Part shown: in pieces, positions 1 to 64,000 of the stretch | Position numbering within the stretch: position 1 is the first letter of the stretch | Layout of the letters: each line of letters begins with the position of its first letter | From: an uncultured Acidobacteriota bacterium | GTDB lineage: Bacteria > Acidobacteriota > Thermoanaerobaculia > UBA5066 | Reading direction: 5' to 3' | NCBI GenBank assembly: GCA_963779415.1 | Contig: CAVZYA010000001.1 | Span: forward strand, 608,001 to 672,000 | DNA length: 64,000 bases | Made by a program: the position numbers and the translations under genes | Notes under the pieces: generated by a model | What the model was told of the DNA's origin: nothing | Database searches by the model: none | What the model saw: only the letters and a program-made list of their open reading frames with translations

Positions 1-1
1 T

Positions 2-274
2 CGGGTTCGTGAGCCCGCCCGCGCCGATACGGCTGCCATCGGAGGTGTCGACGGTCGTCAGGCTCGCGGAGAGCTGCGGCTGGTAGGCCGACTTTTCCTG
101 CTTCGGCAGCTGGGCGGCCGCGTCGGCCAGAAGCCGCGCGGCGGAGACGGCGGGATTCTGCCTGAGGGCGAGCGCCTCCGCTTCGTCCAGCGAGAGCCGC
201 ATCGCCTCCGGGCGGGCGGAGCGCGCCGCCAGGAGGGCAACGGCGAGGAGGGGAAGCCGCGGCCTTCGCGTCAT
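2..274 (-). CDS. TolC-family outer membrane efflux protein, N-terminal part (runs off window)
   Basis: Read manually: ATG at 274 overlaps the RND stop (ATGA). MTRRPRLPLLAVALLAARSARPEAMRLSLDEAEALALRQNPAVSAA is a signal peptide plus the LSLxEA...ALxQNP TolC start; follows MFP and RND genes. Confidence 0.8.
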   Translation of the reverse strand, partial: MTRRPRLPLLAVALLAARSARPEAMRLSLDEAEALALRQNPAVSAARLLADAAAQLPKQEKSAYQPQLSASLTTVDTSDGSRIGAGGLTNP

Positions 275-3200
275 GCGGCCACTCCCTCGGCTCGGCCTCG
301 GTGCGCCAGGAGATAGGCCGCGGGAACGACGAAGACCGTCAGCGCCACCGAGACGGTCAGACCGCCGATGATCGCCCGCGCGAGAGGTGCGTACGACTCG
401 CTCCCGGCGCCCAGCTTCAACGCCATCGGCAGGAGACCGATCACCGTGGCGAGCGAGGTCATCAGGATCGGACGGAGCCGGACGCGGCACGAGGTGCGGA
501 GAGCCTCCTCCAGGGAGAGCCCTTCCTTCCCGAGGTGGCGCGCGAACTCCACGATGAGGATGCTGTTGGAGACCGCGATGCCGACGAGCATGACGACGCC
601 CATGAGCGACATGACGTTGAGTGTCGTACCGGTCAGGAGGAGCGTCACCAGGACTCCGCTCAGCCCGGGCGGCACGGCGAGGAGGATGAGGAGAGGATCG
701 AGAAACGACTGGAACTGCGCCACGAGGACGAGGTAGAGGAGAACCGTCGCCAGGAGAAGTCCGACGGCGAAGCTCCGGAACGACGAGCGCATCCCCTGCA
801 CCATTCCGCGCAGCGTGACGCGGACTCCTTCCGGGAGCTTCGTGTCGGACAGGATCCCTTCGATCCCGGTGGCGATCCGCCCGAGGTCCTCCCCCGACGG
901 CCGAACGTAGAGATCGAGAACCCGACGGAGCTGGTAGTGGTCGACCTCGGTTGGGGCGCTGATCCGCGTGATCCGGCTGACCGCATCGAGGCGCGCCGGC
1001 TCGGGATGCCCCGAGGCTCGGAGCGGAATCGCGCGGAAATCGGCGAGGCTCTGGACCTGCGTCTCCGGGTACTGGACCGTCAGGAAGTAGTCGTTCCCGC
1101 TCCGCGGGTCGACCCAATAGCTGGGCGCGATCATCTGGTTCGAGGCGAGCGCCGTCACGACGTTGTCGACGACCTCCTTCTCCGAGAGGCCGAGCTGGCC
1201 GGCGCGCGTCCGGTCGACGTCGAGCTTGAGCGCCGGGTAGTCGAGGTCCTGCGGCGTGTAGACGTCCGCGACGCCGCGGATTCCCCGGATGCGCCGCGTG
1301 AGGTCGACCGCGACCTCGTCGCTCTTCTCCAAGTCGGTGCCGTCCACCTGGACGTCGATCGGCGCGGGGAGCCCGAGGTTCAGGACGGCGTCGACGAGGC
1401 CGCCCGACTGGAAGTAGGTGACGAGCTCGGGCATCTCGCGGGCGAGGCGGGCCTTCACCCGGCTCATGTACTCGTAGCTCCCGGTGCGATGCCCCTCCTT
1501 GAGGCTCACCTGCACCGTCGCCATGTGCGGGCCGGCGTTGCTCGTATAGATCGAGGAGAACCCCGGCGTCGTCCCGATGTTGGAGACCACCATGTCGAGG
1601 TCGGCCGGCGGGACCTCCTCACGGATCAGCGCCTCGACTTTCGCCACCTCCGCGCTCGTCACCTCGAGGCGGGTGCCGGAAGGGGCCTTGACGTTGATCA
1701 CGAACTGCCCCGCGTCGGTGCGGGGAAAGAACGAGAGGCCGAGGAGGGGGAAGAGCGCGAGGCTGGCGAGGAAGAGGGCGCCGAAGATGATAAGGAGACG
1801 GGCGGGGCGTTGGAGCGCGAGGGAAGCGAGCCGGTCGTAGCCGGAGAGGAACCGCTCGAACCGGGCGTTGAACCCCGCCTGGAACCGTACGAACGGGGAG
1901 CGGGCCGCCGCGGCGCCGAGTTGCTGGGCCGGGCGGCGGATGAAGCGTGCGCAGAAGAGCGGGACGACGGTCATCGCCACGACGTATGACGCGGCGAGCG
2001 AGAGGACGACGGCAAGGGCGAGCGCGGAGAAGAGGAAGCGGCTCACCCCGTAGAGGAACGTGACCGGGAAGAAGACCACGGCGGTGGTCAGGGTCGCCGA
2101 AAGGACCGGGAGCGCGACCTCCTGCCCCCCCTTCTCGGCGGCCACCTCCGGGGTTTCGCCGAGCTCGAGGTGCCGGAAGATGTTCTCGAGGACGACGACC
2201 GAATTGTCGATGAGACGCGAGAGGGCCAGCGCAAGCCCGCCGAGGACCATGCTGTTCACCGACCCGCCGCCGAGGGACAGCGCGATGAACGTGGCGAGCA
2301 CCGAGAGCGGAATCGAGAAGAAGACCGCTGTCGTGGCGCGGAGGTTCCCGAGGAAGATCAGGATCATCAGCGAGGTCAAAAAGAGGCCGATCCCCCCCTC
2401 GTGCGAGGAGCGTCTCGATGGCGGTCTTGACGAACTGCGACTGGTCGAAGACGACGCGAGTGATGAGCTGCTTCGGCACGTCGACGAGCTTCCGGAGCGC
2501 TTCGCGGGTGCCGTCCACGACGGCGATCGTGTTCGTGTCCCCCCCCTGCTTGAGGATCGGCAGGTAGACGGAGGACTGCCCGTCGACCCGGACGACGTTG
2601 CTCTGGATGGCGTGGCCGTCCTCGGCGTGTCCCACGTCCCCGACCCGGACGGGAACCTCTCCGACCGTCTTGATCGGCAGGGCATCGATGTCGGCCACGC
2701 TGCGAAGCTGCGAGTTCGTGTAGATGTTGTAGTCGTACGGTCCGATCTTCACGTCGCCGGTCGGGAGGATCAGGTTCGAGTCGTTCACCGCGCGGACGAC
2801 GTCCATCACCGAGAGCTGGCGGGACTCGAGCCGGAAGGGATCGGTGTAGACCATGATCTGGCGGTACTTTCCGCCGAAGGGCGGAGGCACCGAGGCCCCC
2901 GGGACGCCCGCGATCTGGTTCCGGACGTCGAACTGCGCGAGGTCGCGGAGCTTCGTCTCCGTGAGGCCCTCTCCCTTGAGGGTGACGAGGCAGACGGGGA
3001 GGCTCGAAGCGTCGAACTTGAGGACGACCGGCGGCAGCGTCCCGGGAGGGAGCCGCCGCAGGTTCGCCATGGCGAGGTTCGAAATCCCCGTGACCGCCGA
3101 GTCGGGATCCGTGCCGGGCTGGAAGTAGACCTTGATGACCGAGACGCCGGGAAGCGAGCGCGACTCGATGTGCTCGATGCCGCTCGCGAGGGTGAAGAAC

Positions 3201-3400
3201 CGCTCGAAACGCCCGGTGATGTCGGTCTCGATCTGCTCGGGCGCCATTCCCGAGTAGAACGTCGCGACGACCACCACGGGAATCTTCATCGCCGGGAACA
3301 TGTCGACCGGCATCCTCACGAGGGCCGTCGTGCCGACGACCGCGATCACGAGGCAGAGGACGACGATGAGGTACGGAGTCCGGATCGCGAAGCGCGGCAT
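271..3400 (-). CDS. RND efflux permease (AcrB/CzcA-like), one frameshift near 2405
   Basis: N-half is ORF 1619..3400 (MPRFAIRTPYLIVV...), C-half is ORF 271..2685 (IDNSVVVLENI, RLRPILMTSLAT). They join at ETLL/HEGGIGLFL. Confidence 0.92.
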
Positions 3401-4629
3401 CAGCTTTCGCCCTTTCCGGCGTCGAGCGTAGTCGGCTTCGGGATGACCACCTCACCGGCCTTGAGCGCGCTCCGGCTGCCGATCACGACGAGGTCCCCCA
3501 CCTTGAGACCGGAGAGGACTTCGCAACGGTCGGCCATCTCGGTCCCGAGGGTCACCGGGACGATCTCGACCCTGCCTTCGGCGTCGACTCGGGCCACCGT
3601 CACACTCCCGTCGGCCCGGTCGATGGCGACGACGGGGATCGTCAGGGCCTTCCGGGGGCGGTCGAGCTGGAGGCTCGCCTCGGCGAACATCCCCGGCACG
3701 AGGACGAGGTCCGGGTTCGGGACGTCCACCTCGGTCTCCATCGTCCGGGTATCCGTCCTTACCAGCCCGGCGAAGCGGGCGACCTTTCCCGGGAAGATGC
3801 GCCCGAGTGACGGAACGCGGACGTCGACCGGATCGCCGAGCCGGACATTCGGAACGGCCGATTCGGGGACCGGAAGCTGCAGGCGGAGTAGCGTGTTCTG
3901 CGAGAGCCTCACGAGAGGCCGCGCCTGGGACTGCGAGGCGGTGCCGGCCTGGATCATCGCGCCCGGGTCTGCGAGGCGATCCGTGATGACGCCGGCGAAC
4001 GGAGCCGTCACCCGCGCGTAGTCGAGGAGCGTCTGTTTCCGGTTGCGGTCGGCCTCGGCCACCTTGAGCGCCTCCTCGGCGGCGGACACGGCCGCCCTGT
4101 CCGCGGCCTCCTGCGCTTCGGAGGTCTCGTCGCGCCCCCGGGCATCGTCGAGCTCCTGCTGTGCGACGAGGCCCGGTCGGGACTTCATCACGTCGTCGAG
4201 CCTCGTGTAGGCGAGTTGGGCGACCTGATGCGCCGATTGGGAGCGGACGAGGTCCTGCCGCGCCCGTTCGAGCTCGGCCTCGGCCTCCTTGACCGCGGCC
4301 GCGCGCGCGGTCAGGTCGTCCTGGAGCTCGGGGACCTCGAGCGTCGCGAGGAGCTGCCCTTCGCGAACGCGGTCCCCGACATCGACGTACATCGTCTTCA
4401 CGTAGCCCGAAACCTTCGCCAGAACGTCGATCTGCTGGAAGGCACGGAACTCCGCCGTGAGGACGACGCCGCGCGAGACCTCGGTCGTCGCGGCGGGAGC
4501 GACGGCGACCACGGGGCCTGCCGGGGGCGTGTCGGCCTTCGTCCGATGGATCCGCGAGCAGCCGACGGTGGTTGCGAGGAAGGCGGCGGCCAGCGCAGCG
4601 GCCGCGAAGAATCGAGTTCCTGTCCTCAA
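3400..4629 (-). CDS. RND periplasmic adaptor (MFP), lipoprotein
   Basis: TVGC lipobox, AKVSGYV...VDVGDRVREGQLL lipoyl half motif, coiled coil, APFAGVI, LVPGMFA. Confidence 0.92.
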   Translation of the reverse strand: MRTGTRFFAAAALAAAFLATTVGCSRIHRTKADTPPAGPVVAVAPAATTEVSRGVVLTAEFRAFQQIDVLAKVSGYVKTMYVDVGDRVREGQLLATLEVPELQDDLTARAAAVKEAEAELERARQDLVRSQSAHQVAQLAYTRLDDVMKSRPGLVAQQELDDARGRDETSEAQEAADRAAVSAAEEALKVAEADRNRKQTLLDYARVTAPFAGVITDRLADPGAMIQAGTASQSQARPLVRLSQNTLLRLQLPVPESAVPNVRLGDPVDVRVPSLGRIFPGKVARFAGLVRTDTRTMETEVDVPNPDLVLVPGMFAEASLQLDRPRKALTIPVVAIDRADGSVTVARVDAEGRVEIVPVTLGTEMADRCEVLSGLKVGDLVVIGSRSALKAGEVVIPKPTTLDAGKGES

Positions 4630-5318
4630 AGTGGCGGCCTCCGGATCTCCTCCCGCAGAGCCTCCAGGGAAAAATCCGGGGAGCTGCAGATCGCGAGGAT
4701 GCGGCGTTCGTGCTTCTCCTGACTCTCAGCGATCTCCGGGAGTTCCGATGCGATCTCGAGCGGAATCGAGAGGACCCCGTGCTCGTCCATCATCAGGAGA
4801 TCTCCGGGATGGATGAGGAGGCCCTCGATCTCGACCGGCTCGCCGAAGCCGATCATGTGCTGGTAGGCGTGGGAGACCGCCACGCCCCTTGCGAGTATCG
4901 GGATCCCGAGCCTTCGGATCGCGTCGAGGTCCCGGACGGCGCCGTCGGTGACGATCCCGCCGCAACGGAGGGCCTTCAGAATCGCGACGTGAATTTCGCC
5001 GATCACGGATGCCGTGCGGGGGCGAGGATCGTCATCCCGGATGACGGCGATCCGCGGGCCGCCGAGGCGGCTCATCGTCTCCCACCAGTCGCTCCGGTCG
5101 TCGTAACGTTGGCCGGCGATCGGCGGGTCCGACGACCTGACTCGGCTCGTCACCGCATAGCCGACGACCGTCTGAATGTTGCCGGCCGGGCAGCCGAGGC
5201 GCGGCTGCGTATACCCCTCGTTCCGCAAGCGCAGACCGAACGTCTCGATGGCGTTCGCGACACTGCACGTGCTGAGCCGCTGAAGCGCTTCCAGGTCTTC
5301 TTGGGTGGGGAGCTTCAA
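4626..5318 (-). CDS. RraA-like / HMG aldolase family protein
   Basis: STCSVANAIE, GYAVT, GEI...GIVTDGAVRD, IHPGDLLMMDEHGV motifs. TTG start at 5318 chosen because AGGAGG lies just upstream. Confidence 0.85.
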   Translation of the reverse strand: MKLPTQEDLEALQRLSTCSVANAIETFGLRLRNEGYTQPRLGCPAGNIQTVVGYAVTSRVRSSDPPIAGQRYDDRSDWWETMSRLGGPRIAVIRDDDPRPRTASVIGEIHVAILKALRCGGIVTDGAVRDLDAIRRLGIPILARGVAVSHAYQHMIGFGEPVEIEGLLIHPGDLLMMDEHGVLSIPLEIASELPEIAESQEKHERRILAICSSPDFSLEALREEIRRPPL

Positions 5319-5489
5319 AGGAACCCTCCTCGGCACGGAGAGAATGAGTCCGGCCGGCGGGAGGAGCCATCCCGTCGGGGGGGTAGCCACGACCCCGTCG
5401 GATGGGGAGAGGGCCCCGAAAAGCGAAAAGAGGCCGGCAGAAGCCGGCCCCGGACCGGGAAACGAGGCGGTGGAGGAGCGGCCTATCGG

Positions 5490-7139
5490 CTACATCTTCG
5501 CCGGAGGGGCGCCGGGGAGGCTGTAGCGGAGGTTCACGAAGAACATCCCGATGTGGGCGTCCCGCGCCGCTCCGGGCGCGATGTACCACGGAATCCGCGA
5601 GAGATAGGAGTACTGCCCCATCAGAGTGACGGCGCCGTACTTCGCGTCCTTCCAGAACGTCTGCGCGAAGCCGAGCGTCCCTTCCTGGATCGTCTGGTTC
5701 TGTCCGTTCGGCGACCCGGAGTAGCCATAGCCGATCGGCTTGCCGGTCGTGTCGAGGATGGCGTTCTGTCCGATGGCGATGCCGCCGTAGTAGGCGTAGA
5801 GAAGCGTGTTGCCTGCTCGCCCACTCGAAGCCGGTCGACGGTGGAGATGGATTGACGAGCGGAACGATGCTGCCGTCGGCGCGGGCGACAGGTCCGGCGC
5901 CTGGCCGAAGATGTACCGGCCGCCGCCGTAGCTGAGTAGAAGTTGGTGTCGAGCACGAACCGGAGGCCGCTCGAAGATGCCGACAGTCATGTTCGCGAAG
6001 CCGCCCCAGCCGGTCGCGTTGTAGCGGGTGCCGCTCGCCGTGTTGTAGATGGTGAACTGGCGCTCGACGCCCGCCTGCCTCGAAGTGGAACCTCTTCGAG
6101 GGATCCCATGCGAGCCTTCAGGATCACGTCGGGGGCGACGTTCGGCGTGGCGAGGCCGGTCGACCCGTTGTCGAGCTGGGCTCCCGCGTAGTTCGGGACG
6201 CCGGCCGGGAAGGTCGGGACGCCGCCTCCCGCCGATCCGCCGACGTACTGCTCGGGGCTGTCGAGGGCGACGGCGAGGGCGAGCCCGTTCGTGGGTCGGA
6301 AGACGAACCGCAGCCTCGGGTATCCGTCCCCAGAAGAGGCCCGCCTGGTAGTTCACGTCGATGTTCTGCGTGTAGAAGAGGTCCCCGGGAAGGGCCGAGA
6401 TGCCGGAACGGCCCGGCGTGATCAGGCGACCAGAGCTGGCCCGCGGCGAACTCGAAAGATGCCATCTTCAGGTCGACGAAGTAGAGGCGGGACCGCAGCA
6501 CGTTGCTGTCGCTCGAGACGGCGACGTTCCCTGCCCGGGATGTTCCCGAGGAAGTCCGCCTCCATGTAGCCCATCACGTGGAGCTTCTTCACGTCCGAGT
6601 CGATCCGGAAGCCGAATCGGGAGTTCTGCATGCTGAAGCGGAACTCGTTCAGGTGGTTCTGGTAGACGTTCCCCGTACGGGATGCTTCCGAAATTGGTTC
6701 CGATGCCGCTGCCGGCGTTGTGGTTCCGGTAGACCCCGGTGAAGTCCATGAACCCGAGCGGCTGGACCGTCGTCGAGCCGATCTTGAACTGGAGGGGCGC
6801 CGACTCCCCGGCGGCGGGCGCCGCATGAGCCGCGGGCTTCGGCGCGGGCCGGTCGTAGCCGGGCAGATCGTGCTTCAGGTTGAAGAGGTCGATGGCCGTC
6901 TCGTTCTCGGCGAGGACAGTCTCCCCGTGCGGACCGTGATTGGAGAACAACATCGGCGACGAGAATTCGCCGGTCTTCAGCCACGCCTCGTACTTGGCCG
7001 ACGTGTTGAAGACGTAGATCGTCCCGTCCTTCTCGGCTTCCTTGTACCAGAGTCCCTGCGCGGACGCCGTCCCGATCGTGAGGGCGAGCACGGCCGCCAT
7101 GACCCCAAGGGCCCATCGCCTGAGAGTCTCTTTCATCAA
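5490..7139 (-). CDS. Outer membrane beta-barrel/porin-like protein, multiply frameshifted
   Basis: Signal peptide (...GTASAQ). Fragments in ORFs 6468..7139, 6422..6826, 6124..6501 and 5490..6356 give FRFSMQNSRFGF, YMEADFLG, LRSRLYFVD, AGQLWS and a final strand MFFVNLRYSLP. Confidence 0.7.
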
Positions 7140-7422
7140 TCTCCTCCTTCCGTATTCGAGCGGGACTGTCTCTTCCGGGCGTTAATCCGACGGGGATCCG
7201 ATGTTGACCTCGTGTAAAGAAATCCGGCTCCGGGAAAGAGGGGCCTTCTGCTCGACGGGGCCGAGCTCGGCGGCATGGAGGTGTCCTTCGTGAACGCCGT
7301 AAGGCGCCGCCACGTTACGGTGGCGTTACGGAGCCGGCACACCGTCGGAACTTCATGGCTCTTCGCTCTCCACAACAGATTGCAAATGGACCACTTGACC
7401 TCATAGCCCAGGTCGGATCCAA

Positions 7423-7439
7423 CCGGCACATGGGTTGCT
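7423..7439 (+). promoter_or_regulatory. sigma54 (-24/-12) promoter
   Basis: CCGGCACATGGGTTGCT matches the YTGGCAC-N5-TTGC consensus (GG-N10-GC), in the intergenic region upstream of the porin at 7545. Confidence 0.7.
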
Positions 7440-7544
7440 CGAATCCGGTCTGAGCGCCGTGAGGGTGAGAGTGTGAGCGCCGCCGAATGCTCTGCAACTG
7501 TGGCGGCAGCCGTTTTGTCGATTCCTGATGAAAGGCTCGTGTCT

Positions 7545-8708
7545 ATGAAGGAACCGCAAGGACTTCCACGGAGACGGAGCGCAAAGGCGCTCCTCCCCCG
7601 CAGGTTCGTCACGGATCAGTTCGCGGTGGCCATCTTCGCCCTGATGAGCCTCGCCTTTCTCTCGGCGTCTCCGGCCAGCGCGCAGGCCATCCTCAAGATC
7701 GACGACTCCAACAACTTCAGGTTCGGCGTTCTTCTCCAGCCGTGGGCGACATTCTCGACGCTGACGAATGCCGCGGGAACCGAAACGCTCGGCACCTCCG
7801 AAGCTCTCTTCCTCCGGCGGGCCCGCCTCATCATGGGCGGGAAGATCGCGGGGAACATCTTCTTCTTCGTCCAGACCGAGAACTCGAACCTCGGCCAGAA
7901 AACGACCGCGACGACCACCCCCGGCTCCGGTTTCCAGCTCATCAACGCCGAGGCCGAGTGGCGCATCGACACCGCATTCAACCTGACCTTTGGCCTCTTC
8001 CAGGTCCCGTACAGCCGCGAGGGGCTGAAGTCCGCCACCAACCTCTTCGAGATCGACTATTCGACCTATCGAGCCGTGCAGGGTACGTCGATGGGATGGG
8101 TGGGCTCGAACCGGGATATCGGCTTTCAGGTCCGCGGCTACATCCTTTCGGACCGCTTCCATTACCGGGTCGCCGTGACGGAGGGCTCCCGGCCGGGCGA
8201 AGGGAAGAACCCCTTCCTCTACACCGCGCGCATCCAGTACGACTTCTTTGCGAAGGAGCTCTACAACATGCCCTCGTACCCCGGCTCCTATCTCGACGGG
8301 ACGAAGGTCCTCGGGATCGGCGCGGCCACTCAGGAGCAGGGAAGCTTCCGGTACGCCTCGAGCGACGTCTATGCGTCGTTTCCGGTCGGGCCGGGGATCG
8401 TCGAGGGGACCTTCCAGTACCAGTACATGTACGGCTCGACGATGTTTCCCCTCCTGCCTCACCAGAACATCTACATGATCGAGGCGGGCTGCTACGGCAA
8501 TCGAATCAAGCTCGGGCCCTGGGTTCGCTACGAGGAGGTCCTCTACAACGGGCAACCGGACAAGAACGAGCACCGGGTCTGGGGAGGGGTCGGCTGGTTC
8601 CCTTACGGCCACAACTTCAACGTCAAGGGCGCCTACGAGCGGATCACGTCGACGGCGATCGTCGCTAGGAACCAGTTCATCATGCAGCTTCAGTTCTACT
8701 ACTTCTGA
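7545..8708 (+). CDS. Outer membrane porin (OprO/OprP-like short-chain porin)
   Basis: Signal peptide ending ASAQA, FLRRARL, GLFQVPYSRE, RDIGFQ motifs, C-terminal MQLQFYYF beta-signal. ATG 7545 preferred over GTG 7473. Confidence 0.75.
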   Translation: MKEPQGLPRRRSAKALLPRRFVTDQFAVAIFALMSLAFLSASPASAQAILKIDDSNNFRFGVLLQPWATFSTLTNAAGTETLGTSEALFLRRARLIMGGKIAGNIFFFVQTENSNLGQKTTATTTPGSGFQLINAEAEWRIDTAFNLTFGLFQVPYSREGLKSATNLFEIDYSTYRAVQGTSMGWVGSNRDIGFQVRGYILSDRFHYRVAVTEGSRPGEGKNPFLYTARIQYDFFAKELYNMPSYPGSYLDGTKVLGIGAATQEQGSFRYASSDVYASFPVGPGIVEGTFQYQYMYGSTMFPLLPHQNIYMIEAGCYGNRIKLGPWVRYEEVLYNGQPDKNEHRVWGGVGWFPYGHNFNVKGAYERITSTAIVARNQFIMQLQFYYF

Positions 8709-8796
8709 AAGGACCGGACTCCGCCCCTTTTTGCGGCCTGCGGCATACCTTTTTCGAGAGCTATAGTCGAGGCGTGAAGGACGGTCCGGCCGGAGC

Positions 8797-10023
8797 ATGA
8801 GCGGCGTTCGCTCCGCGGACACGGTGATCGTCGGAGGGGGGATCGTCGGCGTCTCCTCGGCGCTCTCGCTGGCCCGGACCGCCCGCGCGTCGGTCTTGCT
8901 GCTCGAAAAGGAGCCGATCCTCGCGGCTCACCAGACCGGACGGAACAGCGGGGTCGTCCACTCCGGACTCTATTACCGCCCCGGGTCTCTCAAGGCCACC
9001 CTCTGCGCCGAAGGGCGAGCCGCGCTCGAGCGCTTCTGCGTCGAGAAAGGCCTCCCCTTCGAGCGGTGCGGGAAGATCGTCGTCGCCACCCGCCCCGAGC
9101 AGCTCCCGCGCCTTTCCGACCTCGAGGCCCGGGGGCGGGAGAACGGGCTCACGGGGCTCCGCCGGCTCCCGCCCGGTGAGCTGGGAGAGCTGGAGCCGCA
9201 CGCGGCCGGAATCGCCGCCCTCCATGTTCCCCAGACCGGGATCGTCGACTACGGCCTCGTGACGGGAGCGCTCGGCGAGGATCTGCGGCGTGCCGGCGGC
9301 GAGATCCTCCTCGGGGCCGGCCTTTCCGCCGTCGCGAGGGACGGCAATCGCCACCGCCTCACGACCCCCGCCGGCGAGATCTCCTGCCGGTTCCTCGTCG
9401 CCTGCGCCGGACTGCAGGCCGACCGCGTCGCACGGCTCTGCGGCGCCGATCCCGGGATCCGGATCGTCCCGTTCCGCGGCGAGTACTACGAGCTGCGCCC
9501 GGAACGGCGGTACCTGGTCCGTAACCTCATCTATCCGGTCCCCGATCCCCGCTTTCCGTTCCTCGGCGTCCATTTCACGCGGCGCGTCGGGGGCGCCGTC
9601 GAGGCCGGTCCGAACGCGGTATTCGCCTTCCGCCGCGAGGGATACTCGAAGACGAGCTTCTCCCTCCGGGACACGGCGTCGTCGCTCGCGTGGCCCGGCT
9701 TCTGGAAGCTCGCGGAGCGCTACATGTCGACCGGCCTCGGCGAGTTCTGGCGCTCGTTCAATCGCCGGGCCTTCACGCGCGCCCTGCAGGAGCTTCTCCC
9801 GGACGTGCGTCCCGAGGATCTCGCGCCCGGGGGGGCCGGCGTCCGGGCGCAGGCCCTCGGACGGGACGGGTCCCTCCTCGACGACTTCCACTTCGTCGAA
9901 GCGCCGGGACAGATCCACGTCCTGAACGCCCCCTCGCCGGCCGCGACCGCCGGGCTCGCGATCGGTCGCGTCGTGGCCGAGCGTGCGTGCCGAAGCTTCT
10001 CCCTCCCGGAACGGCCTTCCTGA
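8797..10023 (+). CDS. lhgO: L-2-hydroxyglutarate oxidase
   Basis: GGGIVG FAD motif, HQTGRNSGVVHSGLYY.PGSLKA, PFRGEYY, IYPVPDPRFPFLGVHFT, NAPSPAAT. Confidence 0.9.
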   Translation: MSGVRSADTVIVGGGIVGVSSALSLARTARASVLLLEKEPILAAHQTGRNSGVVHSGLYYRPGSLKATLCAEGRAALERFCVEKGLPFERCGKIVVATRPEQLPRLSDLEARGRENGLTGLRRLPPGELGELEPHAAGIAALHVPQTGIVDYGLVTGALGEDLRRAGGEILLGAGLSAVARDGNRHRLTTPAGEISCRFLVACAGLQADRVARLCGADPGIRIVPFRGEYYELRPERRYLVRNLIYPVPDPRFPFLGVHFTRRVGGAVEAGPNAVFAFRREGYSKTSFSLRDTASSLAWPGFWKLAERYMSTGLGEFWRSFNRRAFTRALQELLPDVRPEDLAPGGAGVRAQALGRDGSLLDDFHFVEAPGQIHVLNAPSPAATAGLAIGRVVAERACRSFSLPERPS

Positions 10024-10026
10024 TCC

Positions 10027-11508
10027 ATGGCCGACATCGCACCACGGCTTCGCGACTCGCTGGAACGGCACGCGCGCCGGCCGGCCCTCGAGTTCGCCGG
10101 CCGCCTCTTCCCTTACGAAGAGCTGGAGCGACTCGCGTCCCGATTCGCGGCAGGACTCCGCGCGTACCGAGTGGGGCCGGGGGACGCCGTGGCCGTCCGG
10201 GCGGGAAATTGTCCCGAGGCCGTCATGGCGCTTCTCGGGAATCTCGCCGCCCGCGCCATACACGTTCCGCTGAACCCGGCCTTCACCGAAGAAGAGTCCC
10301 GTCACATCCTCTCCGATTCCGGAACGCGCCTCGTCGTCGCGCCGGCCGCCGCCGATTGCCCGTACGAGCGGCGTGTCTCGTTCGAGGATCTCCTCTCCGC
10401 CGGGGCAGGCGCTCCCTCGCACATTCCGGAGCCGCAGGAGGACGCCATCGCTTTACTCCTCTACACGAGCGGGACGACCGGCCGGAGCAAAGGGGTGGAG
10501 CTTTCCGTTCGGGCGGTTCTCTCGAACCTCGGCTCGGTCGCGCGGCTCTGGCGGATCTCCGAGACGGACCGGGTCGTCGTCGCCCTCCCCCTCTTTCACG
10601 TCCATGGCCTCGGACTCGGAGTGATCGGCTCGCTTCTCTCCGGAGCCACGGTCCTCCTGCAGGAAGAGTTCGATCCCCCAGCCGTCGTCGAAGCCTTCGC
10701 CGCGCGTCGTGCGACGGTCTTCATGGGAGTCCCGACGATGTACGTCCGGCTTCTCGAGCATCTCGCGAGAGATCCTGCCGCGGCCGAAGTGCTCTCGAAG
10801 GCGCGGCTCTTCACGTCCGGGAGCGCCCCCCTCTCGGCGAACGACTTCGCGGCCTTCCGCGCGGCGACGGGGCATTCCGTCCTCGAGCGGTACGGGATGA
10901 CGGAGACCCTCTTCACACTGTCCAATCCCTTCGAGGGAGAGCGTCGACCCGGCAGCGTCGGCCTCCCCGTGACGGGGTGCGCGATCCGAGTCGTCGACGA
11001 CGACCGGAAAGACATCCCTGACGGAACGCCGGGCGAGCTTCTCGTGGAGTCCTCCGGCCTGATGACCCGCTACCGGAACCGCCCGGAGGAGAGCGCTCGG
11101 GCGATGCACGAGGGGTGGTTCGTCACTGGCGACGTGGCGACGCGCTCTACGGACGGCTACGTCACCCTCCACGGCAGGAAGTCCGTCGACTTCGTCAAGA
11201 GCGGCGGGTACCGAATCTCTACCCGCGAGATCGAGGACGTTCTGTCGCGTCACCCGGGCGTCAAGGAGGCGGCCGTCGTCGGCCTCCCTGACCGGGTCTG
11301 GGGTCAGCGAGTGGCCGCTGCCGTCATCCCCGCGCCAGGCGCCTCACGGGCCGGATTCGTCGAGGCGCTCCGGCAACTCGCGGCCGAGGGGCTGGCTCCG
11401 TACAAGCAGCCGCGGGAGATTCTCCTTCTCCCGGAGTTTCCCCGGACGCCCCTCGGGAAAGTTCAGAAGAACGCTCTCGCCACCGAAATCGCCAAGCGCG
11501 ACTCCTGA
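10027..11508 (+). CDS. AMP-dependent acyl-CoA synthetase (malonyl-CoA synthetase MatB-like)
   Basis: YTSGTTGRSKG, LPLFHVHGL, ERYGMTET, TGD, GKVQK motifs. Confidence 0.85.
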   Translation: MADIAPRLRDSLERHARRPALEFAGRLFPYEELERLASRFAAGLRAYRVGPGDAVAVRAGNCPEAVMALLGNLAARAIHVPLNPAFTEEESRHILSDSGTRLVVAPAAADCPYERRVSFEDLLSAGAGAPSHIPEPQEDAIALLLYTSGTTGRSKGVELSVRAVLSNLGSVARLWRISETDRVVVALPLFHVHGLGLGVIGSLLSGATVLLQEEFDPPAVVEAFAARRATVFMGVPTMYVRLLEHLARDPAAAEVLSKARLFTSGSAPLSANDFAAFRAATGHSVLERYGMTETLFTLSNPFEGERRPGSVGLPVTGCAIRVVDDDRKDIPDGTPGELLVESSGLMTRYRNRPEESARAMHEGWFVTGDVATRSTDGYVTLHGRKSVDFVKSGGYRISTREIEDVLSRHPGVKEAAVVGLPDRVWGQRVAAAVIPAPGASRAGFVEALRQLAAEGLAPYKQPREILLLPEFPRTPLGKVQKNALATEIAKRDS

Positions 11509-11532
11509 CGGCGAGACCGACCTGCTCCGGCG

Positions 11533-13218
11533 CTACGGAGCCGTGACGAGTGCAGCGAGCGACGCCTTCCGCGCGGCCTCGAACTCGTCCCCCTTGTTCC
11601 AGACCGGCATCGTCGGGGCGTTCGCCACCTTCAGGCCGAAGTGGAGGAGGAACCGCGTGTCCGCCACGTATCCGTCGAACTTCCACGCGTCCGAAAGAAC
11701 GTCCGAGGGCTGGTGGTAGTTCTTCAGCTCGAACTCCTCGTGCTGCTTTCGCCCCCACTCCGGGCCCTTGCCGATCACGTCGACCCCCGCGCCGAAGTAG
11801 GCCGCCGGAATCCCGATCCGGGCGAAGGAGAGCTGGTCCGACCGGTAGAACGAGCCGCGGTCGGGGAACTGGTCGGGGACGATGACGCGCCCCTCGGCCG
11901 CCGCGACGTCGCGGGCCAGCGCGTCGAGGCTCGACTTTCCGATCCCGATCTGGGCGAGGTCGCGCGTGGCGCCCCAGATGTTCGCGCCGTCGAGGTTGAT
12001 GTTCGCGGCGATCCGGCCCGCGGGAAGAGGGAGATGCGTCGCGAGATACCTCGAGCCGAGGAGGCCTTGCTCTTCGCCGGCCACGAAGGCGAAGAGGAGC
12101 GTCCGCTTCGGCCACACGGGCATCGAGACGATCGCACGGGCGATCGCGAGGAGCGACGAGACGCCGGCGGCGTTGTCGAGGGCGCCGTGGTAGATCGCGT
12201 CGCCGCCGTCCTTCCCCGCTCCCGTCTTCTTTCCGAAGTGGTCGTGATGGGTCGAGAAGAGGACGGCCTCCCGCGAGAGAGCGGGATCGCTTCCGGGGAG
12301 CTTGCCGATCACGTTTCCCGACGTTGCGTGCCGGACGGAGTTCGCGAGCGACAGCGAGATCGTGACGCCGAGAGGAACGGGACGGAAGTCACGCCGCTTC
12401 GCCGACGCCACGAGCGCGTCGAGGTCCTTCCCCGCGAGCGTCGCGAGACGCCGCGTCGCCTCCTCCGTCATCCACGCCCGGACGGGAACGTCGTGCTCCC
12501 CCTCGCCGGGGAGGGAGAAGTTCTCGTTTCCCCACGACGTCTGGACCACCTGCCACGGGTAGCCGGCCGAGGGGGTCGTGTGGAGGATGATCGCCCCCGC
12601 CGCGCCCCTCCGCGCGGCCATCTCGTACTTGTAGTCCCACCGGCCGTAATAGAGGCGGGTCTTGCCGGCGAAGATCGCCGGGTCGTCCTCCGGGTCGTTG
12701 TTCATGAAGACGAGGACCTTCCCCTTGAGGTCCGCCCCCTTGTAGTCGTCCCAGCCGTACTCGGGCGCGACGATTCCGTACCCGACGAAGACGACCTCGC
12801 CCGCGTCGATCGAGACCGAAGGCTTCTCCACCTGCGACATCGCGACGAAGTCCTTCATCGGCGCGAACTCGAGCGTCGTCGTTCCTCTTGCCGCCGTGAG
12901 CGGGCCGGAGGGCGTCGCCTTGATCCCGACGAGGCTCACCGGCTGGATGAAGCCCCCCTCGGGTGCTCCGGGAAGGAGCCCCATCTTCTCCATCTCGGTC
13001 GCGAGGTAGAGCTCGGTGATCGCGTCGGCCCGGCTCCCCGGGCCGCGCCCTTCGAGGAGGTCATCGGCAAGGAACCGGACCGTCCCGCGCAGCTCGTCGG
13101 CGCCGATCCGCGCCGAGGCGGCGGCCTCGGCGGCCGGGTATGGCGATGCCGCGGGCTGGGCGAGCGAGACGGCGGAGAGTGTCATGGAGAGAGCCACGAG
13201 CGTACGGAGAAGTCGCAT
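11533..13218 (-). CDS. M28 family aminopeptidase with PA domain, secreted
   Basis: Signal peptide, LADDLLEGRG, YYGRWDYK, HHDHFG, GALDNAAG, GEEQGLLGS, RSDQ, YHQPSD. Confidence 0.9.
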   Translation of the reverse strand: MRLLRTLVALSMTLSAVSLAQPAASPYPAAEAAASARIGADELRGTVRFLADDLLEGRGPGSRADAITELYLATEMEKMGLLPGAPEGGFIQPVSLVGIKATPSGPLTAARGTTTLEFAPMKDFVAMSQVEKPSVSIDAGEVVFVGYGIVAPEYGWDDYKGADLKGKVLVFMNNDPEDDPAIFAGKTRLYYGRWDYKYEMAARRGAAGAIILHTTPSAGYPWQVVQTSWGNENFSLPGEGEHDVPVRAWMTEEATRRLATLAGKDLDALVASAKRRDFRPVPLGVTISLSLANSVRHATSGNVIGKLPGSDPALSREAVLFSTHHDHFGKKTGAGKDGGDAIYHGALDNAAGVSSLLAIARAIVSMPVWPKRTLLFAFVAGEEQGLLGSRYLATHLPLPAGRIAANINLDGANIWGATRDLAQIGIGKSSLDALARDVAAAEGRVIVPDQFPDRGSFYRSDQLSFARIGIPAAYFGAGVDVIGKGPEWGRKQHEEFELKNYHQPSDVLSDAWKFDGYVADTRFLLHFGLKVANAPTMPVWNKGDEFEAARKASLAALVTAP

Positions 13219-13224
13219 GGAGCG

Positions 13225-13234
13225 AGTGTAACCT
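13225..13234. promoter_or_regulatory. Overlapping divergent -10 elements (bidirectional, leaderless)
   Basis: TACACT on the minus strand (13225-13230) is 6 nt from ATG 13218; TAACCT on the plus strand (13229-13234) is 6 nt from GTG 13241. Confidence 0.5.
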
Positions 13235-13240
13235 TCTCCC

Positions 13241-14257
13241 GTGCTCCTCCCCGCGGCATTTCTCGTCCGGATGATCTTCGCCGTGGCGACCGGCACGCTC
13301 GGTCTCCTCGCGCTCCTCGTCTGCCTCGCCTGGCGTCTCCGCCCGGCCCTCGCGCTCTATTCGGCCCTCGCCCTCGCCATCTCGTTTCACCTCGCCCGTC
13401 CCTTCGTGAGATGGCGGCTCCCGGGCGGGGCCGTCGACCCCTTCTCGCGCCTCGACACCGTCTTCGCCTTCCTGATTCCCCTCTTCGCCCTCGGCGTTCT
13501 CTACGCGCTCGGGCGCGACCAGCGCCGTCCGGCGCGGAGCGCGGCCCTTCTCTTCGTCGCCACCGGCACACTCCTCCTCGGCGCGCTCGCCGACGTCGCC
13601 GTCGCCCGGCAGATCGTCGTCGCCCGCTCGAGCGTTCCGTTCCTCGGAGCCGGCTTCCTCGTCTTCTCGGTCGTCCTTCTCGTCGTCCTTGCCGACGACG
13701 ACAGGCGTCTTCAGGTGCAGGCCACGACCGATCCGCTGACCGGCCTGGCGAACCGCGCCGCCTTCCTCGAGCGGGCCCGCTTCGAGATCCAGCGCGCGGA
13801 GCGGTCCGGGCGCCCGCTCGCGATCGTCCTCTTCGACCTCGACCGGTTCAAATCGGTCAACGACCGGTTCGGGCACCCCGCCGGGGACCGCGTCCTTCTC
13901 GGAGCGGCGACCGCCATCTCGCGGACGATCCGCGGCATCGACCTCGCGGCGCGCTGGGGGGGCGAGGAGTTCGCCGTCCTCCTCGTCGACGCGGACGAGT
14001 CGACCGCCGGGACCGCCGTGGAGCGGATCCGGGAGGCCGTCGCCGCGACCGGGCCTCCGCGCGTCCCCGTCTCCGTGACAATCTCGGCCGGCATCGCCGT
14101 CCACCACGGCCTCTTCGAGCGGAGCCAGGTCGACGGCCTTCTCCGCCGCGCCGACGCCGCCCTCTACGCCGCGAAGAAGAAGGGACGGAACCGCGCCGAG
14201 TTCGAGTCAGCCCTCGCCGCCCCGCCGTCGACCCCGGCCGACGTCCGTCTCCGGTAG
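13241..14257 (+). CDS. Membrane-anchored diguanylate cyclase
   Basis: About 5 TM segments, then DPLTGLANR, DLDRFKSVND.FGH, RGID I-site, WGGEEF, ADAALY.AK..GRN. Confidence 0.9.
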   Translation: MLLPAAFLVRMIFAVATGTLGLLALLVCLAWRLRPALALYSALALAISFHLARPFVRWRLPGGAVDPFSRLDTVFAFLIPLFALGVLYALGRDQRRPARSAALLFVATGTLLLGALADVAVARQIVVARSSVPFLGAGFLVFSVVLLVVLADDDRRLQVQATTDPLTGLANRAAFLERARFEIQRAERSGRPLAIVLFDLDRFKSVNDRFGHPAGDRVLLGAATAISRTIRGIDLAARWGGEEFAVLLVDADESTAGTAVERIREAVAATGPPRVPVSVTISAGIAVHHGLFERSQVDGLLRRADAALYAAKKKGRNRAEFESALAAPPSTPADVRLR

Positions 14258-14261
14258 GCGT

Positions 14262-15581
14262 TCAGCGCGTCATCGGGAGGGCGAGGGGGGCGGAGCGGAG
14301 GAAGTCGAAGGAGCGCATCTCCGCGCAGGCGGCGTCGAGCTTCGCCTTCGAGACCTTCTCCAGCGTCACGACGAACGGCAGCGCTTCCTTGTCGTCCCAC
14401 GGAGCCTGGAAGACGGCGTCGATGTTGATGCCCTGCTCCGCGAGGACGCGGCTGATGGCGGCGATGATGCCGGGACGGTCCCTGACGACGAAGCGGAGGC
14501 AGAAGGGGGCGACGAACTCCTCGGCGGGCGCGATGGACGCGCGCGGCAGGGCCTCGAAGCCGAACGTCGGCGCCGCCGGCCGCCCGCCGCTTCGCGCGAT
14601 CTCCACGAGGTCGGAGAGGATGGCCGTCGCGGTCGGGTCGCCCCCGGCTCCGCGCCCGTGGAAGACGAAGGGCCCGCCCGACTCTCCCTCCACCTGGACG
14701 GCGTTGAAGGGCCCTTCCACGCGCGCGAGGAGAGACGAGTTGGAGACGAGATGGGTCCGGACCGAGAGGAGGAGCCTTCCGCTCTCCGTCCGGCGCGCCG
14801 TCGCGATCTGGCGGAGCGTCCGGCCGAGGAGCCGTCCGTAAACGACGTCGTACGGCTCGAGCGCCGTGATCCCCTCCCGCGAGACGTCGTCGACGTTCAC
14901 CTGCTCGCCGAAAGCGAGGCGCGCGAGAAGCGCCAGCTTGTACGCCGCGTCCCATCCCTCGACGTCGCTCGACGGGTCGGCTTCGGCGTAGCCGAGCCGC
15001 TTGGCTTCTTCGAGGATCGAGGCGTAGCGGCCGGAGCCTGCGCTCATCTCCGTCAGGATGAAGTTGCACGTCCCGTTCAGAATCCCCCCGACGGAGACGA
15101 TGCGGTCGCCGGAGAAGCTCTCGCGGAGCGCGCGGAGGATCGGGATCCCTCCGGCCACCGAGGCTTCGATCCCGAGGGCGACTCCTCGCTCGGTGGCGCT
15201 CCGGGCGAGCCCCTCCCCTTCGCGCGCCAGGAGGAGCTTGTTGGCCGTCACGACGTGCTTCCCCGCTCCGATAGCGGCGCGCACGAGACCTCCGGCGGGC
15301 TCGAGACCGCCGAGCAGCTCCACGACCCCGTCGACGCCGGGATCGTAGACGACGCTCTCGAGGTCTTCCGTCCAACGGACGCCTTCCGCGACCCACGTCT
15401 GCTTCTTCTCGAGGACTCGTCGGTTTCCGATCGCGACGACGGAGAGGTCGAGGCCGAGCCGGTCGCGGAGGCGCGGCGACTCCCTCTGAAGCACGCGGAC
15501 GAGCGACTCTCCCACGGTGCCGAATCCGAGGAGACCGATGCGGAGAGTCTTCAAGTCGGCCGACTCTAAGCGAGGCGTCAT
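14262..15581 (-). CDS. hom: Homoserine dehydrogenase with C-terminal ACT domain
   Basis: GFGTVG, VVTANK, EASVAGGIP, GILNGTCNFIL, GYAEADP, GAGGDPTA, DRPGIIA. Confidence 0.95.
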   Translation of the reverse strand: MTPRLESADLKTLRIGLLGFGTVGESLVRVLQRESPRLRDRLGLDLSVVAIGNRRVLEKKQTWVAEGVRWTEDLESVVYDPGVDGVVELLGGLEPAGGLVRAAIGAGKHVVTANKLLLAREGEGLARSATERGVALGIEASVAGGIPILRALRESFSGDRIVSVGGILNGTCNFILTEMSAGSGRYASILEEAKRLGYAEADPSSDVEGWDAAYKLALLARLAFGEQVNVDDVSREGITALEPYDVVYGRLLGRTLRQIATARRTESGRLLLSVRTHLVSNSSLLARVEGPFNAVQVEGESGGPFVFHGRGAGGDPTATAILSDLVEIARSGGRPAAPTFGFEALPRASIAPAEEFVAPFCLRFVVRDRPGIIAAISRVLAEQGINIDAVFQAPWDDKEALPFVVTLEKVSKAKLDAACAEMRSFDFLRSAPLALPMTR

Positions 15582-15651
15582 GCCCGGTCAAAGGCGCTTC
15601 TCGGGAACCTTTCCGGAGGGGCGGGGTCTCAACCTCCGAAAGGAGACCGAA

Positions 15652-16416
15652 ATGCCCCGCACCCCGCTTCTGCTCGCCCTCCTCGCCTTCGCCGCCGCTC
15701 CGGCCGCCGCCTCTACGGGCGGCGCCGGGTTCGGACTCTCGGTCGTCGTGAACGGCGCCGCCCGCCCGGAATACGCGGAGCGCGGCACCCTCTATGTCGA
15801 AGCGATCCGCGGCCGGAACTACGCGCTTCGAATCACCAACCCGCTGCCGGTCCGCGTCGCCGTTGCGCTCTCGGTCGACGGGCTGAACACGATCGACGCC
15901 CGGCACGCCCCCGCGTGGGAATCGCGGAAGTGGATCCTCGGGCCGTACGAAACCGTCGTCATCGAGGGGTGGCAGGTCTCCGGCGACGCCGCGCGGAGGT
16001 TCGTCTTCACCGGCGAGAAGGACTCTTACGGCGCCCACCTCGGCGAGACCGAGAACCTCGGTGTCATCGAAGCGGTCTTCTTCCGGGAGCGGCCGCGCCC
16101 CGTGGCGCGCGACCGCTTCGCCCCCGCCGCGCCCGCTCCGTCGCGCGAGGCCGCCGGATCCGCCGGGCGCGCCGAGGCTCTCCAGAAATCGTCTGGGCTC
16201 TCCGACGACTACGCGGCGACCGGGATGGGGGACCGGACCCGCCACGACGTCACGGAGGTCCGCCTCGAACTCGACCCGACACCCGCGGCTTCGCTCCGGA
16301 TCCGGTACGAGTTCCGGCCCGTCCTCGAGGCGCTCGGCATCCTTCCCCGTCCCGAGGCCCCGCTCGACCGAAGGGAGCGCTCCCGTGGCTTCGGGGCCTA
16401 CTGTCCCGAGCGGTAG
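15652..16416 (+). CDS. Secreted hypothetical protein
   Basis: AAGGAG RBS, signal peptide, beta-rich domain (LSVDGLNTID, IEGWQ, FVFT, NLGVIEAVFFRE). Confidence 0.7.
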   Translation: MPRTPLLLALLAFAAAPAAASTGGAGFGLSVVVNGAARPEYAERGTLYVEAIRGRNYALRITNPLPVRVAVALSVDGLNTIDARHAPAWESRKWILGPYETVVIEGWQVSGDAARRFVFTGEKDSYGAHLGETENLGVIEAVFFRERPRPVARDRFAPAAPAPSREAAGSAGRAEALQKSSGLSDDYAATGMGDRTRHDVTEVRLELDPTPAASLRIRYEFRPVLEALGILPRPEAPLDRRERSRGFGAYCPER

Positions 16417-16515
16417 AGGGCGCGAAATAGTGCAAACGGATCAGGCGTGAAGGCAACCTCCCGGGGCTCCGGAGCGTATAAAAAGCGTTCCGTGAGACCC
16501 ACGAGAGGAGAGCCC

Positions 16516-19351
16516 ATGCGCCTGATCCGCGCTTTCGTCGTCATCCTCGCCGCCGCCATGGCGACGGCCCTCAATGCCGCGACCCCCTCGAGCGACATCC
16601 TCCCCTTCAAGGCCACCGAGAAGACCCTCCCGAACGGCCTGAAGGTGATCGTCGTCCCGACCGGATTCCCGAACATCGTCGCGATCTACATCCCGGTCCA
16701 GACCGGGTCGCGGAACGAGGTGGAGCCGGGCAAGTCCGGCTTCGCCCACTTCTTCGAGCACATGATGTTCCGCGGGACGAAGAACGTCACGCCGGAGGAG
16801 TACGAGAGGGCCCTGACGAAGGCGGGCGCCCGGTCGAACGCCTACACGACGGACGACTACACCTGCTACCACACGACCCTCGCGAAGGAGGACCTCGAGA
16901 CGATGCTCCGCCTCGAGGCCGACCGCTTCCAGAACCTCTCGTACTCGGAAGCGGCCTTCAAGACGGAGGCGCGCGCCGTCCTCGGCGAGTACAACAAGAA
17001 CAGCGCCAACCCGACCTCGAAGATCTTCGAGGCGCAGCGCGACACGGCCTTCGACGTCCATACCTACAAGCACACGACGATGGGCTTCCTCAAGGACATC
17101 GAGGAGATGCCCAACCAGTTCGCCTACTCGAAGGTCTTCTTCGACCGCTGGTACCGCCCCGAGTACACGACCGTCATCGTGGCGGGCGACGTCGACCCGG
17201 CGAAGGTGATCCCGCTCGTCGAGAAGTACTGGGGCGGCTGGACGCGCGGGAGCTTCAAGGCCGCGATCCCGCAGGAGCCGCGCGCACACGGCCCCGCGGT
17301 ACGCGCACGTCGCCTGGAAGACGCCGACGCTTCCGTGGGTGACCGTCGCCTTCCACGGCCCCGCGTTCTCCGAGACCTCGAAGGAGTACGCCGCCTTCGA
17401 CCTCGCTCTTCGACCTGGCGTTCGGCCGGACCTCCGATCTCTACAAGAAGCTCGTCGAAGAGGAGCAGAAGGTCGACCAGCTCTTCGGCCATTGCGCCCG
17501 GAAGCGCCGACCCGCCTCTCTTCACCGTCGCGGCGCGCGTCAAGAAGCTGGAGGACGCCGTCACCGTCCGCGACGAGATCCTCCGGACCTTCGCGAAGAT
17601 CCGGACGGACCGGTTCCCCGACAAGACCGTCGCGGACGCCATCTCGAACAACCGCTACGCCCTCGCCCGGACGGTTCGACAACACCGAGGCGATCGCGAG
17701 CACGCTGGCCCGCTTCGTCCGGTACGACCGTTCGTACGACACGCTGAACCAGCTCTACCGGACGGCGGCGACCGTGACGCCCGACGATCTCCTCGCGGCC
17801 GCGCGGAAGTACGTCATGGACGGCGAGATGGTCGTGACGACGCTCTCGAAGGAGCCGATGCCGGCGGCGATGGCGGACGCTCCCCGCTCTCGCCACGTTC
17901 GCGGCGCCCGCCGCGGCCGCAGATCTCTCCTTCATCACGCAGAACCCCGCCCTTCCCCAGATCGTCGTGAAGCTCGCGTTCAAGGCCGGTTCGGCCAGCG
18001 ACCCGAAGGGGAAGGAGGGGCTCGCCGCCCTCACCGCCTCGATGATCTCCGAGGCCGGCTCGAAGGAGATGCGGATCGACGAGATCAAGCAAGGCCCTCT
18101 ATCCCGGTGGCCGGCAGCTTCGACGACCAGGTCGACAAGGAGATGACGACCTTCACGGCCGTCATCCACAAGGACAACTGGAGGACGCTGGCCGACGTCG
18201 CCCTGCCGCAGCTCGTCGACCCGGGGTTCCGCGAGGAGGACTTCAAGCGGCTGAAGGACCAGCAGCGGAACGCCCTGACGCAGAACCTCCGGAGCTTCAA
18301 CGAGGAGGAGCTCGGCAAGGAGCGGCTCCAGGAAGACGTCTTCGCCGGCACTCCGTACGGTCACACCGTACTCGGCACCGTGGCGGGACTGAACGCGATC
18401 ACGCTCGACGACGTGAAGGCCTTCGCGAAGTCCGCCTACACGCGCGCCGCCCTGATCGCGGGGATCTCGGGCGCCGCGCCGGCGGAGTTCGTCGACCGCC
18501 TCAGGGCCGATCTCGGCAAGCTGCCGGCCGGTCCCGCTCTCCCCGCTCCCGCGGGGGTCGTCGCGAGGATGCCGAAGGGTCTCGAGGTCGAGATCATCCA
18601 GAAGGAGACGCGGGCCACGGCGATCTCGTTCGGCAACCCGATCGACGTGACGCGCGCGCACCCGGACTTCGCCGCCCTCTCGGTCGCGCAGGTCTGGCTC
18701 GGCGAGCACCGCTCGTCGCAGTCGCACCTCTACCAGCGGATCCGCGAGCTGCGCGGGATGAACTACGGCGACTACGCCTACATCGAGGCGTTCCCGCGCG
18801 GCATGTACCAGTTCTTCCCCGATCCGAACATCCCGCGGCGCTCGCAGCTCTTCGAGGTCTGGATCCGCCCGGTCGTCCCGGAGAACGGCCACATGGCGCT
18901 CCGGATCGCGCTCTACGAGCTGGGGAAGCTGATCAAGGACGGCCTCACGCAGGCCGACTTCGAGGCCACGCGCGAATACCTGATGAAGAACGTCTATCTC
19001 CTCACCTCGACGCAGGACGATCAGCTCGGCTACGCGATCGACTCGGCCTGGTACGGCATCCCGGAGTTCACCTCGACCATGAGCGGGAAGCTCGCGAAGC
19101 TGACGCGCGAGGAGGTCAACGCCGCCATCCGGAAGCACTTCTCGGCGAAGGATCTCTCGGTCGTCATCATCACGAAGGACGCCGCCGGGTTGAAGGAGAA
19201 GCTCCTCTCCGACGCCGTCTCCACGATCAAGTACGACTCGGAGAAGCCGAAAGAGGTCTACGAAGAGGACAAGGTCGTCGGCGCGATGAAGCTCGGCATC
19301 AGGCCGGAGAACGTTAAGATCACGCCCGTCGATGACGTCTTTGCGAGGTGA
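16516..19351 (+). CDS. M16 (insulinase/pitrilysin) zinc protease, several frameshifts
   Basis: GAGGAG RBS, signal peptide, LPNGLKV, GSRNE, HFFEH inverted zinc motif; inactive M16 C-half in ORF 17339..19351. Confidence 0.85.
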
Positions 19352-19355
19352 AACG

Positions 19356-19727
19356 ATGAAACGTCCCAGTGACCTGATCGTCGGAAGCGCCCTTCTCGCC
19401 CTCCTCTTCGGATGCGGCGGCGGCGGCCCCGGAACGAGCATGGTCCGGGTGTCGAACGTGAAGGTCCCGTCCAAGTCCAGCTCGTGCAAGCTGACGATCT
19501 ACCAGAGCGAAGCCGACGTGAAGCAGGCTTTCGAGAAGCTCTGCGTCATCACGTCGGAGCCGTCCAAGACCGTGGAGGCCACCTACGACGATCTCCGGAA
19601 GGCCGGCTGCAAGTGCGGAGCGGACGCCCTCCTCATCACCGACACCCGGGCCGAGGGGAAGAAGGCGGTCGTCACGGCGGCGGCCATCCGGTACGTGAAC
19701 GCGACGGAGCCGGCGCCGAGGAAGTAA
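19356..19727 (+). CDS. Small lipoprotein (possible RcsF/YbjQ-like fold)
   Basis: LFGC lipobox; GADALLI...AAAIRY ending; four further Cys. Confidence 0.65.
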   Translation: MKRPSDLIVGSALLALLFGCGGGGPGTSMVRVSNVKVPSKSSSCKLTIYQSEADVKQAFEKLCVITSEPSKTVEATYDDLRKAGCKCGADALLITDTRAEGKKAVVTAAAIRYVNATEPAPRK

Positions 19728-19774
19728 CCCCGTTTTCGGTCCACGTCTCGCGCCCCCTCCGTCCGATTCCGGGC

Positions 19775-19803
19775 TTGACGAAATCCCGTATCGCGAATAG
19801 AGT
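19775..19803 (+). promoter_or_regulatory. sigma70-type promoter of the suf operon
   Basis: TTGACG-17 nt-TAGAGT upstream of the Rrf2 gene. Confidence 0.7.
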
Positions 19804-19827
19804 ACCGAATTGGTCCGATATCGGACC
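19797..19827. promoter_or_regulatory. Putative Rrf2/IscR-type operator plus perfect palindrome
   Basis: 25-mer ATAGAGTACCGAATTGGTCCGATAT overlaps the -10; GGTCCGATATCGGACC (19812-19827) is a perfect 16-bp palindrome. Confidence 0.55.
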
Positions 19828-19840
19828 GGAGAGATACGCG

Positions 19841-20317
19841 ATGCTCCGAATGGCCAAGCTCACCGACTACGGCATCGTCCTTCTGACCCAGTTCGCGGCC
19901 CGACAGGACGCGGCGCCGATGACGGCGCGGGAGATCGCGGCTCAAGCGCGCCTCCCCCTTCCGACCGTCGGGAAGCTCCTCAAACAGCTCTCGCACGGCG
20001 GCCTCCTCTCCTCGCAGCGCGGGACGAAGGGGGGCTACTTCCTCGCCCGCCCGGCGCGGGAGATCACCGTGGCCCAGATCATCGAGGTGCTCGAAGGCCC
20101 GATGGCCCTCACCGAGTGCCAGGCTCCGGGGGTCTGCGACCAGGAGCGCTTCTGCTCGGTGAAGCCGAACTGGCTCGTCATAAACCGGACCGTCCGGGAC
20201 GCCCTGTCCAACGTCACCCTCGCCGACATGGCCCGCCCGATGCGCCCCGTCTTTCCGATCTCGTTCTCCCCCGATTCGCATCCGGAGAGGACGCTCCCGA
20301 GGGGTCACGCCTCATGA
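19841..20317 (+). CDS. SUF system Fe-S cluster assembly regulator (Rrf2 family)
   Basis: MLRMAKLTDYG, SQRGTKGGYFLAR, C-x5-C-x5-C. Confidence 0.92.
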   Translation: MLRMAKLTDYGIVLLTQFAARQDAAPMTAREIAAQARLPLPTVGKLLKQLSHGGLLSSQRGTKGGYFLARPAREITVAQIIEVLEGPMALTECQAPGVCDQERFCSVKPNWLVINRTVRDALSNVTLADMARPMRPVFPISFSPDSHPERTLPRGHAS

Positions 20318-21767
20318 GCAGCCCGAACCCCCTCCTCGACGAGCTCGCCCGGCAGGAGTACAAGCACGGCTTCGTCTCGGCGATCGAGTCCGACGTGATT
20401 CCCGCGGGGCTCTCCGAGGAGGTCGTCCGGCTGATCTCCCGGAAGAAGGGAGAGCCCGAGTGGCTCCTCGAGTGGCGCCTCAAGGCCTTCCGGCACTGGC
20501 TCACGATGGAGGAGCCGACCTGGGCGAAGGTCCACTACCCCGCCATCGACTACCAGAAGATCATCTACTACGCGGCCCCCAGGTCGGTCGACGAGAAGCG
20601 TCCGAAGAGCCTCGCCGAGGTCGACCCCGAGCTCCTCGCCATGTACGAGAAGCTCGGCGTGCCGCTCAAGGAGAGGGAGATCCTCGCCGGCGTCGCGGTC
20701 GACGCCGTCTTCGACTCCGTCTCCGTCGCGACGACTTTCCGGGAGAAGCTGAAGGAGATGGGGGTCATCTTCTGCTCCTTCTCCGAGGCGGTGAGGGAGT
20801 ACCCGGACCTCGTCCGGAAGTACCTCGGCTCCGTCGTCCCCTACACCGACAACTTCTTCGCGACGCTCAACTCGGCGGTCTTCTCGGACGGCTCGTTCTG
20901 CTACATCCCGAAGGGCGTCCGCTGCCCGATGGAGCTGTCGACCTACTTCCGGATCAATCAGGCCGACACCGGCCAGTTCGAGCGGACGCTCATCGTCGCG
21001 GACGACGGGCGCCACCGTCAGCTACCTCGAGGGGTGCACGGCCCCGAAGCGGGACAGGAACCAGCTCCACGCCGCCGTCGTCGAGCTCGTGGCCCTCGAC
21101 GACGCCCGGATCAAGTACTCCACCGTCCAGAACTGGTACCCGGGCGACAAGGAAGGGAAGGGGGGCATCTACAACTTCGTCACGAAGCGCGGGAAGTGCG
21201 CCGGGCGCCGGTCGAAGATCTCCTGGACGCAGGTGGAGACGGGCTCGGCCATCACCTGGAAGTACCCGAGCTGCCTCCTCCTCGGCGACGACTCCGTCGG
21301 CGAGTTCTACTCCGTCGCCGTGACGGCCAACTTCCAGCAGGCCGATACCGGGACGAAGATGATCCACGTCGGGAAGAACACGCGCTCGACGATCGTCTCG
21401 AAGGGGATCTCCGCCGGACACGGACAGAACACCTACCGCGGGGCCGTCGTCGATCCAGAAGGGCGCGCAAGGCGCCCGCAACTACTCGCAGTGCGACTCG
21501 CTCCTCATCGGCGACAAGTGCGGCGCCCACACCTTTCCCTACATCGAGGTGAAGAACTCCTCGGCCACGCTCGAGCACGAGGCCTCCACGTCGAAGATCG
21601 GCGAGGACCAGCTCTTCTACTGCACCCAGCGCGGCCTCTCGGCCGAGGACGCCGTCTCGATGATCGTGAACGGCTTCGCGAGGCGCGTCATCAAGGAGCT
21701 GCCGATGGAGTTCGCGGTCGAAGCCCAGAAACTGCTGGGAGTGAGCCTCGAAGGAGCGGTCGGATGA
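20314..21767 (+). CDS. sufB: Fe-S cluster assembly protein SufB (frameshifts near 21010 and 21450)
   Basis: [62 protein letters not shown]. Confidence 0.95.
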
Positions 21768-22560
21768 AGACCCCTCTTCTCGAGGTCCGGAACCTGCACG
21801 CCGCGATCGCCGAGGACGGCCACCGAGATCCTCAACGGGATCGACCTCGTCATCCGCCCCGGCGAGGTGCACGCCGTCATGGGGCCCAACGGCTCGGGGA
21901 AGAGCACGCTCGCCCACGTCCTCGCCGGGCGCCCCGGCTACGCGGTGACGGAAGGCGAGGTCCTCTTCGAGGGAAAGGACCTCCTCGCTCTCGCCCCGGA
22001 GGTCCGGGCGCGCGAAGGGATCTTCCTGGCCTTCCAGTACCCCGTCGAGATCCCGGGGGTCTCGAACACGTACTTCCTCCGGACGGCCGTGAACGCCGTC
22101 CGTAAGCACCGCGGCCTGCCGGAGCTGGACGCCATGGACTTCCTCTCCCTCCTCGACGAGAAGGCGAAGCTCGTCGAGATGGAGGAGCGGATGCTGGAGC
22201 GCGGTCGTGAACGAGGGCTTCTCGGGAGGCGAGAAGAAGCGGAACGAGATCCTGCAGATGGCGATCCTCGACCCGCGGCTCGCGATCCTCGACGAGACCG
22301 ACTCGGGGCTGGACATCGACGCGCTCCGCGTCGTCGCCTCGGGCGTGAACGCGCTCCGGAGCCCCGAGCGCGGAATGCTCCTCATCACCCACTACCAGAG
22401 GCTCCTCTCCTACATCGTCCCCGACGTCGTCCACGTCCTCGCCGAGGGGCGGATCGTCCGGAGTGGCGGCAAGGAGCTGGCCCTCGAGCTGGAGGAGAAG
22501 GGCTACGCCTGGCTCGGGACCGGGGCGTCCGTCGGGCCCGGAGGCGCGGAGGCCCGATGA
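21764..22560 (+). CDS. sufC: Fe-S cluster assembly ATPase SufC (frameshifts near 21820 and 22205)
   Basis: [52 protein letters not shown]. Confidence 0.95.
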
Positions 22561-23943
22561 CGACGGCGAGCCCGCGACGCGCCGGCGTCGACTCCATCCT
22601 CGCGCGCGGTGAGCAGCTCCTCCGGAGCGAGGGGGGAAAGGCCCCGCTCTTCCTCCGGCGCCTTCGCGAGGAGGGGCTCGCCGCCTTCGGCCGGCTCGGG
22701 TTCCCGGCGGCCGGCGACGAGGAGTGGCGATACACGAACGTCGCGCCGATCGCCGAAGGAGCCTTCGTCGCCCTCTGCCGCGGCGATCTCCGCACGCGAG
22801 CGCGCCGAGGAGCGCGGGCACCTCCTCGCCCTCGACGGGCGCCTCGGACCGATCGCCTTTTCGGATCGGAGGAAGACGCAGCTCGTCTTCGTGAATGGCC
22901 GGTTCGCCGCGGAGCATTCCTCCGTGGAGGGGCTCCCGGACGGAGTCCGGTTCGAGCCCCTCTCCTCCGCGCTCGAGAAGGAGCCTCACCTCCTCGAGGA
23001 GCACCTCGGCCGGTACGCCCGCCCCGACGACCACCCCTTCGTCGCCCTCAACACGGCTCACCTTCGGGACGGCGTCCTCCTCCACGTCCCGCGCGGCGTC
23101 GCCGTCGAGACTCCCCTCTTCGTCTACTGGGTGACGACCGGTGTCGCGTCGCCCTCCCTCGCCACCTCGCCGCGGACGCTCGCGATCCTCGCCGAGAGGG
23201 CGGAGGCCCGTGTCGTCGAGGCCTTCGTCGGAACCGGGGGCCCCGCCTTCGTGAACGCCGTCACGGAGGCCTCTCTCGCCGAGGGCGCGCACCTCGACCA
23301 CGCCACGCTCCAGCGCGAGGGGCCCGGGACGCTCCACATCGGGAACCTGCGCGTCGTCCAGGCCGGCGGGAGCCACTCCCGGACCCATCTCTTCTCGTTC
23401 GGCGGGGCGCTCGTGAGGAACGAGCTCTCGGTCCTCCTCGACGGCGAGGGGGCGGGAACGGCCCTGAACGGCCTCGCCTGCGTCTCGGGCTCCCAGCACG
23501 TCGACAACCACACCCTCATCGACCACGCGCGGCCGCACGGGACGAGCGTGGAGTACTACAAGGAGATCCTCGACGGCTCCGCACGCGGCGCGTTCGACGG
23601 GCGGATCGTCGTCCGGCCGAGCGCGCAGGCGACCGACGCACGCCAGACGAACCGCAATCTCGTCCTCTCGGACACGGCGAGGATCGACTCCAAGCCCCAG
23701 CTCGAGATCTACAACAACGACGTGAAGTGCTCGCACGGCTCCACGACGGGGCGCCTCGACGAGACGATGCTCTTCTACCTCCGCTCGCGCGGCCTCGGCG
23801 AGGCCGAGGCGCGGTCGCTCCTCATCTTCGCGTTCGGAAGCGAGATGGCGGAGAGGGTCGTGGAGAGCGACCTCCGCGCCTATCTCGAGGCCTCGCTCCT
23901 CTCGTGGCTCTCGCACGCGAACCCGGCTCCGGAGGGCGCATGA
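22557..23943 (+). CDS. sufD: Fe-S cluster assembly protein SufD (frameshift near 22780)
   Basis: [33 protein letters not shown]. Confidence 0.93.
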
Positions 23944-25196
23944 GCGACGCCCCGGCCCTCCTCGCTCCCCTCGCGCGGCTCGACGTAGGGAAGATCCGGG
24001 CCGACTTCCCGATCCTCGCTACCCGCTCGCACGGCAAGCCTCTCGTCTACCTCGACAGCGCGAACACGTCGCAGAAGCCCGCCGCGGTGATCGAGGCGAC
24101 GCGACGTTTCTACGCCGAGGAGAACGCGAACATCCACCGGTCGACCTACGCCCTTTCGGAGAAGGCGACGGCCGTCTACGAAGGGGCCCGCGAGGAGGTC
24201 CGCCGCTTCGTCGGCGCGGCCGAGACGAAGGAGATCGTCTTCGTCCGCGGAGCGACCGAAGCGATCAACCTCGTCGCGACGAGCTTCGGGCAGGCCTTCG
24301 TTCGCGAGGGGGACGAGATCCTCCTGACGGGGCTCGAGCACCATTCGAACATCGTCCCGTGGCAGCTTCTCTGCGAGCGGAGCGCCGCCTCCCTCCGCGT
24401 CCTCCCGATCACCGACAGGGGCGAGCTCAGGCTGGACGAGCTGCCGCGCCTCCTGACGAAGCGGACGAAGCTCCTCGCCCTCTCCCACGTCTCGAACGCC
24501 CTCGGGACGATCAACCCCGTGAAGGAGATCGTCGCCATGGCGCACGGGCAGGGCGTCCCCGTCCTCGTGGACGGCGCGCAGGCCGTGCCGCACCTCCCCG
24601 TCGACGTCCGGGACCTCGACTGCGACTTCTACGCCTTTTCGAGCCACAAGATGTACGGGCCGACGGGGATCGGCGTCCTCTACGGGAAGCGCTCGTGGCT
24701 CGAGAAGATGCCGCCGTACCAGGGGGGCGGCGACATGATCTCTTCCGTCACGTTCGAGAAGACGACCTACAACTCCCTCCCGTGGAAGTTCGAGGCCGGG
24801 ACCTCGAACCTCGCCGGCGCCGCCGGCCTCGCGGCCGCGGTCGCATGGCTCTCGAACGTCGGCCTTCCGGCCGCGGCCTCCCACGAGCACGACCTCCTCG
24901 TCTACGCGACCGATCGGCTCCTGGAGATCCCGGGCCTCCGGATCTTCGGAACGGCACCCAGGAAGGCCGCCGTCATCTCCTTCCTCCTCGGCGACGTCCA
25001 CCCCCACGACGTGGGGACGATCCTCGACGAGGAAGGGATCTGCATCCGGACCGGCCAGCACTGCGCCCAGCCCGTGATGGACCGCTTCGGCATCCCGGCC
25101 ACCGCGCGCGCGAGTTTCGGCGTCTACAACAGACGCGAGGACGTGGACGCCCTCGCGGAGGGCCTGCGGAAGGTGCGGGAGGTCTTCGGCGGATGA
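23940..25196 (+). CDS. sufS: Cysteine desulfurase SufS
   Basis: RADFPIL, YLDSANTSQKP, EHHSNIVPW, SSHKMYGPTGIG, RTGQHCAQP. Confidence 0.95.
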   Translation: MSDAPALLAPLARLDVGKIRADFPILATRSHGKPLVYLDSANTSQKPAAVIEATRRFYAEENANIHRSTYALSEKATAVYEGAREEVRRFVGAAETKEIVFVRGATEAINLVATSFGQAFVREGDEILLTGLEHHSNIVPWQLLCERSAASLRVLPITDRGELRLDELPRLLTKRTKLLALSHVSNALGTINPVKEIVAMAHGQGVPVLVDGAQAVPHLPVDVRDLDCDFYAFSSHKMYGPTGIGVLYGKRSWLEKMPPYQGGGDMISSVTFEKTTYNSLPWKFEAGTSNLAGAAGLAAAVAWLSNVGLPAAASHEHDLLVYATDRLLEIPGLRIFGTAPRKAAVISFLLGDVHPHDVGTILDEEGICIRTGQHCAQPVMDRFGIPATARASFGVYNRREDVDALAEGLRKVREVFGG

Positions 25197-25651
25197 CGGA
25201 CCTGCGCGAGCTCTACCAGCAGGTCATCCTCGACCACAACAAGTCGCCCCACAACTACCGGACGATCGAGGGAGCGGACCGGATCTCCGTCGGCCACAAC
25301 CCGGTCTGCGGCGACCGGCTCTCGCTCTTCGTGAAGCTCGACGGCGACCGGATCGTCGACGTGGCGTTCCAGGGCTCCGGCTGCGCCATCTCAAAGGCCT
25401 CGGCTTCGCTGATGACCGACAGCGTCAAGGGAAAGACGCTCGCCGAGGCGGAGGCGCTCTACGGGAGGTTCCACGCTCTTCTGACCGGGCCTCCCGATGT
25501 GAAGGCGGATCCGGAGACGGTCCGGTCGCTCGGGAAGCTCGCCGTCTTCTCGGGCGTCCGGGAGTTCCCGGTCCGCGTCAAGTGCGCCACCCTCTCGTGG
25601 CACGCGCTGGAGGCCGCCTTGAAGAACGAGGCCGCGGTCTCGACGGAGTGA
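25193..25651 (+). CDS. sufU: SUF system NifU-family protein SufU
   Basis: LYQQVILDH, NPVCGD, GCAISKASAS, RVKCATL. Confidence 0.93.
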   Translation: MTDLRELYQQVILDHNKSPHNYRTIEGADRISVGHNPVCGDRLSLFVKLDGDRIVDVAFQGSGCAISKASASLMTDSVKGKTLAEAEALYGRFHALLTGPPDVKADPETVRSLGKLAVFSGVREFPVRVKCATLSWHALEAALKNEAAVSTE

Positions 25652-25653
25652 CG

Positions 25654-26001
25654 ATGGAAAGCGCCCTTCCCTCCACGCCTCCTCCGTCCGACGAGCGGAA
25701 GGCGCTCGAGACGCGCGTCATCGAAGAGGCGCTGAAGAAGTGCTTCGACCCCGAGATCCCGGTGAACATCTGGGACCTCGGACTCATCTACTCCGTCGAC
25801 GTCTCGCCCGAGCACGACGTGACGGTCCGGATGACGCTCACCGCGCCCGCCTGCCCCGTCGCCGGGACTCTTCCCGGAGAGGTGGAGTCGAAGGTCCTCG
25901 CCCTCCCCGGCATCCGCTCCGCGAAGGTCGAGCTCGTCTGGGAGCCGCCGTGGCACCCGGACATGATGTCCCGCCTCGCGAAGGTGATGCTCGGAATGTA
26001 G
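25654..26001 (+). CDS. sufT: DUF59/SufT Fe-S assembly protein
   Basis: DPEIPVNIWDLGLIY, MTLTAPACP, VWEPPW..DMMS. Confidence 0.88.
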   Translation: MESALPSTPPPSDERKALETRVIEEALKKCFDPEIPVNIWDLGLIYSVDVSPEHDVTVRMTLTAPACPVAGTLPGEVESKVLALPGIRSAKVELVWEPPWHPDMMSRLAKVMLGM

Positions 26002-26069
26002 CGGAAGCTCTCGTCGTTTCGTCCGGCTTTCCGGGCGCAAACCGCGCCGATTCATGCTGAAATCGTGGG

Positions 26070-27371
26070 GTGTCGTTTCTTCCCCTCCTCATTGCGGCCG
26101 TCCTTGCGGCCGCAGCGCCCGCCTCCCCCGCGCTCCCCGCTCCCCTGACGATCGAACAGGCTCTCGCCGAAGCCCAGGCCGCCAACGCCCGTCTCCCGGT
26201 CGCCGCCCTCTCCGTCGACATCGCCAACGAGCGGACGCGGGAGGCCTCCGCCGAGAAGTGGCTGAAGGTGGCGGCCGTCGGCGACTTCGTCTACCCGTCG
26301 GGATACGATCCCATTCTGACGAATCTCGGCGAATCCCGGCTCCAGGTCGGAATGCGTCAGCCGATCTACGACGGCGGGGCGCTTCGTGCCGCGGAGACGA
26401 AAGCCGAGGCTCAGGCCGCAGCCGCCGGAGCGCGATACCGGATCTCACGGGTCGACGTCGAGCTGGAGGTCCGAACCGCCTTCAGCGAGGTCCTGGAAGC
26501 GGAGGACGAGATCACCGCACTGCGGGAGGGGCTCGAGCGGCTCCGGAACTATCGCCTCTCAGTCCGGAGCCGGCAGGCGGAGGGACAGGGGGTCACGGCG
26601 GATCTTCTCCGGACGGATGTTCGCGTCGCAGGCGCCGAGTCGGATCTCGTCGATGCCGAGCGGCGTCTCGACGAGGCCCGGATGACACTCAACGATCTCA
26701 TCGGCCGGGAGCCCGCCTTACCGCTCCGTCTGGCCCCCCTCCCCCCTCCGGCGCCCCCTGCCGACACCGGAGCCGAGCCGTGGAACCGCGCCCCCGAGCT
26801 GACCGAGTCGCTCGCACTCACGAAAAGCGCCGCCGCCGACCTCACGGCCGCCGACGCCGAGAGGAAGCCCCACCTCCTCGCCGCGGCCGACGTCGGGTTC
26901 CTCGGCTCCGACACGACTCACCTCGTTCCCCCCGACCTGACGGCAACGGATCCGAACGCCAACTTTCTCGACCGCGCCTGGCGCGATTTCGGCTTCTCCC
27001 TCAGTCTCTACCTCTACCTGCCGCTCTGGGATGCCGGAGGGTATCGGGCGCGCGTCCTTCAGGCGCAACAGGCCGTCGACCAGGCCCGGGCCGGAGAGGT
27101 CGCCGCGCGGCGCCACGCGCGCCTCGAGTGGGAGCGGGCGCATGCGGCGCTGGCACGGATCTACGAGCAGATCCGGATCCTCTCGAAGGCCGCTCCCGAC
27201 GCGAGGGACTCGTACCTCGAGGCGGAGAGCCGATATCGTGGAGGCGCGGCCACCTCGCTGGAGGTGCTCGACGCCTACTCGGCGTCGGTCGAAGCGCTCC
27301 TCCGTCTTGCAGACGCCGTCCGCCGGTTTCGCGTAGCGCAGGCGTTGACGCTTCGCTGGGGTGGCCCATGA
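26070..27371 (+). CDS. TolC-family outer membrane efflux protein
   Basis: Signal peptide, LTIEQALAEA, QPIYDGG, LPLWDAG, RYRGG..TSLEVLDA. Confidence 0.88.
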   Translation: MSFLPLLIAAVLAAAAPASPALPAPLTIEQALAEAQAANARLPVAALSVDIANERTREASAEKWLKVAAVGDFVYPSGYDPILTNLGESRLQVGMRQPIYDGGALRAAETKAEAQAAAAGARYRISRVDVELEVRTAFSEVLEAEDEITALREGLERLRNYRLSVRSRQAEGQGVTADLLRTDVRVAGAESDLVDAERRLDEARMTLNDLIGREPALPLRLAPLPPPAPPADTGAEPWNRAPELTESLALTKSAAADLTAADAERKPHLLAAADVGFLGSDTTHLVPPDLTATDPNANFLDRAWRDFGFSLSLYLYLPLWDAGGYRARVLQAQQAVDQARAGEVAARRHARLEWERAHAALARIYEQIRILSKAAPDARDSYLEAESRYRGGAATSLEVLDAYSASVEALLRLADAVRRFRVAQALTLRWGGP

Positions 27372-28366
27372 GGGTTGCGGGCGCCCTGGCCGTCGCGGGC
27401 CTCCTCGTCCTCGCGAGCGGCTGCGGCAAGGGCGAAGCAGAAACCTCGCCGGAAAAGAGCCGGACCGCGGAGGCGCCCGCCCGCTCCGGGACGCCCGTGC
27501 GCGTGGCCGCCGTCGCGAAGGCCGATCTGCCCGAGATCCTCACGGGACCGGGCAGGACCGTCGCGATCGTCCGCCAGCAGGTCCGGGTTCCGTTCGCGAG
27601 CACGCTCGAGGATCTCAAGGTGACGGACGGCGACACGGTCCGGAGAGGCGACGTTCTCGGTTCGGTCGTCTCACGCGAGAGCGAGGCGGCCCTTTCGGGC
27701 GCGAGGGAGATGGCCCGCGACGCCCGCACGCCGGCCGAGAAGAGCGATGCCGCCCGCGCCCTCGAGCTCGCCGAGAGGACGCTCGTCCGGCTCCCTCTCC
27801 GGAGCGCCGTGGACGGCGTCGTGGTCTCTCACGCGGCGAGCCCGGGAGACCGGCTCTCCGAAGGCCAGGAGGTCCTGACCCTCTCGGCCGCCGACTCGAT
27901 CGTCTTCGTGGCCGACGTCCCGCAGGGCGACGTGACCCGGGTCCGGCCCGGCCAGGCGGTCACGATCGCGTTCGTGGGCCGGAAGGAGACGGTTCCGGGG
28001 CGTCTGCACGACGTTCTCCCGGCGGCCAACCCGGCCGACCTGACGGTTCCCGTCCGGATCGACTTCGGCCCGAAGGATCTCCGGCTTCCGGTCGGCCTCT
28101 TCGGGACGGCGCGCATTCTGGTGGGAGAACGCCGGAGCGTCATGGTCGTTCCGTCGGCCGCCGTTCTTCGGGACGACGTCACCGGCTCGACGCGGATCGC
28201 GACCGTCACGCCGGACGGAAAGGCCCACTGGATCGAGATCCGGACAGGCCTCTCCGACGGCATCGTCACCGAGATCCTGGACCATGCGCTCGCCGTGAAG
28301 CAGGCCGTGATCGTCTCGGGACAGACCGGCCTTCCCGAAGGAGCGGCGGTCGTCGTGGCGCCATGA
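27368..28366 (+). CDS. RND periplasmic adaptor (MFP), lipoprotein
   Basis: ASGC lipobox, GDTVRRGDVL, SAVDGVV, LPVGLFG, GLSDG. Confidence 0.88.
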   Translation: MRVAGALAVAGLLVLASGCGKGEAETSPEKSRTAEAPARSGTPVRVAAVAKADLPEILTGPGRTVAIVRQQVRVPFASTLEDLKVTDGDTVRRGDVLGSVVSRESEAALSGAREMARDARTPAEKSDAARALELAERTLVRLPLRSAVDGVVVSHAASPGDRLSEGQEVLTLSAADSIVFVADVPQGDVTRVRPGQAVTIAFVGRKETVPGRLHDVLPAANPADLTVPVRIDFGPKDLRLPVGLFGTARILVGERRSVMVVPSAAVLRDDVTGSTRIATVTPDGKAHWIEIRTGLSDGIVTEILDHALAVKQAVIVSGQTGLPEGAAVVVAP

Positions 28367-31300
28367 GGCTCCCCCGTCCTTCCCGAGGGAGCCCCGCCGC
28401 GATCTTCCTCCTCGTCGGGATCTTGTCGGCGGCGGGCGTCCTGCTCGCCACCCATCTCCCGGCGGCCATCTTCCCGGCCGTGACCTTCCCGATCGTCAAG
28501 GTGATCACCGACGCCGGGGAGGAGCCCGCGTCGCGGATGATGCCGGCCGTCACGCGCCCGCTCGAGGAGGCGATCCACCGCGTTCCCGGGCGTCCGGCGA
28601 GTCCTGTCGGCCACGTCGCGCGGCTCGATCGGAGATCAGCGCCGAGTTCGCCTGGGGCACCGACATGCAGGTCGCGTTGCAGCGCGTCGAGGCCGAGGTG
28701 GCCAGCGGATCCGCCCCGACCTCCCCGCCGACGCCCGGATCGACGTCGAGTGGATGAACACGGCCGATCTTCCCGATCCTCGGCTACGCGCTCACGTCCG
28801 ACACGCGGTCGCAGGCGGACCTCTGGGAGCTCGCCGAGTACACGCTGAAGCCGGAGCTGATCCGGGTCCCGGGCGTCTCGCGAGGTGCAGATCCAGGGAG
28901 GGCGGAAGCGGGAGTTCCAGGTCCGGCTCGATCCGGCAGCGCTCGCGGGCGCGAAGTCTCTCCCCCGCGGACGTCGTCGAGGCGATCCGGAAGAACGACG
29001 TGATCCCTCGGCCGGGCTCGTCGAGGCGAACCACGAGCTTTACCTCTCGCTCGTCGACGGTCGCGCGGACGGGCGCGCGGCGCTGGCCGACGATCGCGGT
29101 CCCCGTCGCCGGCGGCGGCGTCCCGGTGCGGCTCGGAGATCTCGGGACGATCGCGGCCGGAGACGCCGTGTCGTACGTCCGGACGACGGCGAACGGCCGC
29201 CCCGCCGTTCTCGTCAACATGATCCAGCAGCCCGCCGGCCAACACGATCGCGATCGCGCGCGGCGGGGATCGACGCGCTTCTCGCCGGCGCCCCGATCTC
29301 ATCCCCAAGGACGTCCGCTGGACGACGTTCTACGACCAGGCGGCGTTCGTCTCCCACTCGGTCCATGGCGTCCGCGACGCGATCGTCATCGGCGTCGTTC
29401 TGGCGGCCTTCGTCGTCCTCCTCTTCCTGCGCCGATTCCGGCCGACGCTGGTGGCCGTCGCGGCGATCCCCGTCTCCGTCGCGCTCGTGATGCTCGGGCT
29501 CGCCGCGACGGGCCAGACGATCAACCTGATGACGCTGGGCGGAATCGCCGCGGCGCTCGGCCTCGTCGTGGACGACGCCATCGTCGTCGTCGAGAACATC
29601 CACCGCCACCGGGAGAGCCGCCTCTCGGAGCCGATCCGGCCCTGAGCGGTCTCGCCGAGATCCTCCCCGCCCTTCTGGCCTCCAGCCTCTCGACGATCGT
29701 CGATCTTCTCCCCTTCGCCCTCCTCACCGGCATCGTCGGGGCCTTCTTCAAGCCGCTCGCGCTGACGATGGCGCTGTCGCTCGGGGTCTCGTACCTCCTC
29801 GCCGCCTTGCCGTCCCGCTCGCAGTGGGCGCGGACCGTCGCCGGAAGTCGCCGGAGCGCCGGCAGGACGCCGCGCCCCTCCGCGTTTCCGCGCGCCTCGC
29901 GCGGCCTTCTTCATCCGGCGCCCGGCTGGGTCGCGCTGGCGTCGCGACGCTGCTGCTCCTCGGCGCCGGCGGCGTTCGCTCTATCGCCCGCATCGGCACC
30001 GATTTCCTTCCGGACGATGGACGAGGGCTCGATCATCCTCGACTACTGGACGCCCGCCCGGAACCTCCCTGACCGACACGGACGCGATGCTCCGCGAGGT
30101 GGAGAAGATCATCGTCTCGCTTCCCGACGTCGAGAGCTACTCGCGGCGCACCGGCACGCAGCTCGGCTTCTTCATCACCGAGCCGAACCGCGGCGACTAC
30201 GTCATCAAGCTGAAGCCGCGGGGCGCCGCCGGCCGGTCGACGACGTCATCGACGAGCTGCGAACGCGGATCGCGGCGGCCGAGCCGGCGCTCCGCACCGA
30301 TTTCGGCCAGCTCCTCGAGGACAACATCGGCGACCTGACGGGCGGCGTGCCGCAGCCGATCGACGTCAAGATCTTCGGCGAGGACCAGACTGTCCTCGCG
30401 GAGAAGGCGCGGCGCGCCGCCGAAGATCGTGGGAGCGTCCGGGGCATCGAGGACGTCTTCGACGGACGGGTCATCGCGGGGCCGGCGCTCGACATCCGCG
30501 TCCGGCCGGGCGAGCTGGCGCGCCACGGTCATGACGACCGAGGACCTCCACGCCGCCGTCGAGCCCGCGCTCGTCGGGACGGTGACGACGAAGACTCCAG
30601 ATCGGGGAGCGTCTCTACGACATCCGCGTCTTCTCGCCGCCGGTCCGGACCTGTCGAATCTGAGCGTCCGGATCCCGTCGGGTGCGCTCCTCCCTCTCCG
30701 GACCCTCGCCACGGTCTCGACGGGCCCCCCCGAGGCGGAGATCGACCGCGAGAACCTCAAGAGCTACCTCGGAGTGACCGGGCGGCTCTCGGGGCGCAGC
30801 CTCGGAGAGGCGATCGAGCGAGATCCGGCGGCGCCTTCGGCGCCGAGCTGCCGCTTCCCCCGGGAATGTCGCTCCGCTTCGGCGGCCTGTACGAGCAGCA
30901 GCAGGCCTCGTTCAAGGAGCTTCTGGGCGTCCTCGCCGCGGGCCTCCTTCTCGTCTCGGTCGTCCTCCTCTTCGACGTTCGGCGACTTTCGCGCGCCGCT
31001 TCTGACCTCCGTCCTCTCGCTGGCCGTTCTCGCCGGAGTCTTCGGCGCGCTCTTCCTCGCCGGCATGACGCTGAACATCTCGAGCTTCGTCGGCGCGATC
31101 ATGATGGTGGGAATCGTCGGCGAGAACGCCGATCTTCGTGATCCACGAGGCGCGTCAGGAGCTTCGCCGCGGCCGAACCGTCCGGGAAGCCTGGACGGAA
31201 GCCGCGACGCGACGTCTCCGTCCGGTCGCCATGACGATCCTGGCGACGGCGTTCGCCCTCTCACCCCTCGCCCTCGCTCTCGGGGAGGGATCGCAGCTTC

Positions 31301-31443
31301 AGCAGCCGCTCGCCGTGGCCGTCATCGGAGGCTTCGTCCTGTCGGGACCGATCGTTCTCCTGCTCCTTCCGGGCCTCTACGCGTGGCTCGACCCGAAGGG
31401 GTGCCTCGCCGGAGCGACAGGAGCCACCCGACGGCGACCGTGA
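28363..31443 (+). CDS. RND efflux permease (CzcA/AcrB-like), heavily frameshifted
   Basis: Fragments: AIFPAVTFP, INLMTLGGIAAALGLVVDDAIVVVENI, DEGSI, RTGTQLG, RRLRPVAMT, QQPLAVAVIGG. Confidence 0.85.
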
Positions 31444-32884
31444 TCCCCGCGCCGATCATCGAGTACCAGGGCCAGGCGATCTCTCTCCCGAGCGCGAAGG
31501 GAACGTAGCCGCGCGCGCCGAGCCAGAGGACGAACATGAAGAAGGCCGAGACGCCGATGGCGACGAGCGCGTCCGCCTGGCGTGCCCGCCTCACGTAGAG
31601 CGCGAGAAGGAAAGCGCCGAGGAGGCCCCCGCCCGTGACGCTGGCAAGGGAGAGCGCCACCTGCACGGCGGGAAGCTCCTGTGGCATCAGGCTGAAGCCG
31701 ACGGCGAGCCCCGCGAGGACGATCGTCCAGAAGAGGGTCAGCACCTTTCCGAGGACGAGACCCCGCCTCCCCTCGACGGCGGCCTTGCCCAGGAGCGGCG
31801 AGACGAAATCGAGCGAGAGCGCCGAGGCGAGGGAGTTGAGGGCCGACGACTCCGAGCACATCGCCGCCGAGAAGATCCCGGCGACGAGATAGGCCGAGAG
31901 CCATCCCGGCAGCTCCTTCACGATGAAGGTCGGGAAAATCGCGTCGCTCGTCGAAAAAAGGCTTCCGGCGCCGACCGGTTGGCCGTAGAAGGCGAAGAGG
32001 CAGACGCCGAGCGCGAGAAATAGGGTGAACTGAAGGATGACGAGGACGCCGCTCCCGATCAGGGCCCGCTGCGCGTCCCGGAGTCCGCGGCAGGCGAGGA
32101 GGCGCTGAACGATGAGCTGATCGGCTCCGTGGCTCGCCATCGCGAGGAATCCGCCGCCGACGACCCCGGCCCAGAACGTATAGGGCTGGGACGGGTCGAA
32201 CGCGAAGTTGAAGAGATGGACCGGCTGCCCCTCCGCCGCGTTCCGGGCCCAAGCCCCGGCGAGCCCTCCCGGGATTCGCTCGAGGAGAATCGCAAAGGAC
32301 ATCACCGCGCCCGACAGGTAGACGACGACCTGGATCAGGTCGATCCAGACGACGGCCTTCAGCCCTCCCAGGTAGGTGTAGAGGGCGGTCGCCCCCGCGA
32401 GGGCGAGGATCGCGACCCAGACCGGGACTCCGGTCATCAGGGCGATCGGGATGGCCGGGACGGCGAGGCGGACGCTCGCCGCCATCACGCGCGTCACCAT
32501 GAAGATGAACGACGTGAAGCGCCGGGCGCCGACGCCGAATCGCCGCTCGAGGAGCGCGTACGCGGTCGGGATCTCGCCCCGGAAGTAGCTCGGGAGGAGA
32601 AGCGCAGCGACCGCGATCCGCCCGACGAGGTATCCGAACGTCAGCTGGAGGAAAGTGAAGCCGCTCCGGTAGGCGTCGCCGGGGACGGAGAGGAACGTCA
32701 GGGCCGACGTCTCGGTCGCGACGATCGACGCCATGACCGCGTACCACGGCAGCGCCCGGTTTCCGAGGAAGTAGTCCTTCGCGTCCTTCTGGCCCCGCCC
32801 GAGCCAGGCCCCGAGCAGGTTGATCCCGACGAGATAGACGACGATCGCGAGGAGCGTCGGGAGCCCGAGCCGGAGCGATTCCAT
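31322..32884 (-). CDS. Sodium:solute symporter (SSS) family
   Basis: DYFLGNRALPW, SIVATETSALTF, YTYLGGLKAVVWID, DQLIVQRLL, SAAM...SALNSLAS. The 3' end may be extended by an indel. Confidence 0.9.
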   Translation of the reverse strand: MESLRLGLPTLLAIVVYLVGINLLGAWLGRGQKDAKDYFLGNRALPWYAVMASIVATETSALTFLSVPGDAYRSGFTFLQLTFGYLVGRIAVAALLLPSYFRGEIPTAYALLERRFGVGARRFTSFIFMVTRVMAASVRLAVPAIPIALMTGVPVWVAILALAGATALYTYLGGLKAVVWIDLIQVVVYLSGAVMSFAILLERIPGGLAGAWARNAAEGQPVHLFNFAFDPSQPYTFWAGVVGGGFLAMASHGADQLIVQRLLACRGLRDAQRALIGSGVLVILQFTLFLALGVCLFAFYGQPVGAGSLFSTSDAIFPTFIVKELPGWLSAYLVAGIFSAAMCSESSALNSLASALSLDFVSPLLGKAAVEGRRGLVLGKVLTLFWTIVLAGLAVGFSLMPQELPAVQVALSLASVTGGGLLGAFLLALYVRRARQADALVAIGVSAFFMFVLWLGARGYVPFALGREIAWPWYSMIGAGITVAVGWLLSLRRGTPSGRATRRGPEGAGERSVPTGRSLR

Positions 32885-32943
32885 TCGCGCGGAATGATCA
32901 CACGGAAGCCATTTGTCCCCGGGGCGTCGCTACACTTCCATCC

Positions 32944-35900
32944 GTGCCCACGGCCCCTCCCCCGCACCGCCTCTTCGCCGGCCCGTTTCGGGCGCTCGAG
33001 CCGACCTTCCTCGCGGAGATTCGCTCTCTCAAGGGAGAAGACCCGCTCCGGCCGGTCGAGATCCTCGTCGGTTCGAACCTCCTCGCCGTCTACCTTCGCC
33101 GACGGGCGGCCGAGACGTTCGGCGCCGTGGCGAATCTCAGGTTCCTGACTTTTCTCGATCTGGCGAAGGAGCTCGTCCCGGAAGGCGACCCGCGACCGCC
33201 GCTGCCGGCGCTCGGCGAGAGGCTCCTCGCGCGCAAGGCGCTTCAGGCGACGAGAGAAGCGGCGGCGTTCGGAGCGATTCGAGACCGCCCTTCGCTCGCC
33301 GCGGCGATCGTCTCGACAGCGAACGACCTTCGCGAGGCGGGGATTGCTCGGGAAGAGATCCCGGGGCTCCTTGCAGGCGCGTCGGAGCTGGACGATCGCC
33401 GCAGGAATCTTCGCGCGCTGGCAGCCGTCGTCTCTTCATTCGAAGAATCCCGGCGCCGGTTCCACGATGCGACGGCTCTTCTCGAGCGTGCCGTCGATGC
33501 TCCGCTCTCCTCCTCGGACGAGCCGCTCCTCGTCTACGGCCTCTACGATCTCGGCGGCCTTCGCGAGCGGCTCCTCTCCGGCGTCGCCGCGGCCCGGCCG
33601 GTCATCGCCTTCGTTCCCGACGACGGCGGACCGGAGCCGGAAGAGTCTCCTCTCGTGAGGTGCCGCCTTTTCGAGAAGCTCCTCGGCGCTGCCGCAGAGC
33701 GGCTCCCGGCCGGGCCGGAAGTGACGCCACGCTTCGTCATCGCGCCGACGGACGGCGCGGAAGGACGCGAAACGATCCGCGAGATCCTCCGTGCCGTCGA
33801 CGAAGGGATCCCTCTCCACCGGATCGCCGTCCTCGTCCGGAATCCGGAACGCCAGGAAGCGCTCCTCGTGACCGAGCTCGGCCTTCGGAGGATCCCGTAC
33901 TTCCGTCCCGCCGGGCCCGGCTTCTCGCGCTCGCCTCTCGGCCGCGCCGCACGCGTTCTCGTCCGCCTCTCCGTCGAGGACCATCCGTGGAAAGCCGTCC
34001 GGGAGCTGCTCGACCTTCTGGAGAATCTCGGCCTCCTGCCAGTTCTGGGTCTTGCCGCTCTTTCTCCGGCGAGGGCCGGCGCTCTTCTCACCGAGATGGG
34101 CTTCTCGTCGGGGAAGGAGAGCCTCGTCGCCTGCCTCGCGTCGGCTCGCGAGCGGCTCAACCGCCCCTTCCACGCCGCGGACGATCCCGACGGCCGGTTT
34201 GCCACCCGCCGGGAACGAGAGCGAGCGGAGCTCGACCTTCTGGAGAAAGCCGTCGCGGTGCTCCTCGCGGCGACTCCCGTCGCGCAGCCGGCGGCATGGG
34301 CAGAATGGGCGGGGCGCCTTCGCCGGTCGTTCGACGCTCTCTTCGCGACCCTTCCGGATCGGGAAAGACTGGAGCGCGGCGTCGAGGCGATAGAGCAGCT
34401 CGAGAACGTCGAGCAGGGCGCCCTCCTCGAAGCCGCGGCTCTCGAGCCGATCCTCGCCGACGCGCTCGATCTCTCCCCGGAGATCCACGGACGGTTCGAG
34501 CGGAACGGGATCGCGCTCCTCTCCGCGGTCTCCGCACGCGGACTGCTCTTCGACGTCGTCCTCGTCCCGGGGCTCGTTGAACAGTCGTTCCCGCGCCCCG
34601 TCCGTCCCGACCCGCTTCTCTTCGACGCCGAGCGAAAGGCGATCTCCCGTTCTACCGGAAAGCCCCTTCCGACGTGGGCCGACGAACGACCTCTCCGCGA
34701 GGAACGCTTTCTCTTCTGGCTCGCGCGCTCCTCCGCGACGAAGCGTCTGGTCCTTCTCGCCGCGGCCCGGGACGTGGCGACCGATCGTCCCCGGCTCCTC
34801 TCGCCTTATCTCCTCGACCTGTGCGAGAAAAAGGACCGCGAGGCCCTTCGCCGGCGCGAGCTCGGACGTTTCGCTCCGCTTCCGGAGAGGATCTCGTGGC
34901 TTCCGGCATGGCGCGCGCCCCTCGAAGGACCTCCGGTCGACGCCGAGGAGGCGCTCCGGCGCACGCTCTTCCGTTCTCCCGGGCTCCGAAAGTCCCTTCC
35001 CAGATCCGCGACGCCGGCCGTCGACGCCCTGGCGCGCGCCGCTTCCCGCCGCGCGCCCTTCTTCACGGCGCACGAGGGAAAGACCGACCGGGCCGCCTCG
35101 GGGCTCCTCCTTCGTGGGCGAGTCGTCTCGGCCAGCCGCCTCGAACGGTTCGCCGGCTGCCCGTATCGCGCGTTCCTCGAGCGCGGGCTTCATCTCAAGG
35201 TACTTCCCGAGGTGGACGACGAATCGCCTTTCGGCCTCGACCCGCTGGCCCGAGGAAACGCCCTGCATGCGGCCGTCCGCGACCTGACCCGGTCGATCCT
35301 TAAGAGTGGCCGGACGTTCGCCGATCTCCGACTCGACGAGATTCCCGCCCTCGCGGCCTCCGCGGCCCGCCGTGCCGTCGAGGAGGTCGTGGCCACGTCC
35401 GGGCCTGCTCCTCCCCCGTTCTCGTCGAAATCGAGATCGACGCCCTCCGGGCTCTCCTCGAGGCGCTCTATGCCTGGCTGAGATCCACGACTCCGGATCT
35501 CCCTCCCGCGGGAGCGGAGGTCCGGTTCGGGCCCGCCACGGCGGACCCCGCGGACCGCGACGAAGACGCCGTACTTTCCACGAGCGATCCTGTTCCGGTT
35601 CCGGGCCTCCCGTTCGAGATCCGGCTCTCCGGCAGGATCGACCGGCTCGACCGTGACGGCGACCGGGCGTCCGTCGTCGACTACAAGACCGGAAAGCCCG
35701 AGCCGTACGGAGAAAGGAACGAGAACCGATACCGGGTCGCCGGCGGCGAGCGGCTCCAGCTCCCCGTTTATGCGCTCGCCGCGCGACATTTCGGAGCCTC
35801 GCGGGTCGCGTCGGCATATCTCTTCGTCCGCTTCTACAAGGGGAAGCCGAAGGTCACCGGGATCCGCTTCGGAGAAGACGAGACCGAAGAAGCGATCGCC

Positions 35901-36116
35901 GGCTTGAAAGACGCCCTCGTCCTGATGGACGAGGCCGTCCGGTCCGGCCTCTACCTCCCGAAGACGACCTCTCTCCGCTCCGCCTATCCATGCGACACCT
36001 GCGACTTCGCCGCCGTCTGCGGGCCGGGACACGACAGGGTCTACGGGAGGAAGTGGCAGGGAGAGGCCGAGCGCGGATCGGCGACCCCTCTCCGAAAGCT
36101 GGAGGAGATCCGGTGA
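32944..36116 (+). CDS. addB: AddB/RexB-like inactive helicase plus PD-(D/E)XK nuclease (frameshift near 35415)
   Basis: ARGLLFDVV, EERFLF, SASRLERFAGCPY, SGRIDRLD...VDYKTG, LQLPVYA, CDTCDFAAVC Fe-S staple. TACACT 7 nt before the GTG. Confidence 0.8.
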
Positions 36117-39100
36117 CGCTGCGCGATGCGGCGGCACGCACCCGGGCCGAAACCGAGGCGGGATCTTCCCTTCTCGTCGAGGCCTCCGCAGGCACCGGGA
36201 AGACGACGTCGCTGATCAACCGGATCGTCCACCTCGTCGTCAAGGGGGACGCCCCGCTTCGCGAGATCGCCGCGATGACCTTCACCGAGAAGGCGGCCGG
36301 CGAGATGAAGACGCGCCTCCGTCAGGCGCTCGACGACGCCCTCGCGACCGACCTGAGTGAGGACGAGAGAAAGCGCACCGAGCGGGCGACCTTCGACCTC
36401 GACGCCGCGGAGATCTCGACGATTCACTCCTTCTGCGCCCGTCTTCTACGCGAGAGGCCCGTCGAAGCCGGCGTCGATCCCGACTTCGTCGCCGGAGACG
36501 AGCTGCTCGCGGCGGACCTCGCCGACGAGGCGTGGCGAGACTGGTTCGACCGGGCCGCGCGCCGCGACCCCGGCCCCGTCGCGGACGTCCTTCGACTGGG
36601 CGTCTCCCCCGAAAGGCTCAAGGCCCTCGCACTCGACCTCTATGAGCAGCGCCTGCCGCTCGCCGATGCGATCCTCCCGGAAGATTCGCTCGAGGAGATC
36701 CGGGAAGAGATCCGGATTCTTCGAAAGGAATGGGAGGAGGTGCTCGGCCTCTTCCCTTCGAAGCTTCAATCCGACGCGAAGGCCGACCAGATTCGAAGCG
36801 CGCTGGAAGAGCTGGCCTCGTGGCAGTCGCCGGACCTCGAGGACTTCCGCGGTCTTCGCCTTCAGACGAAATTCAATCTCGGCTGTGGCAGCCGCTTCGC
36901 TCTCGAGGAAGACGGAAAGGAGCGCTTCAAGGCCGCTGCCGAGGCAACGAAGCTCCTCGCCGCCGGATTCGACGCTCTCCCCTTCGTCTCGAAGCTGACA
37001 TCCCTCGTTGCAGAGATCCGCTCCTCCTTCTTCTCGGAGATCGAAGCCGCCAAGCGGCGAGACGGGCTGCTCGACTTCGACGACCTCCTCCTCAAGGCCC
37101 GCGACCTGCTTCGAAACTCCCGAGCCGCGCGAGAGCATTTCCACGCGAAGTACCGGACGCTCGTCGTGGACGAGTTCCAGGACACGGACCCCGTCCAGGC
37201 GGAGATCGTGATGCGCCTCGCCGCGGCGCCGGAACGGAGCGGAAGGGCCTTGGAAGGAATTGACCCCCGAGCCGGGGCGCCTCTTCATCGTCGGCGATCC
37301 GAAGCAGTCGATCTACCGATTCCGGCGCGCCGACATCGAGACATACGCAGAAGCGCGGAAGCCGACTTCCCGGCAGCCGATCGGCTCCCCTTCTCGAGTA
37401 ACTTCCGGTCGACGAAGCCTCTCCTCGATTTCTTCAACGAGATCGGCCCCGTTCTCCTTCCGCCGCCGGAAGGGACGAGGGTACGCGGTCGGCTACGCTC
37501 CGCTCGACCCGACCCTGGAGACGAAGCCCGGCGACGGCCCGGCCGTCTTCTTCCTCTCGCCTCCCGCGCCGGTCTCGCCGCGCCGACTGCCCCGTGGACG
37601 ACGAGATCTCCCGGTCCGCCGGCAGGAGGCCCGCGCGGTCGCCAATCTCCTTCTCGACCGCTTCTCGAGGCGCGAGAAGTCCGTGGAGCCGGATCGCCGT
37701 CCTCGTCCCGCGAAACGACACCGTGCCGCTTCTCGAGGATGCCTTCCGCGACGCGGGGATTCCGTTCGTTCTCGAAGGGGGAAAGAGCTTCTACAGGCGC
37801 GAGGAAGTCGCGGCCGCCGTTCAGGCGCTCCGCGCCATCGACGATCCTTCCGACGGCATCGCCGTCGTCGCCGCCCTGAAGTCGGTTCTCTTCGGCGATC
37901 TCCGATCGTCTCCTTCTCGACGCGGCCGAGGCGGGAGTCCGGTTCGACGACCCGAAGAGCGTACGAGGAGATCGTCGCCGATCTCTCCGGCGATCCGATC
38001 TCCTCCTTCGTCTCCACCGGGACCGGCATCGCGCGCCCCTTTGCCACGACACTCGCGGACCTCCTCGCCTCCCGGCAGGCGCTCGCCGCCATCGAAAACG
38101 GCGCGGTCGTCCACCCCGTTCAGGGTCTTGCGAACCTCGAGAGGCTCCTTTCCTTCGCTCGGGACCTCGACCGCCAAGGCCTGACCTTCCGGGACTCGAT
38201 CGCCCGGATCGTCCGCCAGACGGAAGAGGACGCCGCCGAGCCGGCCGCCTTCACCGAGGAGAGAGACGCCGTCCGGCTGATGACCCTCCACAAGGCGAAA
38301 GGATTGGAATTCGACGTCGTCGTCCTCGCCGACTTCGGCCTCAAAGGGCTGAACGGCGGCGGAGAACCCCCGGCAGTCCTCTGCGAAAGGGCGGGGGGCC
38401 GTTTCGGCGTCCGCCTCGAGTTCGGAAGCCGCGTCGTCCGTTCGGCGCGTTTCGCCGAGGTCGAGGCCGCCGACTCGATCCGTCGCGAGGCGGAAACCCG
38501 GCGCCTTCTCTACGTCGGCTTCACGCGTGCGAGAGAGGCCCTCGTCCTCTCCTGGTTCCGGAGATGGCGCCGCAACAAGGAAGAGGGCCCGCAAGACCTC
38601 CTCCCGGAGAGCCTGCTCGGATCGATCGCGCACCTCGAGACACCGACGGGCCGCCTCGCGGAGCTGGTGCAGGTCATCCCTGCCGATCTCGACGCGCCCT
38701 CGACCCGTGCGTCGGCGACGGAACCTGCGGAGCCGGTCGACGTCGCCGCGGAGATGGCCGCCGCGGAGGTTCTTCTCGAGACGGCTCGAGACGAGGGCCT
38801 CCCGGGCTCTCCGCCGGGCCGGAGAAAAGGCACCCGCCCTCCCGTTCGTGCACGAGGACGCCGAGCCTTCCGACCGGGACGACGCCCCCGATCGCGCCCG
38901 GCGGATCGGCGTCGCCGTCCACGCGGTGATGGAGGCGCTCCTGAAGCGGACCGCGCCGCCCGGATGCCGCGGCGACGGCGCACGAGGTGAAAAGGGCCTG
39001 CGAGGGTCTCTTCGAGGACGAGCAGCGGGAGGCGTCGGCCCTCGTGAACAAGCTCCTGTCGACGCCGATCGTCGGCCGCGCCCGCGGCAGCGCGCGCCGG

Positions 39101-39385
39101 TTCGTCGAGCTGCCCCTCCTCTACGTCGACGACTCCCTGCCCGATCGTCCTCTCGTCGAAGGAAAGATCGACCTCCTCTTCGAGGAACCCGACGGCTGGC
39201 AGATCGTCGACTGGAAGACGGACCGGGTCGATTCCGCGGAGGATCGCCTCGCGCGCGAGGACCTCTATGCCCCGCAGCTCCGCGCGTACGAAGGGGGCCT
39301 CCGGAAGCTCCTCGGCCCGGGGGCCGCCGTGAAGAAGGGCGTTCTCGTCTTCGCCCGCGGGGCTCAAGGGGTGAAGAAGCGGTAG
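36113..39385 (+). CDS. addA: AddA-like UvrD helicase/nuclease, several frameshifts
   Basis: EASAGTGKT, TFTEKAAGEM, STIHSFC, VDEFQDT, VGDPKQSIYRFR, NFRS, MTLHKAKGLEF, YVGFTRA, GKIDLL...VDWKT. Confidence 0.85.
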
Positions 39386-41067
39386 TAGGCGGCCCCCGAG
39401 ACGACGGCTCGCTGGGCCCAGCCGTCCACGATCTCGCCGAACCTGATGGTTTCCGGCTCGACGCTCCTCGCCGATCCGGAAGCGCCCGCTCTCGAGCGGG
39501 ACCAGGAGCCACTCCTCGCCACCGGGCGTCTCCATCCAGAGCTTTCCCTTCCGGATGAAGACGCGGAAGTTGTTCGCCCAGGGCTTCGCGGCCTTGTAGT
39601 GCCCCCGGTAACCCGACCACTCTTTCGGCACGTCGAACGAGCGCGGACCATCGTACTTTTCCGACACGTACCACGAAGGGCCGCACTCCGCCTCCACCGC
39701 GCGCCCGTTCTGGCGTCTGAACCGGAGGAGGTAGAGGTCGAAGTCGGGTTGATCGACCCAGAACCGGTCTTCGCCTCGCGGCTCGAGGGGGTGCCGTTCT
39801 CCGCCCCGGACGAGGAAGAGCCTCTCCCCTTCCGCCTCGAGGACGATCCGGTCGCCGGAAGGGGCGACGAAGGTCCCTGCGAAATCGCTCGCGTCCGCCA
39901 CGCGCGTCCGATCCTCCCCGGGAACCTCCGGAAGAGGCTCGCCTGCCGCATCGGCCAGAAGGGTCCGGAGGACGAAGTCGGCGATCCCGGTCGGCCGCGC
40001 GTCGGCTCGCGCGCGACGTTCGTCAGGACCACGACGCCGACTCCGCCTCCGAGATCGGCCGCGAGGGCGGACGTGAAGCCGAGCATCCCGCCCGTGTGGC
40101 GCAGAAGGGTCCGCTTCTCGTCGCCGAGGACGAAGAAGCCGTATCCGTATGACCAGGGATCCAGCGGCGAAACGCGGACCCACGGCCGGACCATCCGGGC
40201 GAAGCTCTCCTCCGAAAGGATCCTCCCGGAAGGCGCCGCGCCCCGCGAAAGGATCATCCGAAGCCACCGCCCCATGTCGGCTGCCGTGGAGAGGATGCTC
40301 CCGTCGGCCGCGTCGTACTCGATCCACGGCGCCTCGACCAGCGGATACCGGGGGTGGGGCGGCCGGTCGTCCCAGAGCGGGACGTACCCCGTAGCCGACG
40401 AGGGACGGAGCGACGCGGTGATCCTTCCCGAGGTGGCGTTCATCCCGAGCGGCTGAAGGATCTCCGAACGGAGAAACGACTCGTACGCCCCGTGCGTCGC
40501 GGATTCGAGAGCGAGACCGAGAAGCTGATAGCCGATGTTCGAGTAGTGAAAGCCGGGACTCCCGCCCGGGACGGCCCGGCGCTCGCGGGTCGCGAGGGCC
40601 AGCGCCAGCGGCGACGGGATGTCGTCCCGGTCGCCCGGGAGGGCGCCGGTATGCGTCAGGAGCTGGTGGAACGTCGGAGGGCGGACTCCGGCCGGCGGCT
40701 GGAACCACCGGAGCACGCGCGTGACGGGCGAATCGAGGTCGATCCGGCCGGCTTCCGAAAGTCGAAGAACGAGCGCGGCCGTGAAGGCCTTCGAGAGCGA
40801 GCCGATCTGGAATCGTGTCTCCGGCCCGACGGCCTCTCCCGTCTTCAGGTCGGCGACTCCGAAACACCGCTCCCCGATCCGGCCCGTGGAATCGGCCACG
40901 GCGATCGCGACTCCCGGAATCCTCTCCGCGGCGAGCTTCGCCCGGACGAACGTCTCGATACGCTCCCATGCCGCGGGGCTCCCCGGAGCCTTCGGCGGCG
41001 GCTCTGCCGCCGACGCTCCCGTCGCCGCGAGAAACAGGGCCGCGAGGGCCCCCGATCGCCTCGTCAT
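39364..41067 (-). CDS. Serine hydrolase (class C beta-lactamase-like) with C-terminal extension, frameshifted
   Basis: Signal peptide, GSLSK (SxxK), LLTHT, YSNIGY, HTGG; C-part in another frame (ORF 38510..40969). Confidence 0.85.
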   Translation of the reverse strand: MTRRSGALAALFLAATGASAAEPPPKAPGSPAAWERIETFVRAKLAAERIPGVAIAVADSTGRIGERCFGVADLKTGEAVGPETRFQIGSLSKAFTAALVLRLSEAGRIDLDSPVTRVLRWFQPPAGVRPPTFHQLLTHTGALPGDRDDIPSPLALALATRERRAVPGGSPGFHYSNIGYQLLGLALESATHGAYESFLRSEILQPLGMNATSGRITASLRPSSATGYVPLWDDRPPHPRYPLVEAPWIEYDAADGSILSTAADMGRWLRMILSRGAAPSGRILSEESFARMVRPWVRVSPLDPWSYGYGFFVLGDEKRTLLRHTGGMLGFTSALAADLGGGVGVVVLTNVAREPTRGRPGSPTSSSGPFWPMRQASLFRRFPGRIGRAWRTRAISQGPSSPLPATGSSSRRKGRGSSSSGAENGTPSSREAKTGSGSINPTSTSTSSGSDARTGARWRRSAALRGTCRKSTMVRARSTCRKSGRVTGGTTRPRSPGRTTSASSSGRESSGWRRPVARSGSWSRSRAGASGSARSVEPETIRFGEIVDGWAQRAVVSGAAYYRFFTP

Positions 41068-41201
41068 CCCCCCAACCTCCGGACGATCATACGTTTCCGG
41101 GTCTCCCTGATGCATTTGGGTCATGATCCCGGGCGGATCGACCCCGCAAACTCGGAGGCCGGAGCCCGGCCGCCCGTCGGGGGCCGTTCTCTTCGAAGCG
41201 A

Positions 41202-42815
41202 ATGGAAACGTCCCGCATCCCCTGGTGGCGGCGCCTGAGCGTTGCGCTCGTCGCGACGGTGGCCGCCCTCACGCTGATTTCGATCAGCGTTTTCGCCGTC
41301 CTGACGATCGGGGCACAGCGATCGCAGATGATGGACGAGACCCAGCGAGGCGCCGCCCTCTTCTCCGACACCATCCGGACGAGCACGCACGACCAGATGC
41401 TCTCGGACCGGAAGGACGATGCCTACCGCGTCATGGAAGCGATCTCCCGGCGCGAAGGGGTCGAGAAGGTCCGGATCTTCAACAAGGAAGGGAGGATCAT
41501 GTTCTCGACGGCCCCGGGCGAGATCGGGACCTTCGTCGACAAGAAGGCCGAGTCGTGCTACGCGTGCCACGCGGCCGGGCAGCCGCTCGTCCGGCTGTCG
41601 GTCCCCTCGCGGGCCCGGGTGTTCCGCGCTCCGGATGGCCATCGGGTTCTCGGGATGGTGACGCCCATCTACAACGAGACCGCCTGCTCTTCCGCCGCCT
41701 GCCACGTCCATCCGGTGAGCCAGAGCGTTCTCGGCGTCGTCGACGTCTCCATCTCGCTCCAGGAGGTGGATGCCCGGGTGGCCGAACAAACCCAGAGAAC
41801 AATCTGGATCTCGGTCGTCTGCGTTCTCGCGATCGCCGCCACGCTCGGTGTCGCGATCAGCCACTTCGTCCTCCGGCCGGTCCGGGAGATGGTCACGGCC
41901 ACCGAGCGGATCGGGCGGGAGGACCTGCTCGTCACGGTCCCCGTTCACGAACGGAACGAGCTGGGAAGCCTCGCGACGTCGTTCAACGAAATGGCCGAGT
42001 CGCTCGCGAAGGCGCGCGCCGAGCGCCTCGAGCTCCTGAACAGCCTCGAGCATCAGGTGGAAGAGCGGACCGAGGCTTTGAGGGCGGCTCAGGCGCAGCT
42101 CCTCCAGACGGAAAAGCTCGCTTCGCTCGGGCAGCTCTCGGCCTCCATCGCGCACGAGATCAACAACCCGCTCGCGGGAATCCTCACCTTTTCCAAGCTG
42201 CTGATCCGGAACCTCGAGGAGGGAGCGGACCTTTCCGCTCTGAAGGGAAGCTTCCTCCGGAACCTCAAGCTGATCGAGCGCGAGACCGACCGCTGCCGGT
42301 CGATCGTCCGGAACCTCCTCGACTTCGCCCGCCAGCGGCCGCTCGTTCTCGCCGATGTCGACGTCTCCCAGCCTCTCGAGGAAGCGCTTTCGCTTCTGAA
42401 CCACAAGATCGAGCTGCAGGGAATCGCACTCGAGAAGCGGCTCGCCAGCCCGGCCTTCGTCCGCGCCGATTTCGGCCAGCTGCGGCAGGCCTTCGTGAAC
42501 GTCCTCCTCAACGCCTGCGACGCGATGCCGGGCGGCGGACGTCTGGCCGTCGCCGCCGACCTCTCCGCCGACGGAAAGTGGGTGGATGTCGCCTTTTCGG
42601 ACACCGGGCCGGGAATCTCTCCGGGAAACCTGACCCGGATCTTCGACCCTTTCTTCACGACGAAGGAGATGGGGACCGGTCTCGGGCTTTCGGTCGTCTA
42701 CGGCATCGTCCAGAAGCACGGCGGGGAGATGAGGGCCCAGAGCCGCCCCGGCGCGGGGACGACCATGATCATCCGTCTCCCCCTCGCCCCCTCCTCGCCC
42801 GAGGCGGCGGCGTGA
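41202..42815 (+). CDS. Sensor histidine kinase with periplasmic heme-c-type motifs, HAMP, HisKA, HATPase
   Basis: Two TMs flank CYACH and CSSAACH; AHEINNPL, NVLLNACDA, DTGPGI, FDPFFTTK, GTGLGL. Confidence 0.92.
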   Translation: METSRIPWWRRLSVALVATVAALTLISISVFAVLTIGAQRSQMMDETQRGAALFSDTIRTSTHDQMLSDRKDDAYRVMEAISRREGVEKVRIFNKEGRIMFSTAPGEIGTFVDKKAESCYACHAAGQPLVRLSVPSRARVFRAPDGHRVLGMVTPIYNETACSSAACHVHPVSQSVLGVVDVSISLQEVDARVAEQTQRTIWISVVCVLAIAATLGVAISHFVLRPVREMVTATERIGREDLLVTVPVHERNELGSLATSFNEMAESLAKARAERLELLNSLEHQVEERTEALRAAQAQLLQTEKLASLGQLSASIAHEINNPLAGILTFSKLLIRNLEEGADLSALKGSFLRNLKLIERETDRCRSIVRNLLDFARQRPLVLADVDVSQPLEEALSLLNHKIELQGIALEKRLASPAFVRADFGQLRQAFVNVLLNACDAMPGGGRLAVAADLSADGKWVDVAFSDTGPGISPGNLTRIFDPFFTTKEMGTGLGLSVVYGIVQKHGGEMRAQSRPGAGTTMIIRLPLAPSSPEAAA

Positions 42816-42836
42816 CGGAGAGAACCGGGGGGAGGA

Positions 42837-43385
42837 ATGAAGGGAGCGATCGCGGTCTGGTGGATCGGAGCCGGTCCCTTCGAGGCAAGTCTTCTCGGCG
42901 GCGTGAGACAGGCTCTCGAGACCTCCTACGGGCTTCCCGCGCGCCTTCACCACGGCTCCGATCGGCCTGCCGATTCGTTCGAGCCGAGACGGGGACAGCA
43001 CGCCTCCGGGAAGATCCTGGCCTGGCTCGCCTCGCGCGCTCCCGACGAGAGCCGACGGATCCTCGGCGTGACGGACGCCGACCTCTTCATCCCGATCCTC
43101 ACCTTCGTCTTCGGCGAGGCCGAGCTCCGGGGCCGCGCGGCCGTGGTCTCCACCGCGCGCCTCTCGGACCGGGAAGGCGTCCCGGCCGAACCGTCGCTCC
43201 TCGCCGCCCGCCTCGCCAAGGAGTGCGTCCACGAGGTGGGGCATACGTTCGGTCTGATCCATTGCCGCGTTCCGGGCTGCGCCATGGCCCGGTCCGCGAG
43301 CCTGCGCGACGTCGACGCGAAGACGGAAGATCTCTGCCACGAGTGCCGCGACCACGTCCGCGACGTTCTCCGAAAGGAGCGCTGA
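42837..43385 (+). CDS. Archaemetzincin (M54) zinc metalloprotease
   Basis: DLFIPILTFVFGEA, VVSTARL, KECVHEVGHTFGLIHC, CAM..S, D.K...LC..C. Confidence 0.9.
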   Translation: MKGAIAVWWIGAGPFEASLLGGVRQALETSYGLPARLHHGSDRPADSFEPRRGQHASGKILAWLASRAPDESRRILGVTDADLFIPILTFVFGEAELRGRAAVVSTARLSDREGVPAEPSLLAARLAKECVHEVGHTFGLIHCRVPGCAMARSASLRDVDAKTEDLCHECRDHVRDVLRKER

Positions 43386-43389
43386 AGCC

Positions 43390-44775
43390 ATGAGCCGGAA
43401 GAACACCCGAATCCTGATCGTCGATGACGAGGAGGTCGTCCGCGAGTCGTTGGGCGGCTGGCTGGAGAAGGACGGGTACAGCCTCGGGAGCGCACCGGAC
43501 GGCGCCTCCGCCCTGAAGGCCGTCGAGGAGAAGGAGTGGTCAATCCTCGTCGTCGACCTGAAGATGCCCGGCATCGACGGGCTCCAGGTCCTGCAGGCGG
43601 TCAAGGAGAAGCACCCCGAGATCGCCGTCGTCATCATGACGGCCTACGCCACCGTCGACACCGCCGTGAGAGCGATGAAGCTCGGCGCCTATGACTACAT
43701 CGTCAAGCCGTTCGACCCCGAGGAGCTCTCCCTGATGATCCAGAAGATCGTCGGGCAGCAGGCCCTCGTGAGGGAGAACCTGATTCTCCGCAAGGCCCTC
43801 AAGCGCGAATACCGGTTCCACGACTTCGTCAGCAAGAGCCCTATCATGCGCGACGTCCTCGAGCTGGCCAAGACCGCGGCCCGGAGCCCTTCCACGATCC
43901 TGATCCTCGGCGACAGCGGGACGGGAAAGGAGATTCTCGCCCGGTCGATCCATGCCGAGAGTCCGCGGGTGGCGAAGCCCTTCGTCGCCGTCTCCTGCGC
44001 GGCCCTGACCGAGACGCTCCTCGAGTCCGAGCTCTTCGGCTACGAGAAAGGGGCCTTCACGGGAGCCTCCGGGCGTCACGAGGGAAAGTTCGAGGCCGCC
44101 AGCGGCGGCACGCTCTTCCTCGACGAGATCGGGGACATCAGCCCGAAGCTGCAGCTCGACCTGCTGCGCGTTCTGGAGGAGCGGCGGGTGACGCGCGTCG
44201 GCGGCACCGAGAGCATTCCGGTCGACGTCCGGATCATCGCGGCCACGAACCGCGACCTCGCGAAGGCCGTCGAGGAGGGAAGGTTCCGGCAGGACCTCTA
44301 TTACCGGCTGAACGTCATCGCCATCCGGCTCCCCCGCCTCACCGAGCGGCGAGAGGACATCCCTCTGCTCGTCGACCACTTCCTCGAGCACCTCGGCGTC
44401 GAGATGAAAAGAGAGGCCGAGGGGATCTCGGCCGAGGCGATGGCGCTCCTGATGTCGCACGACTGGCCGGGCAACGTCCGAGAGCTGCGGAACGTCCTCG
44501 AGCGTGGCCTCGTCGTAGCGAAAACGCCGGTCATCCAGGCTTCCGACCTCGGACTCGTCCCGGGTGCGACGGGGGGCGGAAGCGACCGTCCCGCCTCGCT
44601 CTCCGAGGTGGAGAAACGCCATATCGCCTCGGTCCTCCACCACGCGGGCGGCAACGTCAGCCAGGCCGCGCGCATCCTCGACATCGACCGGGTCACCCTC
44701 TACAACAAGATCCGGAAGTACCACCTGCGCGACGCCGAGGAGCACGATGCGGCGCCGGAGTCCGAGAAAGCCTGA
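43390..44775 (+). CDS. NtrC/AtoC-family sigma54-dependent response regulator
   Basis: REC (DLKMP), GDSGTGKE, ESELFGYEKGAFTGA, FLDEIG, WPGNVREL, Fis HTH. Confidence 0.96.
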   Translation: MSRKNTRILIVDDEEVVRESLGGWLEKDGYSLGSAPDGASALKAVEEKEWSILVVDLKMPGIDGLQVLQAVKEKHPEIAVVIMTAYATVDTAVRAMKLGAYDYIVKPFDPEELSLMIQKIVGQQALVRENLILRKALKREYRFHDFVSKSPIMRDVLELAKTAARSPSTILILGDSGTGKEILARSIHAESPRVAKPFVAVSCAALTETLLESELFGYEKGAFTGASGRHEGKFEAASGGTLFLDEIGDISPKLQLDLLRVLEERRVTRVGGTESIPVDVRIIAATNRDLAKAVEEGRFRQDLYYRLNVIAIRLPRLTERREDIPLLVDHFLEHLGVEMKREAEGISAEAMALLMSHDWPGNVRELRNVLERGLVVAKTPVIQASDLGLVPGATGGGSDRPASLSEVEKRHIASVLHHAGGNVSQAARILDIDRVTLYNKIRKYHLRDAEEHDAAPESEKA

Positions 44776-44863
44776 ACAGGCCTTTCTGTTTCCATTCCGT
44801 GACAGCGATGAGCGGAACCGGTAACGGTGACGCCGCCGCGACGCATGCGCCGGCTCGCGAGGG

Positions 44864-44880
44864 AAGGTACCAGGTTTGCA
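44864..44880 (+). promoter_or_regulatory. sigma54 (-24/-12) promoter
   Basis: AAGGTACCAGGTTTGCA (GG-N10-GC with TTGCA), about 24 nt before ATG 44904 and directly downstream of the NtrC gene. Confidence 0.65.
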
Positions 44881-44903
44881 TCTCTCGTGACAGGGAGCTT
44901 CGC

Positions 44904-45737
44904 ATGCCGATCGTCACGATTTCCCGCGGAACCATGAGCGGTGGGAAGGCCCTGGCGGAGTGCCTCGCCACGACGCTGGGCTGCTCCTGCATCGCCCGCG
45001 AGGTTCTGGTCGAGGGCGCCGCCAAGCTGGGGGTCTCGGAGGAGTTCCTCCGCGAAAGACTGGAGCGAGCGCCCGGTCTCTGGGAGCGCCTGACAGCCGA
45101 GCGGAAGACGTACGCTCTGGCGACGCAGGCGGCTCTGGCCGAGCAGGTCGTCCGCGGCGAGGCCGTCTATCACGGCCTGGCCGGACACCTCCTCCTTCGC
45201 GAGATCCCCGAGGTGCTGCGCGTCCGGCTCATCGCGCCGGCCGAGATCCGGGTGAAGGCCCTCATGGAGCAGCGGCGCATGACCCGGGAAGACGCCGAGA
45301 GGTTCATCGCCCAGGTGGACAGTCACCGGGTGAGGTGGACGCGGCTCATGTACAACGCCGACATCGAAGACCCGCGTCTGTACGACATCGTTCTCAACCT
45401 CGAGAAAACCACGATCCAGTCGGGATGCGACACGGTCATCACCCTCGCCCGGCGGCCGGAATTCACCATCGACGACGCCGCCCGCGCGCGTTTGAGCGAC
45501 TTCGTCCTCACCTGCCGCGTGCGTCTCGCCCTGGCCGTTCAGCCGGCCACGCGGGGCCTCGAGCTGGACGTGACGGTCCGCGGCGGCACGGTCACCCTTT
45601 CGGGCAAGGTCCCGAAGCCCGACATGCTGACCCATGCGAGCGATCGCTGGATGAAGGAGCTTCGCGAGGCGGTGGAGGGGGTGACGGGAGTCAAGCGGGT
45701 CGTCCTCGACGTGAGCGTGGTAAGCGCTTACCACTGA
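44904..45737 (+). CDS. Cytidylate kinase-like family protein with C-terminal BON-like domain
   Basis: GGGAG RBS; MPIVTISRGTMSGG P-loop, LRVRLIAP...R, DPRLYDIVLN; tail LDVTVRGGTVTLSGKV...VEGVTGVKRV. Confidence 0.82.
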   Translation: MPIVTISRGTMSGGKALAECLATTLGCSCIAREVLVEGAAKLGVSEEFLRERLERAPGLWERLTAERKTYALATQAALAEQVVRGEAVYHGLAGHLLLREIPEVLRVRLIAPAEIRVKALMEQRRMTREDAERFIAQVDSHRVRWTRLMYNADIEDPRLYDIVLNLEKTTIQSGCDTVITLARRPEFTIDDAARARLSDFVLTCRVRLALAVQPATRGLELDVTVRGGTVTLSGKVPKPDMLTHASDRWMKELREAVEGVTGVKRVVLDVSVVSAYH

Positions 45738-45747
45738 GAAATCCGAA

Positions 45748-45768
45748 GGCGCCTCCCGACGAGGCGCC
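45748..45768. repeat. Intergenic 8-bp stem-loop
   Basis: GGCGCCTC-ccgac-GAGGCGCC just before the AGGAGG RBS; no U-tract. Confidence 0.45.
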
Positions 45769-45782
45769 GTCAGGAGGCCCGA

Positions 45783-45971
45783 GTGGAATTCCTGAACTGG
45801 CTCCAGAATCTGGGAAAGGACGCGAGTCCGGCGCCCGGGTTTCAGGCGCGTCCCGAATACGTCCTCGTCTCCGTCCTCCTTCCGGTTCTGGTGGGTCTTT
45901 TCGTCGGCTTCACGCTGAGGCTCATCGAGCGGCTCCTCGGGGTGGAGCTGGGAAAGGGCGGGGCACACTGA
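45783..45971 (+). CDS. Small membrane protein (DVU0150-like paralog)
   Basis: AGGAGG RBS, one TM, EYVLV...GLFVG...LGVELG motif shared with 48600..48930. Confidence 0.7.
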   Translation: MEFLNWLQNLGKDASPAPGFQARPEYVLVSVLLPVLVGLFVGFTLRLIERLLGVELGKGGAH

Positions 45972-45972
45972 G

Positions 45973-46908
45973 ATGTCAGCCGGAGAGTTCCTTCTCGGCG
46001 TCGACAACTTCCCGTACCTCGCCCTCTTCGGCCTCGTGATCGGAGCCCTGGGCGGCTTCTTCGGGGTAGGCGGCGGCTTCCTCATGGTCCCGATGCTGAA
46101 CGTGGTCTTCGGTGTGCCGTACAACATCGCCGTCGGCTCGGACCTCGGCCAGATGTGCGGGATGTCGACCGCCGCCACCGTGCGCCACATGCGATTTGGC
46201 AACATCGACTTCAAACTGGGCCTTCTGATGATCGTCGGAACCGCGAGCGGGGTCGAGGTCGGCGCCCAGCTCCTGGAGTTGCTCAAGCACCTCGGGAGCA
46301 TGTCGATCCTGGGGCGCGAGATCGACATGATGACCGTCATCATGAGTCTGGTCTACGCGGCGCTCCTCATCTTCCTGGGTCAGGCGATGGTGAGGGAGTC
46401 ACTCCGGACGATGAGGCGGGCCGCGGGCCAGATCCAGCTCGGCGCCGAGGCGCCTACCGCGACGGCGGCCGTGCGGCTCCGGACCGTCAAGCTCTGGCCG
46501 ATGGTGAGCCTTCCGGCGTCGGGGATCGAGTCGGTCTCGCTCTGGGTGATTCTCGGAATCGGCTTCGCCACCGGGCTCCTCTCCGGGATGCTGGGAGTCG
46601 GGGGGGGCTTCATCCGGATGCCGGCGCTCGTCTACATTCTCGGCTGCCCGACGGTCGTGGCCGTCGGGACCGACCTCTTCGAGATCATGTTCAGCTCGGC
46701 GTACGGCGTGATGACGCACTCGTTCAAGGGAAACGTCCATCTCGGACTCGTGCTGGCTCTGCTCGCCGGCACCGCCGTCGGAGCCCAGATCGGGGCGTCC
46801 TACACGAGAAGAGCCGGGGGGCCCTGGGTCCGATTCGGTTTCGGATGCCTGGCCTTCGTCGGCGTCTTCATGGTCGTCCTGAAGCTCTATCTGAAGCTCC
46901 TCCACTAG
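45973..46908 (+). CDS. TauE/SafE (TSUP) sulfite-exporter family transporter #1
   Basis: Duplicated GFFGVGGGF / GMLGVGGGF, AVGSDL / AVGTDLF, GNIDFK, GAQIG. Confidence 0.9.
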   Translation: MSAGEFLLGVDNFPYLALFGLVIGALGGFFGVGGGFLMVPMLNVVFGVPYNIAVGSDLGQMCGMSTAATVRHMRFGNIDFKLGLLMIVGTASGVEVGAQLLELLKHLGSMSILGREIDMMTVIMSLVYAALLIFLGQAMVRESLRTMRRAAGQIQLGAEAPTATAAVRLRTVKLWPMVSLPASGIESVSLWVILGIGFATGLLSGMLGVGGGFIRMPALVYILGCPTVVAVGTDLFEIMFSSAYGVMTHSFKGNVHLGLVLALLAGTAVGAQIGASYTRRAGGPWVRFGFGCLAFVGVFMVVLKLYLKLLH

Positions 46909-46912
46909 ACCT

Positions 46913-48142
46913 ATGGGCGGGTTCTGGCGCCGCCTCGCCCGGATCCTCCCCCCGGTCCCGCGCCGACAGGGCCGCCTCTCCGTGGAGGCGAAGTTCACGC
47001 TGCTCCGGGCGATCGGCGCCGCAAACGACACGTTTCTCGCCGCCCTCGCCCGGTACCAGGAAGGAGAGGAGACGGAGACTCCGCCGGGGCTGGGCGCCGT
47101 CGCCGAGGCGTACGAAGGCCTGTCGGCACCGGTCGGCGAGATGGTCCGGTCCCTTCTGACCATGTCCCGGGGGCGTTATGTCGAGCTGGCCCAGCGTTAC
47201 GAGACGCTCGATCGGGAGCTGGCCTGCGAATTCCTGGGCTCTTCTCCCGTCGAGTTCGGCCCCCTCGTCATGACGCCCGAAGACGCCGAGGCCTGCCTTC
47301 CGGTGCGCGAGAAGCTGCGGAAGCTGATGGAGCGGGTGACGCCTCTCACGCTGACCGACCCCGAGTCGCCCACCTTCGACCCCGCGCACTGCCAGACGCT
47401 TCACGACGTGGCTCACTTCGTCCATCAGCGCGCCATGGGCGAGATGTCCGCCATCGAGGAGCTGACGGCCGGCGAGCGGCGCACGTGCCGGCGCCTCGTA
47501 TGGCACCGCCCCATGGAGGTTCGGCTTCTGGACCTCGGGGGGGCGGTCGGGCCGGAGACCGGCCGGGAGGTCGCGCTAGCGGACGTGACCTCGGTCCCGC
47601 TTCATGCTCTTCTGGAAGGGATGCTGGACTCGCGGCTCCGGTGGGCCGGTCCCGTGGGATTCGACCTGAAAGGGTTCGTCTCGGTGGTGGTTCGGAGCGC
47701 CGCGGACGACCAGCGGTACGGCGAGCCGAGCTACGCCCTCTGCTCCGCGGATTACCTCCACTTCGCCTCGCGCCTTGCCTACCACTTCGCCCTCGTGGAT
47801 GCCCTCTGCGGCGAGTCGTTGAACGAAAACTATGTCCGCTTCCGTTTCCATGGCGGCGCGGCGGTGGCCGAGCGGCGGGAGTGGCGGGGGCAGTTCCTCG
47901 TCACGGTGCTTGAGTACAATCGCTTTCTCGTCACGCACGTGGGTGATCGCGTGAATGCCATCCTCCCCGGGCGGCCCGTAGAGGAACTGGAGGACGCTCT
48001 CGTCATGCTGGGCCGGCTGATGGTGGCCTCCCGGCATCTGGACATGGTGATCGAGAGCCCTGCGGTGGCCGTGACCCTCGCCCGGGCCTTTCTGGCCGGC
48101 GACTACGGCTTCGATCTGGTCCGGACGCAAGCGGAGCGGTGA
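46913..48142 (+). CDS. PEP-synthase-related protein lacking ATP-grasp and His domains
   Basis: Aligns by eye to the N-terminal helix and C-terminal domain of 51429..53936 and 56003..58588 (TPLTLTD, CQTLHD..HFVHQ, DLGG, YHF..VD, NYVRFRF.GG, LDM). Confidence 0.8.
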   Translation: MGGFWRRLARILPPVPRRQGRLSVEAKFTLLRAIGAANDTFLAALARYQEGEETETPPGLGAVAEAYEGLSAPVGEMVRSLLTMSRGRYVELAQRYETLDRELACEFLGSSPVEFGPLVMTPEDAEACLPVREKLRKLMERVTPLTLTDPESPTFDPAHCQTLHDVAHFVHQRAMGEMSAIEELTAGERRTCRRLVWHRPMEVRLLDLGGAVGPETGREVALADVTSVPLHALLEGMLDSRLRWAGPVGFDLKGFVSVVVRSAADDQRYGEPSYALCSADYLHFASRLAYHFALVDALCGESLNENYVRFRFHGGAAVAERREWRGQFLVTVLEYNRFLVTHVGDRVNAILPGRPVEELEDALVMLGRLMVASRHLDMVIESPAVAVTLARAFLAGDYGFDLVRTQAER

Positions 48143-48179
48143 TGGGATTTCTCGTAGGCATGAGAGGCGCGGAGAGCGT

Positions 48180-48603
48180 ATGAGCGGTTCCGAACGGATC
48201 CGGGTTCTCGTCGTGGATGACGAGGAGGACTTCGCTTCCGCCATCGCCGAGCGCCTCGCACGGCGCGGCTTCGACGCGGCGGCTGCGTTCTCGGCGAGGG
48301 CGGCCCTGGCGCTTCTCGAAGAGTTGCCCTCCGACGTCGTCGTCCTCGACCTGAAGATGCCGGGGATGGACGGCCTCACCGCCCTGCGGGAGATCCGGAA
48401 GCTCCACCCCGGCGTCCAGGTCATCGTTCTCACCGGACACGGCACCGTCGCGTCCGGCATCGAAGGGATGCAGGGAGGCGCCGCCGATTTCCTGCAGAAA
48501 CCCGTCACGATCGAGGTTCTTTGCGCGGCCATCGCGGTCGCCGCCGAGCGCTCGCGCGCGGGCGGTACGTCCGGGGGGCCGGGAGAGGGAGGAAGAGAGA
48601 TGA
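48180..48603 (+). CDS. Single-domain response regulator (3' end read through, probably by an indel)
   Basis: VLVVDDE, VLDLKMPGMDG, LTGHG, FLQKP. The natural stop is probably TGA 48601-48603 overlapping ATG 48600. Confidence 0.85.
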
Positions 48604-48930
48604 ATCGAACGACGATTCGCCGGCCGATCCGCGTCGGGGCGGGACGCCTGCATTCCGGTCCTGACCGGACTCGCGATCCTTGCGCTCGGGCTCGAGGCGC
48701 GGGGTGCCCCTGCCGGGCCCGCCAGGCAGCTGGTCAACATCGCCGACACGCGCACGCTCCCGCAGGGGTTCACCCGCTGGATCGCGGACGTCTACAACAC
48801 GTCGCACTGGGAATACGGGCTTCTCGTCGTCATCGTCATGGCAGCCATGGGGCTCCTCCTCGGCACCGGATTCGACCGCGTCATCACGAAGCTGGGCATC
48901 GACCTCGGGCGGCTCGAGCATCACGAGTAG
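48600..48930 (+). CDS. DVU0150-like small membrane protein (absent from the ORF track; one frameshift near 48650)
   Basis: Read manually: ...LTGLAILALGLEARGAPAGPARQLVNIADTRTLPQGFTRWIADVYNTSHWEYGLLVVIVMAAMGLLLGTGFDRVITKLGIDLGRLEHHE, stop TAG 48928-48930. Confidence 0.75.
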
Positions 48931-48952
48931 GCCGGACCGGAAGGAACAGCAC

Positions 48953-49981
48953 ATGGACTTCTTCACCGTCTACCTCCCCATCGCGGGAATGCAATTCAAC
49001 GTCCTGCTCCTGCTTCTCATCGGTTTCACCGTCGGCGTCTGCGGGGGCTTTTTCGGGATCGGCGGGGCCTGGATCGTCACGCCCGCCCTCAACATCTTCG
49101 GCTTTCCGATGCCCTATGCCATCGGGACGGACCTTGCCCACATGGGAGGCAAGTCGATCGTCTCGACGATGCGGCACGGGAAGTTCGGAAACGTCGACCT
49201 GAAGCTCGGTTTCTCGATGATCCTCGGAACCACCGTCGGAATCGAGCTCGGAGCACGGCTCGTCATGATGCTCGAACGTGCGGGCCTCGCCGAGTCGGTG
49301 ATCCGGAAGGCGTACATCGTCTTCCTCGGCCTGATCGGCTCGTACGTCCTCTACGACTACATCAGCCACACCCGACGCAGCGCGCGGCCGGCAGAAGCCC
49401 AGACAGCCCGGCCGGAGACGATCGCCCACCGGCTTCAACGGATCAAGATCCCGCCGATGATCCACTTCAAGGCCTCCGGGATCACCTGCTCTCTCTGGCT
49501 GCCGATCCTCGTGGGCCTCACGACGGGGATCGTGGCTGCGGTGCTCGGCGTCGGGGGGGGGTTCATCCGGATGCCGGCCCTCATCTACCTGATCGGCTGC
49601 CCCACTCTGGTGGCCGTCGGAACGGACCTTTTCGAGGTGATGATCACGGGAGCGTACGGATCGTTCACCTACGCGGTGAAGGGGCGCGTCGAGCTGATTG
49701 CGGCGATGTGGATGATCCTCGGCGCCGCCGTCGGCGCCCAGATGGGAACCGTCGCGGTGAAATACGTGCGCGGCTACGCCATCCGCCTCCTCTTCGCCTG
49801 CACGATCTTCATTGCCTGCGCCTCGGTGATCCTCAAGCAGCTTCAGTTCCAGCTCGCCTCGTCGATCACGATCCTGGCCGCCGGAATCGCCATCAGCTCG
49901 GTCATCATCTTCTGGCTGGTCAAGGGAATCCTCGCGGAGCGGGCGGCGCAGCGCCGGCGGCTGGCGGGGACGTCGATCTAG
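48953..49981 (+). CDS. TauE/SafE (TSUP) transporter #2
   Basis: AAGGA RBS, VYLPIAG, GFFGIGGAW, AIGTDL, GNVDLK, LGVGGGF, VAVGTDLF, GAQMG. Confidence 0.9.
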   Translation: MDFFTVYLPIAGMQFNVLLLLLIGFTVGVCGGFFGIGGAWIVTPALNIFGFPMPYAIGTDLAHMGGKSIVSTMRHGKFGNVDLKLGFSMILGTTVGIELGARLVMMLERAGLAESVIRKAYIVFLGLIGSYVLYDYISHTRRSARPAEAQTARPETIAHRLQRIKIPPMIHFKASGITCSLWLPILVGLTTGIVAAVLGVGGGFIRMPALIYLIGCPTLVAVGTDLFEVMITGAYGSFTYAVKGRVELIAAMWMILGAAVGAQMGTVAVKYVRGYAIRLLFACTIFIACASVILKQLQFQLASSITILAAGIAISSVIIFWLVKGILAERAAQRRRLAGTSI

Positions 49982-49993
49982 AAGGAGAGGACG

Positions 49994-50326
49994 ATGAGAC
50001 AAATGCGAATCGGTGCGGGACGGATTCTCCTCGCCTTCTCCCTCCTCTTCGTGGCCTGCGGCCCGGCCCCGATCGTCGTTCAGGGGACGGTGGTCCGATA
50101 CGACGCCGTCGGGAAGCTCCTGCTCCTTCGGGACGAGAGGCCGCCCCAGGCGACGATGGAGATCTCGATCGCCGGCGCCGAGGTGGGAGCCGATCCGATC
50201 CCCGGGGATACCGTCCGCGTCGCCTACCGGGTCGCCGATGACCGCCCCGTCGCCACGCGCGTCATGAACCTCACCCGCCAGGAGGAGATCGGAAAGAAAG
50301 GGGTGAAGAGCTCGGGCGGCCATTGA
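49994..50326 (+). CDS. Small lipoprotein, OB-fold-like
   Basis: AGGAGAGG RBS, FVAC lipobox, QGTVV.YD, GDTVRVAY, ATRVMNLT; ends in GGH. Confidence 0.75.
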   Translation: MRQMRIGAGRILLAFSLLFVACGPAPIVVQGTVVRYDAVGKLLLLRDERPPQATMEISIAGAEVGADPIPGDTVRVAYRVADDRPVATRVMNLTRQEEIGKKGVKSSGGH

Positions 50327-50365
50327 CCTGAAGTTCGAATCCCGGGATGCCCGCCGGAACTTCCC

Positions 50366-50899
50366 ATGCCGACACTGAAGAGTCTCTTCCTGGTCTTCCT
50401 GAAGATGGGCGCTTTCGCATTTGGTGGCGTCTACTCGATGCTCTCGTTTTTCCAGAGGGAGCTGGTGGACCGGAGACGCTGGCTCAGTGAGGAAGAGTTC
50501 GCCGAAGGAGTGGCCATCGGCCAGATGACACCGGGCCCACCAATCATCAACACCGGGATCTTCGTCGGTTACCGTCTGAAGGGGGCCCGGGGAGCCGTCA
50601 CAACAACCGCCGGCCAGGTCCTCCCGGGTTTCCTCCTGGTCCTCGTTCTGGCATTCCTTTACACAAAGTACAAATCCGTGCCTCTCCTCGAAGGCGCCCT
50701 GAAGGGGATCGGCGCGGCTGTCGTGGGCCTTCTCGGCTCGGTCGTGCTCAAGATGGGCCGGCAGATCGTCGACGGCTGGCAACCCGCGCTTCTGGCGTTG
50801 GGAGGCTTCGGCCTCCTCTATTTCGCCAGGGCGAATCCGATTTTGTTGATCGCGGCGTCCGGCATGCTCGGCTACCTGCTCTACGGGAGAAGCCGATGA
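50366..50899 (+). CDS. Short-chain chromate (CHR) transporter subunit 1
   Basis: FLKMGAFAFGG, WLSEEEF, GQMTPGP, GIGAAVVG. Confidence 0.9.
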   Translation: MPTLKSLFLVFLKMGAFAFGGVYSMLSFFQRELVDRRRWLSEEEFAEGVAIGQMTPGPPIINTGIFVGYRLKGARGAVTTTAGQVLPGFLLVLVLAFLYTKYKSVPLLEGALKGIGAAVVGLLGSVVLKMGRQIVDGWQPALLALGGFGLLYFARANPILLIAASGMLGYLLYGRSR

Positions 50900-51411
50900 C
50901 GCTCGTGATGCTCTTCGGGGTCCTCTTCCTCGTCAACCTCTTCACGATCGGCGGCGGGTACGTCATGCTCCCACTGCTTCACGGATTCTTCGTGGAGCGG
51001 TTCGGCTGGCTGACGAACCAGGAGTTCATGGACGCCGTGGCTATCGGGCAGGTGACGCCGGGCCCCTTGACCATAATGAACACCTTCATCGGCTACAAGG
51101 TTGCCGGGCTCGCGGGGGCGGTGACCGCGACCGCCGGGAGCTACCTCCCGTCGCTCCTCGTGACGACCTTCGTGACGAAGTACTACCTCAAGTTCAAGAC
51201 CTCGAAAGTGGTCAGCTCGGTCTTTCGCGGCATCAAACCGGCCGTCGTCGGAATGCTCCTGGCCGTCTGCCTCAGCCTCGGGACGGCTTCCCTCGTGAGC
51301 CCGACCGCGATTGCGATCTGCGTTACGAGCTTCGGACTCATGACGTTCACGAAGATCGATCCGACGATTCTCGTTCTCGCTGCAGGAGTCGCGGGGGCGA
51401 CGCTTCTCTAG
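50896..51411 (+). CDS. Short-chain chromate (CHR) transporter subunit 2
   Basis: FTIGGGY, WLTNQEFMDAVAIGQVTPGP, GIKPAVVG. Confidence 0.9.
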   Translation: MTLVMLFGVLFLVNLFTIGGGYVMLPLLHGFFVERFGWLTNQEFMDAVAIGQVTPGPLTIMNTFIGYKVAGLAGAVTATAGSYLPSLLVTTFVTKYYLKFKTSKVVSSVFRGIKPAVVGMLLAVCLSLGTASLVSPTAIAICVTSFGLMTFTKIDPTILVLAAGVAGATLL

Positions 51412-51428
51412 GGATTTCCGGATCCCCG

Positions 51429-53936
51429 TCAGAACCTCTCCCACTCGCCGGCGAGGAAGGCGCGAGCGAAGAAGTCGGGGCTCGCATCGGAGCCCATCAG
51501 CATGTCGAGCTGGCGGGCGCAGAGCGTGAGGTGGCCGAGGTCGACGAGGCGGGCCCGGATGGTCTCGGCCCCGTACTTGTCGAGGCGCGCCGTCAGAAGG
51601 TCTCCCCGCGCCTTCACCTTGAAGTCGAGGGCGGCGAGGACGGTCTCGAGAAATCGGACCCGGCGCTCGCGCCGAGCCGCGTCCGCCGCTCCCCCCGAGA
51701 AGCGGAAGTGGACGTAGTTCTTGTTCTGGCTCTCGCCGCAGTACGTGTCGACGGTGGAGAAATGGTAACCGGCCTTGGTCGAGAAGTTCATGTAGCGGTC
51801 GGAGACGATCGCGTACGAGAGCCTACCGATCTGCCGGGCCTCCGCCGGGGGGCCGGAGATGCTCTCGCCGAGGACGGAGAGGAAGCCGCTCATCGAGACG
51901 GGCCTCGGCTGGTTCCAGCGGATCCGCTCCTCCAGCATTCCGGAGATAAACGCGTTCATCGGCACGCTCGTGATCTGCCCGGGCCTCACGCTCTCCGATC
52001 CCGCCGCGTCGGGGGAGATCCCGCCGCCGACGTCGAAGACCCGGACGGTGATCGGGAGCGGCGCCTCGAGACGTTTCGACGCCTCCCGGTCGTCGACGGC
52101 GAGATCGCCGAAGTGGAACATCACCTCGTACGCCTTCTCGTGGACGAAGCGCGTCACGTCGTGAAGCGACCGGCAGCTCTCCGACTTGAAATCGGGTGCG
52201 GTGGAGTCGGTCAGCCGGAGAGGCGTGACGAACGCCGCGATCTCCCGGAGCGCCTCTCTGGCGGGGGTGTCGGTGAGGGGGCGGCGGATTCCTGGCGGAA
52301 TCGCTCCGGGCGGAGGCGGACCCGGAAAGACCTTACGGAGCCCGGCATCAACGGTCACGATCCTGCCGGCCTCGAGAACGGCCGTCGCGCCCGCCATGCC
52401 GACGATCGTCGGGACGTCGAACTCGCGCGCCAGGCTCGCCATGTGGCCGATCGGCGAACCGACGTCGGTCACGATGGCCGCGCAGCGGCCCATGACGCGC
52501 GAGTAGGCGGGCGACGAGTGGTGGGCGACGAGAACGCCGCCATGGGGGAATGCCGCGAGGTCGTCGTCGGGGCGGACCGGCACCACGGCGCCCGAGCCGA
52601 CCCCGAGACTGGCGGTGAGCCCCCCCGACAGGAGCGCCGGCCGCGAGTCGTCGACTTCGAGGACACTTTCCGCCTTGCGGGCGAGCGCGACGAGCGGGCG
52701 TGCCTGAAGGATGATCAGCTCCCGCCCCTCCCCCAGCGCCCACTCCACGTCCTGCGGGCCGCCGAAGTGCTCCTCCAGGCGGCGCGCCGCGACAACCAGC
52801 CCGGCGACCTCCGGGACCGTGAGCAGGTCGCTCGCGGCCTCGTCCTCGCGCCCCGGCCTCGCCACGATGAGCTCGGCTCCCTCCTCCCCGGAAGCGAGGC
52901 GGTCGGCGACCCCGAGCGTGGCGCCGATGACGACGGCGTCGGAGCCGGGGTCGTCGGGAGGTCGCGAGTGGAGTATCCCCGCGCAGCGGGCAGCGACCAT
53001 CGCGACGCAGCCCACGGCCATCAGCGCCGCGTGCGTCGGCAGCCCCCGCTCGTACCGGTAGGAGACGGCGGCAGGGTTGTAGGCGCTGGCGAGCACGCCA
53101 CGGTAGGCGTCGAGGAGCCGCGCGGCGGAAACGTGCAGCTCGGTGGCGTAGAGGCCCGCATGCGAGGCCTCCCGCGAGTCCTCGCCCACCGCGCTGGAGC
53201 GGACGGCCACCAGGCTTCCGGGGGGGAACGTGGCCGAGAAAGCCTTCTGGATCGCCGCAGAAAGCTCCTCCGGGATCGGGGCCGAACGGACGGCGGCCTG
53301 CACCTCGGCGCAGGCGGGACCGAGGGCCTCGGCCCCGTCCAGCTCCAGGACGCTCTCGAGCCGTTCACAGCGCTCCCAAAGCCCGGCCTCCGAAAGAAAC
53401 CGCCCGGTCGCGGCCGTGGTGATCGCAAAACCGGCCGGGACGCGGAGCCCCGGGCAGCTCCCCACCTCTCCCAGGTTCGCCATCTTGTTTCCGACGAGGG
53501 CGAAATCCTCTTTGCGCAGCTCCGCGAGGCTGACGATCAGGGGGGCGGTCCCTTTCTCCATTCCGCCGAGGAGCGGCTCCAGCTCGCCGTCCATCCGGCG
53601 CAGAGCCTCGTAGAGGCCGTCGTGTCGGCCGCCGGATAGCAGATTGAGATCCTTGACCATGACGAAGACGTCCATGGCCGCCTTTCGGACCCGCCCTTTG
53701 ACGATCTCCAGCGAGAACGGCTCGCGCCCCGCGAGCCGGTCCCCGATCTCGGCGACCAGCTCGAGGGTCCTGTCGTTGAGGGCGAGGATCTCCCGGAACC
53801 GGTCGTACATCATCCGGAATCGCGCCTGACCGGAACGCGGCGGCCGCTCCGCCTCCACCGGCCGCGTCCCTCGCGAGCCGAACGCCGACCGGAAAGAGTC
53901 GAGAAGGCCCCGGAGCGCTTTGCCCGTCGTCAGCAC
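51429..53936 (-). CDS. PEP-synthase/pyruvate-dikinase-like protein A (ATP-grasp + phospho-His domain + novel C-terminal domain)
   Basis: VGNKMANLGE, VPAGFAIT, AVRSSAVGED, AGLYAT, QDVEWA, ILQARP, GHMASLAREFDVP; no PEP-binding TIM barrel. Confidence 0.88.
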   Translation of the reverse strand: MLTTGKALRGLLDSFRSAFGSRGTRPVEAERPPRSGQARFRMMYDRFREILALNDRTLELVAEIGDRLAGREPFSLEIVKGRVRKAAMDVFVMVKDLNLLSGGRHDGLYEALRRMDGELEPLLGGMEKGTAPLIVSLAELRKEDFALVGNKMANLGEVGSCPGLRVPAGFAITTAATGRFLSEAGLWERCERLESVLELDGAEALGPACAEVQAAVRSAPIPEELSAAIQKAFSATFPPGSLVAVRSSAVGEDSREASHAGLYATELHVSAARLLDAYRGVLASAYNPAAVSYRYERGLPTHAALMAVGCVAMVAARCAGILHSRPPDDPGSDAVVIGATLGVADRLASGEEGAELIVARPGREDEAASDLLTVPEVAGLVVAARRLEEHFGGPQDVEWALGEGRELIILQARPLVALARKAESVLEVDDSRPALLSGGLTASLGVGSGAVVPVRPDDDLAAFPHGGVLVAHHSSPAYSRVMGRCAAIVTDVGSPIGHMASLAREFDVPTIVGMAGATAVLEAGRIVTVDAGLRKVFPGPPPPGAIPPGIRRPLTDTPAREALREIAAFVTPLRLTDSTAPDFKSESCRSLHDVTRFVHEKAYEVMFHFGDLAVDDREASKRLEAPLPITVRVFDVGGGISPDAAGSESVRPGQITSVPMNAFISGMLEERIRWNQPRPVSMSGFLSVLGESISGPPAEARQIGRLSYAIVSDRYMNFSTKAGYHFSTVDTYCGESQNKNYVHFRFSGGAADAARRERRVRFLETVLAALDFKVKARGDLLTARLDKYGAETIRARLVDLGHLTLCARQLDMLMGSDASPDFFARAFLAGEWERF

Positions 53937-53946
53937 CGTGTCCTGC

Positions 53947-54321
53947 TCATCGGACCTTGCCCGCCGCAGCCCGTCTCACCGTGTCGAGGAGCACGTCGAG
54001 CTCGATCGGCTTGAGCAGGTAGTCGAAGGCGCCCAGCTCCATTCCCTTGACGCCCAGCTCGGCCGAGGCGTGGCCCGTCAGGAGGACGACGGGGAGGGCG
54101 GGATAGAGGCGGCGGAGCCGTCTCAGCAGCTCGAGCCCGTCCATTTCGGGCATCTTCACGTCGACCACGGCGCAATCGCACGGGGAAGAACCGAGGATCG
54201 CGAGGGCCTCCGCACCGCTCACGGCCGTGGTGCAGGCGATCCCGCGCCGTTCGAGCCTCGCCTTCATCGGCTCCAGAAACTCCACCTCGTCGTCCACGAG
54301 AAGCAGCCTGAGATCCGCCAT
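53947..54321 (-). CDS. Single-domain response regulator
   Basis: LLVDDE, DVKMPEMDG, LTGH, DYLLKP. Confidence 0.92.
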   Translation of the reverse strand: MADLRLLLVDDEVEFLEPMKARLERRGIACTTAVSGAEALAILGSSPCDCAVVDVKMPEMDGLELLRRLRRLYPALPVVLLTGHASAELGVKGMELGAFDYLLKPIELDVLLDTVRRAAAGKVR

Positions 54322-54351
54322 GGCGCGTCCCTCCTCTCCGTCCGGCCCGCC

Positions 54352-56010
54352 TTAGCTCCCTTTCGCCTCCGGAGGAAACCACAAACTGAATGCGGCGCCC
54401 CCTTCCGGGCCTCTCTCCACCCCGATCGACCCCCCGAGATTCGTCATGATCTCCTGGCAGATGGCAAGCCCCAGCCCGGTGTGCTCCCGTGAGCCCTCCT
54501 TCGTCGAGTAGAAAGGCTCGAAGATCCGCGCCCGCTCCTTTTCGGGAATGCCGGGCCCGTTGTCGATCACGCGGACGCGGACTCCCCCGCCTTCGGCCTC
54601 GACCACGAGACGCACCTCTCCCTTCTCTCCAAGGGCGTCCAGCGCGTTGTTGATCAGGTTCAGGAAGACCTGCTGCATCCGCGACAGGCTCGAGCGGATC
54701 AGGGGGATGTCGGGGGCGTATTGCCGGACGATCCGGACCCCGGAGCTCTCGAGCTGTTTCTCGAGGAAGCCGACGGTCTCGTCGAGCGCGGCGGCCACGT
54801 CGACCGGCTCCAGCTCGGGCCCCACCCTGCGGGAGAAGCCGAGAAGCTGGTGCGTGACCTTTCGCCCTCGCTCCACCTGTGCCTCGATCTTGGCGATGCG
54901 CGCCCGGAACTCGTCGCGCTCCGGAAGATCGGGCCTCTCCGCGACGATGTCCGAGAGAACCCCGACCTGCGCCTGGATGATGGCGAGCGGATTGTTGATC
55001 TCGTGGGCGATTCCGGTGGCCAGCCGGCCGATGGCCGCCATCTTCTGCGACTGTGCCACGGACTCGTAGAGCCCGGCGCGCTCGGCTTCCAGCCCCCGGA
55101 ACTGGCGAAGCCGGTAACGGGCGATGAATCGCGAGAGCACGGGCACCGCAACGAGGCCGGCGAGAATCACGCCCGTCACGGCCGGGTGTCCTCCAAGAGG
55201 GAGAAAGGTGCCCGGCACGGGCTGGAGGGCCACCAGCACCCAGGCCTCTCCCCGAAGCCAGGCCGTGCCGAACAGCTCGCGGCGGCCGCCCCGCCGCCCC
55301 TCGACCACCCGCACCCCCGAGTGAAGCGGGACGGGGGGGATGTCGGCACGCTCCATGAGACGGTGCTCCTCGGAGTAGCGCGTCTGGTACTCGCCGTTGC
55401 GGTTGAGGATGAAGACGTCGGCCCCCGACTCGAGCCCCCCCTCGCGGACGAGCGACGAGAGCCGGTCGGTATCGATGCTGGCGCGGACGATCCAGTCCTG
55501 GCCCGCCTCGCGCTTCTTGACCGCCATCACCATGTGGGGAAATCGCCGGAACCCGAGGAAGATGTCGCTCTCGTACCGCCCCTGGACCATCACCTGCTGG
55601 AACCAGCTCTCGCCCGAGTAGTCGAGGCCCGCGAGGTTGTAGGGACCGGCATAAGCGACGTGCCGGCCGTCCGCAGCGATCAGTCCGAGGTCGACGAAGG
55701 CCCCCCCTTCCCTCCGGGACTGCTCGAGGATCGCCGAAAGGAGCGGGGGCCGGGAGAGCTGCTCGACCGGGAGCGCGTCCGCGATCATCTGGAGCTGCCG
55801 CATCGTGTCTCCGAGGAAGAGATCCACCGTGGCCTTGCGGTTCTTGACCATCGCCTCCAGGACGCCCCGCGTACGGCTCTCCTGGATGGCCCGGTTTGCG
55901 AAAGTGACGGCGATCGCGGTCGCGACGACGGGGACGAGACCGAAGGCCAGGAGGACGAAGAAGATCTGCCGGCGGAGGCGCCGGTAGGGATTGGGAGCGG
56001 GCTCAGCCAT
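54352..56010 (-). CDS. Sensor histidine kinase with periplasmic Cache-like domain
   Basis: TM, DLGLI..G.HVAYAGPY, WFQ, SDIFLGFR.FPH, TM, AHEINNPL, NLINNALDA, DNGPGI, GLGL. Confidence 0.92.
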   Translation of the reverse strand: MAEPAPNPYRRLRRQIFFVLLAFGLVPVVATAIAVTFANRAIQESRTRGVLEAMVKNRKATVDLFLGDTMRQLQMIADALPVEQLSRPPLLSAILEQSRREGGAFVDLGLIAADGRHVAYAGPYNLAGLDYSGESWFQQVMVQGRYESDIFLGFRRFPHMVMAVKKREAGQDWIVRASIDTDRLSSLVREGGLESGADVFILNRNGEYQTRYSEEHRLMERADIPPVPLHSGVRVVEGRRGGRRELFGTAWLRGEAWVLVALQPVPGTFLPLGGHPAVTGVILAGLVAVPVLSRFIARYRLRQFRGLEAERAGLYESVAQSQKMAAIGRLATGIAHEINNPLAIIQAQVGVLSDIVAERPDLPERDEFRARIAKIEAQVERGRKVTHQLLGFSRRVGPELEPVDVAAALDETVGFLEKQLESSGVRIVRQYAPDIPLIRSSLSRMQQVFLNLINNALDALGEKGEVRLVVEAEGGGVRVRVIDNGPGIPEKERARIFEPFYSTKEGSREHTGLGLAICQEIMTNLGGSIGVERGPEGGAAFSLWFPPEAKGS

Positions 56011-58588
56011 TCTCCGCCTCCCCCTTGAAGCCGTAACGGCCCGCCATGAATGCCTCCTCGAAGACGGTGACGAGTGCGTCGGAGGTGAGCGCCATGTCCA
56101 GGTGGTTGACGAAACCCGTCAGCAGCCCGACGAGAACGAGCGCCTGAAGCATCTCCGCGGCGGGGCGGTGACGCGCGCGGGCGTTGACGAGATCGGCCTT
56201 GCAATCGGTCTCGAAGCCGTGGCGCGCCAGGATCCGCTGGATCAGCATCGCCCGGCGCGAGCGCTGGTCCACGCCTGTGGACCCTCCCACGAAGCGGAAC
56301 GAGGCGTAGTTCGACTCCACGGCCTCCCCGACGCGGGCGTCGACCGTCGAGAAGTGATAACCGACCCTCGAATTGAGGTTCATGTAGTCGGATGTAATGA
56401 AGACATACGACGGCTCGCCCATCGCGCGAACCCTCACGTCCTGGTCGTAGTTGTAGTTGACGACCGCCGACAGGAAGCCCGAAACCGAGACGGGCCTCGT
56501 CATGCGCCAGCGGATGCGCGGATCGGTCAATCCGCGCCAGAGCGCGAGAAGCGGGACGGAGACGACGTCTTCGATCGTGACGTCGCCGGACGCCACGTCC
56601 TTTCGAAGGCCCCCGCCGAGATCGAAGAGCCGGCAGTCGATCGGGACCGTCGAAACGAGCCGGTGTACGGGCGTTCCCTGGCGGAGGGCACCGTCCCCGA
56701 GGGCGAACATCGCCTCCACGGCGGCCTGGTGGCAGAAGCGGATCATGTCGTGGAGCGTCCGGCACTTCCGGGGGGAGTAGCCGCTCGCCAGCCGGTCCCG
56801 GAGCGTGAGCGGAACGATGAAGTCGGCCACGGAGGCGAGGCGCTCGACCGCGGGGCTCTGTCGCCCGGGAGGCCGGACTTCCTGGGCACGAACGAGCGCC
56901 TCTTCGACCCGCCCCTCGTAGACCACCCCGGCATCCGCATCGACCGTGACGGAGGCGGCGCCGGGCAGTGCCGTCGTGGCCGCGTTCGTCGCGAGGAGAG
57001 CCGGAACTCGGAGCTCGCGCGCCACGGTGGCCAGATGTCCGGTGACCTCGCCCCTGTCCGCCACGAGAGAGGCGGCCTTGGGAAGCAGGACGGCGAAGCG
57101 GGGGTTCGCCTCGGAAGTCACCAGAACGCCGCCGGAGGGAAAGCGAAGGATGTCGAGATCGGTCTCCACCCGAATCGGCTCCCCGAAGCCGACTCCACCC
57201 GAGGCCCTCGAGCCCCCGTCGAGAAGGACGCGTGCACCGGCGACGCGGGGCGGGGGCGTTCGCCACGTCTCCCCGGCGTGCTCGGGCTGCGGCCGGACCT
57301 GCAGGACGAAGGCGCGGCCCTTCCGGTCGATGGCCCACTCCATGTCCAGGGGCATGCCGAGGTGGTCCTCGAGCTGCCAGGCGAGCCGGGCGACCGAAAG
57401 CGCCTGATCGTCGGAAAGAATCGGGACGACCCCAAGGCCGGCCTGGACCGTCCGCGTCTCGGTCCCTTCCCCTTCGGCGCAGGCAAGGAGGGCGTCCTGG
57501 CGCCCGGAGGTCCTGTTCGTGATCCTCCCGTGTCTGCGGTCGAGGAAGATCGAGTCCGGTACCGCCGAGCCATCCACTGCGGAAAGCCCGAGACCTCGCA
57601 CGGCCTGGATCAGCGTCCGGACGCCGGTTTCGGTCCGGCAGGCGCTGTAGAGCACCCCCGCCGACTCCGCGTCCACCATGGCGAGGACGCAGCAGCACAT
57701 CGCCACCTCGTCATCCTCGAGGCCGCGCCCGAGCCGGTAGGTGATCGCCTGCGGCGAGTACTTGCTGGCCACGACCCGGCGAAAAGCGTCTCCGATCCCG
57801 CCCGCCGGCACGTTGAGGAGCGACCGGTATTGCCCGGCGAACGAGACCTCGAGCCCTCCCTCCTGGAGCGCGCTCGAGCGGACCGCGAAGCGTGTTCCGT
57901 CGCCCCCGAGCGATGCGGCGCCCGTCTCGAGCTCCGCCGCGACGCGCGCGGGAAGTCGCGCATTTTCGATCATCTGGGTGATCCGCGCCGCGGCCGAGAA
58001 GGTGGCGGCGGTGTCCGACGGGTCGAGCGCCGCCATCACCCCGGCGATCTCCTCGGCGAGGCCGGATCGGCCGATGAACTCGCGGTACGCCGGCTCGGTG
58101 GTGGCGAAGCCGTCGGGCACCCGGCCGGGAAGAAGCCGGCGCGCCTCGCCGAGAAAGGCGCTCTTCTGCCCCACGACCTCGGCCATCTCCGCGCGGACCT
58201 CGGCGAGCGGCATGGTGAAGCCGACCGACCCGAGATAGGGCGTCACCTCCGCTCTCCCCGAAATCCGCCCTCGCAGGTCGTGGAAGCGGCGGACGAGGAC
58301 GGGGAAGCGGTCGCCCGTCATCCGGTTCAGGTTCGCGATCATCCGGAATGTCTGGACGGTCACCCCCGCAACGAGACGGCGGCTTTCGGCGGCCGTGACG
58401 GAGCGCTCCCCCGCGAGCGCTTCCTGGATCCGGGTGACGAATCCCAGAGCCGTGTTGTTGGCCTGCAGGACCTCCCGGTAGCAGGACATCCGGACGTCGA
58501 GGTCCGGCATCCCCCTCCTCCCGGGGAGCCATCGGAAGGCTCTCGGGGGCTCGGGATCAGGCGGGCGGTCGCGCGGCGTGGAAACCAC
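56003..58588 (-). CDS. PEP-synthase/pyruvate-dikinase-like protein B
   Basis: VGQKSAFLGE, VPDGFAT, AVRSSALQE, SFAGQYRS, DMEWA, LQVRP, TGHLATVAREL; same novel C-terminal domain as protein A. Confidence 0.88.
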   Translation of the reverse strand: MVSTPRDRPPDPEPPRAFRWLPGRRGMPDLDVRMSCYREVLQANNTALGFVTRIQEALAGERSVTAAESRRLVAGVTVQTFRMIANLNRMTGDRFPVLVRRFHDLRGRISGRAEVTPYLGSVGFTMPLAEVRAEMAEVVGQKSAFLGEARRLLPGRVPDGFATTEPAYREFIGRSGLAEEIAGVMAALDPSDTAATFSAAARITQMIENARLPARVAAELETGAASLGGDGTRFAVRSSALQEGGLEVSFAGQYRSLLNVPAGGIGDAFRRVVASKYSPQAITYRLGRGLEDDEVAMCCCVLAMVDAESAGVLYSACRTETGVRTLIQAVRGLGLSAVDGSAVPDSIFLDRRHGRITNRTSGRQDALLACAEGEGTETRTVQAGLGVVPILSDDQALSVARLAWQLEDHLGMPLDMEWAIDRKGRAFVLQVRPQPEHAGETWRTPPPRVAGARVLLDGGSRASGGVGFGEPIRVETDLDILRFPSGGVLVTSEANPRFAVLLPKAASLVADRGEVTGHLATVARELRVPALLATNAATTALPGAASVTVDADAGVVYEGRVEEALVRAQEVRPPGRQSPAVERLASVADFIVPLTLRDRLASGYSPRKCRTLHDMIRFCHQAAVEAMFALGDGALRQGTPVHRLVSTVPIDCRLFDLGGGLRKDVASGDVTIEDVVSVPLLALWRGLTDPRIRWRMTRPVSVSGFLSAVVNYNYDQDVRVRAMGEPSYVFITSDYMNLNSRVGYHFSTVDARVGEAVESNYASFRFVGGSTGVDQRSRRAMLIQRILARHGFETDCKADLVNARARHRPAAEMLQALVLVGLLTGFVNHLDMALTSDALVTVFEEAFMAGRYGFKGEAENG

Positions 58589-58619
58589 TGGAGAGTATGA
58601 CAGGGCTTGCCGAAGGCGG

Positions 58620-58650
58620 GGGAGCCCCGCCGAAACCGGACGGGGCTCCC
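58620..58650 (-). terminator. GC-rich stem-loop downstream of hppA
   Basis: GGGAGCCCCG-11 nt-CGGGGCTCCC perfect 10-bp stem; no U-tract. Confidence 0.5.
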
Positions 58651-58681
58651 GGACTCTCTCCTGTTTCGAAGCGGCGCCGGA

Positions 58682-60922
58682 TCAGATGAAGAGCGGCGCC
58701 AGGACGAGGGTGATCGTGGAAAGGAGCTTGATCAGGACGTGAAGCGACGGGCCGGCGGTGTCCTTGAACGGGTCGCCCACGGTGTCGCCGACGACGGCTG
58801 CCCCGTGTGTGGGGTTCTTCATTTTCTTGCCGTCCGGCGCCGTCAGGTATTTCCCGCCGTGCGCACCGCTCTCGATGTACTTCTTGGCATTGTCCCAGGC
58901 GCCGCCGCTGTTGTTGAGGAAGAGCGCCATGAGAATCCCGCAGATGGTCCCGACCATGAGCAGACCGGCCACGGCCTCGGCGGAGATGAGCCTGTTTTCC
59001 GGCGTGATGAACATCTTGAAGATGAGGCCGACGCCGATCGGAGTGAGAACCACGAGGAGGCCCGGCGCGACCATCTTGCGGAGCGCTGACTTCGTGACGA
59101 TGTCGACGCAGGCGCTGTAGTCCGGCTTGAAGTCGGCGGGGAACTGGATGATGTCGTTGAGGCGCGGGAGCTTGGCGTACTGCCGGCGCACCTCCTCGAT
59201 GATCGCCTGCGCGGCCTTGCCAACCGCCCGGATGGCCATCGACGAGAAAAGGAAGACCAGGGCCGCACCGATCAGCGCGCCGACGAAGACGACCGGGTTG
59301 GCGAGGTTGACCCCATGCATTTCCTGTCCGGCGTACTGCGCCACCTCGTCCATGTAGGCCTGGAAGAGGAGGAACGCCGCGAGGGCCGCGGACCCGACCG
59401 CGTACCCCTTCGTGAGCGCCTTCGTGGTATTACCAACGGCATCGAGCCGGTCGGTCTTCTTGCGGACGTTCTCCGGCTGCTCGGACATCTCCACGATGCC
59501 GCCCGCGTTGTCCGTGATCGGGCCGAAAGTGTCCATGGCAAGGATGTAGGCCGCCGTCGCGAGCATCCCCATCGTGGCCACGGCAGTGCCGAAGAGGCCC
59601 CCGTGCATCCCGGAGGAAGCCGGGAAGGCCGACTGCCCGAGGAAATAAGACCCGAGAAGCGCGGCGCCCATGACGAGGGTCGGCATCCAGGTGCACTCGA
59701 GGCCGACGCCGACGCCGGCGATGATGTTCGTGGCCGGGCCGGTCTTGGACGCCTCGGCGATCGACTGGACGGGGCGGTACTTGTACTCCGTGTAGTACTG
59801 CGTGATGTAGACGAAGGCGACCGACGTGAGGACCCCGACGATGCCGCAGAGGAAGAAGTGCCACCAGGCGTCGGGCGCGCCCGGCGGGTTGAGGAGCCAG
59901 TATGTCGTTCCGCCGAAGGCCACCATCGCAAGCACCACCGCGTAGTAGTAGCCGCGGTTCAGCGCCTGCATCGGGTCGATCTTCTCTTCCTTGTCCATCT
60001 TGACCATCATGATTCCGATGATCGAGGCGACGATTCCGAAGGCGCGCGCGACGAGGGGGAACATCATCACGCCGATGACGCCGGCGGAGAATCCGAAGTT
60101 GGCCTTCTCCGCGGCGGCCGCCAGCGAGGCCCCGAGGATCATGGCGCCGATGTTCTCGGCGGCCGTCGACTCGAAGAGGTCGGCGCCGCGCCCCGCGCAG
60201 TCGCCCACGTTGTCGCCCACGAGATCGGCGATGACGGCCGGGTTGCGAGGATCATCCTCGGGGATGCCGGCCTCCACCTTGCCGACGAGGTCCGCGCCGA
60301 CGTCGGCCGCTTTCGTGTAGATACCGCCGCCGAGTTGGGCGAAGAGTGCGACGAAGGAGGCTCCGAATCCGTAACCGACGATCAGGAGAGGGATCTTCGT
60401 CGGCTCGACGTTGCCGAACGCGTCCACGAGGGCGTAAAGCCCGCTCACCCCGAGAAGGCTCATGGCCACGACGAGGAGACCGGACACCGCGCCTCCCCGA
60501 AGGGCGATGCGGAGCGCGTCGTTGAGGCTGGTGAGCGCCGCCGTCGCCGTCCGGATGTTGCTCCGGATCGAGACCCACATCCCCACGTACCCGGCGAAGA
60601 CGGAGCAGAGGGCGCCGAAGACGAAGGAGAGGGTGATCCAGAAGGCGAGCGCGTACGAACTCCCCACGGGATCGAACGGGCGGTGTTCCCGGACGACGCC
60701 GTACCCGAGGAAAAGAACGACCGCGAACGCCAGGGCGAGGCCGAGGATCGTCCGGTTCTGACGCCGGAGGAACGCCTCGGCCCCCTCCTTGATCGCGTTC
60801 GAGATCTTCTGCATCGCCTCGCTTCCCGTCGAGAAGCGCAGGACCCAGCGGGCCAGATAGGCGGCGAAGAGCAGGCCGAACACCGAGAATCCGATTACCA
60901 GAAGGATGAGCTGTGCGGTCAT
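58682..60922 (-). CDS. hppA: Membrane-bound pyrophosphatase (K+-independent type)
   Basis: GGGIYTKAADVGADLVGKVE, EDDPRN, DNVGD, DTFGPITDNAGG, GNTTKA, GDTVGDPFKD; GAGGAG RBS. Confidence 0.95.
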   Translation of the reverse strand: MTAQLILLVIGFSVFGLLFAAYLARWVLRFSTGSEAMQKISNAIKEGAEAFLRRQNRTILGLALAFAVVLFLGYGVVREHRPFDPVGSSYALAFWITLSFVFGALCSVFAGYVGMWVSIRSNIRTATAALTSLNDALRIALRGGAVSGLLVVAMSLLGVSGLYALVDAFGNVEPTKIPLLIVGYGFGASFVALFAQLGGGIYTKAADVGADLVGKVEAGIPEDDPRNPAVIADLVGDNVGDCAGRGADLFESTAAENIGAMILGASLAAAAEKANFGFSAGVIGVMMFPLVARAFGIVASIIGIMMVKMDKEEKIDPMQALNRGYYYAVVLAMVAFGGTTYWLLNPPGAPDAWWHFFLCGIVGVLTSVAFVYITQYYTEYKYRPVQSIAEASKTGPATNIIAGVGVGLECTWMPTLVMGAALLGSYFLGQSAFPASSGMHGGLFGTAVATMGMLATAAYILAMDTFGPITDNAGGIVEMSEQPENVRKKTDRLDAVGNTTKALTKGYAVGSAALAAFLLFQAYMDEVAQYAGQEMHGVNLANPVVFVGALIGAALVFLFSSMAIRAVGKAAQAIIEEVRRQYAKLPRLNDIIQFPADFKPDYSACVDIVTKSALRKMVAPGLLVVLTPIGVGLIFKMFITPENRLISAEAVAGLLMVGTICGILMALFLNNSGGAWDNAKKYIESGAHGGKYLTAPDGKKMKNPTHGAAVVGDTVGDPFKDTAGPSLHVLIKLLSTITLVLAPLFI

Positions 60923-61016
60923 GAACGCTTATCTCCTCTCTTTTCCTGCAGAGCCAGGGGTGAACGGTGATACGACACCAGATACTACGACGAGGGGAAT
61001 CGTCAGAATCGGCGTT

Positions 61017-61811
61017 TTAGTGCCCTCCCTGCCCGAACAGAGTCCCCGCGATCCAGCCCGAGACGACCGCGATGAGGACGGTGAAGGCGCCATAGAAGAC
61101 GGGGCGCCGGTCGGCCAGTCTCGAGAGCCAGTCCACGATCCCCGTCTTTCGAAGGAAGAGTTCGTTCGTCTCCATGCCGAGCAGCCGCTCCTCGCCGACG
61201 AAGTACGTCGTGGCGCCGTACAGGCCGTCCGGCGCGGACGCGGGAAGCCGGAAGGAATGGTAGAAGGCGCCTTCGGCGTTCAGCCGGATGGCGTTGGTCC
61301 GGACGCCGTAGAGGCCCCGCTGCGCCTGAAGATCCCAGTAGCCCTTCAGCACGCTCTCCTCCTCCCCGGGCCGAAGGGGCGAGGAAAGGCTCTCGAGACG
61401 CGCCCGAGCGGCCACGTCATCGGGGCCCGTCAGGAGGCCCAGCGGCGCGAGAAGCCGATTGCTGAGTTCGAGGGCGTCGGTATGAGGACAGGGAGCGAAG
61501 CCGTTGCAGACGGGACAACTGACGTTGACGAGGTAGAGCCCCGGCACTCCCGAGAGGCGGTACTGGCGAACGCCGAGCCACAAGAGCGCGACCCGCCCTT
61601 TCTCCATCAGCCGGATCTGCCCGGCCGGAGGACCTTCCATCACCACGATGACGTGGCGGGTCCCGGCCGGAGCCCTCCCGTAAAGGAAGATGTCGCGGCC
61701 CGAGAAGGCGTACGACACGTCGATTCGCCGGACCTCGATCCGGGCGGCGGCGGCCTGCGGGGCCCCCGCGGCCGGTGTCACCGCGAGAGCGACGACGAGG
61801 GCTACGAGCAC
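61017..61811 (-). CDS. TIGR02186-like membrane-anchored protein (usual TSUP neighbour)
   Basis: Signal peptide, IDVSYAFSGRDIFLYG, KGRVALLWL, FRLPASAPDGLY, KTGI..WL...A..RPVFYG, C-terminal TM. Confidence 0.78.
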   Translation of the reverse strand: MLVALVVALAVTPAAGAPQAAAARIEVRRIDVSYAFSGRDIFLYGRAPAGTRHVIVVMEGPPAGQIRLMEKGRVALLWLGVRQYRLSGVPGLYLVNVSCPVCNGFAPCPHTDALELSNRLLAPLGLLTGPDDVAARARLESLSSPLRPGEEESVLKGYWDLQAQRGLYGVRTNAIRLNAEGAFYHSFRLPASAPDGLYGATTYFVGEERLLGMETNELFLRKTGIVDWLSRLADRRPVFYGAFTVLIAVVSGWIAGTLFGQGGH

Positions 61812-61812
61812 G

Positions 61813-63525
61813 TCAGTGTCCTCCCCCCGCCTTGGCGAAATCGATGAGCTGGTCCGGAGGCATGAGGAGCTGGAAGAGGAGCATCGCCATCACGACGAGG
61901 ACGATCAGGGCGAGGAAGACGCGGATCTGCTCCCCCCGGACGCGGCGGCTGGCGGCCGCCCCGAACTGGGCGCCGATGACGCACCCGGCGAAGAGCACCA
62001 CGGCCAGCATCACGTCCACTGTCCGGTTGGTGATGGCCTGCTGGAGGGCGACGTTGGCCGACGTGAGGACGATCTGGAACAGGTCGGTCCCGACCGCCAC
62101 CCGGGTGGGGATGCCGATGATGTAGATCATCGTCGGGAGCATGATGAATCCCCCCCCGACGCCCAGGAACGCGGCGAGCACCCCGACGAGGAAGCCGGCG
62201 GCTATCGGAAGAAGGACGGAGGTCCGGAGCCCCGATTTCGGAAAGTCGAGCTGAAGCGGGAGTCGGGCGAAGAAGACCGTCAAGGCGCCGCGCGTCGGCT
62301 CGCCGGCGGGCGACTTCCTCCGCCAGGCGCGCAACCCTTCGCGGAGCATGGTGAGGCCGATGAATCCGAGGACGAGGACATAGGTCAGCTTCAGGAAGAA
62401 GTCGAAATTGCCTTGGTTGCGGAGGACCTTCACGAGCTGCACGCCGACGAACCCGCCCGTCCATCCTCCGCCAATGATGAACAGCCCCATCTTGAAGTCG
62501 ACGTTGCCGAGGCGGGAGTGGGAGAGGGCTCCCGACGTGGCCCCGGCGGTGATCTGGGCGGCGTTTGTGGCGGCGGCCACGGCGGCCGGAATGCCGATGA
62601 AGATCAGGAGCGGCGTCATCAGGAAGCCGCCTCCCACGCCGAACAGACCCGAGAGGAAGCCGACGAGACCCCCCATCCCGGCGATCAGAAGAGGGTTCAC
62701 GGACGCCCCGGCCACAGGGAAATAGACCCGGAGCCGCCGGAGGAGGCTCCGCGTCTCGGGACGCCCCTCGTGGTGTCGCACCCTCTCGAACATGGCGGGA
62801 GTGACCTGCGGGTGGCAGACGCGGCAGGTCCGCTCGAGCCGGGCCGGGTTCAGCCTCGAACGCGGGTCGCTCGCCGGGAGGATCCCGTGCGATCCGTGAC
62901 ATGACGGACAGGTGGCCACGTCGAGGATGCCGTGGGAGAGGGCGACTCCGTGGACCGTTCCCTCGAACCCCTCCACACAGGCCGACGGAAGCTCCGTGTG
63001 CCGGATCACCGCCGGGTCGTCGTGGCAGCGGGCACACGTCGTCGAGACGCGGGCCGTGGAGGTGGGAGCGGCGTCGTCGTGTACCGGAAGGACCGTGTGG
63101 CTGCCATGGCACGAGACGCACGTGGGCGAGAGCCCGTCACCGGCCTTCGCGCCTCGGGCGTGAGAACTCTCCGAATACGCATCCAGTTCGGCCTTGTGGC
63201 AGCGGCCGCAGGTCGCGGCGACATTTCTCGCGTTGACCGGCGAGGAGGGCTCGTCCGGCGAAAGCCGCGTCCCCGCGCCATGACACTCCCCGCACGCGAG
63301 GGGAGCGTGAACCCCTGCGAGCGGCACCTGCCCGCCGCGAGCAGGAAGATCGGCGAACATTCGACCCGAAGGGAGGAGAAAAAGAGCGACGACACCTACC
63401 AGAGAGACCGCCTGTCGCCGGAAGGACGCCGGCCGGCCCGTGTCGTGATCGCCGGTGCACGGGAGGCGCGCACCTCCCCTACTCCCCCAGCAGCTCCGCA
63501 CGTGACCCAGGAAAGCAAGTACCAC
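61813..63525 (-). CDS. Hexaheme cytochrome c fused to TauE/SafE (TSUP) transporter #3
   Basis: CGECH, CGRCH, CVSCH, CARCH, CPSCH, CRVCH, then in frame VYFPVAG, GLFGVGGGF, GNVDFK, VAVGTDLF. The true start is probably near 63460, downstream of the promoter. Confidence 0.85.
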   Translation of the reverse strand: MVLAFLGHVRSCWGSRGGARLPCTGDHDTGRPASFRRQAVSLVGVVALFLLPSGRMFADLPARGGQVPLAGVHAPLACGECHGAGTRLSPDEPSSPVNARNVAATCGRCHKAELDAYSESSHARGAKAGDGLSPTCVSCHGSHTVLPVHDDAAPTSTARVSTTCARCHDDPAVIRHTELPSACVEGFEGTVHGVALSHGILDVATCPSCHGSHGILPASDPRSRLNPARLERTCRVCHPQVTPAMFERVRHHEGRPETRSLLRRLRVYFPVAGASVNPLLIAGMGGLVGFLSGLFGVGGGFLMTPLLIFIGIPAAVAAATNAAQITAGATSGALSHSRLGNVDFKMGLFIIGGGWTGGFVGVQLVKVLRNQGNFDFFLKLTYVLVLGFIGLTMLREGLRAWRRKSPAGEPTRGALTVFFARLPLQLDFPKSGLRTSVLLPIAAGFLVGVLAAFLGVGGGFIMLPTMIYIIGIPTRVAVGTDLFQIVLTSANVALQQAITNRTVDVMLAVVLFAGCVIGAQFGAAASRRVRGEQIRVFLALIVLVVMAMLLFQLLMPPDQLIDFAKAGGGH

Positions 63526-63530
63526 GCCCG
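63514..63530 (-). promoter_or_regulatory. sigma54 (-24/-12) promoter
   Basis: Minus strand CGGGCGTGGTACTTGCT (GG-N10-GC with TTGCT), followed by a GGGGAGG RBS. Confidence 0.6.
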
Positions 63531-63699
63531 GATCGCTAATGTCCGCAGATACTTGAACTTCCGTCCGAATCGGTGGCCGGAGCCGTTCCGGCTGTTACCG
63601 TCTCTTCCCAGCGGAGGGGGGTGAGCCTTACCCTGGCGGGACGTCCCCCTGCACGCGCCCTCAGCTCCCCTCCGGCCAAGACAACGTGTCGCGCAAGCG

Positions 63700-63999
63700 T
63701 CAGTGTGCGATCGGCGCCAGCACCGGCATGCCCAGGGCTGGCCAGATGACGTAGACGAAGAGCGCCAGGATCAGCATGACGAGCACGCTCGGGATGAGCC
63801 CGTAGAGGAAGAACTCCCCGGACGTGAATTGCTTGCTCTCGTAGGCGATGGCGTTGGGCGCTGCGCCGATGAGCAGGTTGAACGGCATGCCGGCGGTCAC
63901 GAGGCACGAGAAGAGGATCACCGCCGGGGCGACCCCGAGGTAGCGCGCGATGACGAGCGCGACCGGCAGCGCGATGGCGATGGCCGCGACGTTCATGAT
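63700..63999 (-). CDS. SLC13/DASS family permease, C-terminal part (partial)
   Basis: MNVAAIAIALP, AGMPFNLLIGAAPNAIAY, EFFLYG. Confidence 0.85.
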   Translation of the reverse strand: MMNVAAIAIALPVALVIARYLGVAPAVILFSCLVTAGMPFNLLIGAAPNAIAYESKQFTSGEFFLYGLIPSVLVMLILALFVYVIWPALGMPVLAPIAH

Positions 64000-64000
64000 G

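What the first reader, a model, noticed from the sequence alone, without database searches (positions are those of the whole stretch)
41202..64000. Candidate undescribed system: sigma54-controlled oxyanion/sulfur transport island wired to dikinase-like proteins and heme proteins
Seen: two convergent gene blocks meet at about 51420. Together they carry three anion-transporter families (3x TSUP, a CHR pair, SLC13/DASS), three PEP-synthase-like paralogs with a shared unknown C-terminal domain, an NMP-kinase-like protein, two histidine kinases, two stand-alone receivers, an NtrC activator, a multiheme cytochrome and an H+-PPase. Established: TSUP, CHR and DASS members move sulfite, sulfate, chromate or dicarboxylates. 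From memory, the sub-block receiver / small membrane protein / TSUP / lipoprotein / PEPS-related gene resembles the functionally unresolved Desulfovibrio DVU0145-0152 region; this needs verification. Inference: an integrated system that senses redox or anion status and couples transport to ATP-dependent phosphotransfer.
Basis: partly seen in the sequence, partly recalled or inferred. Interest (0 to 1): 0.88.

Follow-up and report, generated by a model that had tools for sequence, protein, structure and literature searches.

The report
Sulfate-respiration transporter module with novel dikinases
A repeated set of genes (anion carriers, nucleotide-binding proteins and ATP-using dikinase-like enzymes with an undescribed end domain) lies near the sulfate-respiration genes and was found almost only in genomes that have them, which suggests an unstudied device that controls or powers sulfur-oxyanion transport.

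Summary
Only part of it is one conserved system. The conserved core is a dikinase-like protein ("DK"): an N-terminal helical domain, a PPDK_N ATP-grasp, a phospho-His swivel, and an unannotated ~290-aa C-terminal domain (CTD) where the PEP/pyruvate barrel would be. DK is linked to TSUP carriers, Cytidylate_kin2-BON proteins (CK2), Alph_Pro_TM and histidine kinase/receiver pairs. In 80 loci from MAGs labelled as at least eight phyla, TSUP lies within 3 kb of DK in 62 and CK2 within 5 kb in 57. 18 loci also hold sat/apr/qmo-like genes. The CTD tracks APS reductase: own phylum 23/31 AprB-positive versus 0/270 AprB-negative genomes; a second phylum 72/86 versus 7/115. The host carries dsrAB, aprBA and sat 34-63 kb right of the window, with sat followed by receiver-CK2-TSUP. 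ChrA, H+-PPase and the M54 peptidase are not conserved partners. No strong sigma54 promoter lies in the interval. The Desulfovibrio resemblance holds by proxy. Best reading: an accessory transport/regulation module of dissimilatory sulfur metabolism. Its mechanism is inferred, not shown.

The parts
41202..42815 (+). HAMP-HisKA-HATPase sensor histidine kinase (HK1)
   Evidence: Pfam. The left neighbour is an unrelated beta-lactamase-family gene on the minus strand, 39364-41124, so the island starts here.
42837..43385 (+). Peptidase_M54 (archaemetzincin-like) protein; not a conserved partner
   Evidence: Pfam. No hit with this probe in any of 80 related loci.
43390..44775 (+). NtrC-type sigma54 activator (receiver + sigma54 AAA+ + Fis HTH)
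   Evidence: Pfam. rpoN is present in the genome.
44799..45737 (+). Cytidylate_kin2 + BON protein (CK2a); the likely true start is the ATG at 44904
   Evidence: Pfam; sequence. A 9/11 sigma54-like site lies at 44865. That site is not conserved in relatives.
45783..45971 (+). Small single-TM protein (62 aa) directly upstream of TSUP1
   Evidence: ORF and sequence. No Pfam or NCBIfam hit.
45973..46908 (+). TSUP1 (TauE family carrier)
   Evidence: Pfam. Orthologues are 77-90% identical in 27 of the related loci and always sit between CK2 and the dikinase-like gene.
46913..48142 (+). X409: dikinase-like paralogue reduced to the N-terminal helical domain plus CTD; no ATP-grasp, no swivel His
   Evidence: AF2 model: pLDDT 84, pTM 0.82. 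The 409-aa form is conserved at 76-93% identity in P0002-P0007.
48180..48600 (+). Stand-alone receiver RR1; its ORF reads on to 49202 in this assembly
   Evidence: Pfam. The orthologue in L041 stops after about 140 aa. Related contigs lack one base at 48595.
48607..48930 (+). Small TM protein 2, upstream of TSUP2; it has no ATG/GTG/TTG start in this assembly
   Evidence: Homologues sit upstream of the TSUP in L041 and in L136-L138 (37-39% identity). Related contigs lack one base at 48649.
48950..49981 (+). TSUP2 (TauE family carrier), the DVU0149-like type
   Evidence: Pfam. 51-52% identical to the TSUP that carries the DVU0149 primer site in L136-L138.
49994..50326 (+). Small lipoprotein (signal peptide ending in a Cys)
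   Evidence: Sequence. Follows TSUP2-type genes in 3 of 80 loci and in several of the 20 same-phylum loci.
50366..51411 (+). ChrA pair (two half-size Chromate_transp genes); an occasional partner only
   Evidence: Pfam. Present in 4 of 80 loci and in 3 of the 20 same-phylum loci (L034-L036).
51429..53936 (-). DK835: full-length dikinase-like protein (N-helical + PPDK_N + PEP-utilizers swivel with His + CTD)
53947..54321 (-). Stand-alone receiver RR2
   Evidence: Pfam.
54352..56010 (-). dCache-HisKA-HATPase sensor histidine kinase (HK2)
   Evidence: Pfam.
56003..58588 (-). DK861: full-length dikinase-like protein
   Evidence: NCBIfam PEP-synthase models match only residues 126-568, at 266 bits against a cut-off of 598.
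58682..60922 (-). Membrane H+-pyrophosphatase; fits the sulfate-activation context but is not a conserved neighbour
   Evidence: Pfam. Present in 1 of 80 loci.
61017..61811 (-). Alph_Pro_TM (TIGR02186-like) membrane protein
   Evidence: Pfam; NCBIfam. Present in 38 of 80 loci, typically in the order TSUP-AlphTM-DK.
61813..63525 (-). c-type cytochrome domain with six CXXCH motifs, fused to TSUP3
   Evidence: Pfam. Six CXXCH motifs at residues 78-238.
63700..64000 (-). 3' end of an SLC13/DASS gene that continues to window coordinate ~65541
   Evidence: L001:700-2541, Na_sulph_symp 3.2e-44.

Best explanation
The interval is the left part of a ~200-kb chromosomal region (C1 ~537-735 kb) devoted to dissimilatory sulfur-oxyanion metabolism. 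The genome is probably from the Acidobacteriota; that placement rests only on the names of the closest homologues.

The conserved unit is a repeated module with these parts:
- A secondary anion carrier, usually TSUP, sometimes SLC13, CitMHS/ArsB-type or SulP.
- A small TM protein or lipoprotein, or an Alph_Pro_TM protein.
- A Cytidylate_kin2-BON(-CBS) nucleotide-binding protein (CK2).
- One or two dikinase-like proteins (DK), in which the PEP/pyruvate barrel of PEP synthase is replaced by a ~290-aa domain (CTD) that has no annotation.
- Often a dCache or HAMP histidine kinase with single-domain receivers.

Proposed working:
1. The carriers move sulfate, or sulfite/thiosulfate, for the Sat-AprBA-DsrAB pathway.
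2. DK autophosphorylates its swivel His from ATP, giving AMP plus Pi or PPi.
3. Through its N-helical/CTD module DK docks on, or senses for, the adjacent carrier.
4. Together with CK2 it sets carrier activity according to the ATP/AMP/PPi or APS state.
5. Periplasmic sensor kinases report the external anion through the stand-alone receivers.
6. X409, which has no catalytic domains, would be a non-catalytic docking or sensing paralogue.

Shown here: domain make-up, retention of the swivel His, conserved synteny, the phyletic link to AprB, and adjacency to sat/apr/qmo.
Inferred: the cargo, the direction of transport, the phosphoryl acceptor, and the regulatory rather than metabolic role.
For: Domains and paralogy:
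- The three full-length DKs keep the G-H swivel motif; X409 lacks it.
- X409 residues 15-120 are collinear with the DK N-terminal helical domain, at 24-26% identity.
- The own genome holds five CTD copies, all on C1 between 539 and 680 kb.

Synteny:
- In 20 same-phylum loci DK sits with TSUP, lipoprotein, ChrA, AlphTM, CK2, kinase/receiver genes, SLC13 or SulP.
- In 80 loci from named MAGs: TSUP in 64, CK2 in 60, HK in 42, AlphTM in 38.
- TSUP lies within 3 kb of DK in 62 loci, CK2 within 5 kb in 57, and both in 51. Seven of the 80 loci are shorter than 8 kb.

Link to the sulfate pathway:
- Clustering the neighbour ORFs gave a Sat cluster in 13 loci, AprB in 8, AprA-like in 8 and Qmo/HdrA-like in 10. 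One representative of each cluster was scanned in Pfam.
- 18 of 80 loci hold at least one of these next to the cassette.

Phyletic profile:
- Own phylum, 301 genomes: CTD in 23, AprB in 31, both 23, CTD only 0.
- Phylum of G301, 201 genomes: both 72, CTD only 7, AprB only 14, neither 108.
- 4 of 4 CTD-bearing genomes reached from loci labelled delta proteobacterium, Desulfobacterium, Latescibacterota and Planctomycetota have AprB.

Own genome: dsrN, dsrBA, dsrMK, aprBA, a Qmo/HdrA-like fusion and sat, then on the same strand receiver, CK2, TSUP, receiver, an unknown ORF and a HAMP kinase.

Multiplicity: up to 12 CTD matches in one genome. This fits per-transporter accessory proteins better than one central enzyme.

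CK2 sequence: CK2b has Arg where the Walker-A Lys is expected, and carries CBS. This fits a sensor rather than a kinase.

Docking, weak: complex prediction for TSUP1 + X409 scored 0.41 (runs 0.44, 0.36, 0.41), best of 3 controls 0.00. The mark was reached by 58 of 80 solved complexes and 2 of 110 mismatched pairs. At 0.60 or under it was reached by only 7 of those 80, and by both mismatches that passed. The runs agree in at least 77% of contacts and the partner pLDDT is at least 72. The tool's verdict was 'weak support'.

Literature:
- TSUP/CysZ, DASS and SulP are the candidate sulfate carriers of sulfate reducers (PMC5840216, passages).
- Desulfobacteraceae DASS and SulP clusters carry Cache kinases and CBS proteins, and the authors proposed that these regulate sulfate uptake (PMC11887813, section 14 read whole).
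- DVU0145-0150 is induced in sulfate-free syntrophic growth and repressed on the shift to sulfidogenic growth (PMC4265775, passages).
Against: - No biochemical or expression data bear on any step, and no RNA run was available.
- No member of this TSUP clade has a known cargo. TSUP members are annotated mostly as sulfite or sulfonate exporters.
- DsrD was not found with PF08679 in a 92%-complete genome, and that control rang nowhere. A DsrL-like gene sits next to dsrB. The pathway could therefore run oxidatively, and the carriers could be exporters.
- The phyletic association is not perfect. AprB occurs without the CTD in 8 and 14 genomes, and the CTD without AprB in 7. Related genomes are not independent and MAGs are incomplete, so the Fisher P values overstate the case.
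- Neighbours were detected with the window's own proteins as tblastn probes. Kinase and receiver hits are generic.
- The complex prediction is only weak support, and by the tool's own calibration such a pass is more often wrong than right unless the prior was good.
- The CTD has conserved Cys/His/Asp/Glu residues (C609, H613, D614, H620, H745, D750, E755 in DK861). These could equally mark a catalytic or metal site of a metabolic enzyme.
Confidence: 0.5

Rival explanations
1. The DKs are metabolic enzymes, not regulators. Option one: they run like PPDK in reverse, rebuilding ATP from the AMP made by APS reductase and the PPi made by ATP sulfurylase, with a phosphoryl donor bound by the CTD. 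Option two: they phosphorylate a small molecule brought in by the adjacent carrier. In either case CK2 would act as an adenylate-kinase-like partner and the H+-PPase would handle PPi.
For: The ATP-grasp and the catalytic His are intact in the three full-length copies. The CTD occupies the place of the substrate domain and has invariant Cys/His/Asp/Glu/Arg residues. The family tracks AprB, the source of AMP, and often abuts sat, the source of PPi. An H+-PPase lies inside the array in this window. Other members of the superfamily use alternative substrate domains; NCBIfam gave sub-threshold hits to rifamycin phosphotransferase and PigC/RedH.
Against: There are up to 12 paralogues per genome, each beside its own carrier and kinase/receiver set, which is unusual for a central enzyme. 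A conserved paralogue without any catalytic domain exists (X409). The H+-PPase is a neighbour in only 1 of 80 loci. CK2b lacks the Walker-A Lys. No known substrate-binding fold was recognised in the CTD.
Confidence: 0.25
2. The DKs are non-canonical cytoplasmic sensor kinases. The CTD binds an intracellular signal, the ATP-grasp loads the swivel His, and the phosphate passes to the adjacent stand-alone receivers (His to Asp). These feed, with the classical kinases, into a signalling network. The carriers would be only its regulated targets, at the level of transcription.
For: Arrays such as HK-RR-DK-DK-HK-RR and DK-RR-DK-HK-RR recur. The receivers have no output domain. A kinase, receiver or activator lies within 3 kb of DK in 40 of 80 loci. 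NtrC-type activators and sigma54 promoters sit beside the homologous Desulfovibrio-like cassette and upstream of dsrA and aprB in this genome.
Against: Half of the loci (40 of 80) show no kinase, receiver or activator within 3 kb of DK, whereas TSUP is there in 62. Phosphotransfer from a PEP-utiliser swivel His to a receiver Asp has, to my recollection, no precedent. The resemblance of the N-terminal bundle to the CheA P1 domain (Z 8.0 and 7.8) is within the noise for helical bundles.
Confidence: 0.15
3. There is no system. The genes are independent functions that have collected in a sulfur-metabolism island by hitch-hiking and horizontal transfer.
For: ChrA, H+-PPase, M54 peptidase and SulP are rarely or never neighbours elsewhere. 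The three other genomes of the host's family lack both the CTD and AprB. TSUP1 orthologues are 77-90% identical across MAGs labelled as different phyla. Both observations suggest transfer as a block.
Against: The order and strand of CK2-TSUP-DK and TSUP-AlphTM-DK are kept in loci whose CTDs are only 33-45% identical and which come from differently labelled phyla. The gaps are very short: 5 nt between TSUP1 and X409.
Confidence: 0.07

Closest known systems
PEP synthase / pyruvate phosphate dikinase (PEP-utilising dikinases)
   Same: PPDK_N ATP-grasp (E 1e-65 and 8e-57) and the PEP-utilizers swivel domain with the conserved His, in the same order.
   Different: There is no PEP/pyruvate-binding C-terminal barrel. 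In its place is a ~290-aa CTD with no Pfam or NCBIfam model, and there is an extra ~130-aa N-terminal helical domain. The PEP-synthase equivalog models score 266 bits against a cut-off of 598 and cover only residues 126-568. The public names 'pyruvate, water dikinase' are therefore probably wrong.
Desulfovibrio vulgaris DVU0145-DVU0152 region (sigma54 activator DVU0151 with the DVU0150-0146 'transmembrane transport' operon; induced in syntrophic growth)
   Same: Three Desulfovibrio-like genomes (G450, G383, G320) share the parts. Their small TM protein is 37-39% identical to the window's, their TSUP is 51-52% identical to TSUP2, and they have a sigma54 AAA+ activator and a full-length DK 36-37% identical to DK835. 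The papers give DVU0145 as a response regulator, DVU0148 as a lipoprotein, and DVU0151 as regulating DVU0150-0146 (PMC4641369 and PMC4265775, passages).
   Different: In those loci the operon has an 11/11 or 10/11 sigma54 promoter; the window has none of that quality. No homologue of the window's lipoprotein, and no stand-alone receiver, was detected there with my probes. I did not have the D. vulgaris Hildenborough sequence itself.
DASS- and SulP-type sulfate-transporter gene clusters of Desulfobacteraceae, with Cache sensor kinases and CBS-domain proteins (PMC11887813, section 14)
   Same: SLC13/DASS and SulP carriers sit beside dCache histidine kinases and a CBS-bearing protein (CK2-BON-CBS) in a genome with the sulfate-reduction genes. 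The idea that sulfate uptake is tuned by the external anion and by internal energy or APS state is also shared.
   Different: That paper describes WalR-type (DNA-binding) regulators and, in the text I read, does not mention dikinase-like proteins, Cytidylate_kin2, TSUP or Alph_Pro_TM. Homology between the two clusters was not tested.
TSUP/CysZ candidates for sulfate uptake in sulfate reducers (PMC5840216)
   Same: TauE-family carriers; some lie near sat/apr in sulfate reducers, and the paper proposes them as possible primary sulfate transporters.
   Different: That analysis found most transporter genes far from the pathway genes, and its text has no occurrence of the terms 'phosphoenolpyruvate', 'cytidylate' or 'response regulator'. 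Whether TSUP1 or TSUP2 belong to its 'clade B' was not testable here.
Dikinases with alternative acceptor domains (rifamycin phosphotransferase; prodigiosin ligases PigC/RedH; phenylphosphate synthase, the last recalled from memory)
   Same: ATP-grasp plus swivel-His chemistry applied to an acceptor other than pyruvate. Sub-threshold NCBIfam hits to RPH and PigC/RedH cover the ATP-grasp part.
   Different: The scores are far below the cut-offs (178 against 999; 143 against 1300). The matches cover only the ATP-grasp part of DK861 (residues 126-434) and none reaches the CTD. From recollection, RPH carries its His domain at the C-terminus, which would be a different domain order.

Membership tests
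PEP synthase / PPDK | N-terminal ATP-grasp nucleotide-binding domain (PF01326) | tested here: met
   DK861 1e-65, DK835 8.3e-57, the copy beyond the window 5.1e-77, the fifth copy 1.6e-68. Absent from X409.
PEP synthase / PPDK | Swivel phospho-histidine domain (PF00391) with the catalytic His | tested here: met
   PF00391 hits. The motif G-H-[LM]-A in DK861 and DK835, and S-H-L-A in the third copy, is aligned. X409 has R-S at that place.
PEP synthase / PPDK | C-terminal PEP/pyruvate-binding TIM-barrel domain, and a score above the family cut-off | tested here: not met
   No Pfam family on the last ~290 residues. NCBIfam PEP-synthase equivalogs score 266 and 259 bits against cut-offs of 598 and 740 and end at residue 568.
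Rifamycin phosphotransferase (RPH) | Equivalog score above the cut-off | tested here: not met
   NF041857 scores 178 bits against a cut-off of 999, and the match covers only the ATP-grasp part of DK861, residues 126-433. That RPH has its His domain at the C-terminus is recalled, not tested.
TSUP (TauE/SafE) carriers | PF01925 over the whole membrane domain | tested here: met
   1.3e-40, 3.5e-43 and 4.5e-45 for the three copies.
Sigma54-dependent operon | Activator with a sigma54-interaction AAA+ domain, and rpoN in the genome | tested here: met
   PF00158 8.5e-71. PF04552 8.7e-65 at C1:443.7 kb.
Sigma54-dependent operon | A -24/-12 promoter (TGGCAC-N5-TTGCW) upstream of the operons in the interval | tested here: inconclusive
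   0 exact matches in the window. TGGC-N8-TGC gave 5 matches against 4.06 expected. No site of 10/11 or better in window coordinates 32000-82000. The best in-interval candidate is a 9/11 site at 44865, 24 nt before the likely CK2a ATG, and it is not conserved in relatives.
Accessory genes of the dissimilatory APS/sulfite pathway | Phyletic co-occurrence with APS reductase | tested here: met
   23 of 23 and 72 of 79 CTD-bearing genomes have AprB. 0 of 270 and 7 of 115 AprB-less genomes have the CTD. 4 of 4 further genomes have AprB. Related genomes are not independent.
Accessory genes of the dissimilatory APS/sulfite pathway | Physical linkage to sat/aprBA/qmo/dsr | tested here: met
   18 of 80 loci. 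Own genome: sat-RR-CK2-TSUP on one strand, with dsr/apr 34-63 kb right of the window.
Accessory genes of the dissimilatory APS/sulfite pathway | Co-expression with, or requirement for, sulfate/sulfite respiration | not testable with these tools
   No RNA holder was listed. Only indirect literature on DVU0145-0150.
DVU0145-0152-like cluster | Small TM protein, TSUP, sigma54 activator and DK in one neighbourhood | tested here: met
   L136, L137, L138. The TSUPs carry the DVU0149 primer site with 1-2 mismatches.
DVU0145-0152-like cluster | Homologous lipoproteins and a receiver downstream of the TSUP | tested here: inconclusive
   No hit with the window's lipoprotein or receivers in L136/L137 at E<=1e-4. 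Short, fast-evolving proteins may be missed by this probe.

The most novel reading that the evidence does not exclude
The DK-CK2-TSUP(-Alph_Pro_TM) cassette is the missing post-translational control, or an ATP-driven energiser, of sulfate uptake in sulfate-respiring prokaryotes. In this reading a phospho-His dikinase with a new sensor/docking domain sits on a secondary carrier and gates or drives it according to the AMP, PPi or APS produced by Sat and Apr. This would be a PTS-like logic for an inorganic anion. The 'syntrophy-specific' DVU0145-0150 cluster of Desulfovibrio would then be a sulfate-starvation uptake system.
Probability: 0.22. Interest if true: 0.9.

Novelty: new variant of a known kind. 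Interest (0 to 1): 0.76.

Why it matters
How sulfate-respiring microbes take up sulfate, and how they stop uptake and activation from draining ATP, is unresolved. The carriers are only candidates (PMC5840216). Regulation has only recently been proposed, and only from gene clusters (PMC11887813).

This work defines a protein family of about 800-1000 clusters at 50% identity. It is publicly named 'pyruvate, water dikinase', but it lacks the pyruvate domain and carries an unannotated one. In two phyla it was found almost only in genomes with APS reductase, usually directly beside TSUP carriers and often beside sat/apr/qmo.

That gives testable candidates for three open problems:
- the function of TSUP carriers in sulfur respiration;
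- the function of the Cytidylate_kin2 and Alph_Pro_TM families;
- the meaning of the long-unexplained Desulfovibrio DVU0145-0150 cluster.

It also offers a possible extra genomic marker for dissimilatory APS-pathway organisms in metagenomes.

Tried and rejected
**Fold of the CTD.**
- Foldseek against the PDB found nothing at E<=1e-3, either for the whole X409 model or for its core, residues 181-409.
- VIA-align wide on the whole model matched only generic four-helix bundles on residues 19-183. The best was Z 10.3, below the noise level the tool gives for helical models. CheA P1 scored Z 8.0 and 7.8.
- VIA-align wide on the core gave a best Z of 6.4 (coproporphyrinogen oxidase), with several bilin reductases at Z 4.2-5.8. 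These are below the tool's usual noise of 7-8 and are a lead only.
- The ESM Atlas returned HECT-domain clusters at 0.82, which is the level of shuffled controls.

**Sigma54.** The strict and loose pattern searches in the window were negative or at chance.

**Expression.** No RNA holder was listed. The four runs I laid are DNA contigs of related organisms with small shares of the stretch. I use them only for the two indels near 48595 and 48649.

**DsrD.** Not found with PF08679, but the control rang nowhere, so this says nothing.

**Literature.**
- Full-text searches gave no paper that links these families to each other or to sulfate respiration. Searches tried: TSUP + PEP synthase + response regulator + Acidobacteria; PF13189/Cytidylate_kin2; signature genes + PEP synthase + aprAB; DVU0152/0149/0147/0146/0153.
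- 'Find' for dikinase, TauE, cytidylate, transporter or pyrophosphatase terms gave nothing relevant in PMC6018796, PMC10591310, PMC10504309 and PMC10564751.
Figs S21-S22 of PMC11887813, and the supplementary tables of the others, may show such genes.

**Rejected ORF.** 63536-63907 (minus strand): no family hit and an Arg-rich composition.

**Not tested.** Whether the TSUPs belong to 'clade B' of PMC5840216, and whether D. vulgaris Hildenborough itself carries the DK, could not be tested because no named genome was on hand.

Full report
**What is in the interval**

The window is 68% G+C. I picked reading frames by third-position G+C and tested them against Pfam.

The plus-strand block runs from 41202 to 51411 with gaps of at most about 50 nt. 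In order it holds:
- a HAMP histidine kinase;
- an M54 peptidase;
- an NtrC-type activator;
- a Cytidylate_kin2+BON protein (CK2a);
- a 62-aa single-TM ORF;
- TSUP1;
- a 409-aa protein with no Pfam hit (X409);
- a stand-alone receiver (RR1);
- a second small TM ORF;
- TSUP2;
- a lipoprotein;
- a ChrA pair.

The minus-strand block ends at 51429. Read from its promoter-distal end upward it holds:
- a dikinase-like protein of 835 aa (DK835);
- a receiver (RR2);
- a dCache histidine kinase;
- a dikinase-like protein of 861 aa (DK861);
- an H+-PPase;
- Alph_Pro_TM;
- a TSUP whose N-terminal 260 residues carry six CXXCH motifs.

The 3' end of an SLC13 gene lies at 63700-64000. The left neighbour is an unrelated beta-lactamase-family gene.

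The minus-strand array continues beyond the window. It adds the rest of the SLC13 gene, a CitMHS/ArsB-type carrier, a receiver, a dCache-PAS kinase, a third full-length dikinase-like gene (834 aa) and CK2-BON-CBS. A divergent 1195-aa SulP with STAS repeats follows. The same kinds of genes therefore recur several times.

**The dikinase-like proteins (DK)**

- DK835 and DK861 are 34% identical over their whole length. X409 matches their last ~290-350 residues at 37-38% identity.
- In the alignment the three full-length proteins keep the swivel His; X409 does not.
- X409 residues 15-120 are collinear with the ~130-aa N-terminal helical domain of the DKs. X409 is therefore a DK paralogue that has lost the ATP-grasp and the swivel.
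- This short form is conserved: P0002-P0007 are 76-93% identical over full length.
- The C-terminal domain (CTD) has no Pfam or NCBIfam model. The PEP-synthase equivalogs match only residues 126-568, at less than half their cut-offs. These are not PEP synthases, although public sources name them 'pyruvate, water dikinase'.
- AF2 models are confident: X409 has pLDDT 84 and pTM 0.82; the core, residues 181-409, has pLDDT 86.
- No PDB fold was recognised convincingly.
- Against 1.84 billion representative proteins the CTD found 1061 hits at E<=1e-3 and 819 at E<=1e-10. Most are 830-900 aa with the CTD at the C-terminus. A subset is about 1050-1085 aa, and some are about 400 aa.

**Conserved neighbourhood**

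The own genome has five CTD copies, all on C1 between 539 and 680 kb. I used 26 proteins of this region as tblastn probes.
- The 20 same-phylum loci showed recurring arrays: HK-RR-DK-DK-HK-RR divergent from TSUP-lipoprotein (sometimes with a ChrA pair); CK2-TSUP-AlphTM-DK; and DK-DK-SulP-CK2 or SLC13-CK2-DK.
- A scan of one genome per species returned 209 confirmed stretches, of which the best 80 loci were kept. All are MAGs. Their labels include Acidobacteriota, delta proteobacteria/Thermodesulfobacteriota, Syntrophorhabdales, Planctomycetota, Latescibacterota, Poribacteria, Abyssobacteria, Polyangiaceae and others.
- Families present, in loci out of 80: TSUP 64, CK2 60, HK 42, AlphTM 38, NtrC-like or receiver 34, stand-alone receiver 25, SLC13 10, ChrA 4, lipoprotein 3, CitMHS 3, PPase 1, SulP 1, M54 0.
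- TSUP lies within 3 kb of a DK hit in 62 loci, CK2 within 5 kb in 57, and both in 51. Seven loci are shorter than 8 kb.
- For scale, the own genome has 7 TauE and 6-7 Cytidylate_kin2 loci in 4.36 Mb. By my arithmetic a random 20-kb stretch would hold one about 3% of the time.

**The link to dissimilatory sulfur metabolism**

- I clustered the remaining ORFs of the 80 loci and scanned one representative per cluster. This gave ATP sulfurylase (13 loci), AprB (8), an AprA-like flavoprotein (8), Qmo/HdrA-like proteins (10), a tetrapyrrole methylase (10) and a DUF202 protein (9).
- 18 of 80 loci carry at least one of sat, aprA, aprB or qmo beside the cassette. An example order is qmo-aprA-aprB-sat-CK2 | DK, TSUP-AlphTM-TSUP.
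- The host genome has dsrA/dsrB at C1 710-712.6 kb, aprB at 716.2 kb and sat at 724.2-725.5 kb. dsrN, dsrMK, aprA and a Qmo/HdrA-like fusion lie around them. Directly after sat, on the same strand, come a receiver, a 501-aa CK2, a TSUP, a receiver, an unknown ORF and a HAMP kinase.
- Phyletic profile, host's phylum, 301 sampled genomes: the CTD was found in 23 and AprB in 31. All 23 CTD genomes have AprB, and none of the 270 AprB-less genomes has the CTD. The positives fall in seven families; the three other genomes of the host's family have neither.
- Phyletic profile, phylum of G301 (the genome of locus L127), 201 genomes: both 72, CTD only 7, AprB only 14, neither 108.
- Four further CTD-bearing genomes, reached from loci labelled delta proteobacterium, Desulfobacterium, Latescibacterota and Planctomycetota, all have AprB.
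- Caveats: related genomes are not independent and MAGs are incomplete. The figures show a strong association, not a law.

**Sigma54**

- The activator and rpoN are present.
- The interval has no good -24/-12 promoter. The best is a 9/11 site 24 nt before the probable CK2a start, and it is not conserved in relatives.
- Genome-wide there are 32 sites at 10/11 or better. They include one just upstream of dsrA, one just upstream of aprB, and one in front of the CK2 gene that pairs with DUF202.
- That last site is conserved about 28 nt upstream of the orthologous CK2 in 9 of 95 CK2 upstream regions, all in the L052-L061 group. The background was 10 of 5000 random windows.

**The Desulfovibrio lead**

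- The papers say that DVU0151, a sigma54 activator, controls DVU0150-0146 ('transmembrane transport') (PMC4641369, passages).
- They also say that DVU0145-0150 encode a response regulator, lipoproteins and membrane proteins, and that this cluster is induced in syntrophic, sulfate-free growth and repressed on return to sulfidogenic growth (PMC4265775, passages).
- The published DVU0149 forward primer encodes K-F-G-N-V-D-Y, close to G-K-F-G-N-V-D-L in TSUP2.
- In all three, the matched TSUP is 51-52% identical to TSUP2. It is preceded by a homologue of the window's second small TM protein (37-39% identity) and by an 11/11, 11/11 or 10/11 sigma54 promoter. It lies next to a sigma54 AAA+ activator gene and a full-length DK that is 36-37% identical to DK835.
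- The remembered resemblance is therefore real at the level of small-TM/TSUP/activator/DK. I could not confirm the lipoproteins or the receiver, and I did not see the Hildenborough sequence itself.

**How it may work**

Secure conclusion: this is an accessory module of the APS/sulfite pathway built around anion carriers.

Proposal: the carriers supply or remove sulfur oxyanions, and DK together with CK2 acts on them post-translationally. The reasons are:
- there are many paralogues per genome, each next to its own carrier;
- a conserved catalytically empty paralogue (X409) sits 5 nt after TSUP1;
- CK2 carries BON and CBS domains and, in CK2b, has no Walker-A lysine;
- stand-alone receivers have no DNA-binding output;
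- the TSUP1-X409 complex prediction passed, but weakly.

For that prediction the score was 0.41, and the best of 3 controls was 0.00. The mark was reached by 58 of 80 solved complexes and by 2 of 110 mismatched pairs. At 0.60 or under it was reached by only 7 of those 80 and by both mismatches that passed. The runs agree in at least 77% of contacts and the partner pLDDT is at least 72.

The main rival is a metabolic dikinase that reuses the AMP and PPi made by Apr and Sat. It fits the AprB association and the local H+-PPase equally well. It fits the multiplicity and X409 less well. The direction of transport is open: DsrD was not found, by an uninformative search, and a DsrL-like gene is present.

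**Comparison with what is known, and novelty**

- The parts belong to known superfamilies.
- Two partial descriptions exist: the Desulfovibrio DVU0145-0150 cluster, and the DASS/SulP clusters of Desulfobacteraceae with Cache kinases and CBS proteins (PMC11887813, section 14 read whole).
- In the library I could search (and the 'find' look-ups), I found no description of the CTD. I also found no description of the DK family's restriction to AprB-bearing genomes, or of the CK2-TSUP-(AlphTM)-DK cassette.
- I rate it a new variant of a known kind (PEP-utiliser dikinases; transporter clusters of sulfate reducers). It has real potential to open the question of sulfate-uptake control.

Noticed in passing
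window 48560-48660: RR1 has no stop after its receiver domain, and the following small TM ORF has no ATG/GTG/TTG start. The orthologous locus L041 has both. Contigs of related organisms lack one base at 48595 (runs X1, X2) and one at 48649 (runs X1, X3). This looks like two 1-nt insertions in this assembly, either errors or real frameshifts.
   Followed up: partly
G000:C1:712715 (-) and 715869 (+), outside the window: Sigma54-type promoters matching 10/11 positions lie just upstream of dsrA and of aprB. The dissimilatory sulfite and APS reductase operons of this organism may therefore be sigma54-dependent.
   Followed up: partly
window 7424-7439 (+): A 10/11 sigma54-like site (CGGCACATGGGTTGCT) lies at the start of the frame of a Porin_O_P-like gene, 7407-8708.
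   Followed up: no
L052-L081 (TSUP1 orthologues): TSUP1 orthologues are 77-90% identical in MAGs labelled Acidobacteriota, Deltaproteobacteria, Planctomycetota, Acidithiobacillales and Haliangium, while the neighbouring CTD is only 57-86% identical. This suggests either very strong constraint, recent transfer of the cassette, or mis-binned contigs.
   Followed up: no
X409 model residues 181-409: The best, sub-threshold structural neighbours of the CTD core are tetrapyrrole-binding alpha/beta sandwiches: coproporphyrinogen oxidase at Z 6.4, and bilin reductases at Z 4.2-5.8 (8 of the 50 rows listed). A tetrapyrrole methylase gene recurs in 10 of the 80 loci. This is a weak lead only.
   Followed up: no
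G503 and other genomes of the second phylum: Some genomes have very many CTD paralogues: 12 matches in G503, and 9 each in G345 and G458. A subfamily of about 1050-1085 aa carries roughly 200 extra residues after the CTD.
   Followed up: no
L001:11426-15013 (+), right of the window: A 1195-aa SulP carrier with four STAS-domain stretches, far longer than usual SulP proteins, is divergent from the CK2-BON-CBS gene.
   Followed up: no
G000:C1:733-735 kb and loci L052-L061, L101, L117, L126: A second recurrent pair: a CK2 gene followed by a ~270-295-aa protein that ends in DUF202. In this genome and in the L052-L061 group it is preceded by a 10/11 sigma54 site.
   Followed up: partly
window 42837-43385 (+): An M54 (archaemetzincin-like) peptidase gene is wedged between the histidine kinase and its NtrC-type regulator. 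This probe found no counterpart in the 80 related loci.
   Followed up: no
window 63536-63907 (-): This 123-codon ORF is probably not a gene: it has no family hit and an Arg/His-rich composition typical of an off-frame reading in high-GC DNA.
   Followed up: partly

Follow-up and report, generated by a model that had tools for sequence, protein, structure and literature searches.

An uncultured member of the Acidobacteriota encodes a hexaheme cytochrome c domain and a complete TauE/SafE (TSUP) transporter domain in a single polypeptide chain. This fusion is a real gene and no assembly artefact: it is found in 18 distinct loci, the one described here and 17 others from different assemblies. We somewhat favor the view that the fusion protein transports a sulfur oxyanion as an accessory to dissimilatory sulfate reduction and is equipped with a periplasmic electron wire, with both its substrate and the role of its hemes presumptive. 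Below, "the window" refers to the entire analyzed stretch of 64,000 nucleotides, positions 608,001 to 672,000 of contig CAVZYA010000001.1. The relevant features of the window are as follows.

61813..63525, minus strand: whole fusion ORF, open over 570 codons (570 aa), with leader, hexaheme cytochrome c domain, and TSUP domain
61813-61815, minus strand: stop codon of the fusion ORF
63364..63411, minus strand: hydrophobic segment, residues 39-54, after an Arg-rich N-region (from the sequence)
62740..63330, minus strand: hexaheme domain, presumably periplasmic, residues 66-262, with six CXXCH motifs (profile match and conservation)
62695..62811, minus strand: linker, residues 239-277, containing M245 (in-frame ATG) and H251, with a beta-hairpin that leads up to the first TSUP helix
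61816..62694, minus strand: TSUP/TauE domain, residues 278-570 (PF01925 match and AF2 model)
61017..61811, minus strand: partner gene, Alph_Pro_TM (PF09608), 264 aa, with a signal peptide, two beta-sandwich domains, and a C-terminal transmembrane (TM) helix
61482..61517, minus strand: C-x2-C-x5-C-x-H (Cys3-His) insert of the partner (C99, C102, C108, and H110)
58682..60922, minus strand: hppA, membrane H+-pyrophosphatase (PF03030, 855 bits), next downstream of the pair
56003..58588, minus strand: PPDK_N/PEP-utilizers protein, 861 aa, a recurrent neighbor of TSUP-Alph_Pro_TM pairs
63700..64000, minus strand: 3' end of the gene for a DASS-family (Na_sulph_symp) anion symporter, directly upstream, running past the window

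Domain architecture and reality of the fusion

An earlier note on this DNA had described six CXXCH motifs that follow a signal-like hydrophobic segment and continue in the same frame, through a CRVCHP junction, into a TSUP domain. All of this is borne out: the ORF is uninterrupted, it matches both Pfam families, Cytochrome_C7 (PF14522, 34.2 bits versus a cutoff of 24.8) and TauE (PF01925), the hydrophobic segment covers residues 39 to 54, and the CRVCHP sequence is present. The only start codons 5' of the hydrophobic segment are the GTG at codon 1 (63525) and the GTG at codon 9 (63501). We interpret the segment itself as either a Sec signal peptide or a signal anchor; homologues have ordinary signal-peptide-like N termini, and the heme domain is probably exported to the periplasm. 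The same note was mistaken in stating that no ATG or GTG is found in frame just before the TSUP part. An in-frame ATG is located at codon 245 (62793-62791), 33 codons ahead of the first TSUP helix, and the Met at this position is kept in 53 of 62 aligned homologues.

The CXXCH motifs start at residues 78, 106, 136, 164, 206, and 234. In the alignment of 62 homologues, all 12 motif cysteines and five of the six motif histidines are invariant, with the sixth, H82, present in 61. There are also seven conserved candidate distal ligands (H122, H143, H192, H198, H213, H251, and M245), so that, judged by its motifs and candidate ligands, the domain qualifies as a multiheme cytochrome c. These residues would suffice for all six hemes to be six-coordinate, which suggests an electron wire more than a catalytic site. 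The number of hemes ranges from 6 to 10 among the homologues. The genome contains three above-cutoff matches to the cytochrome c assembly family PF01578.

The nearest non-TSUP relatives of the heme module are multiheme and CbcL-like cytochrome c-b proteins. Among the best 120 relatives of residues 66 to 262, PF01925 is found in 35 and the cytochrome b domain PF01292 in 26, with no protein containing both; a paralogue of the module in the same genome is followed by a Ni_hydr_CYTB gene. These relatives support the proposed similarity of the heme repeats to those of CbcL, an inner-membrane protein of Geobacter that combines multiheme cytochrome c with a HydC/FdnI-type cytochrome b. The fusion protein shares with CbcL-type proteins the same kind of N-terminal heme module (31 to 42% identity) on a polytopic membrane domain. 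However, its membrane part is a transporter domain that lacks redox cofactors and has no PF01292 match, and the fusion protein is not a member of that group. The suggestion that the cytochrome b domain is replaced by TSUP is valid as an analogy of architecture but not beyond it. The pair of TSUP and Alph_Pro_TM proteins is widespread without hemes. This distribution suggests that the heme module was added onto a preexisting TSUP-Alph_Pro_TM pair.

The PF01925 match covers residues 282 to 548 and profile positions 2 to 236 of 237, with a score of 154.6 bits (cutoff, 32.6). The domain consists of two repeats, each comprising a broken helix with a GVGGGF motif and three long helices. The motifs are FGVGGGF at residues 294 to 300 and LGVGGGF at residues 454 to 460, their glycines are invariant or nearly so among the homologues, and a conserved GGGH ends the domain. 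By the whole-domain match and the GxGGG duplication, the protein is assigned to the TSUP (TauE/SafE) family. Conserved Asp residues are found in the TM helices, two of which bear T-D-x-x-Q motifs. Nearly all family-conserved polar residues are kept across the 62 homologues; the window copy has Asn at position 321, in a near-invariant motif with Asp in 59 of the 62. The AF2 model has a pLDDT of 81.8. The N and C termini of the domain presumably lie on the periplasmic side. A Foldseek search with the full model shows a weak match to BacA/UppP (E value of 0.09, probability of 0.99, TM-score of 0.47 on the target), and sequence searches found no TSUP relative in the PDB at an E value of 1 or less. 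In support of this orientation, an extra N-terminal TM or signal segment precedes the TSUP domain in the relatives P0275, P0292, and P0286. According to the Pfam matches, the TSUP part lacks an intrinsic redox cofactor; therefore, any redox coupling must pass via another protein or the substrate.

Searches for the combination of multiheme and PF01925 domains show that the fusion is not a one-off. At least five CXXCH motifs precede the TSUP part in 103 of the best 120 database relatives, and a cytochrome c family occurs together with PF01925 in 104 of these 120. The ORF is uninterrupted in 10 of 10 further loci that were checked, and full-length homologues are 45 to 87% identical to the fusion protein. 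The possibility that all homologues are encoded as separate genes thus fails on the 18 fused loci. P0110 and similar close relatives that appeared unfused are fused in species-representative genomes at 95% identity (L200), and no clear case of a natural split form was found among close relatives. Contigs of other public sequencing runs, none of which covers the entire gene, bridge the junction without gaps (X3 record 18 at 62691-62874 and X2 record 15 at 62757-62907), and no indel or stop at 62700-62800 is listed in them; being contigs and not reads, they lend weak support to an intact junction. A merger of two neighboring genes by assembly or sequencing error might be suspected from a probable frameshift elsewhere in the genome, where qmoA matches in two frames, and from the long-read relative L023, which has frameshifts in this very gene. 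Set against the unbroken architecture in most of the best relatives and in 17 other loci, and against the intact junction in contigs of other runs, this explanation has next to no chance of being correct. A metagenome scan recovered just one fused locus because its patterns were TSUP centered, and the ESM Atlas gave no usable match.

The Alph_Pro_TM partner

The gene for the partner is found immediately downstream of the fusion gene in all 18 fused loci. The earlier note had called this neighbor TIGR02186-like; it belongs to PF09608 (139.4 bits versus a cutoff of 24.5) but scores far too low for the TIGR02186 equivalog (75.2 versus 255.25). Single-chain TSUP-Alph_Pro_TM proteins also exist (P0282, P0285, P0305, and P0313). 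A structure model of the fusion protein with this neighbor, as the note had proposed, predicts an interface with an ipSAE of 0.71, compared to 0.00 for the best of three controls; 58 of 80 solved complexes attain the ipSAE mark, as do 2 of 110 mismatched pairs. At least 74% of the contacts are common to the runs, and the pLDDT of the partner is at least 76. Thus, the partner is predicted to bind the fusion protein. In this model, the TM helix of the partner (residues 237 to 260) lies parallel to the TSUP helix 314-338 and packs on the two helices with the T-D-x-x-Q motifs. The exported part of the partner contacts TSUP residues 266 to 275, 370 to 376, and 553 to 565 and residues 194 to 200 of the heme domain, which is positioned over the periplasmic face of TSUP.

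The full Cys3-His motif is found in 46 of 58 members of the partner subfamily and is lacking in the remaining 12; in several nine-heme loci, the insert contains only two cysteines. Among 209 loci with a partner match, the insert is seen in 11, ten of them fused and the last being L210, whose contig breaks off within the TSUP gene; it was not found in the partners of clearly unfused TSUPs in this set. It may represent a structural disulfide or a metal site. A direct contact between hemes and these cysteines is unsupported, as the insert lies outside the confidently touching residues of the complex model. The modeled fold of the partner matches many unrelated beta-sandwich proteins (best Z score of 9.3, with SoxZ at 8.4 within the tie range) and appears to be a generic beta-sandwich that provides no functional lead.

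The same two-gene unit without hemes is exemplified by DITHS69_1990/1989 of Dissulfuribacter thermophilus and by a paralogue from the genome of the window itself (L010). These unfused pairs share the C-terminal GGGH, and their TSUP part is 50% identical to that of the fusion protein, but they lack both the heme domain and the Cys3-His insert and usually lie beside genes for a histidine kinase and a PPDK-like protein rather than qmo or sat. As described in the Dissulfuribacter study (PMC13490349), a TauE/SafE protein and a co-occurring TM protein rise during thiosulfate disproportionation. L010 and many loci labeled Desulfobacterota type also contain the PPDK-type cassette.

Association with sulfate reduction

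The link to sulfur anions drawn in the earlier note is backed by gene context. In 13 of the 18 fused loci, qmoC and/or sat adjoin the fusion gene, usually in the order qmoABC-fusion-partner-sat, whereas in three more (the window, L011, and L184) the neighbor is hppA, not qmo. The corresponding figures for unfused TSUP loci are 2 of 165 and 0 of 58 (two locus sets). Besides the window, L011, and L184, hppA adjoins the pair in L023 and L211. AprA, AprB, QmoC, and Sat encoded around the pair all score above the curated cutoffs. L207 has no sulfate-reduction gene within about 5 to 6 kb, and the upstream flank of L206 is too short to judge its context. In the window, the only adjacent genes of this kind are hppA and the DASS gene; in L009 (7701-9542), the latter matches PF00939 with 152 bits and TIGR00785 with 185 bits, below the cutoff of 198.6. 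Both hppA and dass have been counted among sulfate activation and transport genes (PMC6018796). The genome itself encodes dsrA, aprBA, qmoABC, and sat at 40 to 55 kb from the pair, which lies about 45 kb outside an uninterrupted apr-qmo-sat operon. A looser sulfur context is seen for relatives of P0275: in L277 the pair adjoins aprBA, and L273 has a DASS gene. In G263, the space between qmoC and sat is taken up not by a transporter gene but by an M3-type peptidase gene on the other strand. A search for the DsrD family gave 0 matches, as did its controls, and a scan for promoters and terminators revealed 0 promoter-like sites and 4 terminator-like sites versus 2.8 expected.

The phyletic distribution follows the same pathway. 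Among 41 relatives, aprA is found in exactly the three genomes that encode the fusion (G000, G006, and G012). In a sample of 401 genomes from the phylum, 36 encode aprA, and all 3 fusion genomes are among them. Overall, aprA is present in five of five fusion genomes (the above three, G181, and G407), and none of the searched genomes without aprA yielded the fusion; these counts overstate independence because related genomes are kin. Conversely, 33 of the 36 aprA-positive genomes sampled lack the fusion at an E value of 1e-95 or less, and G202 has aprBA-qmoABC-sat without it, so the fusion is dispensable for the pathway.

The gene directly upstream of the fusion gene usually codes for the b-type cytochrome QmoC, and in part for this reason QmoC may be a partner of the fusion protein in trans. 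In P0286, QmoC (336.9 bits, cutoff of 300) is itself fused to a TSUP domain 49% identical to that of the window. This protein forms one 90% cluster with two members and could be a read-through of adjacent genes; no relatives of it were found among species representatives.

Functional interpretation

In the favored interpretation, the fusion product would be a single inner-membrane protein whose Sec leader sends the six-heme c-type domain to the periplasm, with a short linker tying that domain to the TSUP transporter domain. It would pair with the Alph_Pro_TM protein, whose periplasmic beta-sandwich domains would hold the Cys3-His insert. Within a Thermoanaerobaculia-like clade of Acidobacteriota, the pair would be an accessory to the APS branch of dissimilatory sulfate reduction and would work next to Sat, HppA, and Qmo, carrying a sulfur oxyanion through the membrane. 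It would most likely import sulfate, with sulfite or sulfate export as the alternative. The heme wire would link the periplasmic cytochrome pool to the pair, with the b-hemes of QmoC as the most plausible target, and transport and electron supply would thereby be coupled. Several observations do not fit easily: a transporter as such does not require hemes, the Cys3-His insert falls outside the confident complex interface, and the window copy deviates at N321.

A more far-reaching proposal starts from the argument of Ramos et al. (PMC3333476) that Qmo requires an additional partner, and from their remark that sat-aprBA-qmoABC comes without a gene for one. The heme-TSUP/Alph_Pro_TM pair might be this missing partner of QmoABC, with sulfate import, activation by Sat and HppA, and APS reduction joined in one supercomplex. 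A periplasmic cytochrome c input or output, built on a sulfate channel, would plug into the b-hemes of QmoC, and periplasmic electrons would drive the membrane supercomplex directly. We regard this proposal as rather unlikely.

Two other readings assign the heme domain a different task. It might sense the cytochrome pool and open or close TSUP without passing electrons to the substrate or Qmo, and sulfate uptake and activation would then proceed only when electrons are available. The apparently six-coordinate, noncatalytic hemes, the absence of a redox cofactor in TSUP, and the modeled position of the heme domain, touching the partner and covering the periplasmic face, are all consistent with such gating. 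However, sensor heme domains usually have one or two hemes, whereas here their number varies from 6 to 10, as is typical of wires of differing length, and the module is most closely related to domains that transfer electrons in cytochrome c-b proteins, all of which makes gating rather unlikely. Alternatively, the protein could be a cytochrome c subunit of Qmo that carries electrons between periplasmic cytochromes and QmoC, with TSUP-Alph_Pro_TM mainly an anchor or scaffold and transport secondary or lost. The gene follows qmoC directly in about 10 loci (L022, L102, L185, L186, L200 to L204, L208, and L209), a QmoC-TSUP fusion protein is known, relatives of the heme module are bound to b-type cytochromes, the near-invariant motif is altered by D321N in the window copy, and Ramos et al. 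(PMC3333476) argue for an additional Qmo partner. Still, the family-conserved polar residues of TSUP are nearly all kept, which argues for a retained transport function, and three loci, including the window, pair with hppA rather than qmo; on balance, a pure Qmo subunit is unlikely.

The partner insert raises the possibility that the pair acts in the periplasm as an oxidoreductase of sulfur compounds and brings along its own channel; in this case, the hemes would feed or drain the Cys3-His site, this site would act on thiosulfate, tetrathionate, polysulfide, or sulfite, and TSUP would pass the substrate or product. Cysteine-based chemistry is usual for such compounds, and, apart from L210 with its truncated TSUP gene, the insert is restricted to partners whose TSUP is fused to hemes; in another organism, the TauE pair is induced under thiosulfate disproportionation (PMC13490349). 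With the full motif absent in 12 of 58 partners, only two cysteines in several nine-heme loci, an insert outside the confident interface that may be a structural disulfide or metal site, and a generic partner fold, we consider this function improbable. Very unlikely is iron handling, in which the hemes would reduce or oxidize iron at the entrance to a cation channel formed by TSUP, as proposed for MamO together with magnetochrome proteins. MamO of magnetotactic bacteria combines a protease-like domain with a TauE domain and has a proposed role in iron or metal handling; like the fusion protein, it joins TSUP to a noncytoplasmic soluble domain. The TSUP domains of relatives match its C-terminal TauE part with E values of 8.4e-07 to 4.3e-09, a neighboring CitMHS gene matches MamN with 184 bits (cutoff of 500), and further points in favor are the conserved Asp residues in the TM helices and the C-terminal GGGH. 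However, these MamO and MamN matches are all far below the family cutoffs, the soluble domain is a different one, and the gene context is sulfate activation and APS reduction, not iron.

Periplasmic multiheme cytochromes c encoded with membrane complexes that feed cytoplasmic sulfur reduction have precedents in DsrJ of DsrMKJOP, TmcA, and HmcA, the cytochrome c subunits of membrane complexes of sulfate reducers. Each of these cytochromes is a subunit in its own right, accompanied by b-type or FeS membrane subunits, and, to our knowledge, none is fused to a transporter. The fusion protein shares the full-length TSUP domain with two GVGGGF repeats and the link to sulfur oxyanions with TauE of Cupriavidus necator, a proposed sulfite exporter (PMC5840216 and PMC3949148); it alone has the exported hexaheme domain, the obligate Alph_Pro_TM partner with a Cys3-His insert, and a place in a sulfate-reduction operon. 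A literature search found no description of a heme-TSUP fusion and no paper on TIGR02186, Alph_Pro_TM, or PF09608. TauE, DUF81, and TSUP are unmentioned in the main texts of PMC8528874, PMC10591310, PMC10504309, PMC6018796, and 10.1101/2025.05.29.656830, whereas Supplementary Table 5 of PMC8528874 may list the gene. New here are the linkage to the partner, the Cys3-His insert, the qmoC/sat/hppA context, the co-occurrence with aprA, the QmoC-TSUP fusion, and the kinship to CbcL-like proteins.

These findings touch on the question of which proteins take sulfate across the membrane in sulfate-reducing microbes, for which TSUP proteins have been listed as uncharacterized candidate carriers (Marietou et al., PMC5840216), and on the question of how QmoABC is supplied with electrons that have enough driving force to reduce APS. 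The fused protein and its partner provide a concrete pair for testing both. The example shows that one chain can combine a multiheme cytochrome with a secondary-transporter fold, and the conserved fusion points to a previously undescribed link between sulfur-anion transport and electron supply in a group of Acidobacteria.

The fusion protein and its heme module

The fusion gene and its partner are as follows:

61813-63525, minus strand: fusion gene, one open frame of 570 codons
61017-61811, minus strand: partner gene, encoding an Alph_Pro_TM protein (PF09608)

The fusion gene encodes a hexaheme-TSUP protein that is predicted to be exported. A hydrophobic segment (residues 39-54), preceded only by the start codons GTG 63525 and GTG 63501, is followed by a run of CXXCH motifs, six in all (first residues 78, 106, 136, 164, 206, and 234), and by a complete TauE/TSUP domain (residues 282-548; 154.6 bits in Pfam against a cut-off of 32.6); residues 75-240 match Pfam cytochrome c families. 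This arrangement in a single frame is the one described in the earlier note, which erred in detail in seeing no in-frame start ahead of the TSUP part: codon 245 is ATG (62793-62791). Public records have no other name for the protein than "TSUP family transporter" or "YfcA". In its AF2 model (pLDDT 81.8, pTM 0.73), each TSUP repeat is predicted to combine a β-hairpin with one helix that breaks at GVGGGF and with a set of three long helices. Against the PDB, the top match of this model, a weak one, is BacA/UppP (E 0.09, probability 0.99); BacA contains inverted repeats with re-entrant hairpins.

In an alignment of 62 homologues, all heme-binding Cys residues are invariant, and H122, H192, and H213 (62/62 each), H143 (58/62), H251 (55/62), M245 (53/62), and H198 (52/62) are conserved. 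These candidate distal ligands would suffice for six six-coordinate hemes, on which ground the heme domain looks like a wire rather than a catalytic site. The cytochrome c assembly family PF01578 is present in the genome. Of the best 120 matches to residues 66-262 alone, 35 are fused to TSUP and 85 are multiheme proteins of other kinds (28-42% identity); among these 85, 26 carry the b-type cytochrome domain PF01292, and the paralogue of the heme module in the same genome (L006:1201-2562) is likewise followed by a PF01292 gene. The module is thus of a type that usually operates opposite a b-type cytochrome in the membrane, in line with the likeness to cytochrome c/cytochrome b proteins noted earlier. 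The paralogue, the closest in this genome, lies in a split CbcL-like pair (L006 1201-3410; G000:C1:581573-585100), in which the gene for a multiheme cytochrome of 453 aa, ending in a transmembrane (TM) helix, is followed by a cytochrome b561-type gene.

At two positions the window copy departs from the alignment: codon 321 (62563-62565), which falls within the T-D-x-x-Q motif of the first TSUP repeat, encodes Asn (Asp in 59 of the 62 homologues), and codon 515 encodes Cys (Ser in 59 of 62). These could be real variants or sequencing errors.

The cytochrome-TSUP fusion is a real, conserved new architecture within known families. Precomputed annotation from a search of 5.8 billion proteins places a cytochrome c family and PF01925 together in 104 of the 120 best relatives. 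By our own count, 103 of these 120 have at least five CXXCH motifs, 11 have between one and four (in most cases the gene call is truncated), and 6 have none; the heme number varies, with 6-, 7-, and 9-10-heme forms. The fusion was found at 18 distinct loci. All 10 newly checked loci show a single continuous frame with 5-9 CXXCH motifs, and contigs (not reads) from other runs span the junction without gaps. In a 50%-identity clustered library of 1.84 billion representatives, only 8 of the 150 best matches cover both parts in one stretch (5 of them full length), so the family is small and compact. Carriers are labelled Thermoanaerobaculia or Acidobacteriota, with one same-genus contig labelled Acidithiobacillales. 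The fusion is rare, being found in 3 of 41 relatives (a tally that takes in the unpublished genome G030, with neither fusion nor aprA) and, at E <= 1e-95, in 3 genomes of a 401-genome sample from across the phylum. In one long-read MAG (L023 6766-7687), a frame change interrupts each of the fusion and hppA genes, probably an assembly error.

Gene neighborhoods and the APS branch

Gene orders at the 18 distinct fusion loci
aprBA-qmoABC-fusion-partner-sat: L185, L186
qmoABC-fusion-partner-sat: L022, L200-L204, L208, L209
qmoC-fusion-partner: L102
qmoC-sat-hppA-fusion-partner: L023 (=L223), L211
fusion-partner-hppA: window (L009), L011 (=L205), L184
other: L206 (290 bases upstream only), L207 (beside two PPDK-like genes)

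The fusion is placed in, and co-occurs with, the APS branch of dissimilatory sulfate reduction. Thirteen of the 18 loci adjoin qmoC and/or sat, and three adjoin hppA; at unfused TSUP loci, neighbors of the apr/qmo/sat/hppA type are found in 2 of 165 (L037, aprBA; L133, hppA-like; the 165 include one locus from G030) and in 0 of 58. Near the nine-heme forms, AprB, AprA, QmoC, and Sat score over curated cut-offs, and QmoA and QmoB are recognizable as HdrA-like, QmoB with an MvhD-type domain. Among the 41 relatives, aprA exceeds its cut-off only in G000 (the window's own genome), G006, and G012, the same three that carry the fusion; in the phylum sample, all three fusion genomes fall within the 36 of 401 that have aprA. 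The tie to dissimilatory sulfur metabolism is well supported. An essential role is argued against by the 33 aprA-positive genomes without the fusion and by the window's own genome, which keeps it apart from the qmo operon: dsrA (over cut-off), aprBA, qmoABC, and sat lie at C1:710-726 kb, at a distance of 40-55 kb, and no insert interrupts the apr-qmo-sat operon. The qmoA gene there (L198 13570-14831; G000:C1:706000-725999) is in two pieces (query residues 22-239 and 221-440) in different frames, which suggests a frameshift or an assembly indel.

Directly upstream of the fusion gene in the window is a DASS-family symporter gene; dass, sulP, sat, ppa, and hppA are counted as transport and activation genes of the pathway in the available text of Hausmann et al. 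(PMC6018796). The window also holds an upstream cluster, in a region dense in anion-transporter genes:

43390-44775, plus strand: sigma-54 activator
44799-45737, plus strand: cytidylate-kinase-like/BON protein
45973-46908, plus strand: TSUP paralogue
48680-49981, plus strand: TSUP paralogue
50366-50899, plus strand: chromate-transporter half

Two window ORFs, 41121-43637 (minus strand, 838 aa) and 46913-48142 (plus strand, 409 aa), match nothing in Pfam or NCBIfam and may be spurious, the DNA being GC-rich. Just past the window (L009 9814-11565, G000:C1), a CitMHS/ArsB-type permease with an N-terminal extension scores 184 bits with the profile of MamN, a magnetosome transporter (cut-off 500).

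The Alph_Pro_TM partner

The partner gene lies directly downstream of the fusion gene in 18 of 18 loci. The two proteins are predicted to form a heterodimer, the partner co-evolving with the fusion. Modeling with this TIGR02186-like neighbor, proposed in the earlier note, gave an ipSAE of 0.71, with 0.00 for the best of three controls; this value is reached in 58 of 80 complexes of solved structure and in 2 of 110 mismatched pairings, a calibration that is only approximate because own alignments were used. At least 74% of contacts agree between runs, the partner has a pLDDT of 76 or higher, and the model supports binding. In it, the C-terminal helix of the partner (237-260) would rest on TSUP helices 323-335 and 486-520, parallel to helix 314-338, and its exported domain would contact TSUP residues 266-275, 370-376, and 553-565 and heme-domain residues 194-200. 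Charge counts by themselves do not discriminate between topologies; given a periplasmic partner domain, the model fits a TSUP topology of six membrane crossings and two re-entrant hairpins, with both termini outside. Independent support for the pairing and topology comes from single-chain TSUP-Alph_Pro_TM fusions in public data (P0282, P0285, P0305, and P0313; 543-579 aa) and from relatives with an extra TM or signal segment ahead of the TSUP part (P0275, P0292, and P0286). The partner itself is modeled (pLDDT 87.4) as generic β-sandwich domains.

The partner encoded in the window falls within a close-knit subfamily of 58 proteins with at least 48% identity, the next relatives being at most 33% identical. 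A C-x2-C-x5-C-x-H insert is found in 46 of the 58 (three Cys in 47) and is absent from all 6 outgroup proteins. Within the aligned segment, the three-Cys motif occurs at 11 of 209 loci with a partner match: ten fused ones and L210, where the contig ends within the TSUP gene. Seven further fused loci have other forms, six a two-Cys variant and L102 a differently spaced Cys pair. In the complex model, the insert falls outside the confident interface.

Gly-rich tails ending in His (GGGH or GGH) are found in the TSUP protein (61816-61827) and many Alph_Pro_TM partners (61017-61031), and also in unfused TSUP-Alph_Pro_TM pairs; the predicted topology would put the two tails on opposite membrane sides. 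A recurrent cassette comprises a histidine kinase, a TSUP protein with GGGH, an Alph_Pro_TM protein, and a protein of ~860 aa with PPDK_N and PEP-utilizers domains and unassigned N- and C-terminal parts. It is found at L010 976-6854 (G000:C1:538000-548000), at window 51429-58588, and at many loci labelled Desulfobacterota-type; the window and flank hold three PPDK-like genes of this type.

Possible functions

Literature searches and the main texts covered gave no account of a cytochrome fused to TSUP, nor of the pair within apr-qmo-sat operons. TSUP proteins appear in the available text of one study as poorly characterized candidates for sulfur-anion transport in sulfate reducers (PMC5840216). 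In that of another, on Dissulfuribacter, a TauE/SafE protein and a "co-occurring transmembrane protein", which from its name we read as PF09608, are more abundant in thiosulfate disproportionation (PMC13490349).

Our proposals on the substrate, and on what the hemes do, are hypotheses. The pair would carry a sulfur oxyanion; sulfate import beside Sat and HppA has, in our estimate, slightly less than an even chance, the alternatives being export of sulfite or sulfate and transport of thiosulfate. Rival hypotheses are that the hemes serve purely to gate the transporter by redox state, that the system is a periplasmic sulfur oxidoreductase working through Cys residues, and that it handles metal, as MamO is proposed to do. 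In another, the fusion would be a cytochrome subunit of Qmo whose transporter part is vestigial.

The qmoC gene lies just upstream of the fusion gene in most fused loci, and QmoC is the di-heme b subunit of QmoABC. The 775-aa relative P0286 joins QmoC itself (residues 17-391; 336.9 bits, cut-off 300), by way of an additional TM segment, to a TSUP domain that shares 49% identity with that of the window and has the same GGGH end; this protein is represented by a single 90% cluster, whose two members come from two sources. For Qmo, Ramos et al. (PMC3333476) have proposed a missing partner. The hemes of the fusion protein would tie the module to the cytochrome pool of the periplasm, QmoC being the most plausible point of connection.
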